Shown: positions 1-64,000 of the stretch, one piece after another
How the letters are laid out: every line of letters starts with the position of its first letter
How positions within the stretch are numbered: position 1 is the first letter of the stretch
Assembly (NCBI GenBank): GCA_964035545.1
Contig: OZ037770.1
Span: forward strand, 1,426,001-1,490,000
Direction: 5' to 3'
DNA: 64,000 bases
Origin: Bugula neritina
Taxonomy: Eukaryota; Animalia; Bryozoa
The notes under the pieces: generated by a model
What the model was told of the DNA's origin: nothing
Databases searched by the model: none
The model's input: the letters and a program-made list of their open reading frames with translations, nothing else
Position numbers and translations under genes: made by a program

Positions 1-709
1 ATAAAAAACTACATAATTCTATAAAATAAGTCAAATTATATGAGGACAGAATCATTGTGATTATCAGACAGCTGTTTGAAACTAATATAATATGTCTATT
101 TATTGTGTAATATTTTTTATTGAATCCACACGCTTCATATTATTCTTGGATTATTTTTGACGTTGAATGCATTTTTATAGAGTACGTGAAATCTGCAACT
201 GCATTATTGGTCAAGCTGGTGGACTAAAGTTGTTAACGAAGCACTTTGTTGTCAGTATATTACAGCATACATCGCACCTTTATAATGTAGCATGAGTTGT
301 ATTATTGCAGAAGCTAGTATATATATATATACAGGCATTTTAAAACTTGTCCAAAGTAAAAAAATAAAGGTGTTTTAGCAAAATTTGGCTAAACAGCAAA
401 GAATCTTTATAGAGATAGTTTAAAGTATGCTGCATTGTCTTGTTCTTTTAATTATACTGATGATCACATCCACTTACCCTCTGTCTAATGTGCTTGATTT
501 ACTTTGAGATTAACAAACTGCATGCAGTTCACTGACAGAATAGAACTGGAGTTTGTATAATTGCATATAATATATTAGATATTTGGTTTCTGCAGTGAAA
601 TTTTTAACATATTTTTTGTTACAGGTATAGCGATAGCCAAAGCTTCTCAATATTCTGCCTTCAAGCAGCATTCAATATCTCAAGTTAAAATTCGGGAGCT
701 AAGTCTAAA

Positions 710-2089
710 ATGGCCTCTTACAAATCATACTTTCAACTGTTTCGATATGGCCTCTATTTAATGCTTTACATAATTTTGAGAAGTTTCCAGCTTTTGTACT
801 GGAAGATCAATGGGTTACAGAGTCACTTGCTTAGATGCAACGAGGGGCATAACTACGAAACCTCTGCTCAACTGCTCAAAGTTTGGGGAAGGTGTAAGTC
901 GACCACATTTACTATACACTACAGACGCCACTTCCTGTCCACGCATGTCCAGGTCGTAAACCCCGAACTGGCCTTACAAAGTCATGTTTCCCTCATGACC
1001 GTTACTGACAAGGAAGCTATCTTTTGCATTACCCCTTTAAATGAGGATCTGTATGACACAAGGAAACACCCGTTCTTTCTGCATGCCCAGTATTCGTACG
1101 CCGAGTTCTTATTGATAATGCCAGTTAGTTCATTCATCCGTTTAGCTGAGACTGCTGGAGACCCAAAGGAGAAAGTGATCTGGCTGCACCATTTAGGTAG
1201 ATGTGGCTCTACTGCAACGTCTCAAGTGTTCAACACCTTACCAGATGTTTCGATGATCACTGAACCAATGTGCTTCTTTTCTCTTGATCAGACTTTCAAA
1301 TATAAGTACTTTGATGATCTTGATTACAATTGGGAAGACAGTATGGAATATCACCTGCTATACAAAAGCACTGTGCGGCTCTTATTAAAACCAAATGGTA
1401 AACAGAAGAAAGTAACAGTTGTGAAAGCTACAGCAATGTCTATGAAAACCGATTTAAAGTTGCTGTCAGCTATGTTTCCACATTACATCCACATATTTCT
1501 CTACCGACAGGCTAAAGACCAGGTTCCGTCCATATTCAAAGCTGTAGGTAACACAATGGCGGAGAGAGACCTCACCTTAGCTATTGCTTCCAACCGCGTC
1601 ACATCACGACTGCTCTCTAAAGTTAAGCCGCTGGTCCTCATGAATTACATCTGCACGAATAGAAATCATGTAAAATGGGTTTTCAATGAGGAGAATACAC
1701 GCAATCGTTCAAGGCTCGTATCATTTCTTTATCACTGGTGTGAAACTTGTCACCACTTTAAACTCTTGGTGGAAGAGTTTCACCAACGCACCACAATCCT
1801 AGCTTTTAGGTTTGAAGATTTTCAAGCTAGCCCGATTAATTTTTTTCACACGATGCTTACCAAGATTGGACTTGAATTATCAGATGACCAAACAACTTTG
1901 GCCCTGCAAGACAACAGCCAGAATAGATCACATGTGAGCAAAACTCTAGTTGCAAATAACCCCAAAGCGTCTGTCACCCCGGAATTTGTAAAAGAAGCCA
2001 ACAGATATTTAAGTTATTTTGGTTTGCCAGATTGGGGGAATGATATAGTATTGCCCAATACTGTTGATTGTTCCAGGCCGAGTCAATAA
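710..2089 (+). CDS. Sulfotransferase-fold (P-loop/PAPS-binding) protein, 459 aa, single coding exon
   Basis: Long uninterrupted ORF with VIWLHHLGRCGST (5'-PSB-like loop), a downstream EP, HIFLYR...S (3'-PB-like) and RFEDF (YEDL-like) motifs. Hydrophobic N-terminal segment. Splice acceptor ttttttgttacag ends at 624 (5'UTR intron). AATAAA at 2085 and 2106. Confidence 0.8.
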   Translation: MASYKSYFQLFRYGLYLMLYIILRSFQLLYWKINGLQSHLLRCNEGHNYETSAQLLKVWGRCKSTTFTIHYRRHFLSTHVQVVNPELALQSHVSLMTVTDKEAIFCITPLNEDLYDTRKHPFFLHAQYSYAEFLLIMPVSSFIRLAETAGDPKEKVIWLHHLGRCGSTATSQVFNTLPDVSMITEPMCFFSLDQTFKYKYFDDLDYNWEDSMEYHLLYKSTVRLLLKPNGKQKKVTVVKATAMSMKTDLKLLSAMFPHYIHIFLYRQAKDQVPSIFKAVGNTMAERDLTLAIASNRVTSRLLSKVKPLVLMNYICTNRNHVKWVFNEENTRNRSRLVSFLYHWCETCHHFKLLVEEFHQRTTILAFRFEDFQASPINFFHTMLTKIGLELSDDQTTLALQDNSQNRSHVSKTLVANNPKASVTPEFVKEANRYLSYFGLPDWGNDIVLPNTVDCSRPSQ

Positions 2090-2821
2090 ATTGTTCAAAC
2101 ATTGAAATAAAGAAAATTTGCAATGATGAAGAAAACTATTTTAAGTCATACTATTTTATTGGTTACATGTTTTATAGTTACATATATTATTTAAAGCCAA
2201 ACAAAACATATTGAGTCTCAGAAGACGATTAGACCAAATTAATATTTATACATATTATATTGTATTTATGTTTATTCTTAATTATAGGTAAATATATTCT
2301 TATAGTATATATATTAGCATATTTATAAATTTTGTCTAGTGTTGGCTCAAGATTTAAAAAGGTTTTTGCTGGAACTTTAGTGGCTATATTATCATTGTTG
2401 TTTTCAACTTACTGCTTGTATAAATTTAGGGTGTATTAGCAAACTAAAAAAATTGTTTTTGCTTAGAAGTTATAGGTGGTTTTGGGCTAATTTTTTTGAA
2501 AAATAAAAATAAAGGTGACTGTAAACTTGATCAACAAGATATTCAACTGCGTCATGATTTATAATTTTGTTAAAATTACAATAGGGAGTTGTCAACCCTC
2601 CTTATACCAGCACTTTTGATATTTGACAGCATACTATACATTTGGCTGAAACTTATAGGTTTTTTTTCCATTTTAGGATTATATTCACATTTAAATTTGT
2701 TTTGCAGTAACTTACTCAATCTTGTATATGATAAATATTTGATAATGTATGCTTAAAGAACTGCTAGTATATGTATAATTTAAGGTAACGCGAGAGCCTT
2801 TTCTCAGTTTAAAAACAGATG

Positions 2822-3048
2822 CTCACTCACTCGCTCACTCACTCGCTCACTCACTCGCTCACTCGCTCACTCACTCACTCACTCACTCACTCACTCACTC
2901 ACTCACTCACTCACTCACTCACTCACTCACTCACTCACTCACTCACTCACTCACTCACTCACTCACTCACTCACTCACTCACTCACTCACTCACTCACTC
3001 TCTCACTCACTCACTCTCTCACTCATTCACTCACTCACTCACTCACTC
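2822..3048. repeat. (TCAC)n tetranucleotide microsatellite
   Basis: Direct reading; explains the spurious THSL-repeat ORF. Confidence 0.97.
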
Positions 3049-3754
3049 AGTCCCCAACAGCAATTTCTCTACCGCTAAATAATTAGAAAAAAATATGATG
3101 TTTTTGATAACTGTTGGTTGCACCTATTTATTACTGTAAAATGGATCACAAATAAAATGGTGCTCTTTGGATGACAATCAACAATATGAAAAAGTACTAG
3201 CAATAACTATTTATAAATACATATTTCTGTGTATTGAATGAATACATATTACATATTGAGAATCACATGTTATATAGGCTACAGCAAATTTTTTATAGAA
3301 CTAAGGTGTTAGGGATAATAAAATAATTGAATACCAAAGTACATCACAATTTTATCTGCATAATGATCAGCACAACTCTAAAGAAAGACTAAATTCACTC
3401 AAAAAAGAACAACTTACTATAAGCAGTTCAGTTATAAAAAGGACATCTTTATTAATGGCATGTTTATAAATAACGGAAATATAAACTTTTGCAATGGCAT
3501 GCAAAACGACTGCTTAACACATATTATGTTCATTGACAAGCAAGTATATGGGACATGCAGGACAACATTATAGCAGATAATCATTATAGTTTGGGATTGG
3601 AATGCATTCCTTGGCACTGTACCATATTTCCCTTATAGGGTTGACACAGCATTGGTTTCTTACCAGGCTTTATTGTAAAATAGTATGTATACTATAGACA
3701 AGCTTATTGGAACTGCATAAAGAATGCTTAATAAAGCAAAGTATACAAATAATT

Positions 3755-4090
3755 TATAATATATGTATATAACAGTATATTTAATATACAACAGTATATA
3801 TTACATGTTATAACAGTATATGATGTATAACAGTATATAATATATATAACGGGATATAATATATAATATATAACGGTATATAATATATAATATATAACAT
3901 TATATAATATATATATATATATAATGGGATATAATATATAATATATAACAGTATATAATATATAATATATAACGGGATATAATATATAATATATAACGGT
4001 ATATAATATATACTATATAACATTATATAATATATATATATATATATATAACGGGATATAATATATAATATATAACGGTGTATAATATAT
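3755..4090. repeat. AT-rich minisatellite, ~24-bp unit (tataacgggatataatatataata variants)
   Basis: Recurrent tataacgg/tataacag units separated by TA runs. Confidence 0.85.
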
Positions 4091-4298
4091 CTTCCAGAAA
4101 AAATGTAGAGAGTTTGATCAGGATCAAGCTACATCTGTATCTAGCATTTGCAGACTAATTAGTGAAGGCATGTGGCACAGCACTCAGAGACTTGATTTGA
4201 TACTGCTTGAGGGAAAACCTTGTCCTAGAAGTTTATGTCAGTATTATTCAAGAGATTTACAAGATGTGCAAGGCAAGGATGTTCACATGTTTTTACAT

Positions 4299-4515
4299 AT
4301 CTCCACAGGCGTTCACAGGCGTTCACAGGTGTCCACAGGTGTTCACAGGTGTCCACAGTAGTCTACAGATATCCACAAGTGTCCACAGGTGTCCACAAGT
4401 GTTCACAGGTGTTGACAAGTATCCACATGTGTCCACAGGTGTCCACAGGTGTCCACAAATATTCACAGGTGTCCACAGGTGTCCACAGGTGTTCACAGGT
4501 GTCTACAGGTGTCCC
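4299..4515. repeat. 10-bp minisatellite (gtccacaggt/gttcacaggt)
   Basis: About 20 tandem decamer variants. Confidence 0.92.
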
Positions 4516-5269
4516 CAGTAGTAGAAGAGACAGAGGTTACAAGTGTGAAAGTAAGTTTGTACTGCTTTTCTAAAAAATAGTTTTGCGCTTCAGAAATACC
4601 TTTCACTGCCCATGTTCTGGGAAAACGACTGGAACAAGTTTGAGAGACATGACATTATATTACAAATACATATAAGCAAATTTAAGTATTTGTAAAAAAC
4701 TAGTTGAGATAGTTAACTTTCTAATTGACAAACTGATGTTCTACTGTTTCCACATAAGCTAGGGTTGTCTATGGAGGTGTAACATATATATACTATTCTG
4801 AGATACACAACATAGTATACACATGCATATATAGGTACATGCAGATGCAAGAATATGCATGCACTAGCTGGGTACAGCTTTTTTGTTACACATAAATATC
4901 TTCTTGTTAAGCACAAAATATTTTAGTTTTTGATTCCTTGTAAATATTTTCTTTTTTTCCTTGTCAAACCTAAGTTCTCAAAAAGACAAGAATGCAGATA
5001 ACATCAGCTTACGTGCTCAATTTTTCTTAGCATGCATTGTATTAAAGTCACAAAAATCTTAGTTTAGGTTTTGGCTTGCATAAAAACATGCAAGAAGGAA
5101 GTTATTTTATTATTCTATGTAATTCTTTAAAAGCTGATTTCTTTTCTTTATTAAGTGCATCTTCTCAAAATGACAAGAATATAGATAAGATCAGCAGCCA
5201 TTTATTCTCATACCAGACTTTGACGTCTGCTTTATATTCATTGTGAACTTATTTCTATGTATAGCTTAA

Positions 5270-5665
5270 TAATATACACTGTAATAATATATATATATAT
5301 ATATATATACACGGTATTTTACCTACTGTAACACAGCGTAATACAGTGTGTATATATAATTTACACTGTATTACAGTATGTAATATATAATGTATTACAT
5401 GCTGTAATACAGCGTAATATAGCGTGTATATACATATGTATTACACTGTATTACAATATGTTTCAGTGTATTACAATGTATTACACATATTTCATTCCAT
5501 TACAATGCATTACAGCAGTATATTATACAGTATATTACAGTATGTTTCAGTATACATTACATTGTATAACAGTATCTTTCAGTCTGGTACAATGCATTAT
5601 ACAGTATATTAGCTTACATTGTATTGCATTACATTGCAGTGCATTGGGGTGCATTACAATATATT
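5270..5665. repeat. Degenerate low-complexity repeat (gtattaca/tacag-type)
   Basis: Repeated tattacag/tattacat/tattacac words. Confidence 0.65.
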
Positions 5666-8600
5666 TGAGCATGTTAATGTATACAATTGTACCAAAGTAT
5701 GAGAACTAACATACATTCTCATTAGTATGATAGTTTCTGAGAATGTATAGTTGAATTATGTGAATGATGAAACATAGAGAATTAAAGTTTTATGGAGCAA
5801 ACGTGGTAGCTGGATGTAGATCAGTTTTTTGCATGCTTTAACTTAGTTAATCAAGTTGTCTATCTAAGTGCATAGTCTATAAGATGTTGCAGCGTTTTAA
5901 ATTAAGAAGTTTCTAGCAAAGCATATTATAACATTATAGGTAGTTTTAATGCTCTGGTTAAAATAGTAGTCTGACAACATTTCATGCAGTGGCACTACTT
6001 TTAAAAACGCGATTAGATTATAAAGACAGCTTTGATGTGAGTTTCTAACAGTTATATAACAAACTAAAGCTTTACTTTATTACTTAGCAAATTGTAGCAA
6101 AACTATACTTTTAGAAATCTGGGAAATTTTCAGTATATATTTTCCTAGAATGTTGTTTAGAGACATAAAAAAACTGCCTATGCACAACATACTTTGCATC
6201 TGTTTAGTATCTCGTAATTAGACATAAAAAAATCAAAGCCAATTATAAGGCAAAAGACCATAATACTGTACTATCATTGGATAGTTCTTCATCAATAAAC
6301 AGGTAGTCACCAGTGGTGGATATGAACCCCTCCTAGATGTTTCTCGTACTTCTTCCTCAAAAAGCATTTTCATTAAGCCAAAAAGAAATAACAATACACC
6401 TTTTTAGTTGACACTTTTTAATTTCTGACTGATATTTCACCTTATTTCCAATTATAATTAACTTTTAACTGGCACTTTTCTTTGTAGTAATTCCTACCCT
6501 TTAGACTGTGTACTTTGAAATGAGTCTGTTTTACTCGTTACATAAAGTATAGTTGCACTGGCTACAGGTTGACACAAAAGCAAGCCTATCTTGATAAAAT
6601 CATGCGCAAATGTAGAAACTACCGAGGAGTTTGTTCCTCATAATTAGAAATTGACAAATTATTTTTAATCCGTTTAAAAGCATCTGGTTAGGGAAGCATA
6701 TGCCGTGTTCATTTTGTTATTCTAGCATTAACAATAACAGAATGCAATAATTATAAGTTTATGAAAGTAATTTGTTTTCTTTCTAATTACAAATATAATA
6801 TTTTAGTATATATTGTAAATTTATAAGGCTTGCATTAGGAATAACGCAGCTAAAACATCATTTTCCTTAAAGTCTTAAAAATATATAAGTATAACATAAT
6901 ACACTATGCCAATAAACTTATTAAAGTACCAAGCAAGCTTAGCTAGTTTAAGAAAAATTACGCTAGGTAAATTCCCATTATTTATAGAATGCTTGCTGAT
7001 ATTAGCTTTTGATGTAATTAAAGTAAATTATTATTTATCTTTCTAGCTAAGGATTTCTTGCCGTAAGTTTTGCTTTTATGCATGGAGAAATGTCGTAACA
7101 AACGAGTTAAATTTTTATAGCACATAAAAATGTAATCTATAAGTCGAAGATATTTAAACTTAGCCATTAACTCATTTTAATTAGCAATGTAGCCTAAATC
7201 TAATACAATACAAAATATATACCAGTATATAAAATATATTTTTACCATATGCTGTTAATTACAGTATTTGTAAAACAAATTTTATGCTCATTAATTAAAT
7301 GCAACAAATATTTATAAAATACTAATAATGTTGAATAAATAAATTCAATATTTCCTTTTCTATTTAAATGGCTGCATAATTTCTTGCAAGGTTGTATAAA
7401 GGAGTTGTGGCCTACAACTTATTATGTGTTTAATTGCCACATATGTCTTAGGAAGAAGAAAACTTCCCAAAAATTCTTAGTTTGAAAATTCTAGTATAAT
7501 TAAAATCACTTAATATATGTCTTTGAAATGCATTTTGCCACTCTGCAAAATTGCAGGAACAAATATTGCATGAAGTAATAAATGATTTATGAAGTAATTA
7601 ACAAACCAATGTAAAAACTGTTGTTGTATATAGAACACAACATATTGATTTTCTTCAATTTCCACATCAAATCTATATATTCAATTATATCTAACCAATG
7701 CTAATAAACTAAACATGCATGCATACAAATATTTGCATCATATGCAAGTAATATTAGCTAATTAGCAACTATAGCATTTTTTTCATTATCTTTATTGCTT
7801 GCATATGTCTAAGTATTATTAAAATAAGGTTTTTATTTGCAACTTTGCACCACAAATTACATAAAATCTAAAAACTTGAGTTGTGACATGCATAGGGCTA
7901 CCTATACACAAATAGACCTTCATAAAACTCTCAATGATTTTATTCAACTCATGTATGCAAAAGTTTTGCATTAAAACAATTCTTCTAAATCACCCTAGAG
8001 CAGAAAATTATTACAAAAACAGCTTCTCATATATAATCTTTCTCCAGATTAATTTTTTTTCCTGTATTTAAACTAACTTAGCAAGTGAAGATTGTGATAT
8101 CACTCAGGTAATCACATATATATTATTCATAGCTGTAATACTTTAGCAATGAATAGATCATGTTTAATTTCCACTCTACCTAGCAGTTATTCAGAATTAT
8201 AGAGCTATGTATATCGTGAAATTGGAATAGCCTAATAGTTTTACATGTGTTTATAGCTAGACAAATTAACTTAAAAAGCTTACAATAATTAGATGATGTT
8301 TGCATTCTTTTGAAGGTTATGGTGAAGCTACTGCAAAACTGGCTATTAGTTTAGCATAATATGCAATGCCACGCAAAAGCATGCCAAACAAGCAATGTTT
8401 ATTTACCTTACCAGTGCAATTTTATCACCTTAAACACAAAAGCAAGTATAAAATACACATCCATATTAGATTAACTGTCAAGTTAAAAAAAGACGACATA
8501 TATTCATGAGCTGGTTCTGTTTGCACAAGTACAATTTAGACCAGCTTATTATTTAGATTGCCGCAAAAATATGACGTAAAATATGTCTTTAATCATTATT

Positions 8601-10602
8601 TTGATATTCACTGGTTGAAGATATTTTTTATATCCTAATATGTAAATATTGTACATAAATCTTAAAAATTAACTAGGTGAATAAGGAAAACTGCTAATTT
8701 TATGAAACTGTTATGTTAATAAAGACAATGGCTATCAACAAATCCCACCAGACCACAAACTAATTGTAAATACTAAAGCAATTATATAGTGCTATGTGTT
8801 GATCTAGCCTAGTCAATACACCACAAATATGTATTATGACATACCACATTTTAAGTACTGGGTTACCATTTATTCTAATGGGTATTTGTTTAAACTGTTA
8901 TATACAGCTTTTTGCACTACCAATATACAAGCCAGTTGTTATTCTGTCACTTTTTATCTACATCTCTTTTTAATGCCAGTTACTTGTTAGCTTCAGTACA
9001 AACAGCTAAACATTCTACTCTACAGCCAATCTTACTGTTAACTCTTGTTTAACAATATTACAAGAATCTAAAAATTTGAGTGTGTTTTAAGTATAATATT
9101 CTATCATTATAACTTTTAAATGAAACAATAATATGATAAATGCATTATAACTTTCTGAAAAGTTTGTTTGCAAAGTATATGTTTTTGGAAAATAGTTTTA
9201 CAACATTTGCTAGGAGCATTATATTTATTCCTATCTAAAATAATTTTGTTTGAACTGCTATGTTTGTAATCATGTAATCAGAAGTAAAGCATCAGTAAAA
9301 TGAGTATAAGTAGAAGCTTGACAGCTACATTAGGCATTGCTACATAGTACATAAATATATGGCCGTATTAAAAATACTTAGCTGCATTCACAGATAAATG
9401 CATGGCTTGGAATTACAATACCATGAATACATTATTTATTTAGCTGGGTAACTATACAATTATGCCAAAGTGAAAAGCTTTTGGTTATTAATGCCTGAAA
9501 TGTCTAACAATCTACTTAGGAGACCACCTTGTTGTTACAGAGTGAATGAGTTATTTGTTTGGCATTTGGATGATGGCACAAAGAAAGGCTATTTGGTTTG
9601 TTACTTGAGACTAGTAGCAAACTGCTACAGTCATAGCATCTTAGAAGATTTTGCATCACTTGCTAGAATTGTACATTATTTTAATGTAGCTATTGAAATT
9701 AATATCGCACTGAAAACACAGTATTGCAAAATCTTAAGCTGTACATAATTATATTATGCATCAAAAAGTACTTCTGCTATTCGACTATCCCAGGTTTATT
9801 TTAAACTAGCACTGCCAAAGTGCCTTGACTCTATTACAGTGTTTACTAGCTAATTTTGTTCTTCTCAATAGTGAAATAGATCTATTGCAAGAAATTAATG
9901 ACTAGATATAACAATAATGATTTTTAGGCAAGACTTTCGCATCTATATTGCTCATCTGCTAGCTTGAAATACCCCTCTCCTTGGACTAATCTCAGGCTTT
10001 TCATTGTTGTTTAAACAGTTTTTAAACTCCTATTTCAATAAATCATTACCAACACTGCCTGCATGTATTAATATTCATTAGTGCCATCAATGCACTGTGG
10101 AGACAGCACCTGATGTTCTGTATATTACATTATAGTACAGAGATACTAAATCCAAAACATCTAAAATAATTGATGCTTCTACCAGATTTTTAGCACACCT
10201 ATAATATGTATTCCTGTAGTAAATATTAATAAGATGTTTTAACTGATAGTTTTTATGCCATTATAATAGTTTGATACTATAACTACAACTTGAAACTCTT
10301 TAACCAGCACATTGGTTAGTAATATTGCTTCTTGATATTTAATTGCTGGTTCACAAACTATCAATAATAGGGATGCATATCAAAACTTGACTGCATTCAT
10401 AATATGATTTTAATGCTAGGTAATGACTAAGCATGTCTGGCTGATATGAGGTGACTATTTTGTACACTGTTTAACAACATCAGCTTTTTGGGTTCATTTA
10501 AAGCATCTGCAAATCTGTATTATACATAATTACTGTTAGGGCCAATTAATTAAATTGTTAACCCTGAAATGCTTTTTACACTGTAATACTAAGTAGTAAA
10601 AG

Positions 10603-10643
<41 letters not shown>

Positions 10644-11207
10644 TTGTAATTTATACATAACATTGTGCATTTAAAAAAAATCACAAAATACATAATTCAT
10701 TAGCTAAATTTCAAGGCGTTTTGTAGGTAGTGGGTTAATGTCAATAAAGTAGAATCCGGGAAGTTGAGTAGCTTTATTCAAGAGGAAGGCTCTCCAACAG
10801 TTCTACCAAAGCCTAAATAACATGTATAAAATAAAGGTTATATGCACAATTTTTTTTCCAAAACAGCCTGCAACTGTTTTGCTATTGCATATGCCCTATG
10901 CCATTCATCAAGTAGAACAATTTTTACCAGGATATTTAGAAAAGTTGACACAAGGGCTTTATAAACTATGTAACAGTAAAACTGTGAGTAGAAATTAATT
11001 GACACTAATGAATAATGCTTTAGGTGCTGGCAACAACCATAAAAGAAAAGTTATATAACAAACAAGTAGAAAAAGCACTAAACAAATCAACAGCATTATA
11101 TACAATTGGGGCACATACATGAAAACAGCAGCTAGTGTCATTTTCTTAAGAGAGCACTATTTTAGGTATAAATTTAAGAAGTATTAGAAAATGCAGAAAT
11201 TTACTGC

Positions 11208-11612
11208 AATTGGTTCATTTTATTTAAGTTAGTACATACTGAAGATCTCAAGTTTTTGCTAATGAACATGAGTTTTGGCCCGAAACTAAAAAATATCAAT
11301 AAATACACCTAAATAATTAAGGCTCTTTTTAATTTTCTTTGATTTCCTATGCTTTTTTCTAATTACAGCAACTTCTGACTGGGGATCGCCACGGTTAGTT
11401 TGTAACAGTAGGCAATCCAAATGAAATGAATAAATAGGAAAAAACATGAGAAATCATGCAAAATTAAGAAGAACCTTGATTATTTAGGTGTATTTCTTGA
11501 TGTCTCACTAATTTTAAGCAAAAAGCATTGTTCATTAGCAGCTAAAATGTAAAAATGGCTAAAAACTGCAGATTTCCAGTGTGTACTAAATTAAATAAAA
11601 GGACTCAATCAC
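11208..11612. mobile_element. Foldback/MITE-like element with long imperfect inverted arms (inside copy A)
   Basis: 11208-11360 is the diverged reverse complement of 11437-11612 (e.g. aaatacacctaaataat / attatttaggtgtattt; gctaatgaaca / tgttcattagc). Confidence 0.7.
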
Positions 11613-13659
11613 CTTTGCAACATAATTCAATAATTGCATGGTCAAGCAGAATAAACTACAATTAACAGCAACAACAGTGTAATAGTTGCGTAGAAAAGTT
11701 GTACTGCAAAAAACTAAAAGAATGCAAAATCTATAAATGTGTGCTACCAAGTAAATGCTGAACAGACATCATGAAATAGTGTACGAAATACAAACTATTA
11801 AACTTACCTGTTGATCTAATGCAGCCAAAACCTTAAGCTTAGAGTAGTGGAATGGTGCTGTTCGATGTTGATATGCTACAAGTAGCTAAGATGACTCAAA
11901 TTCTTGCCTTTAGGAGTAAGAGGCCTCAGCTCAGTTTCAACAAAACTTCCAATAATCTCAACGGATGCGCTCAATTAGGAGCCACAACAAAGCACACCCA
12001 TGTCATTTTAGTAAACTCTAAAAAATGAACGGAAATAAAACTGTTAGAGAGTAAACAGAGAAACATATAGTGATGGGGGAAAAACCTGTCAGCAAAGGTT
12101 ATATACACTCATAGCCATAACACGAAGAAAAAGATAATGAATAACAACCTATTCAAGATGACACAAGAAACCAAACAAATTTCTTTGACTAAAAAATATA
12201 ATTAAATACTATATTACTTGGCAAAAAATATTTGTTTTGAACAACGTATTATTGGGAAGAATTGCCAGTGTCTTAAATTTTGAGATTAAAGTTTCTGCCT
12301 TATAGCGGAAATAGAGAGGCAATCAATAGTGTACAAAACATGTTTTCAGTCATTGGCTGTTGACTAAATTGACAAAGTTAAAGAAAGCTTCCATATCATT
12401 ATTTATTTTGTTCTCAAGTGTGTGGTTACAGTTTCATGAGTCAGAAATATAATTATTTGAGATATGAAATCAAATGTAGTCAAAAGAGTGTCATACAATT
12501 TAAAATGTAGTAATAGAGCTTTGACAATAATTTCTTCTGCTAAGTAAAACAGGTACCATTATGTGCTACTTATCTTTTAGAGATGAACATCAAGGATGTT
12601 GAAAACAAAATAGTTGTAAATTACAGCAAATACCTTTCTACTTACCTAACCAGAGAAAATAAGTTTTCAACCTTGCATGCACTCAGCTGGTTTTCAATGT
12701 TTGGATCAGTGACATCTTTATAACTGATAGCAGCATTATGTGATAGCTTTAGGAATTGTTACCTTAAATCTAAATTATATAGAACTAGAAGTGCAAAAAT
12801 ATGGCATTAGTACTCATTGCACAATACACACTTGCTAGAGTAGCTAATCTAGCATCACATCAATTTAAGAAAGACAAAATTTTATTACTGTTCACAAATG
12901 ATGAATATTAAAAGTTGAATAATTAGACAAATTAACAATGATATTGATGTTACTTCAAACATTACTAATGGTAAACACCAAAATACTAATAGGAATAGTC
13001 ATGTTAACATCAATTAGAAAAGTAAAGATAATTTGAAAATGAGACAGTTTATAGGTCTAACTCTTATAGTTGACAAGCAATTACAGGGCAGTCATATTGA
13101 TGTAGGCTACCCTCAAAATGTAGCACTTTAAAAATATTAAAAAGACAGCACATATAAGAACATAATCTTAAAAATAGGCATATGTGACACCTATATTTTG
13201 ATTAACAAAGAAATCTTCTTTACTTTATTAATCTAGCTCATATAATGGTATTCTGTCTTAGTATGTTATTTTAATACTTGAAATCTAATCAGCTACAGAA
13301 AAGTACTTCAATTCAAAGGCCTTCATAATTATTCTTTAGTTTGCTATTTAAATAGACAGTAAGGTTGATGAATAAAATAAAAGTTAGTAAAGTAAAAACT
13401 AAATAAATTGAGAATAATATCTCCACTCTAAGGTTATAATCCTTATAAATTAACATTTTAATACTCCTGTTATCCTTAGGTATAGTTGTTAGCAATTTAA
13501 CTATGAGCTCAAAGCCAAATGTCAGTATCAGCATCCCCATTACATTGACTAAGACTGACTTTATAACCCTCAAGCTGTGGCACTCAATTTCTATAAGTAG
13601 TAACTAATAACAAATATAAAATTATTTATTTGCTACTGATAGTGATAATAATTAAAAAT

Positions 13660-16625
13660 AATAATATGATCCATTAAAATAGAACTAATAAAGCCAACGA
13701 CGTTAATGGTATGTCTAACTAAACATGGCATGTCTCGTCTGGCAGTGGGTATGTGGAGGGCCAGGCAACCTACGGCCGTCAACCCGTTAATGGCACAACT
13801 AGAAGAAGATACTCAAGAGAAGACAACAAAGTTGTCATGAAATGCTGCTTCAAAAGTACACCCAAATTGAGAGGTTATAGAAAAACAATGTATGAGCTCT
13901 GTAGACCCGGATCAAAGAATTATTTAAAAAGAATGTGCAAACGCTGGAAAACAGAGGAGAGTTTAACATCAGCGAATAGAGACTAGCGGATTAAGCAAGA
14001 ACTATGAAGAAACACAAGCATTTTAATGGAAGAAGAACTCCATAAGATTAAAGAAGGAACCTTGCAAGAACTAGGCACATCAATTGGTGAAGAAGATAAT
14101 GAAGAGCTAAATTTGCAAATAGAGGATGTTATAGTACAACATGAGATAGCATATAAATCAGCCATGAGAATTTTAAGAGTACCTAGTTCAGAGGTAGAAA
14201 AAGTGTTAGTAGAAAAATTATAAATAAGCATAACAAACTATCTAATGATCGACCAACACTAAGAGCCCTTAGGCACATTGAGAGGGTCAAATTACTACAG
14301 GCAGTAAAACAGATTAATGATGTGCTAAACTGTGTTGAGATTATTAATACCATTGAGCTTAATAACACCACCATGGCTTGTGCGAAAAATAGTAACAGAA
14401 CAAGTGTGTAACAAAAAGGAAAAAGAAAAACTGACAATGTACAAGTATGGAAAATACGACTGCAGAAGAAATAAAAAGAAATTAGATCAGACTTAAGTAA
14501 AATAGCAGAATGAAAAAGTAGAGCTTACAATGATTCATTGAGAAGAATGGTTGAAGAAAAATATAGGATAAAGAACAAAGAGTGTGGTGTAGTGATTGAA
14601 AAACTGAAGCAAACCTGAGAGCTGTAAGCCAGAAGATAAACAGATATACAGAATGAGTTGATCAATATAATCAGAACACAATGTTTACAATGTCAAGCGC
14701 TTTTATCAAGAATTATGAGGAAATGAATGTACATCTAAAGAGGCACCTGACAAGGAAATCAAAAGCATTCTGATAAAATATATGGGGTCAGCCAACTAAA
14801 AATAATACCAATGCAGAATGACTAAATAAAGTTAGCAACAAATTGGAGCATATGTAAAGACAAGGAAATTAGATCTTAAAAACGATGCAAACAACTGGAA
14901 TAGCAATTAATGTCATAAGGTTGATAAGAAAAAGCATGAAACCTGGAAAACACAACTGAAATACCTGGAAGAAAAGATAGGAGAAATAAAGATCAAACTA
15001 AGAATTTTCCAAGGAGACTCTTTATCTCTATCCCTTTTCTCCAACTACCGATTCGCATGACAGAAGCGGCTCAATGATGCAAATTTCGACGAGACAGAAA
15101 ACAAACCATCTCCTATATGTGGATGACCTGAAGGTAAATAGGAAATCAAAGTCAGAACTGGAAGCTTTGGTAAACACTGCCGGGATCTTCACAAGGAATA
15201 TAGAAATGAAATTTGGATTAAAAAATGTGCCACACTGGTTATGAGAAAGGGAAAGAAAATCAAGGACACAGGAATCAGTTTGCCTGATGAACAGGTAATC
15301 AAAGATCTGGGTGAGAAGCCGTATAAATATCTAGGAGTTCTTGAGATTGATAGAATACAAATATATGAAATGAAAAATAAGATCAGGGAGTACTACAAAC
15401 AAATAAGAAAAGTTCTAGATTCAAAACTGAATGGTGAGAACACAATCAAAGCAATAAACACATGGGCAGTAACAGCAGTGCATTACACAGCTAGAATACT
15501 TGACTGAACTGTTTCATGAGCTAAAAAATATGGACTGAAAGACAAGGAAGCTAATGACAACAAACCGTGCACCCTATCCGAGAGCAGATGTAGGCAGGCT
15601 GTATTTTAGCAGAAGGGAAGGCGGTAGAAGAATGTTGTCAACTGAAAAATGCATAAAGATTGAAAACTGCAGCATGTCAGACTACATAAATATAACATAG
15701 ACTGATAGAAACACCACACTGAATACCTTCCTAAAAGACAGAACAGCGGTAGAACTAAATAATGATAAAGTGATAGAAAGAACTGATGAGTGTAAAGAAA
15801 AGCTTCACGTGGTCAATACATCAAAATGGTGGAAGACATGAAAGCTTTTTTTTCTGGAACTGGTTGAAGTATGGTTGGCTGAAAAAGGAAACAGAAGGAC
15901 TGCTGACAGCTGCGCAAAATCAACTATTCACTACTAGAAATTATAAAGTGGCTATGATGAGAGAACAGGGTAGCAAGAAGTGTGGAATGTGTAACGCAAG
16001 AGACAAAACTTCGATGCACGTATTGAGTGAGTTTGAGAAGGTAGCAGAAGGAGAATATAAGAAAAAACACAACCTTTTGGCATTGATAATTTCAATAGTA
16101 GTTGTGTGAACTTCGTGGGTTTCAGAAAAGTAAGAATTGGTACGGCCATCAAGCAGAATAAGTACTGGAAAATGATAATGTGAAAACCTTGTAAGATTTT
16201 AACATACACACTGACGTAGTCATCAAAGTTAGGAGACCCGATATATTAGTAGTTGACAAGCATAATGCTGAAACAACGATAATTGATATCACAGTCCCTG
16301 TTAACTACAGAGTAAAAGAAAAAAATTCAAAAAGTTAGGAAAATATCAGAATTTAGCACTAGAATAAACCCGCCTTTGGAAAACATCAAAAAAGTCATCC
16401 CGTTGTAACTGGAGCCTTTGGAGCTTTATACAAGATTGTAGACTGGCTGACACTACTTGGAGTAGCTGAAAACAAATGCTCATTAATTCAGCAGACACCC
16501 TTACTAGGATCAGGATAAGCTCACATCCTGAGGAAAGTTCTATCCATTTCAGACTAGTATAACTAGGCCAATGGTAAAAGGTTACACCAGCTAAAAAACT
16601 ACGGTCAATCAACAATAATAATAAT
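13660..16625 (+). mobile_element. Decayed R4/Dong-clade non-LTR retrotransposon (RT + CCHC + restriction-like endonuclease)
   Basis: Frameshifted fragments in order: N-terminal RRRYSREDNKVVMKC...GYRKTMY; RT motifs IFQGDSLS (~15004) and HLLYVDDLK (~15107); FGLKKCA, YKYLGVLE, LNGENTIKAINTWAV, LKKETEGLLTAAQ; CxxC...H knuckle; RRPDILVVD...IIDITVP endonuclease; (AAT)n 3' tail. Many stops. Confidence 0.9.
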
Positions 16626-16629
16626 ATAC

Positions 16630-19600
16630 AACTATATTAGTGCAGTTGGTTCTATTATTAGATTAGCATATCGATTATGACTTTTCGATTGCCACCCTGA
16701 TACTATGAGTAAAATGTACAAGCATACGTGAAAGTATAGATATGATCATAAGTATAAAAATAGGTATAAGTATAAATATAAATATAGGTACAAGTATAAA
16801 ACGAATGATTATATTATTAATAATATTAGTCAGTGATACCTATAACCGTAATGGTTTTTAGACTTACAGTTATCATTAACATTAGCTGAGTAATATGATT
16901 AGTTAAAATAATGGTATTCATTATTATATCATAGTTATAAGTTATAACTCTAGTCTCTAAAGAGTAACAGCAAGTGTAATTGGGATATTCATATTAAATT
17001 TCATATTCACATAGTGAAATGTTTATGTTATGAACTAATTTATTCCTTCAACATTTAACTATAAATATGATTAACACTAACTTTGACCAGCAGTATTACT
17101 AAAAGAAGCGTATTACAAATATAAGATAATAAAATTCTAGTAGTAGGACTAATAGTATTACTAGGTCCAGTATTATTCTTGTTATCTTATTCATCATTCA
17201 TGAGTTATCAAATTTGAAATTACTACTTATTAGCATCAGCATATAAAAAGTAAGATCATTAGGAATAATTATCATGAGGTATGATCTATGATTTGCATTA
17301 TCCATATATAGTTTAATATCAATATGATATATTATTATTGCTGATAGTCTATGTTATAGTTAAATTTATACTTATCTTTACAGTTACCTATAGTAGCACT
17401 TATTAGTTATTTGTGGTAGCCAAACTAATGTTTAATATTAATGAATTAAACTGAGTATCATAAAAGTGTTACTAAGAATTTTAATTATAATCGTAATGGT
17501 GATCATATTACTTTATTATAATTATTATATTTTATCATTAATGCTAAACTGAGTTAATGTATATACTTTGAGTTTTACTATTACTCATTATATTTACACT
17601 TATAGTAAAACTAAATATGTAAAAGTTATACTTATACTATTATTATTCGTATTTCATTAGACTTACATCTAAGATCGCAGTCCTATTACTACTACCACTG
17701 ATACTAGTACTGCAACTAGTACTAGTACTGCTACTAGTACTAGTACTACTACTACTACTACTAATAGTACTGTTACTACTACTACTACTAGTACTACTAC
17801 TAGGTCTACTACTGTACCAGTACAACTACAAACTTTGAAAATAACTGCAAGAAAGGTATGACTTACTCTTTTTCTTAGTCTTACTGTGACTCTCAGTCGT
17901 AATGTAAAATAAAATTGTGAACTGTAAAGTTAAACCCAAGGCTGAAATTTATTTAATTAAATTTAGACAATCTGAATCATTGGCTCAATCCTTGAGTTTG
18001 ACTATTACTATTATTATTAGTGTTACGATTGTGATTATCATTGGCATTATGCCATTATGATTATCATTATGATTGTAATTGTGGTAATTCTAACATTAAT
18101 TATAATCATAAATTAAAAGGTAATGATTAATGATAATTATTTTCATTTTGTAATCATAATGATGTAAATTTTGATGTAAAACCAAAATACTAAAACTAAA
18201 AGTAAAAGTTATAAAATTAAATGATAAAATATTATAATGATAATTATTATATTTATTATATTATTATTGAATATATTATTTCATTAGAAAATAGGTTGCA
18301 GCTTAGCATGATTAAAATTCAGTAAAAATTAGTTTACCAACAGCAAACATGCATGCGTCTTGTCAACATTCAATTCGTAGTGTCATAGCGAAGCCAGATT
18401 ACTTGTAGTACGACTACTAGAACTACTACTACTAGTGATGGATTACAGATACTTGGCGATTTTAGCTGTGAGTGACCTTCACCTCACATTCTCGTCATGC
18501 GCGCGGCATTAGACTAAGTAGAGGGTATAAAGCACTGAGCCGGAAAAGAAACAATATATTTTAATTATAGGTAATACTAATAGTAATAGTAATATAATTT
18601 ATGGTAATATATAAGTAATATTATTGAGTTCATTGGTATGGAGTATAGACCTATCACTGATAGTATCAGTATCAACTACCACTTACATACTACTTCAACT
18701 TATAACTTACCTTCAACTCAAACTCAAACTGATACTTCTTGGAATCATTTGTCTTTGATCATATTGGCATTGTCATTGTGATTGTAATAACTATTAATAT
18801 TTTTAGTTCAACATCAATGCCGAACATATTGTAATAACTAATAAGATAATCATACGGTTGATATATTTTGCTAATACTAATACTAATACTAATAGTTATA
18901 GTAATAGTTATAGTAATTCAGTGTCACTCTCACTCTGGTGGAGTGAGACTCAGACTTAGAGTTAGAGACAGAGTGAGTCCGAGTAAGTCTGAGTGTTGGT
19001 AATAGTAATAGTCATATAAATTTAAATTATATTTACTTATTTCTAGCAATCACAATGGCAATAGTTATAGTAACTTTCACTTACTCTTAAATCATTGAAC
19101 CTGAACTAAAAGTAAAATTAAGCATTATGATTATGATTATCATTATGATTATACCTATGATTTTATTATGTTTAAATTAAAAATCAATATCATGATAATA
19201 TCATAGTGATAGACATATTATTGATAAATGATAATATAAAAGTAATTTGATAAATTATACATTGATTTTGAATTAAGGTGATACTCATACTGATACTAGA
19301 CCGGTACTGAAAGTGATAGTAATACTAATAGTAATAGTAATAGTCATATAAATTTAAGTTATATTTACTCATTACCGGCAATCACAATGGCAATAGTAAC
19401 TTAAACTGTAACAGTAATGGTATGGGTATGTTTGAAATTGTCACTATCAGTATTGCTATGAATCAAAATATAATGCTATCATACCAATAATTTAAAATAA
19501 TATTACAAAGCTTCAGTAGCAACTTTTACTTGTACCAGTTTGGAATTTTGAATTATACATATTCTTAGTTAAAGTCTTCAAGTTTATTGTCAAAATGAAC

Positions 19601-21500
19601 TTGAAATTAAAGACTTAGTAGTAAAAATTAAACTAAGACTGACTGTAAGTGACTAAGATTAAAAATAAGTAATTTTAAATATCGATTTAGTATTTTTCTT
19701 ACTCTTTGTCTTAAAATTGACTTTTATTTTGCACCTACTCCTGGTCAATGATTCTTTTTTCTATTTATATTACTATTGCTATTAGTATAATTGACTTAAA
19801 TTTAATAATAGATATGATTATATCTTTATAAATGTGATATTTGATTTTATGAATAGTAATTCGAAAACTCTTTGGTATTATTTATTTTTGATCATTGTAG
19901 TTATTATCATTATATTTGTATAATAATTATGATTATCAAATTCAATATCGATATTTGTATTATGGTATGGATATCTGCCTCCGTCCCATGTTCTGTTTTG
20001 CAGTGCCTTTTTACATTCACGTCTAGGTTCACATTGCGATGGTCATACTGATAGCACTTGGGGACAGTGATGAGCATAATGATTATCACTAATATTAAGA
20101 TTATCGTTATTAGGATTTAGAATAATTTAATAAACAAGCAACTTAAAACAAATGTTTTTACTAATATACATATTAATTACTAATATAAATATACTACTAT
20201 GGATATTATAATTATTATACTTTACAATTCAATGTAAGATAATCATAATACGAACTGGTAAAACTAAATATAAAGTAAATGTAATAATACTAATAGTAGT
20301 TATCCATTCCCCTTTGGTTTCACATACTAATAATTGGAAACCTCTGTCCTAATATTATTTCTATTAATATTGCTCAAAGTTTGATCCCTATTTAATTTTA
20401 TAGTTCACTCACCAGCTACATAACTTTATTAAAATACATGTGGTATTGGTTATAGTACTAGTGAAACTTGAAGTTGAATAGCATGCTTATTACTCACTGC
20501 TCTTTGCTTACATTATTAGGGTTACTCTTTAGTCTTAGAGATACCCTAACATAAACTTGAAAGCTGGAGGTAGTACTAGTCTAGTGCTGTGTTAATCCTA
20601 CACTGTTGACTTATCAACACTGTGACTATAATTATGACTCCTAAGTCAAAGTCATTTTCATATAGTAGTAATCACTATGACAGACTGAAAGTCAGGAAGA
20701 CTAAATATAATGGTAAAGTGTGTAAGAATAAATCATACTTAATCAATTACTTTTAGTTTTGTTACCAGTGTTGGGTCAACTTTCAGAATAAAGAATAAAT
20801 ATAATTATAAAGATAAATGGATAAAAATTCCAATCATGGTTTAATGTGCCTATTTTAAGCTGGTAATTTAATTACTATAATATAAGTGCTCAAAATACAA
20901 CTTTTGATTTTCATAATTATGTTTTAATTTAATACAGATACCATAGTATCATATACAGTAGAATCAGTTGTATCTTATTTAATAATGAAGTAACTTATTG
21001 GAGCTTTCACAGTTATTAATTATTTACTTGTTAGTCTTTGAACTGGGACAATGTTTGAAACTTGAAGTAGAATGAAGTTTGATTACAGTTACCGCAATGG
21101 TATCTGCAGTCACAATAGGAATACGCATATAACTATGTTTATATTTGTGAAAAATATATAGTCAAAACTAGATAAGGTAATAGTAATTATAATTGGTTTC
21201 ACTTTTAATATATTCCTATAAACTGGAAAATAGACAGAAGCATTTAATCATGAAAGTAAACCTAGTGGAAGTAAATCAATTCACTAAGTATAGTAAAATA
21301 TTTACTATTCAGTAAGTTTGTTTACTTTAGTTAATTGTACTCGATTATTTCTGTCGGTTTTTCAGTTGATTTTTCTACCTTTTGCTATAGCATATCAAAC
21401 TACCACAAAGTCATGCTTCCGTATTACAATTATAAACATAGTGTTACTGTGTAATGTTATAGTAATGTAATAGTAATATTTGGATCATTGTAAGTATTTC
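16630..21500. repeat. Cryptic period-3/6 low-complexity tract, including (ACT)n at 17685-17812
   Basis: Successive runs of diverged hexamers (agtata, gattat/cattat, aatagt, actaaa, gagtga/gactca, actcaa). A similar texture occurs at ~12850-13650. Mirrored at ~40420-45270. Confidence 0.7.
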
Positions 21501-22379
21501 TGTTGTTGTACTGATTGATAAATATTTTTTAGCTTGCATGGATATTTGCAACGATCAAGATGTCATTTGAACCTGGACTGGAATAAAGATGGCAAATCGA
21601 GAAGCTAGCTACAATTATTCTGCAGAAAGAAACTTGGTAAGCAAAAATAAGCTGCAGCATTAAGCAGTAAGCAATATGACGATGAACTTTGCTTGATTTT
21701 GATTGACCTTAAAATATCTGGTCACCTTTCACCAACGTGGTCCTGCGCGGGTGGCGGGTGACCTTAAAATGTCTGTTGCACGTAAAATAAATTTTGTGAC
21801 AGTCAAAAGTATGCTGATCTTTTTCGTATTTCAGTGCATCGGTGTCTTAGCTTAAGAGCTGAACCCAACAATTATGATCTAAAGCTGTTTTTTACTAGAA
21901 AGTGATTTTACTGTCTTTCTGATTATTCTTGGTTTTTCAGCTTGATGAATTGAATAAATGGATTTGATTTCGGGTATTATGTAATGGATGAAAGAAATTT
22001 TTCTTAAATTTGTACTGAGCAATTTTTGCTATTGCTATGATGTTTGATGATAAAATTGCACCCTTAATAACCCTGAAAACTTTCATTACTAGCATTTGTT
22101 TATGTTCATTTTTAGGAAATTAAAATGAAGACACAACTCACCGATGCTATCTCACTGTGCCTGCATGCAGTTTATCTAAAAAGGTACTCCTATTAGCTGG
22201 CTCTTGCCCAATACCTGGTTGTCTCTGTAACTATTTTTTGCTCGCAGATGAGTTTTTTGAACTTGACATTTTATTAATTTTGAAAGTTATAGTGAGCTTT
22301 GAACTTGCTAGCGTCGTTTTTAAAGACTTGCTGCAGTTTTTATCAACATTTTTTAAGTCAATGGTGTTAGTTTGGAAGC

Positions 22380-22733
22380 TCTCTCACTCCTCTCTCTGTC
22401 TCTTTCTCCCACACCTTCCACTCAACCTCTCTCTCTTTCTCCCCCCCCGCTCTCCCACCCTCCCTCTCTCCCACCCTCCCTCTCTCCCACCCTCTGTCTC
22501 TCCCATCTTCTCTCTCTCCCACTCTCCCTCTCTCCCACGCTCTGTCTCTCCCATCTTCTCTCTCTCCCACTCTCCGTCTCTCCCACCTTCTCTCTCTCCT
22601 AACCTTTCTCTCTTCCCTTTTCCACTATCTCTCTGACTCTCTCCCTTTCTCTCTTCTACCCCATCTCTCTTCCATCCTCTCTCCTAACCGTTCTCTCCCA
22701 CCCCCCCCCCTCTCCCACTCTCTTTCTCTCTCT
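22380..22733. repeat. CT-rich polypyrimidine minisatellite (mirror GA-rich tract 39256-39532)
   Basis: Repeated ctctctcccac(c/t)ctc units; copy number differs between arms. Confidence 0.9.
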
Positions 22734-25700
22734 AGTTTGCATGGCTTTACCCAATTTTGGTTTATTTTTTTATTTTGTTTCAGAGTATCCAAAAGGAAAG
22801 CTAAAATTTATTTAATATATATTATACCAACTTGAGCTTTACATATAATATCAAATAAATGCTGTGTTTTGTTAAAACAATGTTTGCAACTTTGTAGTAT
22901 ATTCAAATTCATAATTTATTTGTAGAGTCACACAACAAGACACTACTCTGACACACTCACAAGTTGCCACTGATCCAGCAGTATAGATGATTGTTTTCTC
23001 CACTGGCTATGCTGTCACGCTTTACTGTTGTGGTGTTTGAAACAAACCAATTGTTTGCCTACGCAGATTAGGGTGAGAAAAAAAGTGAGAAATGAAAGCT
23101 GTTTTTAATACCAACTACACTTAGTTTTTATTGAATAAAAAACAAAGTGAAATCATTAGTTATCCGTTAAATGACTAAATCATTGTTTATAAAGATGAAA
23201 CACAAATAATCTTATAATATGCTAATGAAATTTGGCTTTCAAATAGCTTTTTTCTGTATATTTGTTGAGGAAGTTTGTCTTCAACAAAACTTCGTAGCTG
23301 TTGAATATGTGGAGAGTATTTTATATTGCATAAATTTATAGAGTAAAAGGTTCTCATCAAACTTTTACAACTTAGCTCATCGACGGTTTAAAAGTGTGAG
23401 TCACCCTTCACACTAGAGTTTTATAAAGTTTTAATGAATGTGCAGTATTTTATAAAATATTGTGTGTCTCGTAAATTTAGCTATTTCTACCTTTTCAGTG
23501 AGATTGGAGTAAACACACCTCAAAATTCACATCTGGTATCACATTGATTTATCGCAAGTCAAAGTACACCTACTAACTCTTCCTTCCTTAATACCTGCTT
23601 GCTTTTGCACTTCTACTCATTTCATATACCTAACATTTCTCTTGCAGATGAATTACATCTTTTAAGTTGTAAAAGCCTTAAATAGCATGAAATTAATGAG
23701 GTTTAAACCGTGGCCACACTAACTATTGATGCGTTTATTGATGGGTTAAATTACACGAAAATATTGTCTCTTTCTTTTTAGTTTCACCTAAAGTATTACA
23801 TACTATTGATGGAGGCTTTGCTGAAGTTTTTGGGTGATGATTTGTCAATAATTTTCCAGAGAAGATGATGCCACGGTGGCTGGCATCATTATGCAGTTTC
23901 CAAATTTCTTTCGGCTTTGCTCTAGTGAAAATGTTGGAAAACAATCAACAAAAAGGTTTGTACCATAAACGAAGTTATTGTGTGCGTGTTGTCAAAGCAT
24001 AAAGTGTGCTGGAAATTTTTAGGTTTCTGTTGAGATGCGTTTTTGCTTTTCCTGCATAAAAAAAGTTCCAGTTTCAGTTAATATCACTAGCAGAGTGCCC
24101 ACCTATATTTTAAATCATATTGATGCATAAGTTCTTTTTGTAATATTAAAAGTATAACTTGCTTAATTGCTATTCAATGCCCTTTGAAGTTTCCAATTGT
24201 AATTAATTAGTTGATTTGGCAGCATAGTATCGATGATTGATGAAGGCAGCCGATATAATTATAAGCATAAATATCTATATCTACATGAAGATGTCATTCC
24301 CAATGATTGTTATTCTGAAATCAGCTGATTAAGTTATCACAAACTAAACATTTTGACCAGCGGCTTGCAATGCAACTCGGTGAAATTTCAGACCTAGATA
24401 AATTGAATTTCTTACTGAAAATCGTGAAGGTATTAAAGTTTAAAGTGAAAGTTTAAAGGGTCATCTCTCTGCGAATTCTAATAGCATGGTGCCAATTAGA
24501 CTTGAAAAAATTTCAAGGCACTACAAAGCACTAAGCCCATTCTTACAAGTAGTTTCAAAGTGCACTGGAATTTCAGTTTACTTGTCATTGTATAGAATCC
24601 TGATCTACACTATAGGCCCTATAGCATTCACTATTGCCTGCTTCTTCTAAGCATCTATAATGTATTAACTACAGTTTGCTTTGAGAAGTGAATTTCTACT
24701 TGGTATTTTTTCCTTATCGGTCTGTTGTTTGCCAGTAGTCTTAATTTAATGGATTTTCCCTTTTCAAAAGTGGTTGTGACAATCAAAACACATCATGCAG
24801 CCTGCAACTACACAATCAGTCAGTAATTTCTTCCATTAAAGTAGCTCTTCTGGTTACTCTTGCTCACCTAAAAGCCTGAGCCTCATTCAAATTGCAATTT
24901 TTTAGAGTGGTTAGTTTTTCATGCAGTCTTTCATTTTTTTTTGTTAGGCACAAAATTAGTATTCACTAGACCTAATCTTTCATCTGCATGTATGCCTATT
25001 GTTTGTTCATTAAAGAAAAACCTCTGCTGAATATTGAACTAATAATGAAAATAAATTCCCTAAACTAAAAGTAGCAGTGTGATTTTGGTATTACAATTAG
25101 TTGTTAGCATAGAGTCAAGTTATTGACAGAAATTTTCAAATTGAAATGAATGAATTTCATTGTAAGTCAGCAAGATTTAGTCTAAGTAAACATAGCATTA
25201 CATCGTGTTTTATTTAGCATTTGCAGAAGGCAACATATATTTTAAGGATTATTGTAAACTTAAATGTAATTTTAAGTACTTTCCATGTTTGTTATTGTAG
25301 ATGGTCTTGTTCTTTAGGATGGATGTGACAACTCCTTGTGTCAAGCTTAACTGATTGACTACTGAATCCCAATCATATGTTTTGCCAAAAAATGTGAAAA
25401 TGGAATGCATGTCTACTTTATTTGAGAAAATATTAAAAATACTTTTGAAACTTCATCTAGCCAAACAATACAACAGTTTCATTTCATTAAAAAATATCAT
25501 TTGCACAAAAATGTATTATGTAATCGAACAATTTCTAGAAAAAAAATGCTTTCCTCCAGTTTTGCTAATGAACTACATTTTTCATTATATGCTTGTCTTT
25601 ATAATTTTATTAATTGTTTTTTCTGGTGAGTCAATTAAAGTCGATTCAACCTAGAAAAGTCTGAATTTCAGACTTAATTTCAAGCTAGAATATTCACATT

Positions 25701-28700
25701 TTTAGGTCTGCGTTTGCAAACATTGTTGTGTTACTTTACTTTTTATATTTTTTGAAATAAATATCTTTTTAGCTTGTGCCTATTCATGATTAGAATAGTA
25801 TAATAATATTTAACTTTTCTTCAATTTCAATAGATGAAAATGTTGATCAGTTGGAGTATTCAGTTTAGCTGAATTTTACTTGCTTCTGCGAAAACAATCT
25901 TTTGGAGTTGTCTGCCCTCTCTTTAGGTAATTTTTTGACCTATGGTCAACGCAATAATTATAACTTTTTAAAGATGCTTGTGAACCTAACAATATAGCAT
26001 AACTATCAAACCACATTATTCAATATCTGCATAAAATTTAGCCGATAAGCTGCCACCCAATGAGCTTGAAAAGATATTAGAATTCTAGCTCAGTGCTGCC
26101 ATCAATGTAGATATTTATAATGATATAAAGCCAAAACTCATTATTTATAATGATATAAAGCCAAAACTCATTATTGCATGAAATTATCTAACCATTCCTG
26201 ACAAAGAATCGAGATAATAACTCCAAAGTTGGTCAGTTGAAACCACAGCAATAATACTTTAATCGTTATAATTGTCAGGTTTAATTTTATACCAAGCCCC
26301 AATAAGTACATATAACTATGACAACACAGCCTAAGCACCTCCAATGCAAGAAATTTAGTATTGTGGTGCTGCAAATCCTCCAGTTACAAATGAGTAGAGC
26401 TTTCATGATTATTGGTCTACCATAATGTTTATTTAGTTTTAAGGACTAGCATAAATGCTATTATATGCGGGAGGTATTTGAAAAGCTTCCAACTCCATCT
26501 TCAACTACGGGCTATTATAATTATGCCGATAAACGAGATACTACACTCAGACTGCCCTGTTATAGTACTATGATTGGCTACTGCAAAATTTTTGCCGATA
26601 GACAACATTTAATTATGATGTAATGTATCTCGTATTGGTACATAAGTGTTATGTCTGAGGACGAGATACTGTGAAATTATGCCCTGGCATAATTATAGCA
26701 TCATATATATTACCTCGGGTCTAAAAAGAGGCATATATAATAGAAACAATTATATTATAATATAAAAGACGCTACTATATTAAATGAAAGCACGAAAGTG
26801 ATTATTATAGGCAGTATTTTAGTAGAATAAACTTTGAAAATAATTAGAAACAATGGAAGTAAATGTTTGTAAAAATATTATATTTGATATTGTGAATTTA
26901 ATCATTTCCTTTCAACCTATGTTTAACGTCTAAGCCCCATGCAGTTATAATATTCCTCCCTCATTTTTACAAGAGTTAAAAACTATAATGCATTCATCTT
27001 TTTCAATTTTTGCTAAGCACCACGTGTATAATTTATAATATAGCCCAACAAAAAGAAAAAACCTATCTATCTATTACTAATGCATGTTTTTATTAACACA
27101 AACTGTGTATATAATGTAATTACTTTACAAGTTTCTTCCTATATTGCGTTATTATTTGTATATACATGTATAGCAGAGAGAATAATTGGTATTTAAGCTG
27201 ATTAAAAAGCGGTTTAATAAAATATACTTTATTGGAGATTATTAGATCATAATAATTTTTAGTATAACTATAACTATAATATATTGTAGAACAATTCACG
27301 AGCATCCATTATATTAATGTCATTGTTTAATTAAAAAACGCACTTCATTATAAGAATTTAGAATGCTTTGAAAAGTGCTATAGACAATTAGCATTGCATG
27401 GTATCTATAATACAACTGCTTAACACAATATTGTACATGAATTGCATTTTAATTTTCATCAAAACAAATCTGTTTAGAAACCGATTATATAATAGCCCTT
27501 GAAATAATTGAAATATATATCTGATTATATATAATATATACATAAAAATAAATAAATAATATTTGCACAGAAGAGTAATATTGTTTGGGAAAAGTTACTA
27601 TAGTAACTAGCAAAGTTCTGCTACTACCTATACTACATAATTTGTTTTAGAACACTGTCTTGATGATGACGAATGCTTCGTAGGATTCCACTGTTGTTTC
27701 TCAGTGCCACACGAGCAGGCAACTCCATGTTATCATTTCGTCATAAAAATATTATTATATTTTTTTTGTTATACACTAATATTCAACTAAAATTTATTAC
27801 CAAGTAAAAAAGCCTATAAGTTACAAGTAAATTCATTATAAGATAAAATTGATGATCACCAAACGACTAAATTTTTGAATAAAAGTAATATGGCACTTCA
27901 GAATGCCATGTTGTGTAATATAGAATAGAACATAGTATATAATAAACACTACTCTAATGAAGACTCGATATCTAATCTCGATATATATACCATAAACTGT
28001 TTAGTAAGCAGAACTGAATGAATCAATAAGCTGCAGGTGCAGAATGTATTCTTCCTAAACCTCTCTCCAGAATTCAAATATGTTAGTTGCGTATGCGTGC
28101 TAGAATAATATGTTAGTGATAGGTATATGTATATATGTATCACACAAAAGAAAATAATACAATAGATATTTCAACGATCAGATTCCTGCAATATGAAAAT
28201 ACCATTCCTCATATATAAGGGCTTTTTCTTTTTACATCGTTTCTTTTGCTGAACATCTTATAACTGTTTTTAGCAGTAAACATGTTGCATATTATTATAC
28301 TTTGTTCTATTATCATTACGCAGTGCACAATAAATTGGGTTCATGGTTCACGCAGGCACAGAGTATAGCTAGCTTAAGTTTGTAATGACTAAAGATGTCT
28401 ATAATCTTTTATATTCCCTCACATCAATTTTAATTTTATAGTTTGAGGTGAATTGGTATGCAACTGCATGATAAAGATATTATAAGAACATTATATTTAT
28501 GAAAACTGTTTATAGTGTTTGTCTGTTGCTCAATATGTTGATAGTTTGTTGCAAGTTAATTGCCAGAATTTGATTATTAGTTGTTCAATAACATAAGTGA
28601 TAATATGTTTGGTTTGGCAACTCTATTTGCTGAATCTTCTGAAACCAAGTAGGAAGATATGCAACATAAGCAAATTAGATTACAAGATGCATGAGAAAGT

Positions 28701-29849
28701 AAGCATTTGCATGCACTCTTTAGTAATAATATCATTATACTAGTGTTTTAATGTGATAACTGAGGCCCTTATGAATAAGACAGACTCTAGTATGCAAACT
28801 ACATACAGTATCATACCTATAGGCTCTCACACTTTGTTATCAGTGTATAGTTAGAGTCACAGTTAGTAACTTGGCTTTAGTAAATATTATTATAAGCTTC
28901 AGTAAATGTTTATAAATTGGAATGTGCAAAACGAAACTTTGATTTCATGGTGTGTTTTTGTCAGCAGTTTATGAAAGAAAGTATTTCCCTGCACACTTTA
29001 TTGCTAGCCTCAAATTTTTAGTGGGTCTGTAAAACTACTGATGTATATATCAAGTGAGGCAAATCATTATATAAACAAAATAGTCCCATTTCTATCCTTG
29101 CACACTGTGTTATCAGTTTAGGTAGAGGCACAGTTATTAACTTAGCTAGAAGCACACATATACTGACCCTAGTATCTCATGCTCAGTGTAATTTTAAACA
29201 AACAAGAATTCTTATCTACTATATATACACATGATATGAACCATGAACGGAGAGCATGTCTATGTATCAAGTTCAAACTAGTTTTAGCCACCCATCATTA
29301 TAATATATATATAGTGCTTCTTTGTCACACCTCTCCAGGACTTCAACAAGCCACTATATAGTAGTAAGCCCAAGCTTTCACTAAATTTTTCCAGCTATAA
29401 GAAGTAGTGTTGTAAAGTTGGTGAGTGTATCATTTATGATTTTATAGACATGTCATGGTTCAGTAATTTTCTATTCCACAGTGCCACGTCAAAGTGCAGT
29501 TAAATGTGTTTATTTTTAGTTGTTTCAAGTATAAGTTTTTTTTCAAAATGTCTCGTTATTTGTCCAAAAAACATAATTTACGGCTTTTTTTAAAACTTGT
29601 GAGTTTGTTGCTGTTTCACAGGTAGGATGGGAAATAAGAAGTGTGTAATCTTTTTACATAAGCAACACTAAACAAATCTAATTCTAAATCTACACACATA
29701 TGTAGTAGACGTTACAGAGTTTATGTAATTGTTATATATATGCGATTGCTTTTTGGTGATCTTTTTGTTGCTTTTATGTATTTAATGAATTTTTTTGAGC
29801 TTCTCATTATTGCAATTTACAGCCAAAGAACCTGATTGCTATATAAGCA

Positions 29850-32800
29850 ATGGCTGAAGGAGGAGACAACCAGATAGAATGTGGGTTCTGTGTTGGTAGA
29901 TTAGAAGATCTGGAAGATCCAAGATCTCTACCTTGTGGACACATACACTGTTTAAGATGTCTGACAGGAAGCTTTGAAGTTAGTAGAATGCTCAGATGTC
30001 CTTTCTGCAGGTACGCTTACATAGTTCTGCCTACACTGAATCATACTGCTTCCTGTCCAATTATTTGCGGGTATAGCTTCAAACAATTTGTCTAATTGTT
30101 TCCTATATTTTAGGGAAGTATATGATGTTGAGATAGACTCACTTTCTACCTCCAACACAAGAGATGACTTGTCTTTATGCTGTGACACCTGCACTAGAAA
30201 AGGTGTAGCCAATCAACAAGCTGTTGTTTATTGTAAGACATGTACTGCTAAGTTCTGTGCTAAACACAGAGAGGTGAGAATATCTAAAAGTTACTCTGCA
30301 CTTCATTTTAACTTTTGTTTGAACATTGATACTTTTTGCTTACTATGTAACATCACAATATATAGGTGTTTGTTTCCAACTACACAATATAGCAGATATT
30401 ATTGAGCAAAATAGGTCATATTAGATATTACAATTTGAATTATTTGAAAGAAAAGCCTCAAAAGTTTAAAAGAATTTTAAGAAGTGCTGCCTAACTGTTG
30501 CTAAACACGTATATTGGTTATAGCTGTTAGTTTCTGTTCCACAGTCTCATGATGAACTTCATGGAGCTCACCCTATGATTACAATGACTGACTACAGATT
30601 GGAGGCTAGAAAACTAGAAACCAGGCTATGCTCTAAACATCTCGAACTACCCTATGCCATGGCATGTAGGAGTTGTCATTCTGTACTCTGTAATGCTTGC
30701 ATTGAGAGCTCACCAAACTGTGATGATGGTAAGCTTCTTTTTATCTGATTGTTCAAAAACACACCAAATATTTGTTTCTTAAAGTCTTTGTTTTTATATT
30801 ATTTTAATCTGCAGAGTCAATAGGTTTGAAATAAATAATATATATACTCACCGCAGAAATAAGCAATGAAACCCAACAGCCAACAAACTAGCCAAAATAG
30901 ATGCCAGTGCTGCCGCTAACCATTTTAAAAATTAAACAGCACACTCATACAGGTTCAATGTTATTTTTGAAATTTAAGTACAGCAAATTTACACACTGAG
31001 ACTTGGACTGAAATATGTTATATTTCATATAATCAAATAAATATGCAGCATATTGTATCTGGTGGGAAGTAGATTAGGATGTTGCAGAAAAATATTATAT
31101 TTCATATTTCATACACAGAGAGAAATATTAGTGTTAGAGTGAACATTAGCTGACAACTAAAACAGCTCGTTTTTTGGCTCCTAAATTGACCAGCAGTGAA
31201 CAGAAATTAGTGTCAGGTACTGTTCACAGTGAATAGTATGTTAGATCAATGTTGATATAAAGAGTTGTGAAGTTGATTCTTTGTATTTTTCGCAATGAGC
31301 CAAGTTAGGTTCAATGGTGATCTTATATATGTTCAGTGGTGAGCTTATATATTTTCAATGGTGATCTTATTTATGCTCAATAGTGATATTATATATGTTC
31401 AATGATGATCTTATTTCTGTTCAATGATGATCTTAGATATGCTCAATGCTGAACTAAGTTATATTCAAAGCTGAACTTATAAATGTTCCATGCTGCTCTG
31501 GTTTTTGTTGGAAATAAGCTTCTGCAAAAATTGTTACTGATCACTCTGAACTAACTTGTCATAACTTCTAACCAGTATGAGAGTATAGTAATGTGGATTT
31601 TATTGTATATGATAGTTGAATATAAGAAATGCAACAAAAAAATAACTTCTAAAGATTGAAATAAGAAAAAAAACATGAAAATAAACATTTGCAGAATTTT
31701 TCTACGACTGTAAATTCAGTTAACTTTTCTCAATATTAGCAGAACCTGCTAAGACCATAGCGTGTGTCATTACATTCTTGCTCTGTAGTGTAGCGATAAC
31801 CAAGCAGTTGTGGTGTGTAATGGTTAGCACACCTGTGTGCAAGTCCGAGGTCCGTGATAGTAACCCAAGTACGGGAGGGGGAAATTTTATAACTAATTCC
31901 AGCAGTTAGTGAAGTGTGGTAATACTCCAAGAGGAGTTGAGTGGCCAGGGAAGCTTGAAGGAGTAGTATAAAAAGGGCAGCTGGGTTCTTGAGAAGTGGG
32001 TGAGGTGTAGTGTCGAGAGCACCCAGTGACGTTTGTAATGTAGTGGTGAGTGCGCCTGCTTGCAGGCTGAAGGTCTCAGCATGATTCAAAGTTTTGTAGT
32101 GGTCAAATTCTTTTTTGTGCTCTTATTCAGCATCTTTGAGTGCATGGTCTTAAAAAATGTTATGGGATCTACAACAAAAGATAAAAGTTGGGTAATATTT
32201 AAACTGTGTTAGTATAAACAGTAAACATTTGGTTGAGATATACAATCACAAGCAGCGTAAATAAATTAAGTTCAACTTTGAAGAAGCTGAAGTCTAAGGC
32301 TAAAACTAATAGTATCAATGATGTTAGCTATGAATCTTTTAGCATATTTTCAGCACCGTCGTACCAATCGTTTGATTCTGAATAACCATACAGGCTTTGG
32401 CAAACTTATGATCATTATGTTGCGTAGTGTTTGGGTTAGTTTGAGCTTATCAAAATTTACTAACAATTTTTGCCATCATTTTATTTTACTTCTTTCTTAA
32501 TTACAAATGCAAGAGCTGTTGGGCATAATTAGTTTAGTTAATAGAAGCTTCTCTGCATTAAAATTATCTTAAAATGTCCGTGAATCACAATTTAAGCTGG
32601 AGTCAGCATTTTATATGGACCCCTCATATCAAGATAACAGATATTGATAAGTTTCAGTATGTCTATAAATTGAAAAACAAATAAAGTACTACCAAGAAAA
32701 ATATTGCTACTTAAACATGTTTTTATATTTAATTGTGCTGTGCAAAGATAAATAAAAGAATAAACTGGTGGCACGGAAGTTAATGAAAAATTTTGCCAAC

Positions 32801-35800
32801 TTTGCCAACTCACCACTAATATTGGCATTTTGGTACTTAGCTATAAAACAAGAAGCTAGCTTGGCAGCTGCTTAAGGCAGATAACTACTTGTAGGCTGCT
32901 AAACTGCATTATTAACAATACTTCTACAATGGGGGCATCCAAATTAATGAATTTATCACAAATTGCTAGAAGGTGAAGTGAAAATAAAACGCTAAATCTT
33001 TTGAAAATAGATTGTTACAGGAAAACTCGTATCAAATTGATACAGGAATAAAGTAGTTTGGGAAATATCAGTTAATGTGGTCTCTTAAAAGTTATAGTTG
33101 CACAAATTCAATTATCTGTCTACAGCAATAGTCATACTGTCATTGTGATATAAAATGGCAACGTTAAGCAAATGATTGAGCTTACCTTTTGCTGCAATGA
33201 CAACTTCAGTTCTTAACTCTGAAAGAAAGTGATCATCTTCTATCTCTGAGAGGTAGCTGCAATCTTTACCCATGTGATGAAATGATTCAATGTTTTCCAT
33301 GTTGTGAGGTTGTTTGGAAGCACAAATTCACTGAATTTCAAAGCACAACCTCTTAGTCTGAGCCTCTGGTGTTCACTATGCCGGCAGAATATTTCTTCTG
33401 TCAATAGCAGTGAATGAAAACTATGTGCTGTTATGTAATAACCTTTGTTTTGCTCTTTCGATGCTTGGTAAGCCAGTTTCTTGCCTTTGAATTACAATTT
33501 AAATATTTTCTTACTACAGCTCTGTTATGCAACATCTTCTTTTGTTCCACCAGGTAGTTTACACAAGTTTACACAAGGCTTTTGAAGTGGTTCACCTGAT
33601 CCACAATTGACTATTCAGTAGCTTGTTTCATTGTTAATTTTAAACTTCTTGTTTGAAACACATTTGCTGATAACTGAGTACATGGGAGTTTAATGGTGCA
33701 TCTCCCTGATCTCTCTTTTACACACATTTTAAATTAGTTGGCTTTCCTTTCCATGAATGAAATTGACTAGTGAAGCCTAAACTACCCATGCAAGAGATAT
33801 GTGCAGTTGAAATTTTTTGTTGATAAATTCAACTTAAGTCTTCGATAAACGGAGTGGAGCAATGTTTAATAGTAGTCTGGTAACACGCTATTTGAAAATG
33901 TCTTGGGTTCAAAAAAATTTCGAAATCATAAACAGCTAGTAGGTTGAAGGAGTTTCATTCTACTTATATGCTCCCCAGTTAGGTTGTATTTTTTGTTTTG
34001 GTACTAAGTATTATATACCTATATACCCTTATATAACTTTCATATCAATTGCTAAACATAAAATAACCAATAATATGATATATTTGCACTAATATTTAAA
34101 TTTTCCCAAATTTTTGTTGAAAAAAAGCATTAAATGCATTAATAATGACATTTTTTAAAAAAACAAAAAATATAGAAAATGCAAAATTAATAGGTTTATG
34201 CAGAGCAACGAAATTTATTTGTGTGCCAATTATAAAAAGCAATTGACTCAAATTTATTTAAATGCACATATATTTCAATAGTATTCAAATAAATTGCACG
34301 TAAAATGTGTAAATGGCATCTAACTGGGAAGCACCAATTGAAATGACCTAAATGTAGGGTTCAACTCTATCCTATCTTCCTATAAAGGTTTGTGATCATC
34401 ATTGGTGCACATGTGAACGAATAATGTTGTTAGGTGAACAACTGCCAATTGTTCCATAATTCTTATGTAAATAAAATTTTGCTTGAACATATGTAGTTGT
34501 AGCATTGATCTCACTTTCTGCTCCTATCAACTACTGTTTAGCTTCATTCAGACCTAAGGATGATGATTACGTAATACTTGTGAAAAGTAGCGTTGACTTA
34601 ACAACTAAGTGGTTTCAGAGCTACTACAAAATATTTTTCAGCTTACACTAACCGGATTAATTTTCAATTTCATCAAAATAAGTGCAGGTCTAACAAGTAT
34701 TAAAAGTGTGGTGCAGGCTATACCGACAATAAAAGGCTCTTTGAACAACTTTAGTGCAAGCGCTGCACTAATATTTCTCTCTGTGTATGCATGCTAGTAA
34801 TATTACTAAATGTTTTCAAAGTTATAACATACACGCAGGCTCGTTATTATTTCTATGATGTAAGTACAGCAAACTACCAAACTGACACTTGAAGTGAAAT
34901 ATATTGCACGATCTAACAGATAATACAGTAAGAAGAGAACCTGGTCAAAAAATTCTATTTCATACAGGTTCTCCACACCAACTGATCACATTGAATGGGC
35001 TGGTGGCTAAACTGTCTGGAGAAATGAATGAGATGAGATCAGAAATCCTGAAGAACGAAGATCAGTTTCAAGAGTTGATGAAACACATGACTGGAGTATT
35101 ATGTGACTATGATAGTGAGACTAGAGATATGATGGAGACACTCCAGAGAACACGGGATCAACAGGTTATATATACAAACTTTATAAAGTCATTAGGATTT
35201 CAGATCAAAAAAGACAAGTACATTAAAATACAGAAAACTAACTTTTAGAGATAAACCAGGAGCTTGGCAAAAATTTGAATGTTTTTGAACAATTATTTTC
35301 ATGTAGTGAAATTTTCTTTCGAGTATGTATATCGTGCACTAATCCTATTGATAGATTCGGAGTATTGAATGGAAATACAAAAATATTGAAGAAGAGTTGC
35401 TGAAACTGAGAGAAAATGTGAAGTTGGAACTGGAAAGATTCACAGAACAAAATGTTGGAGTTAAATTATCTGATCTCAATAGACAACGACTACAGATCGA
35501 AGCTAGACATAAACACAATCACCAGGTATGAAGCCAGTATTTATGTTTTTGAATATAATTGAGATGAAAAATATATTTTTAAATTGAATGTATAGGGGAA
35601 ACCTGGGTGATATGAACCACCCGGGTGATATGGACCATGCATGTTTTGCAGTATCCAAGGCTACCAGAAAGTTGGAAAGTGTCTCATTGCTTAGAAATAA
35701 GAATATCTAACTTCCTGTCTACATATTTTAGACTTGTCTCTTTGTCTTAGAAAATAAAGACACATTTTCTCTTTTTGCTCATTTTCTTATAACTTTTCAC

Positions 35801-38800
35801 AACTTCTGTGGATATATTTTCGTTAAAAAAAATTACCTGAAGTAAGGGGCCTGTATCTACAGATAATGTGTGGAAGGTATGTATAAATACCCAAATAGTA
35901 TATATGATACTTGTCCACTCTCTGCCTGTAGGAATTCAAAATTTTTGGTGACATGATTTTCGCAGGGCATAATTTCACAGTATCTCGTCCTCAGACATAA
36001 CACTTATGTACCAATACGAGATACATTACATCATAATTAAATGTTGTCTATCGGCAAAAATTTTGCAGTAGCCAATCATAGTACTATAACAGGGCAGTCT
36101 GAGTGTAGTATCTCGTTTATCGGCATAATTATAATAGCCCGTAGTTGAAGATGGAGTTGGAAGCTTTTCAAATACCTCCCGCATATAATAGCATTTATGC
36201 TAGTCCTTAAAACTAAATAAACATTATGGTAGACCAATAATCATGAAAGCTCTACTCATTTGTAACTGGAGGATTTGCAGCACCACAATACTAAATTTCT
36301 TGCATTGGAGGTGCTTAGGCTGTGTTGTCATAGTTATATGTACTTATTGGGGCTTGGTATAAAATTAAACCTGACAATTATAACGATTAAAGTATTATTG
36401 CTGTGGTTTCAACTGACCAACTTTGGAGTTATTATCTCGATTCTTTGTCAGGAATGGTTAGATAATTTCATGCAATAATGAGTTTTGGCTTTATATCATT
36501 ATAAATAATGAGTTTTGGCTTTATATCATTATAAATATCTACATTGATGGCAGCACTGAGCTAGAATTCTAATATCTTTTCAAGCTCATTGGGTGGCAGC
36601 TTATCGGCTAAATTTTATGCAGATATTGAATAATGTGGTTTGATAGTTATGCTTGACACAAGGAGTTGTCACATCCATCCCAAAGAACAAGACCATCTAC
36701 AATAACAAACATGGAAAGTACTTAAAATTACATTTAAGTTTACAATAATCCTTAAAATATATGTTGCCTTCTGCAAATGCTAAATAAAACACGATGTAAT
36801 GCTATGTTTACTTAGACTAAATCTTGCTGACTTACAATGAAATTCATTCATTTCAATTTGAAAATTCTTGTCAATAACTTGACTCTATGCTAACAACTAA
36901 TTGTAATACCAAAATCACACTGCTACTTTTAGTTTAGGGAATTTATTTTCATTATTAGTTCAATATTCAGCAGAGGTTTTTCTTTAATGAACAAACAATA
37001 GGCATACATGCAGATGAAAGATTAGGTCTAGTGAATACTAATTTTGTGCCTAACAAAAAAAAAATGAAAGACTGCATGAAAAACTAACAACTCTAAAAAA
37101 TTGCAATTTGAATGAGGCTCAGGCTTTTAGGTGAGCAAGAGTAACCAGAAGAGTTACTTTAATGGAAGAAATTACTGACTGATTGTGTAGTTGCAGGCTG
37201 CATGATGTGTTTTGATTGTCACAACCACTTTTGAAAAGGGAAAATCCATTAAATTAAGACTACTGGCAAACAACAGACCGATAAGGAAAAAATACCAAGT
37301 AGAAATTCACTTCTCAAAGCAAACTGTAGTTAATACATTATAGATGCTTAGAAGAAGCAGGCAATAGTGAATGCTATATAGTGTAGATCAGGATTCTATA
37401 CAATGACAAGTAAACTGAAATTCCAGTGCACTTTGAAACTACTTGTAAGAATGGGCTTAGTGCTTTGTAGTGCCTTGAAATTTTTTCAAGTCTAATTGGC
37501 ACCATGCTATTAGAATTCGCAGAGAGATGACCCTTTAAACTTTCACTTTAAACTTTAATACCTTCACGATTTTCAGTAAGAAATTCAATTTATCTAGGTC
37601 TGAAATTTCACCGAGTTGCATTGCAAGCCGCTGGTCAAAATGTTTAGTTTGTGATAACTTAATCAGCTGATTTCAGAATAACAATCATTGGGAATGACAT
37701 CTACATGTAGATATAGATATTTATGCTTATAATTATATCGGCTGCCTTCATCAATCATCGATACTATGCTGCCAAATCAACTAATTAATTACAGTTGGAA
37801 ACTTCAAAGGGCATTGAATAGCAATTAAGCAAGTTATACTTTTAATATTACAAAAAGAACTTGTGCATCAATAAGATTTAAAATATAGGTGGGCACTCCG
37901 CTAGTGATATTAACTGAAACTGGAACTTTTTTCATGCAGGAAAAGCAAAAACGCATCTCAACAGAAACCCAAAAATTTCCAGCACACTTTATGCTTTGAC
38001 AACACGCACACAATAACTTCGTTTATGGTACAAACCTTTTTGTTGATTGTTTTCCAACATTTTCACTAGAGCAGAGCCGAAAGAAATTTGGAAACTGCAT
38101 AATGATGCCAGCCACCGTGGCATCATCTTCTCTGGAAAATTATTGACAAATCATCACCCAAAAACTTCAGCAAAGCCTCCATCAATAGTATGTAATACTT
38201 TAGGTGAAACTAAAAAGAAAGAGACAATATTTTCGTGTAATTTAACCCATCAATAAACGCATCAATAGTTAGTGTGGCCACGGTTTAAACCTCATTAATT
38301 TCATGCTATTTAAGGCTTTTACAACTTAAAAGATGTAATTCATCTGCAAGAGAAATGTTAGGTATATGAAATGAGTAGAAGTGCAAAAGCAAGCAGGTAT
38401 TGAGAAAGGACGAGTTAGTAGGTGTACTTTGACTTGTGATAAATCAATGTGATACCAGATGTGAATTTTGAGGTGTGTTTACTCCAATCTCACTGAAAAG
38501 GTAGAAATAGCTAAATTTACGAGACACACAATATTTTATAAAATACTGCACATTCATTAAAACTTTATAAAACTCTAGTGTGAAGGGTGACTCACACTTT
38601 TAAACCGTCGATGAGCTAAGTTGTAAAAGTTTGATGAGAACCTTTTACTCTATAAATTTATGCAATATAAAATACTCTCCACATATTCAACAGCTACGAA
38701 GTTTTGTTGAAGATAAACTTCCTCAACAAATATACAGAAAAAAGCTATTTGAAAGCCAAATTTCATTAGCATATTATAAGATTATTTGTGTTTCATCTTT

Positions 38801-41800
38801 ATAAACAATGATTTAGTCATTTAACGGATAACTAATGATTTCACTTTGTTTTTCATTCAATAAAAACTAAGTGTAGTTGGTATTAAAAACAGCTTTCATT
38901 TCTCACTTTTTTCTCACCCTAATCTGCGTAGGCAAACAATTGGTTTGTTTCAAACACCACAACAGTAAAGCGTGACAGCATAGCCAGTGGAGAAAACAAT
39001 CATCTATACTGCTGGATCAGTGGCAACTTGTGAGTGTGTCAGAGTAGTGTCTTGTTGTGTGACTCTACAAATAAATTATGAATTTGAATATACTACAAAG
39101 TTGCAAACATTGTTTTAACAAAACACAGCATTTATTTGATATTATATGTAAAACTCAAGTTGGTATAATATATATTAAATAAATTTTAGCTTTCCTTTTG
39201 GATACTCTGAAACAAAATAAAAAAATAAACCAAAATTGGGTAAAGCCATGCAAACTAGAGAGAGAAAGAGAGAGGGAGAGGGGGGGGGGGGGTTGGGAGA
39301 GAAAGGTTAGGAGAGAGGATGGAAGAGAGATGGGGTAGAAGAGAGAAAGGGAGAGAGTCAGAGAGATAGTGGAAAAGGGAAGAGAGAAAGGTTAGGAGAG
39401 AGAAAAGGTGGGAGAGACGGAGAGTGGGAGAGAGACAAGGTGGGAGAGAGGGAGGGTGGGAGAGAGGGGGAGAAAGAGAGAGAGGTTGAGTGGAAGGTGT
39501 GGGAGAAAGAGACAGAGAGAGGAGTGAGAGAGCTTCCAAACTAACACCATTGACTTAAAAAATGTTGATAAAAACTGCAGCAAGTCTTTAAAAACGATGC
39601 TAGCAAGTTCAAAGCTCACTATAACTTTCAAAATCAATAAAATGTCAAGTTCAAAAAACTCATCTGCAAAAAATAGTTACAGAGACAACCAGGTATTGGG
39701 CAAGAGCCAGCTAATAGGAGTACCTTTTTAGATAAACTGCATGCAGGCACAGTGAGATAGCATCGGTGAGTTGTGTCTTCATTTTAATTTCCTAAAAATG
39801 AACATAAACAAATGCTAGTAATGAAAGTTTTCAGGGTTATTAAGGGTGCAATTTTATCACTAAACATCATAGCAATAGCAAAAATTGCTCAGTACAAATT
39901 TAAGAAAAATTTCTTTCATCCATTACATAATACCCAAAATCAAATCCATTTATTCAATTCATCAAGCTGAAAAACCAAGAATAATCAGAAAGACAGTAAA
40001 ATCACTTTCTAGTAAAAAACAGCTTTAGATCATAATTGTTGGGTTCAGCTCTTAAGCTAAGACACCGATGCACTGAAATACGAAAAAGATCAGCATACTT
40101 TTGACTGTCACAAAATTTATTTTACGTGCAACAGACATTTTAAGGTCACCCGCCACCCGCGCAGGACCACGTTGGTGAAAGGTGACCAGATATTTTAAGG
40201 TCAATCAAAATCAAGCAAAGTTCATCGTCATATTGCTTACTGCTTAATGCTGCAGCTTATTTTTGCTTACCAAGTTTCTTTCTGCAGAATAATTGTAGCT
40301 AGCTTCTCGATTTGCCATCTTTATTCCAGTCCAGGTTCAAATGACATCTTGATCGTTGCAAATATCCATGCAAGCTAAAAAATATTTATCAATCAGTACA
40401 ACAACAGAAATACTTACAATGATCCAAATATTACTATTACATTACTATAACATTACACAGTAACACTATGTTTATAATTGTAATACGGAAGCATGACTTT
40501 GTGGTAGTTTGATATGCTATAGCAAAAGGTAGAAAAATCAACTGAAAAACCGACAGAAATAATCAAGTACAATTAACTAAAGTAAATAAACTTACTGAAT
40601 AGTAAATATTTTACTATACTTAGTGAATTGATTTACTTCCACTAGGTTTACTTTCATGATTAAATGCTTCTGTCTATTTTCCAGTTTATAGGAATATATT
40701 AAAAGTGAAACCAATTATAATTACTATTACCTTATCTAGTTTTGACTATATATTTTTCACAAATATAAACATAGTTATATGCGTATTCCTATTGTGACTG
40801 CAGATACCATTGCGGTAACTGAAATCAAACTTCATTCTACTTCAAGTTTCAAACATTGTCCCAGTTCAAAGACTAACAAGTAAATAATTAATAACTGTGA
40901 AAGCTCCAATAAGTTACTTCATTATTAAATAAGATACAACTGATTCTACTGTATATGATACTATGGTATCTGTATTAAATTAAAACATAATTATGAAAAT
41001 CAAAAGTTGTATTTTGAGCACTTATATTATAGTAATTAAATTAACAGCTTAAAATAGGCACATTAAACCATGATTGGAATTTTTATCCATTTATCTTTAT
41101 AATTATATTTATTCTTTATTCTGAAAGTTGACCCAACACTGGTAACAAAACTAAAAGTAATTGATTAAGTATGATTTATTCTTACACACTTTACCATTAT
41201 ATTTAGTCTTCCTGACTTTCAGTCTGTCATAGTGATTACTACTATATGAAAATGACTTTGACTTAGGAGTCATAATTATAGTCACAGTGTTGATAAGTCA
41301 ACAGTGTAGGATTAACACAGCACTAGACTAGTACTACCTCCAGCTTTCAAGTTTATGTTAGGGTATCTCTAAGACTAAAGAGTAACCCTAATAATGTAAG
41401 CAAAGAGCAGTGAGTAATAAGCATGCTATTCAACTTCAAGTTTCACTAGTACTATAACCAATACCACATGTATTTTAATAAAATTATGTAGCTGGTGAGT
41501 GAACTATAAAATTAAATAGGGATCAAACTTTGAGCAATATTAATAGAAATAATATTAGGACAGAGGTTTCCAATTATTAGTATGTGAAACCAAAGGGGAA
41601 TGGATAACTACTATTAGTATTATTACATTTACTTTATATTTAGCTTTACCAGTTCGTATTATGATTATCTTACTTTGAATTGTAAAGTATAATAATTATA
41701 ATATTCATAGTAGTATATTTATATTAGTAATTATTATGTATATTAGTAAAAACATTTGTTTTAAGTTGCTTGTTTATTAAATTATTCTAAATCCTAATAA

Positions 41801-44800
41801 CGATAATCCTAATATTAGTGATAATCATTACGCTCATCACTGTCCCCAAGTGCTATCAGTATGACCATCGCAATGTGAACCTAGACGTGAATGTAAAAAG
41901 GCACTGCAAAACAGAACATGGGATGGAGGCAGATATCCATACCACAATACAAATATCGATATTGAATTTGATAATCATAATTATTATACAAATATAATGA
42001 TAATAACTACAATGATCAAAAATAAATAATACCAAAGAGTTTTCGAATTACTATTCATAAAATCAAATATCACATTTATAAAGATATAATCATATCTATT
42101 ATTAAATTTAAGTCAATTATACTAATAGCAATAGTAATATAAATAGAAAAAAGAATCATTGACCAGGAGTAGGTGCAAAATAAAAGTCAATTTTAAGACA
42201 AAGAGTAAGAAAAATACTAAATCGATATTTAAAATTACTTATTTTTAATCTTAGTCACTTACAGTCAGTCTTAGTTTAATTTTTACTACTAAGTCTTTAA
42301 TTTCAAGTTCATTTTGACAATAAACTTGAAGACTTTAACTAAGAATATGTATAATTCAAAATTCCAAACTGGTACAAGTAAAAGTTGCTACTGAAGCTTT
42401 GTAATATTATTTTAAATTATTGGTATGATAGCATTATATTTTGATTCATAGCAATACTGATAGTGACAATTTCAAACATACCCATACCATTACTGTTACA
42501 GTTTAAGTTACTATTGCCATTGTGATTGCCGGTAATGAGTAAATATAACTTAAATTTATATGACTATTACTATTACTATTAGTATTACTATCACTTTCAG
42601 TACCGGTCTAGTATCAGTATCACCTTAATTCAAAATCAATGTATAATTTACCAAATTACTTTTATATTATCATTTATCAATAATATGTCTATCACTATGA
42701 TATTATCATGATATTGATTTTTAATTTAAACATAATAAAATCATAGGTATAATCATAATGATAATGATAATCATAATGCTTAATTTTACTTTTAGTTCAG
42801 GTTCAATGATTTAAGAGTAAGTGAAAGTTACTATAACTATTGCCATTGTGATTGCTAGAAATAAGTAAATATAATTTAAATTTATATGACTATTACTATT
42901 ACCAACACTCAGACTTACTCGGACTCACTCTGTCTCTAACTCTAAGTCTGAGTCTCACTCCACCAGAGTGAGAGTGACACTGAATTACTATAACTATTAC
43001 TATAACTATTAGTATTAGTATTAGTATTAGCAAAATATATCAACCGTATGATTATCTTATTAGTTATTACAATATGTTCGGCATTGATGTTGAACTAAAA
43101 ATATTAATAGTTATTACAATCACAATGACAATGCCAATATGATCAAAGACAAATGATTCCAAGAAGTATCAGTTTGAGTTTGAGTTGAAGGTAAGTTATA
43201 AGTTGAAGTAGTATGTAAGTGGTAGTTGATACTGATACTATCAGTGATAGGTCTATACTCCATACCAATGAACTCAATAATATTACTTATATATTACCAT
43301 AAATTATATTACTATTACTATTAGTATTACCTATAATTAAAATATATTGTTTCTTTTCCGGCTCAGTGCTTTATACCCTCTACTTAGTCTAATGCCGCGC
43401 GCATGACGAGAATGTGAGGTGAAGGTCACTCACAGCTAAAATCGCCAAGTATCTGTAATCCATCACTAGTAGTAGTAGTTCTAGTAGTCGTACTACAAGT
43501 AATCTGGCTTCGCTATGACACTACGAATTGAATGTTGACAAGACGCATGCATGTTTGCTGTTGGTAAACTAATTTTTACTGAATTTTAATCATGCTAAGC
43601 TGCAACCTATTTTCTAATGAAATAATATATTCAATAATAATATAATAAATATAATAATTATCATTATAATATTTTATCATTTAATTTTATAACTTTTACT
43701 TTTAGTTTTAGTATTTTGGTTTTACATCAAAATTTACATCATTATGATTATCATTATGATTACAAAATGAAAATAATTATCATTAATCATTACCTTTTAA
43801 TTTATGATTATAATTAATGTTAGAATTACCACAATTACAATCATAATGATAATCATAATGGCATAATGCCAATGATAATCACAATCGTAACACTAATAAT
43901 AATAGTAATAGTCAAACTCAAGGATTGAGCCAATGATTCAGATTGTCTAAATTTAATTAAATAAATTTCAGCCTTGGGTTTAACTTTACAGTTCACAATT
44001 TTATTTTACATTACGACTGAGAGTCACAGTAAGACTAAGAAAAAGAGTAAGTCATACCTTTCTTGCAGTTATTTTCAAAGTTTGTAGTTGTACTGGTACA
44101 GTAGTAGACCTAGTAGTAGTACTAGTAGTAGTAGTAGTAACAGTACTATTAGTAGTAGTAGTAGTAGTACTAGTACTAGTAGCAGTACTAGTACTAGTTG
44201 CAGTACTAGTATCAGTGGTAGTAGTAATAGGACTGCGATCTTAGATGTAAGTCTAATGAAATACGAATAATAATAGTATAAGTATAACTTTTACATATTT
44301 AGTTTTACTATAAGTGTAAATATAATGAGTAATAGTAAAACTCAAAGTATATACATTAACTCAGTTTAGCATTAATGATAAAATATAATAATTATAATAA
44401 AGTAATATGATCACCATTACGATTATAATTAAAATTCTTAGTAACACTTTTATGATACTCAGTTTAATTTATTAATATTAAACATTAGTTTGGCTACCAC
44501 AAATAACTAATAAGTGCTACTATAGGTAACTGTAAAGATAAGTATAAATTTAACTATAACATAGACTATCAGCAATAATAATATATCATATTGATATTAA
44601 ACTATATATGGATAATGCAAATCATAGATCATACCTCATGATAATTATTCCTAATGATCTTACTTTTTATACGCTGATGCTAATAAGTAGTAATTTTAAA
44701 TTTGATAACTCATGAATGATGAATAAGATAACAAGAATAATACTGGACCTAGTAATACTATTAGTCCTACTACTAGAATTTTATTATCTTATATTTGTAA

Positions 44801-47800
44801 TACGCTTCTTTTAGTAATACTGCTGGTCAAAGTTAGTGTTAATCATATTTATAGTTAAATGTTGAAGGAATAAATTAGTTCATAACATAAACATTTCACT
44901 ATGTGAATATGAAATTTAATATGAATATCCCAATTACACTTGCTGTTGCTCTTTAGAGACTAGAGTTATAACTTATAACTATGATATAATAATGAATACC
45001 ATTATTTTAACTAATCATATTACTCAGCTAATGTTAATGATAACTGTAAGTCTAAAAGCCATTACGGTTATAGGTATCACTGACTAATATTATTAATAAT
45101 ATAATCATTCGTTTTATACTTGTACCTATATTTATATTTATACTTATACCTATTTTTATACTTATGATCATATCTATACTTTCACGTATGCTTGTACATT
45201 TTACTCATAGTATCAGGGTGGCAATCGAAAAGTCATAATCGATATGCTAATCTAATAATAGAACCAACTGCACTATTATTATTATTATTGTTGATTGACC
45301 GTAGTTTTTTAGCTGGTGTAACCTTTTACTATTGGCCTAGTTATACTAGGCTGAAATGGCTAGAACTTTCCTCAGGATGTGAGCTTATCCTGATCCTAGT
45401 AAGGGTGTCTGCTGAATTAATGAGCATTTGTTTTCAGCTACTCCAAGTAGTGTCAGCCAGTCTACAATCTTGTATAAAGCTCCAAAGGCTCCAGTTACAA
45501 CGGGATGACTTTTTTGATGTTTTCCAAAGGCGGGTTTATTCCAGTGCTAAATTCTGATATTTTCCTAACTTTTCGAATTTTTTTCTTTTACTCTGTAGTT
45601 AACAGGGACTGTGATATCAATTATCGTTGTTTCAGCATTATGCTTGTCAACTACTAATATATCGGGTCTCCTAACTTTGATGACTACGTCAGTGTGTATG
45701 TTAAAATCTTACAAGGTTTTCACATTATCGTTTTCCAGTACTTATTCTGCTTGATGGCCGTACCAATTCTTACTTTTCTGAAACCCACGAAGTTCACACA
45801 ACTACTATTGAAATTATCAATGCCAAAAGGTTGTGTTTTTTCTTATATTCTCCTTCTGCTACCTTCTCAAACTCACTCAATACGTGCATCGAAGTTTTGT
45901 CTCTTGCGTTACACATTCCACACTTCTTGCTACCCTGTTCTCTCATCATAGCCACTTTATAATTTCTAGTAGTGAATAGTTGATTTTGCGCAGCTGTCAG
46001 CAGTCCTTCTGTTTCCTTTTTCAGCCAACCATACTTCAACCAGTTCCAGGAAAATGCTTCCATGTCTTCCACCATTTTGATGTATTGACCACGTGAAGCT
46101 TTTCTTTACACTCATCAGTTCTTTCTATCACTTTATCATTATTTAGTTCTACCGCTGTTCTGTCTTTTAGGAAGGTATTCAGTGTGGTGTTTCTATCAGT
46201 CTATGTTATATTTATGTAGTCTGACATGCTGCAGTTTTCAATCTTTATGCATTTTTCAGTTGACAACATTCTTCTACCGCCTTCCCTTCTGCTAAAATAC
46301 AGCCTGCCTACATCTGCTCTCGGATAGGGTGCACGGTTTGTTGTCATTAGCTTCCTTGTCTTTCAGTCTATATTTTTTAGCTCATGAAACAGTTCAGTCA
46401 AGTATTCTATCTGTGTAATGCACTGCTGTTACTGCCCATGTGTTTATTGCTTTGATTGTGTTCTCACCATTCAGTTTTGAATCTAGAACTTTTCTTATTT
46501 GTTTGTAGTACTCCTTGATCTTATTTTTCATTTCATATATTTGTATTCCATCAATCTCAAGAACTCCTAGATATTTATACGGCTTCTCACCCAGATCTTT
46601 GATTACCTGTTCATCAGGCAAACCGATTCCTGTGTCCTTAATTTTCTTTCCCTTTCTCATAACCAGTGTGGCACATTTTTTAATCCAAATTTCATTTCTA
46701 TATTCCTTGTGAAGATCCCGGCAGTGTTTACCAAAGCTTCCAGTTCCCACTTTGATTTCCTATTTACCTTCAGGTCATCCACATATAGGAGATGGTTTGT
46801 TTTCTGTCTCGTCGAAATTTGCATCATTGAGCCGCTTCTGTCATGCGAATCGGTAGTTGGAGAAAAGGGATAGAGATAAAGAGTCTCCTTGGAAAATTCT
46901 TAGTTTGATCTTTATTTCTCCTATCTTTTCTTCCAGGTATTTCAGTTGTGTTTTCCAGGTTTCATGCTTTTTCTTATCAACCTTATGACATTAATTGCTA
47001 TTCCAGTTGTTTGCATCGTTTCTAAGATTTAATTTCCTTGTCTTTACATATGCTCCAATTTGTTGCTAACTTTATTTAGTCATTCTGCATTGGTATTATT
47101 TTTAGTTGGCTGACCCCATATATTTTATCAGAATGCTTTTGATTTCCTTGTCAGGTGCCTCTTTAGATGTACGTATTCATTTCCTCGTAATTCTTGATAA
47201 AAACGCTTATCATTGTAAACATTGTGTTCTGATTATATTGATCAACTCATTCTGTATATCTGTTTATCTTCTGGCTTACAGCTCTCAGGTTTTGCTTCAG
47301 TTTTTCAATCACTACACCACACTCTTTGTTCTTTATCCTATATTTTTCTTCAACCATTCTTCTCAATGAATCATTGTAAGCTCTATACTTTTTCACTCTG
47401 CTTTTTTACTTAAGTCTGATCTAATTTCTTTTTATTTCTTCTGCAGTCGTATTTTCCATACTTGTACATTGTCAGTTTTTCTTTTTCCTTTTTGTTACAC
47501 ACTTGTTCTGTTACTATTTTTCGCACAAGCCATGGTGGTGTTATTAAGCTCAATGGTATTAATAATCTCAACACAGTTTAGCACATCATTAATCTGTTTT
47601 ACTGCCTGTAGTAATTTGACCCTCTCAATGTGCCTAAGGGCTCTTAGTGTTGGTCGATCATTAGATAGTTTGTTATGCTCATTTATAATTTTTCTACTAA
47701 CACTTTTTCTACCTCTGAACTAGGTACTCTTAAAATTCTCATGGCTGATTTATATGCTATCTCATGTTGTACTATAACATCCTCTATTTGCAAATTTAGC

Positions 47801-50800
47801 TCTTCATTATCTTCTTCACCAATTGATGTGCCTAGTTCTTGCAAGGTTCCTTCTTCAATCTTATGGAGTTCTTCTTCCATAAAATGCTTGTGTTTCTTCA
47901 TAGTTCTTGCTTAATCCGCTAGTCTCTATTCGCTGATGTTAAACTCTCCTCTGTTTTCCAGCGTTTGCACATTCTTTTTAAATAATTCTTTGATCCGGGT
48001 CTACAGAGCTCATACATTGTTTTTCTATAACCTCTCAATTTGGGTGTACTTTTGAAGCAGCATTTCATGACAACTTTGTTGTCTTCTCTTGAGTATCTTC
48101 TTCTAGTTGTGCCATTAACGGGTTGACGGCCGTAGGTTGCCTGGCCCTCCACATACCCACTGCCAGACGAGACATGCCATGTTTAGTTAGACATACCATT
48201 AACGTCGTTGGCTTTATTAGTTCTATTTTAATGGATCATATTATTATTTTTAATTATTATCACTATCAGTAGCAAATAAATAATTTTATATTTGTTATTA
48301 GTTACTACTTATAGAAATTGAGTGCCACAGCTTGAGGGTTATAAAGTCAGTCTTAGTCAATGTAATGGGGATGCTGATACTGACATTTGGCTTTGAGCTC
48401 ATAGTTAAATTGCTAACAACTATACCTAAGGATAACAGGAGTATTAAAATGTTAATTAATAAGGATTATAACCTTAGAGTGGAGATATTATTCTCATTTT
48501 ATTTAGTTTTTACTTTACTAACTTTTATTTTGTTCATCAACCTTACTGTCTATTTAAATAGCAAACTAAAGAATAATTATGAAGGCCTTTGAATTGAAGT
48601 ACTTTTCTGTAGCTGATTAGATTTCAAGTATTAAAATAACATACTAAGACAGAATACCATTATATGAGCTAGATTAATAAAGTAAAGAAGATTTCTTTGT
48701 TAATCAAAATATAGGTGTCACATATGCCTATTTTTAAGATTATGTTCTTATATGTGCTGTCTTTTTAATATTTTTAAAGTGCTACATTTTGAGGGTAGCC
48801 TACATCAATATGACTGCCCTGTAATTGCTTGTCAACTATAAGAGTTAGACCTATAAACTGTCTCATTTTCAAATTATCTTTACTTTTCTAATTGATGTTA
48901 ACATGACTATTCCTATTAGTATTTTGGTGTTTACCATTAGTAATGTTTGAAGTAACATCAATATCATTGTTAATTTGTCTAATTATTCAACTTTTAATAT
49001 TCATCATTTGTGAACAGTAATAAAATGTTGTCTTTCTTAAATTAATGTGATGCTAGATTAGCTACTCTAGCAAGTGTGTATTGTGCAATGAGTACTAATG
49101 CCATATTTTTGCACTTCTTGTTCTATATAATTTAGATTTAAGGTAACAATTCCTAAAGCTATCACATAATGCTGCTATCAGTTATAAAGATGTCACTGAT
49201 CCAAACATTGAAAACTAGCTGAGTGCATGCAAGGTTGAAAACTTATTTTCTCTGGTTAGGTAAGTAGAAAGGTATTTGCTGTAATTTACAACTATTTTGT
49301 TTTCAACATCCTTGATGTTCATCTCTAAAAGATAAGTAGCACATAATGGTACCTGTTTTACTTAGCAGAAGAAATTATTGTCAAAGCTCTATTACTACAT
49401 TTTAAATTGTATGACACTCTTTTGACTACATTTGATTTCATATCTCAAATAATTATATTTCTGACTCATGAAACTGTAACCACACACTTGAGAACAAAAT
49501 AAATAATGATATGGAAGCTTTCTTTAACTTTGTCAATTTAGTCAACAGCCAATGACTGAAAACATGTTTTGTACACTATTGATTGCCTCTCTATTTCCGC
49601 TATAAGGCAGAAACTTTAATCTCAAAATTTAAGACACTGGCAATTCTTCCCAATAATACGTTGTTCAAAACAAATATTTTTTGCCAAGTAATATAGTATT
49701 TAATTATATTTTTTAGTCAAAGAAATTTGTTTGGTTTCTTGTGTCATCTTGAATAGGTTGTTATTCATTATCTTTTTCTTCGTGTTATGGCTATGAGTGT
49801 ATATAACCTTTGCTGACAGGTTTTTCCCCCATCACTATATGTTTCTCTGTTTACTCTCTAACAGTTTTATTTCCGTTCATTTTTTAGAGTTTACTAAAAT
49901 GACATGGGTGTGATTAGTTGTGGCTCCTAATTGAGCGCATCCGTTGAGATTATTGGAAGTTTTGTTGAAACTGAGCTGAGGCCTCTTACTCCTAATGGCA
50001 AGAATTTGAGTCATCTTAGCTACTTGTAGCATATCAACATCGAACAGCACCATTCCACTACTCTAAGCTTAAGGTTTTGGCTGCATTAGATCAACAGGTA
50101 AGTTTAATAGTTTGTATTTCGTACACTATTTCATGATGTCTGTTCAGCATTTACTTGGTAGCACACATTTATAGATTTTGCATTCTTTTACTTTTTTGCA
50201 GTACAACTTCTCTACGCAACTATTACACTGTTGTTGCTGTTAATTGTAGTTTATTCTGCTTGACCATGCAATTATTGAATTATGTTGCAAAGGTGATTGA
50301 GTCCTTTTATTTAATTTAGTACACACTGGAAATCTGCAGTTTTTAGCCATTTTTACATTTTAGCTGCTAATGAACAATGCTTTTTGCTTAAAATTAGTGA
50401 GACATCAAGAAATACACCTAAATAATCAAGGTTCTTCTTAATTTTGCATGATTTCTCATGTTTTTTCCTATTTATTCATTTCATTTGGATTGCCTACTGT
50501 TACAAACTAACCGTGGCGATCCCCAGTCAGAAGTTGCTGTAATTAGAAAAAAGCATAGGAAATCAAAGAAAATTAAAAAGAGCCTTGATTATTTAGGTGT
50601 ATTTATTGATATTTTTTTAGTTTCGGGCCAAAACTCATGTTCATTAGCAAAAACTTGAGATCTTCAGTATGTACTAACTTAAATAAAATGAACCAATTGC
50701 AGTAAATTTCTGCATTTTCTAATACTTCTTAAATTTATACCTAAAATAGTGCTGTCTTAAGAAAATGACACTAGCTGCTGTTTTCATGTATGTGCCCCAA

Positions 50801-53800
50801 TTGTATATAATGCTGTTGATTTGTTTAGTGCTTTTTCTATTTGTTTGTTATATAACTTTTCTTTTATGGTTGTTGCCAGCACCTAAAGCATTATTCATTA
50901 GTGTCAATTAATTTCTACTCACAGTTTTACTGTTACATAGTTTATAAAGCCCTTGTGTCAACTTTTCTAAATATCCTGGTTAAAATTGTTCTACTTGATG
51001 AATGGCATATGCAATAGCAAAACAGTTGCAGGCTGTTTTGGAAAAAAAATTGTGCATATAACCTTTATTTTATACATGTTATTTAGGCTTTGGTAGAACT
51101 GTTGGAGAGCCTTCCTCTTGAATAAAGCTACTCAACTTCCCGGATTCTACTTTATTGACATTAACCCACTACCTACAAAACGCCTTGAAATTTAGCTAAT
51201 AAATTATGTATTTTGTGATTTTTTTTAAATGTACAATGTTATGTATAAATTACAATCAGTTTATATATATATATATACATATCTTTTACTACTTAGTATT
51301 ACAGTGTAAAAAGCATTTCAGGGTTAACAATTTAATTAATTGGCCCTAACAGTAATTATGTATAATACAGATTTGCAGATGCTTTAAATGAACCCAAAAA
51401 GCTGATGTTGTTAAACAGTGTACAAAATAGTCACCTCATATCAGCCAGACATGCTTAGTCATTACCTAGCATTAAAATCATATTATGAATGCAGTCAAGT
51501 TTTGATATGCATCCCTATTATTGATAGTTTGTGAACCAGCAATTAAATATCAAGAAGCAATATTACTAACCAATGTGCTGGTTAAAGAGTTTCAAGTTGT
51601 AGTTATAGTATCAAACTATTATAATGGCATAAAAACTCTCAGTTAAAACATCTTATTAATATTTACTACAGGAATACATATTATAGGTGTGCTAAAAATC
51701 TGGTAGAAGCATCAATTATTTTAGATGTTTTGGATTTAGTATCTCTGTACTATAATGTAATATACAGAACATCAGGTGCTGTCTCCACAGTGCATTGATG
51801 GCACTAATGAATATTAATACATGCAGGCAGTGTTGGTAATGATTTATTGAAAAGCCTGAGATTAGTCCAAGGAGAGGGGTATTTCAAGCTAGCAGATGAG
51901 CAATATAGATGCGAAAGTCTTGCCTAAAAATCATTATTGTTATATCTAGTCATTAATTTCTTGCAATAGATCTATTTCACTATTGAGAAGAACAAAATTA
52001 GCTAGTAAACACTGTAATAGAGTCAAGGCACTTTGGCAGTGCTAGTTTAAAATAAACCTGGGATAGTCGAATAGCAGAAGTACTTTTTGATGCATAATAT
52101 AATTATGTACAGCTTAAGATTTTGCAATACTGTGTTTTCAGTGCGATATTAATTTCAATAGCTACATTAAAATAATGTACAATTCTAGCAAGTGATGCAA
52201 AATCTTCTAAGATGCTATGACTGTAGCAGTTTGCTACTAGTCTCAAGTAACAAACCAAATAGCCTTTCTTTGTGCCATCATCCAAATGCCAAACAAATAA
52301 CTCATTCACTCTGTAACAACAAGGTGGTCTCCCAAGTAGATTGTTAGACATTTCAGGCATTAATAACCAAAAGCTTTTCACTTTGGCATAATTGTATAGT
52401 TACCCAGCTAAATAAATAATGTATTCATGGTATTGTAATTCCAAGCCATGCATTTATCTGTGAATGCAGCTAAGTATTTAATACGGCCATATATTTATGT
52501 ACTATGTAGCAATGCCTAATGTAGCTGTCAAGCTTCTACTTATACTCATTTTACTGATGCTTTACTTCTGATTACATGATTACAAACATAGCAGTTCAAA
52601 CAAAATTATTTTAGATAGGAATAAATATAATGCTCCTAGCAAATTTTGTAAAACTATTTTCCAAAAACATATACTTTGCAAACAAACTTTTCAGAAAGTT
52701 ATAATGCATTTATCATATTATTGTTTCATTTAAAAGTTATAATGATAGAATATTATACTTAAAACACACTCAAATTTTTAGATTCTTGTAATATTGTTAA
52801 ACAAGAGTTAACAGTAAGATTGGCTGTAGAGTAGAATGTTTAGCTGTTTGTACTGAAGCTAACAAGTAACTGGCATTAAAAAGAGATGTAGATAAAAAGT
52901 GACAGAATAACAATTGGCTTGTATATTGGTAGTGCAAAAAGCTGTATATAACAGTTTAAACAAATACCCATTAGAATAAATGGTAACCCAGTACTTAAAA
53001 TGTGGTATGTCATAATACATATTTGTGGTGTATTGACTAGGCTAGATCAACACGTAGCACTATATAATTGCTTTAGTATTTACAATTAGTTTGTGGTCTG
53101 GTGGGATTTGTTGATAGCCATTGTCTTTATTAACATAACAGTTTCATAAAATTAGCAGTTTTCCTTATTCACCTAGTTAATTTTTAAGATTTATGTACAA
53201 TATTTACATATTAGGATATAAAAAATATCTTCAACCAGTGAATATCAAAATAATGATTAAAGACATATTTTACGTCATATTTTTGCAGCAATCTAAATAA
53301 TAAGCTGGTCTAAATTGTACTTGTGCAAACAGAACCAGCTCATGAATATATGTTGTCTTTTTTTAACTTGACAGTTAATCTAATATGGATGTGTATTTTA
53401 TACTTGCTTTAATGTGTTTAAGGTGATAAAATTGCACTGGTAAGGTAAATAAACATTGCTTGTTTGGCATGCTTTTGCGTGGCATTGCATATTATGCTAA
53501 ACTAATGGCCAGTTTTGCAGTAGCTTCACCATAACCTTCAAAAGAATGCAAATATCATCTAATTATTGTAAGCTTTTTAAGTTAACTTGTCTAGCTATAA
53601 ACACATGTAAAACTATTAGGCTATTCCAATTTCACGATATACATAGCTCTATAATTCTGAAAAACTGCTAGGTAAAGTGGAAATTTAACATGATCTATTT
53701 ATTGCTAAAGTATTACAGCTATGAATAATATATATGTGATTACCTGAGTGATATCACAATCTTCACTTGCTAAGTTAGTTTAAATACAGGGAAAAAAATT

Positions 53801-56800
53801 AATCTGGGGAAAAATTATATATGAGAAGCTGTTTTTGTAATAATTCCCTGCTCTAGAGTGGTTTAGAAGAATTGTTTTAAAGCAAAACTTTTGCATACAT
53901 GAGTTGAATAAAATCATTGAGAGTTTTATGAAGGTCTATTTGTGTATAGGTAGCCCTATGTCACAACTCAAGTTTTTAGATTTTATGTAATTTGTGGTGC
54001 AAAGTTGCAAATAAAAACCTTATTTTAATAATACTTAGACATATGCAAGCAATAAAGATAATGAAAAAAATGCTATAGTTGCTAATTAGCTAATATTGCT
54101 TGCATATGATGCAAATATTTGTATGCATGCATGTTTAGTTTATTAGCATTGGTTAGATATAATTGAATATATAGATTTGATGTGGAAATTGAAGAAAATC
54201 AATATGTTGTGTTCTATATACAACAACAGTTTTTACATTGGTTTGTTAATTACTTCATAAATCATTTATTACTTCATGCAATATTTGTTCCTGCAATTTT
54301 GCAGAGTGGCAAAATGCATTTCAAAGACATATATTAAGTGATTTTAATTATACTAGAATTTTCAAACTAAGAATTTTTGGGAAGTTTTCTTCTTCCTAAG
54401 ACATATGTGGCAATTAAACACATAATAAGTTGTAGGCCACAACTCCTTTATACAACCTTGCAAGAAATTATGCAGCCATTTAAATAGAAAAGGAAATATT
54501 GAATTTATTTATTCAACATTATTAGTATTTTATAAATATTTGTTGCATTTAATTAATGAGCATAAAATTTGTTTTACAAATACTGTAATTAACAGCATAT
54601 GGTAAAAATATATTTTATATACTGGTATATATTTTGTATTGTATTAGATTTAGGCTACATTGCTAATTAAAATGAGTTAATGGCTAAGTTTAAATATCTT
54701 CGACTTATAGATTACATTTTTATGTGCTATAAAAATTTAACTCGTTTGTTACGACATTTCTCCATGCATAAAAGCAAAACTTACGGCAAGAAATCCTTAG
54801 CTAGAAAGATAAATAATAATTTACTTTAATTACATCAAAAGCTAATATCAGCAAGCATTCTATAAATAATGGGAATTTACCTAGCGTAATTTTTCTTAAA
54901 CTAGCTAAGCTTGCTTGGTACTTTAATAAGTTTATTGGCATAGTGTATTATGTTATACTTATATATTTTTAAGACTTTAAGGAAAATGATGTTTTAGCTG
55001 CGTTATTCCTAATGCAAGCCTTATAAATTTACAATATATACTAAAATATTATATTTGTAATTAGAAAGAAAACAAATTACTTTCATAAACTTATAATTAT
55101 TGCATTCTGTTATTGTTAATGCTAGAATAACAAAATGAACACGGCATATGCTTCCCTAACCAGATGCTTTTAAACGGATTAAAAATAATTTGTCAATTTC
55201 TAATTATGAGGAACAAACTCCTCGGTAGTTTCTACATTTGCGCATGATTTTATCAAGATAGGCTTGCTTTTGTGTCAACCTGTAGCCAGTGCAACTATAC
55301 TTTATGTAACGAGTAAAACAGACTCATTTCAAAGTACACAGTCTAAAGGGTAGGAATTACTACAAAGAAAAGTGCCGGTTAAAAGTTAATTATAATTGGA
55401 AATAAGGTGAAATATCAGTCAGAAATTAAAAAGTGTCAACTAAAAAGGTGTATTGTTATTTCTTTTTGGCTTAATGAAAATGTTTTTTGAGGAAGAAGTA
55501 CGAGAAACATCTAGGAGGGGTTCATATCCACCACTGGCGACTACCTGTTTATTGATGAAGAACTATCCAATGATAGTACAGTATTATGGTCTTTTGCCTT
55601 ATAATTGGCTTTGATTTTTTTATGTCTAATTACGAGATACTAAACAGATGCAAAGTATGTTGTGCATAGGCAGTTTTTTTATGTCTCTAAACAACATTCT
55701 AGGAAAATATATACTGGATTTTCGGGTGATATGGACCGCCACTTGGGGGGTGATATGGAGCGTGGACCATATCACTCAGCAAATTGAATTTTTCTATTCA
55801 TATACAATTTTTTGAAGAAAAATAATACTATTTCTCAAGTGTTTCAAAAAATTATGAAGCATTAAACTTCTAAATATTGATTAGACAACAGTATAGCCAG
55901 TTGCTGTAGAATGTGTGCTTAAAATATTTATACTCATGCAATGTATTTTAGATGCCAAGATATTCTTTCAAAAATATTTGAAATGCTTGGAGTTAGGAGG
56001 CACTAAAAGAAGCTGTTAAACACTTTTTTAAATCTATTGTTTTATGTTACTTTTTAATATAGCAAAATGCATTTCTAACACAAAAAAGCTGATTTTATGT
56101 GACGGAGTCTGTGGTGGCCGATATCACCCGAAATTCCAAAAAATCCCCGGGTGATATGGTCCACCAATTTTCAATTATAGCTCAGTCAAGCATCTGTATA
56201 AGAGCTTCAAATTCTGTTTGTATGTCAGTAGAGATAGCACCCACATAATTTTCAATCAACCATAGTCAGCCTGGGCTGTGGGCTTAAGTGGCCCATATCA
56301 CCCGCAGGTTTCCCTCACATTTAGCGCATGATGCCGATAATAATAAAATGAGATATGTGCGGCTGATGCATAAACTAATACAGATCTCTGGTGTCAGTAT
56401 GAATCTATTATGCAGGTGGATATTGTAACAAGACATGAGGAGACAATGCAGGATATCAGAAAGTTGTTATCTATTGAGTTTCCTACTCTGAGGATATCAA
56501 AGTCTGGTTTACAGGTCAAAGGTTGGTTTATCTCTTATAAAATTTGACTGAAAAAGAGCTGGACACTTTTCAGTCCTTAGAAAAATTCAAAAAGTTTTAT
56601 CTCAGTTATTATAGCTGCATATATGTTAGTTTAAGTTGTTGATTTTTCTTCACCTTCTTGCATCCTTCAATCCATATAATTTCTTAGCTCTCATTTTTAG
56701 GTTATGTCCTTTGATAACTAAACATAAATGAGACAATTTGAACTAAATCATCGTATAAAGTACTTTTTTATCTGATATATAAGAAAATATCAAAATAACT

Positions 56801-58979
56801 TTATAATAGGCTACTGCTATACAGAGAAAGTTGAACAAGCTTTTCATATCATAAACTATTTTAAATATTCCAGTAACTTATCTTATTTGTTTTATTTGTT
56901 TGAAAAACATGGCATTGTATTAGTAGCCACCACATGCAGGATCTTCACTCTCTCACTTGCAACATTCCAAAACTTATGCAATTAGTTACTAATAAATGTA
57001 CACAAATGCTGACTCACGTGTTATGTATATAATGCTGCATAGTTTACTGTGATTTAGAGTCGGCTAAATGTCATCTGGAAATGTGAATATTATAATATGT
57101 AGCCAAACTGAAGTTGCGTTTATATCTCTGCTGAAAAAAGTACCGAGTTTAAGTTAATACTGCTTGTCCAGGTACCCCTTCATAGTTAAACTGAAACTCG
57201 TTGAAATCATATTGATGCGGATGCTCACTTTCTAAAATTGAAATTTGACTCGCATAATAGCTATTTGATGCCCTTTGTAAATGTCGTGAATTAGTGAAGC
57301 GGACAGCATAAAAGCAATAATTGAGAAGGCGTAGGCTATATAATTATTACTGTATAAGTACGCTGTCTAATCGCTAAATTGATAACTAAATCACGATGTT
57401 TACAAGGAGTTATTACTCCTATTTTGAAAACGACCGATGAAGTTATCACAATACAAAAATTATTACGAGTGGCTTTTACAATACAATGCAACTCCGAGAA
57501 ATTTCAACCCGGCCAAATCGAATTTCTGACAGAAAATCGTGAAGGTATAAAGGCAACTTTAGACTGAGGTTTAGGTTATGACTATAAATACACATATATG
57601 CACTAGACCAACAGCAGGATATATATGTTCATGCAAAATTGGGTTATATATGAAGTCAATTAGGTTTCTATAATTTGGTCTAACATTATCTTAGATGTTG
57701 TTTTACGTTTGTATGAACACTCCAAAACGCCCTGATATATGGTTTTTATGTACTATACTAAAGAAGAAACAAACACAGCATTATAGTTCAGGCATAGAAC
57801 ATGATTTACTGTGAATATAGCTGTTAGAAATTCCCTTTTCCTTTTGTAGAGAATTTTGCAGATTCTATATATACTGTATCAACAGTTAAACACAACTATT
57901 AATATAACTGTATATAATTGTAAATTGTATGACACTGCAATACTTTGCTTCTTATTTTACCCGCAGGAGAAAGAAGAGAGATTGAATTAGAAATTGTCTC
58001 ATTACCAGAGAGAATTTCGCACACTGAGTATGAGCTGACTACTACTGATACTCTACCTAAACGATTAACTCTGCTACATACAGTTCCTGTGTCTGGTGAA
58101 AGTACTTCAGTCTGTAACTATCAGGGTAATACTTATGTAGGACAAGACAAGGGAGTAGATATAATAGAGGGAAATAATCAGTCTAGCAGGGAGTTTATAA
58201 CAGCTACTGACTGGGTAGACAGTGTAGCTGTATACAAGGACAGACTGTATACTTTAGTATATGGTGACCCTTACACAGTCACAGTACATGATCAGACAGG
58301 GAAACTCATCACCAGCTGGACTATTTCTGATATTACAGATGGTTACTTCAACAAACTGGCAGTTGCTAATGATCAAGTGGTTATACCAGATAGAAAGAAA
58401 AAAAGACTGGTGGTCTACTCTCTTACTGGGGAGGTACAAAAACACATAAGCTGCCCTCTACTTGGTACCAGTGAAGTATCAGTATGTACTGTAGATGATC
58501 TTTCTGTTGTTGTGTCTGATTATGAATCTTCTAAAGTATTCAAAGTGAATATTTCAAGTGGAGAAGTTGAATGGACATCTGAACATGTGACTAGACCAGG
58601 AGGTGTAGCATACAGCAAAGGAAGAGTGTATGTAGCTATTGGGAATGCTAACACCAAAATCTGGATACTGGATGGGAACACAGGTTAATTTTATGGCATA
58701 TTAATTCACATACACCACGTGGTTATTGTCTGCTTGCCATACTTTCTATTGTAAAAAGTAAAGTAAATAAAAAATCACAGAGTTAGAGGATCTTGGTGAT
58801 TTAGTGTTTTGATAGTAACAGTGTGTATATTGACTTATGCTGTTTCAGGTAAACTGCTGACAAAGATATCAGATCCGGCTGAAAGAAGGGAATCTAATGT
58901 GTATGATCTTCATGTGACAGAAAAAACTCTGATTGTACCCAGGTTATGTGGAGAAGTGCTGTTTTATCAGATGGATTGA
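29850..58979 (+). CDS. TRIM-family E3 ligase: RING + B-box1 + B-box2 + coiled coil + NHL-like beta-propeller, 608 aa, 8 coding exons
   Basis: Exons 29850-30010, 30114-30273, 30545-30728, 34968-35164, 35355-35525, 56416-56521, 57967-58683, 58849-58979. All introns are GT-AG with matching phases (2,0,1,0,0,1,1); 1827 nt with no internal stop. RING CGFC...PRSLPCGHIHCLRC...CPFC; B-box CDTC...CKTC...CAKH...H; B-box CSKH...CRSC...CNAC...H; propeller words VVVSDY, PGGVAY, VYVA, KIWILD. Confidence 0.92.
31310..31485. repeat. 22-bp minisatellite, 8 copies (ttcaatggtgatcttatatatg)
   Basis: Direct reading in TRIM intron 3. Confidence 0.9.
31784..32176 (+). mobile_element. GC-richer interspersed repeat with two tRNA-like (SINE-type) heads
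   Basis: gtgtaatggttagcacacctg...gaggtcc...aaccc (~31815-31870) and atgtagtggtgagtgcgcctg...gaaggtct...gattcaaa (~32038-32090) resemble A-box/B-box tRNA heads. Boundaries are uncertain. Confidence 0.5.
45275..48246 (-). mobile_element. Decayed R4/Dong-clade non-LTR retrotransposon (copy inside copy B)
   Basis: Mirror of 13660-16625; ORF fragments 46394-46750, 45794-46075 and 47919-48152 match. Confidence 0.9.
50293..50698. mobile_element. Foldback/MITE-like element (inside copy B)
   Basis: Mirror of 11208-11612. Confidence 0.7.
57108..57562. mobile_element. ~455-bp MITE in TRIM intron 6 (possibly Kolobok-like ends)
   Basis: Imperfect TIRs ctgaagttgcgtttatat / gtataaaggcaactttag. The 3' part (gaaatttca...gaatttct...gaaaatcgtgaaggtat) recurs at ~24330-24440 and in its mirror. 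Confidence 0.6.
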
Positions 58980-60547
58980 AAAATTAAGTGAGGATTTCCA
59001 TTGCCTAGTATATTATTACACACAAACATACATATACACAGATATATGCAGAAACATATAAATATCTATTTTCCCAGAGATAACATATATGTGACTATAT
59101 ACTATATATTAGTCACACATACAGGATATGAAATGATATTCATAAATATTATATAGCAGCATATTTTATTTTAGCACTGTACAGCATGAAAAAAATACTT
59201 TAATTTCACATTTTCTATATAGTTATACCATGCGTTGATCAAAAACTGTTTTTTTTTAATTTATAAATCAAAATGTTCAAAAACAGCTTTTTAGACGCCA
59301 CATATATTTACTAAACAATATATTTGAACAAAGCTTCGTATTGCTCCTTTTTGTAAGGTTTTACTATAAAAGTTTTTGAAATATCGGTCTTTAATGCTTC
59401 CAGATTTGAACACACATTGTTTTTCAGTGTGATGATGTGTCATTCTTTGACTTTGCATCAATTTCTCAAATGCTGTTGATAGCTCAATGTCTTTTTATTC
59501 AACTGTATTTGTTACAATGATACTGGGAAATGTTCAATTATTAAATAAGTCATTTTATGTTAGTCAATTAATCAGTATTATATTGCAAATCAAAGCAAGA
59601 TTTATGTCTTTGCATAATTTTATATCAACTGATTTTTAAAATAAATACATTGCATTTCTGGACACTTGAGTGAATTAATTACTAAACACATATTGCTTTA
59701 AATAGTAGATAGAACTGCATGGGTCAGTCATTTACTCTAGTTAATACAAACTAAAGCAAATTAGGACCCATCAATAAACGGTTCCAAAAAGTCAAACTAC
59801 TGAAGGTAGCAATTTTCCTAAAATGCTTAACCATGATAAGCACAACAGCAGTTGCTTGCATTGTTGATTATTAAAATATCTTTTGCAGAAAATTTTAGCA
59901 ATCAACAGCTAAAACAGGCAACTCTTGAAAGCTTATATTTAGCTTAAGTTATGGCTACTATATAAAGAAAACATTGGTATTAATTATTACAAAAAGTTGA
60001 GTAATTTAATGTGTAACTGCATGTTTGTATATATAAAGAAAAAATTACCTAAACACAATTTTTAGTTTTTTGGGATCAAACACATGATCATTATCTTATA
60101 CCCAAAAATTATTACAAGAAGTTATATTTTCTGTGCAAAAATTAAGAAAAATATCTATAACTTAAAAAAACTTATAAATGTTTATATTTTAAAAACCTTA
60201 AATTAAGCTGACAAAACAAAAATAACTTTGAAGGAATTCAAAAATATTATTGCAATAAAATCATAATCCGCTATCTCTTCTTTAGCAGTTTTGACATTGC
60301 AATAGTACAAGTCTTATAAATTGTGTTCTGTATTTCAAGGAAGATCAACAACAAAAAATTTATTAGTTATTTGCTGTACGCAATAAGCCAGGGCTTTAAA
60401 TCAATTTCATTTGAGAATTTGATTTTCAGCTTTGTTATAAGGAGCCATTTATATCCATATACTACATATTTTTATTGTTTAAACGTGAAATGCCGAGTCA
60501 CTTAACATTTATTGTGAATATTTAAATAAAATTATAACCCATTTGGC

Positions 60548-60626
60548 TGCGTCAGATATATTGTGAATTATATACTGTACCTGTAAGCTGATTGGCTGAC
60601 ATTCCATAATGATAATATTATAAAAG
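60548..60626 (+). promoter_or_regulatory. Candidate Pol II core promoter (CRE/AP-1-like TGCGTCA, inverted CCAAT, TATA box)
   Basis: TGCGTCA 60548-60554, GATTGGC 60590-60596 and TATAAAAG 60619-60626, ~100 bp upstream of a signal-peptide ATG. Confidence 0.55.
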
Positions 60627-60727
60627 CACCAGAATATAGTGAGATTTATATTCAATTAATCTCAACTTGAAGAATCAGCAAGCTCTCTCTCTAGCAATTT
60701 ACCTGATGCCAAGCACCTGCTACCACA

Positions 60728-61868
60728 ATGAAGCACCTGTCATTATTGTATCCTTTACTTCTGACACTTGTAATCACTTCTATTTGCAAAACCAGAGCAG
60801 GTAGGATAATAAAACAATTTTTTGCGCTACTGTTATCTATGATAACATAATACAATAAATTGCTTAAGTCTAAATATGTTGTCATTAAAATTAATTTGAG
60901 CAAAAATAAAATCAAACCAGCTTAAAATTCTCATTTGAGACTTTTAAACATGAGATACCTTTATTAATTTTAGTTTTCTAATATTTATCTAAGTCATTAA
61001 CCAAATAGTTTCATCATAACTAAACTAACATTGATTTTTTAGTTATGTTTCCAGCTATATTAGAAGTACCCAAATTAACTCAAAGTAGATACTTAAAAGA
61101 TAGTCGACACAAATACTTGCTTTCTTTCTAGAAACTGCAAAGCATAGATAGTAACAAATTTATTTTCCAATTGTGGTTTATATATATGCACGTGATTCTA
61201 TAGCTAGAAAACGTCATTCTAAAGTAATTAAAGCAAAAGCTAGTACATCACATAACGCACTCTTGCTCCCATTACTTATAATTACTTAATTAATTAATAC
61301 AAATTGATTATTAATACAAAGCAATTATTAAACATAAGCTGGTTTAAAAATTCTAACTACATTTAGGTGTGTTTTTTTTTAATTTAACACTTATTATAGT
61401 GATCATACATTATTGTTTTTCAAGTAGTGTATAGGTTTGAGCTCCTTATTGCTATTTCCTTTTTGTGCTATTCACATAACAGGAAAATCTCTGTAAAACA
61501 GTAACTTTCAATGCTGAGCCAAACAATAGACTATATGTTTTATTTACTTACTTCAAATAATGAATACATTATTCAAAATTTAGAAAACAGGAAAAGATCT
61601 CTTAAAAACAAAAATAAAATGTTTTCACTTGATGCTAACAATCAATTGATGTTTAATATAATATGTGGTAATTTTTATAGCTATTGCAATATATTTTGTT
61701 ATGAATATGACATATACTTTTGCTTCAGCATAACAATCATATTGTTTTAGTATAATATAATATTGTATGTGAAAACAAAGCTGTCTATTTCTTGCAGACC
61801 GAATATATGATGAAGCAGGACTACTAAGAGTTTCAACGTACCAAGGGTCTGATATAGATAGACTATAA
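60728..61868 (+). CDS. Small secreted-protein gene (signal-peptide exon + exon 2; 47 aa if it ends here)
   Basis: Exon 60728-60800 encodes MKHLSLLYPLLLTLVITSICKTRA with donor CAG|gtagga (phase 1). Acceptor ctatttcttgcag| at 61797 gives in-phase DRIYDEAGLLRVSTYQGSDIDRL*. Confidence 0.55.
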
Positions 61869-62042
61869 TATATGACTCCACTTTTGTATAAAATCATAAA
61901 ATTGCAACCATATGGTTATTGTATTTGAAACCAAAACATGTATTCTGTATTTATATAAGTCACAATTTATCTATAATTAATTTATAGTGCACATTATAAA
62001 TATGCTTTACTTTTCTTCGTTTAGGAATTACTATAGCTGTGC

Positions 62043-62231
<189 letters not shown>

Positions 62232-62275
62232 GTATACGAGAAACATTGTTATTTATTACTTTATTAGGTAAAGTA

Positions 62276-62324
62276 ATTACACTGATATTTCGGGTACCAC
62301 TGTACTCATCTTCAGAGTAGCAAT
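62276..62324 (-). ncRNA. Minimal type I hammerhead ribozyme motif (Penelope-like element remnant)
   Basis: Minus strand reads attgctact-CTGAAGA-t-gagtac-agtg-gtaccc-GAA-ATAT-C-agtgtaat: core boxes, stem II with one mismatch, palindromic 4-nt stem III and bulged stem I. Confidence 0.65.
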
Positions 62325-62360
62325 GAATTGCTACTCTGAATAAGTAAAATTACCCATGGA

Positions 62361-62471
<111 letters not shown>

Positions 62472-62496
62472 TGGTCCCAAAACTACCTATTTACAG

Positions 62497-62820
62497 ATAT
62501 TATATTACCTAATTGACTCTACTATAGCTTAGTAGTTGCACCAGTCACGGCTCTAGCACTTGACCTATATACCACGGCTAAGCTAAATCTAAATCAAAGT
62601 TAATCTACAGCTTTCAAGCATCTATAATACGTATACTAACTATTTATTCATCTGTCAATGGGCAATGGGATGGTAGTATTAGAAAGAACTCAGTGATGGC
62701 TGATTGACATGAGGCCCCCAAGATTGCTTTGTTTCGGTTGAAAAAGGGCAAAGGCTATAACAATGGGATGACTGAACTTGCTCATATATTCTATGCAACA
62801 TGTTATGTTTGTGAGAAGTT
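62497..62820 (+). pseudogene. Possible decayed C-type-lectin-like exon
   Basis: Acceptor ctatttacag| at 62496. QDC (62719) and QWDD*TC (62761) are in one frame; YVCEK follows after a frameshift (62804); AATAAA at 62839. Multiple stops. Confidence 0.35.
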
Positions 62821-63554
62821 TTTAAAATATATTGTTTCAATAAAATAATCTAGCTTGATATTTTACAAACAAGTAAAACCTAAAACATTACTATATAATT
62901 GTGTATCCCATTTCTGTTAAAATTTGCAAGTATTTAGTTTTTTTTAAATCAAAATATAATTATAGTAATAATTGTATAGTAGTTATTATAGAGAAAAACA
63001 TACACAGCCTTGTATTTAGCTATATTTGCTATTTGCTCCAATTCAAATAATTTAAAATACGTTTGTTAGAAAAATATATAATATTTCAATAAACTGACAA
63101 TAACTTATTTAAATTTTTTAGCAATTATTACTCTGAAATCAAAACGGAAACTCACACAGTCTGCTAAATTTATTTACATTAGGATTCAAAAAATACTTTT
63201 GGCACACTTATAATTAACAATATTTCAACTGATGAGTTCAGACCTAGAATATTGAAATTTTTTCATGTATTTACATTTGGTAACAAAAAGTTGTGGTATA
63301 GTAGAAAATAATATATGCATATCATTGATCTTAAAAACAGAATATCCTTGGAGTGCATTCATTTTTTCTATGTTGACAAACATATCTTGGTCTGCAAAAT
63401 CTCAATCTTCTGAATCTTAATTCTCTTCGGTCTGCAAATCTTAACCTTAGAGTTTCCTATGAAAATAAAATTCAAAAATATCTTTAACATTCAAAAACTA
63501 TTGAGAGTGCATAAAACACGTCAATCAGCATTACATAATAGACCATGTAAAACT

Positions 63555-63929
63555 CAGCCAATCAGCAAAGTGTACCAGGTCAATGTCTTACCATTGTAAC
63601 TGATATAAAATTCTGCAAGTTCAATTGCAAAATGCATGCTTCTAAAAGCTAGTTGTGCAACTTTTTTTTCATGCATTATTTAATTTCATATCTTAAATTG
63701 ATGACTCTTGAAATGATTTTTTAAAATGTCTAAATTAAGTGTTTATAAAACGCAAATAAAAGTTGCATGTCTAGAAAAATGACCTGGTACACTTTTGCAA
63801 CTTAAGGCCAATTATTACATAACTGCCAGCTTAGTAGTTATTTGTTGTTGCAGCTTGAATGGGTTATTGTTTAGCATTGGAAGCTTGCAGTAAACATCTG
63901 TGAATTTGGTACATGACTTTGATTGGCTG
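63555..63929. repeat. Nested inverted repeats (possible foldback MITE, may extend past the window)
   Basis: aaagtgtaccaggtca (63567-63582) / tgacctggtacacttt (63780-63795); cagccaatca (63555) / tgattggctg (63920). Confidence 0.45.
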
Positions 63930-64000
63930 GTTTTTGAATGGCCCTTTAGTATATGCATCTGGATGGCTGGGTAGTGTAAACTCCGCCTACATCTAGCTAA

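Follow-up and report, generated by a model that had tools for sequence, protein, structure and literature searches.

Two reverse-complementary blocks of about 20 kb in a 64,000-nucleotide stretch of Bugula neritina DNA (the window, taken at its full length), here termed copies A and B, very probably belong to a young family of non-autonomous TIR DNA transposons, which has about 80 members and is presumably served by a trans-acting transposase. In this reading, to which a probability of roughly 0.85 is assigned, B would be intronic and A rearranged, and the two copies would either have exchanged sequence or share a recent local parent. The initial annotation had described one element duplicated by a local, inverted hop, but about 80 dispersed copies were found (82 left and 82 right termini, forming 73 pairs), and the A/B pair is ordinary within its own family.

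Limits of the copies and the genome-wide family

The inverted arrangement, the sharp ends and the 9.3-kb spacing of A and B were confirmed by alignment and by the exact limits of the copies (Table 1), and the exact 8-bp direct repeat and CAG...CTG ends of B were confirmed at both of its junctions. The homology ends exactly at the family tips at all four A/B junctions, and the flanks are single-copy in the assembly. The alignment of A with B contains 121 substitutions over 19,729 bases (0.61%) and 23 indel events, the largest of which is a 643-bp deletion found only in B (element positions 692-1334); the corresponding segment is kept in 19 other copies.

Table 1. Coordinates of the features discussed, given as positions in the window.
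Feature	Position	Strand	Remarks
Copy A of the ~20.4-kb family	6131..26686	-	20,556 bp; no TSD; both 18-mer termini present
Segment of A missing from B	25353..25995	-	Family-standard sequence, not an insertion in A
Hairpin-type palindrome, 9+9 nt	26675..26694	.	AATTATGCC-CT-GGCATAATT; spans the A left-end junction (26686/26687)
Spacer between A and B	26687-35962		9,276 bp
Host TRIM-type gene, 5' exons in the spacer	29850..35248	+	RING 29850-30092; B-box-like 30088-30402; coiled coil 34904-35245
TSD of B, left copy	35955..35962	.	GATTTTCG; predicted empty site matched 29 times elsewhere, control 0
Copy B	35963..55716	+	19,754 bp; lacks 643 bp after element position 691 (window ~36653/36654), a deletion private to B
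Left terminus	35963..36002	+	Imperfect TIR; agrees with the right tip at 22/40 positions
Left subterminal motifs	35979 and 36107; 35993		AGTATCTCGT at the first two; AGACATAA at the third
Decayed non-LTR retrotransposon (reverse transcriptase) relic	45797..48182	-	Inside B
Right terminus	55677..55716	-	Reads inward CAGTATATATTTTCC...
TSD of B, right copy	55717..55724	.	GATTTTCG; same empty-site evidence
NHL-repeat exon	57945..58688	+	NHL E 1.1e-5

The conserved tips of the family are CAGGGCATAATT... on the left and ...TATATACTG on the right. The TIR is weak, with matches at 10 of 16 or 22 of 40 positions, and both ends carry short subterminal motifs: AGACATAA lies at +31 from either tip (on the right at 55679-55686, where the plus strand reads TTATGTCT), and AGTATCTCGT lies at offsets L17, L145 and R76, the last beginning at 55632 (plus strand ACGAGATACT). 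A further 16 genome matches of CAGGGCATAATT, considered as partner elements, were dismissed as chance, their homology not extending past 12 nt.

In the genome-wide search for the 18-mer termini, a reversed-pattern control gave 0 left and 1 right matches. The modal length of the 73 left/right pairs is 20.3-20.5 kb (20.4 kb), and the family occupies about 1.7 Mb, or 0.8% of the 216-Mb genome. Thirty-seven pairs exceed 20.6 kb; the surplus of a 25.1-kb copy (G000:C6:1647899-1673022) consists of nested inserts of 3.7 kb and 0.94 kb, and one copy with a perfect target-site duplication (TSD) spans 52 kb. Two 32.4-kb copies were rejected as a subfamily, the inserts sitting at different places. The copies are strongly clustered in a few chromosomal regions, with a median nearest-neighbour distance of 122 kb as compared with 985 kb in simulation (2000 runs, minimum 441 kb). 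Two of them (L023 and L025) are identical, representing one contig C7 copy that was duplicated together with its right flank, so some family copies have spread by segmental duplication. Two old relics, at G000:C4:12453645 (86-89% identity) and G000:C6:6338180 (81%), match only the left 700-870 bp of the family, including the first 12 nt of the left terminus (CAGGGCATAATT), and no transposase was found within 10 kb of either. Directly next to the first relic lies another, separate element of virus-like or retro-like character.

Target sites and the relationship between A and B

Many copy-specific TSDs and the paralogous empty sites for B upheld the earlier proposal that this is a genuine TIR transposon of giant size, non-autonomous and generating 8-bp TSDs. 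A search for other copies with different 8-bp TSDs had been suggested, and a perfect TSD was found in 22 of the 29 copies checked and one with a single mismatch in another (1/29), all of these TSDs being different; among the paired copies checked, about 20% have no TSD. The predicted empty site of B has 29 genome-wide matches in paralogous repeats with at most two mismatches, compared with 0 for the control, and these sites are uninterrupted. The target pattern nTnnnnAn is absent from the TSDs (5/23 have T at position 2 and 12/23 have A at position 7), and the insertion sites of the family are simply AT-rich.

These data bear on the explanation that the pair arose without any transposition, by a plain inverted segmental duplication or as a haplotype-joining assembly artefact, which is given a very low probability. 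Nothing specific to the pair points in this direction, and the duplicated contig C7 copy demonstrates only that some copies have spread in such a manner. The explanation conflicts with the single-copy flanks, with the substitutions, indels and 643-bp deletion that separate A from B, with the homology ending exactly at the tips of all four junctions and with the TSD and 29 paralogous empty sites of B. For B it is effectively refuted, and the earlier view that the arrangement is not a generic segmental duplication was borne out for this copy.

Copy A has no TSD; read in the orientation of the element, it is flanked by AATTATGC and AAAATTTC. A recombination-driven inversion was rejected as the cause of this absence, as no reciprocal copy with the left flank AAAATTTC exists. 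No empty site was found for A: its inner flank has one paralogue (77% identity), in which the homology starts 4 bp from the junction and upstream of which there is no match to the window, and its proximal outer flank is single-copy. Only 7 non-AT hairpins in the whole 64 kb have stems of 9 or more, and the palindrome at the left-end junction of A is among them.

A single local inverted hop, by which one copy would have been made from the other as parent and daughter in an Ac/Ds-like manner, is possible but doubtful. Such a hop would be consistent with the spacing of 9.3 kb within a strongly clustered family and with the nature of B as an insertion product, which follows from its clean TSD and empty sites. 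In addition, the tree of the right 1.8 kb, otherwise star-like, groups A with B (support 100/98), the two sharing 5 private variants among 16 sampled copies, and their divergence of 0.61% is somewhat under the 0.8-0.9% seen against a third copy. However, when a third copy, C, was set beside them over 13.9 kb, the counts were 78 for AB|C, 42 for B-private and 39 for A-private variants, distributed in patches as expected from gene conversion. The nearest relative of B in the left 1.1 kb is a contig C1 copy, and over 6 kb A scores barely above copies from other contigs (10502 bits vs 10498 and 10473). Moreover, with its private 643-bp deletion B cannot have served as the donor of A. These kinship comparisons took in 16-25 of the about 80 copies. 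The direct local hop that had first been claimed may have occurred, but the sisterhood is limited to the right 1.8 kb and patches, and 0.61% is near the 0.8-0.9% of other pairs.

In the preferred reading of A and B as two members of one family mobilized in trans, a DDE transposase, which may be hAT-like or KDZ/Zisupton-like, would make 8-bp staggered cuts and thereby excise and reinsert copies. B may have inserted into a small repeat within an intron of a TRIM-NHL gene, and a later rearrangement at one end could have removed the duplication of A. The two copies may also have undergone patchy sequence exchange or could have had a recent local parent in common.

Contents of the element and candidate transposases

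The 142 ORFs inside the element that reach 40 aa or more gave no credible Pfam match, which agrees with the first observation that no transposase ORF is present. Neither an Rfam family nor a tRNA was found, and the interior contains nothing recognizable as the remains of a transposase gene. The unrelated cargo that had been proposed contains no recognizable gene or RNA and includes a dead retrotransposon fragment and other repeats. Within the fragment (Table 1), an ORF at 46397-46759 has 118 homologues, many with PF00078, and there is a weak zf-RVT hint for 45797-46105.

None of the 14 genome matches to PF05699 (hAT dimerization) lies inside the 73 copy intervals, and the copies likewise contain none of the 10 matches to PF18758 (KDZ) and none of the 4 matches to PF21787 (P-type). 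Family termini are absent within 1.5 kb of ten PF05699 matches, and the sole resident hAT end seen is CAGGGTTGGGGTC. Among genome-wide terminus matches, no element with family-matching termini encodes a transposase. The 25.1-kb copy, the one copy over 20.6 kb that was read for coding inserts, was rejected as an autonomous partner, its nested inserts having no ORF longer than 89 aa. No hAT or THAP/P partner, for which the initial annotation had suggested a search, was found among the matching termini. The proposed hAT assignment is tentative: it has only the TSD length and the CAG start in its favour, a KDZ/Zisupton element of this genome shows both of these features, and the family has no linked hAT transposase.

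Mobilization of the family by a resident KDZ/Zisupton transposase rather than a hAT enzyme is considered unlikely. Zisupton makes 8-bp TSDs (PMC12730594), the resident element at G000:C5:10983288-11000355 has the TSD AGACATAG and a CAG start, and open KDZ reading frames of 451 aa occur in four places. However, this resident element possesses a good TIR of 27 bp (CAGTTAGGTGCAGAAATGGAGAT..., 23/27) and 98-bp subterminal arrays, both unlike the 20-kb family, and the 43.5 kb surrounding the KDZ gene gave only microsatellite matches when compared with the family by BLAST. It also seems improbable that an unrecognized hAT/KDZ relative or a host-resident transposase, without matching ends nearby, produced about 80 copies of the gene-less 20-kb unit in a recent burst, moving 20-50 kb efficiently.

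Host gene and comparison with known systems

The NHL-repeat exon downstream of B and the TRIM-type exons of the spacer probably come from one TRIM-NHL gene, of which the former would be the 3' part, and with the exons joined in this predicted manner B would sit in a TRIM-NHL intron. The inverted A/B pair brackets the 5' half of this putative gene. Cut-and-paste elements usually lose mobility with length, and non-autonomous families are normally short; about 80 young copies of a gene-less 20-kb element, amounting to 0.8% of the genome, are an outlier. The clustered copies, some of them within genes, offer ready material for inversions and deletions, and the identity of the transposase could serve large-cargo vectors.

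Maverick/Polinton elements possess 6-bp TSDs, long TIRs, and a protein-primed polymerase and integrase, and the 8-bp TSD, the weak short TIR and the absence of domains from the 142 ORFs speak against membership in this group. P element/THAP9-like systems (P-type transposase, 8-bp TSD, TIR of about 31 bp) fit in TSD length; 0 of the 4 PF21787 matches is inside copies. KDZ/Zisupton elements, as exemplified by the resident one, are similar in the 8-bp TSD, the CAG start and the very large size; in contrast, the family has no KDZ domain or relic, and it differs from the resident element in both TIR and subterminal architecture.

The hAT elements are characterized by the terminal motif YARNG (PMC3014272) and a TIR length of 5-27 bp (PMC12506042). 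The family resembles Ds-type and hAT-N elements in the 8-bp TSD, the short imperfect TIR starting with CAG, the left tip CAGGG that fits YARNG, the subterminal short repeats, the clustered or linked insertions and a probable dependence on a trans-acting transposase. In contrast, it is 20.4 kb long, roughly 10-50 times the usual size, and yet is present in about 80 young copies; its right tip, CAGTA, falls outside YARNG, the nTnnnnAn target pattern is lacking, and the search yielded no hAT transposase whose ends match. In macrotransposons, as in maize Ac/Ds, DNA between two transposon ends is mobilized by those ends. No small progenitor with the family ends and no source locus were found for such an origin. 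The points of likeness are the relics that share only the left ~700-870 bp and the interior with its dead retrotransposon and other repeats; both would fit an element that arose by the capture of about 19 kb of intergenic DNA between two ends.

Structure and genomic distribution of the transposon family

Junction inspection and BLAST alignment confirmed the two ~20-kb inverted arms of the window, which the initial annotation had interpreted as a cargo-carrying hAT-like element duplicated by a local, inverted hop. The arms, copies A and B, are separated by a spacer of 9,276 bp, and their global alignment gives 0.61% divergence (121 substitutions in 19,729 aligned bases) with 23 indel events. 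Copy B has the CAG...CTG ends and 8-bp direct repeat that had been described: it starts with CAGGGCATAATT, ends with TATATACTG and carries GATTTTCG on either flank. The tips of copy A are the same as those of copy B; its flanks in element orientation, AATTATGC and AAAATTTC, differ, and copy A therefore lacks a target site duplication (TSD). The 643-bp excess of A over B is a B-private deletion, the segment being present in 19 other sampled copies.

Copies A and B and domain matches at the L059 locus, a stretch of contig C4 (the L059 coordinates are those of the three open frames together)
Feature	Coordinates	Strand	Details
Copy A	6131-26686	minus	20,556 bp; both junctions inspected and BLAST alignment
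Copy B	35963-55716	plus	19,754 bp; both junctions inspected and BLAST alignment
dUTPase	L059:882-5025		E 5e-32
Monjiviricetes-type viral fusion glycoprotein	L059:882-5025		E 1.6e-7
rve integrase core	L059:882-5025		E 3.5e-7

A and B, in a window that corresponds to G000:C6:1426001-1490000, are not a private two-copy structure. Each 300-bp end has at least 40 matches of 99-100% identity across contigs C1-C8, and a genome pattern search with the terminal 18-mers returned 82 left and 82 right tips (reversed-pattern controls, 0 and 1), forming 73 properly oriented pairs with a modal length of 20.3-20.5 kb and a total of 1.73 Mb (0.8% of the 216-Mb assembly). Thirty-seven pairs exceed 20.6 kb, with a maximum of 52 kb; the one such copy that was read contains two nested insertions. 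The median nearest-neighbor distance is 122 kb versus 985 kb in simulation (0 of 2000 runs below 441 kb), the 16-Mb contig C6 holds 21 of the 73 paired copies, and 11 lie inside 1 Mb on C3; with such strong clustering, neighboring copies are the rule. On C7, two copies (12251519-12271962 and 14860517-14880962) match in their right flank and in the 8-mer on that side (CATAATTT cattagaattgc) but not in their left flanks; the pattern resembles a segmental duplication, or else a rearrangement whose breakpoint falls in or at the element.

Both flanks were read for 29 copies, and perfect 8-bp TSDs, all distinct, were found in 22 of them; the TSD of one further copy contains one mismatch, and the remaining six copies, A among them, lack a TSD. 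The 52-kb copy, with a full copy nested inside, has the perfect TSD GCATAGAG. The predicted empty site of B, consisting of a single 8-mer with 8 nt of flank on its left and on its right, has 29 genome matches at one or two mismatches (control, 0); B was therefore inserted into one copy of a small repeat whose paralogues are uninterrupted. This target repeat (window 35940-35962 and 55725-55790) has at least 29 paralogues with GGTGACATGATTTTTGGGTGATAT in common. Read from the tip inward, both ends begin with CAG, and their inverted repeat is imperfect (10/16 or 22/40 over 16-40 nt). The 8-mer AGACATAA occurs in both ends at exactly +31 from each tip, and the 10-mer AGTATCTCGT at offsets 17 and 145 from the left tip and 76 from the right, a layout that would be expected of putative transposase binding sites. 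The initial interpretation stands in part: the family consists of giant, non-autonomous TIR elements that generate 8-bp TSDs, whereas its assignment to hAT and the local hop are not upheld as proposed.

Interior content and host-gene context

A single ORF in copy B reaches 120 aa, and no credible Pfam match came from the 142 stop-to-stop ORFs with a length of 40 aa or more, in agreement with the earlier remark that no transposase ORF was seen. Neither Rfam families nor tRNAs were detected. For the minus-strand ORF at 46397-46759, 118 homologues were found, and many of these contain the reverse-transcriptase family PF00078; a dead non-LTR retrotransposon therefore lies in the interior. With a 6-kb query from the interior, first-look candidates numbered 1,128 versus ~90 for the ends, so further repeats are also present. 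In the proposed unrelated cargo, no host gene was seen. An internal segment of ~400 bp (window 50296-50697) is palindromic, with ~66% identity to its own reverse complement in every copy. In the spacer, an ORF beginning MNHAETFSLQAGALTTTLQ (window 31736-32089, minus) recurs within a different copy of the family, in a nested insert of 3.7 kb (L051:3520-7235), and marks a further repeat family with no Pfam match. The spacer also contains RING, B-box-like and coiled-coil exons, and an NHL exon lies 3' of copy B; the most likely location of copy B is intronic, within a TRIM-NHL gene whose exon joining we infer.

Relationship of the two copies and the missing duplication of copy A

Five variants in the right 1.8 kb are common to A and B and absent from 14 other copies, and in this part the two form a clade with support of 100/98 in an otherwise star-like tree, as a direct local hop from parent to daughter would predict. 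However, the closest relative of B in the left 1.1 kb is a copy on contig C1, and over a 6-kb interior segment A is ahead of copies from other contigs by only a slim margin. Comparison with a third, 25.1-kb copy (G000:C6:1647899-1673022) over 13.9 kb is likewise patchy, with 78 sites separating A and B from the third copy, 42 private to B and 39 private to A; A and B are identical in two tracts, one at 7-8 kb and one at 18-19 kb, and the pattern elsewhere is star-like. From these comparisons, the A-B relation is best described as a mosaic, which fits gene conversion between neighboring inverted copies and also an old sister relationship dating to the burst. Close kinship in the right 1.8 kb and the clustering of the family remain in favor of the earlier proposal without demonstrating a recent clean hop; a direct local hop is less likely than not.

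Copy A is among the ~20% of checked copies without a TSD. Recombination between two members as direct copies would yield such a TSD-less chimera; for an inversion, the reciprocal product was searched for and not found. The left-end junction of A sits within a 9+9 palindrome, AATTATGCC-CT-GGCATAATT (26675-26694), one of seven non-AT hairpins of such strength in the 64 kb. The inner flank (26691-27186) has a sole paralogue, G000:C6:1617297-1617852 (77%), with homology starting 4 bp beyond the junction; a different family copy has its right end 3.9 kb from this paralogue. Because of this palindrome and offset, there is a hint that a break may have occurred exactly at the transposon tip, followed by repair that copied a short piece of the tip by snap-back. 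A satellite-like repeat 450 bp outside A (window 5331-5680) matches many tandem arrays at ~70-75% identity, and several of these arrays are close to contig ends.

Relatives and classification

Two old relics match the family at 81-89% identity across the left 700-870 bp only; 16 more genome matches of the terminal 12-mer were attributed to chance. Adjoining a relic of the left end is a locus with three open frames (G000:C4:12454476-12458619; table); the 10 kb around it showed no LTR, and diverged partial relatives occur on C1, C5 and C7.

The search for the autonomous partner envisaged earlier, of hAT or THAP/P type, found no element with matching ends. The hAT dimerisation domain has 14 genome matches, the KDZ domain 10 and the P/THAP9-like RNase H domain four, and none of them falls within the 73 intervals. 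Nothing resembling the family tips lies within 1.5 kb of ten hAT loci; the one resident hAT end that was read is CAGGGTTGGGGTC. A hAT element in three copies (L041, G000:C1:30462367; L042, C3:28905230; L043, C5:1593917), 100% identical across the 2,055 bp that were read, looks recently active; its open frame is 563 aa long and its 3' end is ...CAACCCTG. A KDZ/Zisupton-type element of ~17 kb was delimited at G000:C5:10983288-11000355 (L062:9330 to L064:2886), with the TSD AGACATAG and a 27-bp TIR that starts with CAGTTAGGTGCAG; a 98-bp repeat unit forms inverted arrays in its subterminal regions. Near-identical copies of it lie on C8 and, as a pair separated by 6.7 kb, on C4.

Both hAT (PMC3014272) and Zisupton (PMC12730594) elements make 8-bp TSDs, and CAG plus an 8-bp TSD cannot tell hAT from KDZ/Zisupton in the Bugula neritina genome. 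The 20-kb family has no similarity to the delimited KDZ element. Compared with hAT, its TSDs are AT-rich and do not follow the nTnnnnAn pattern, and the YARNG motif fits its left tip but not its right tip; the family may be hAT-like or KDZ-like.
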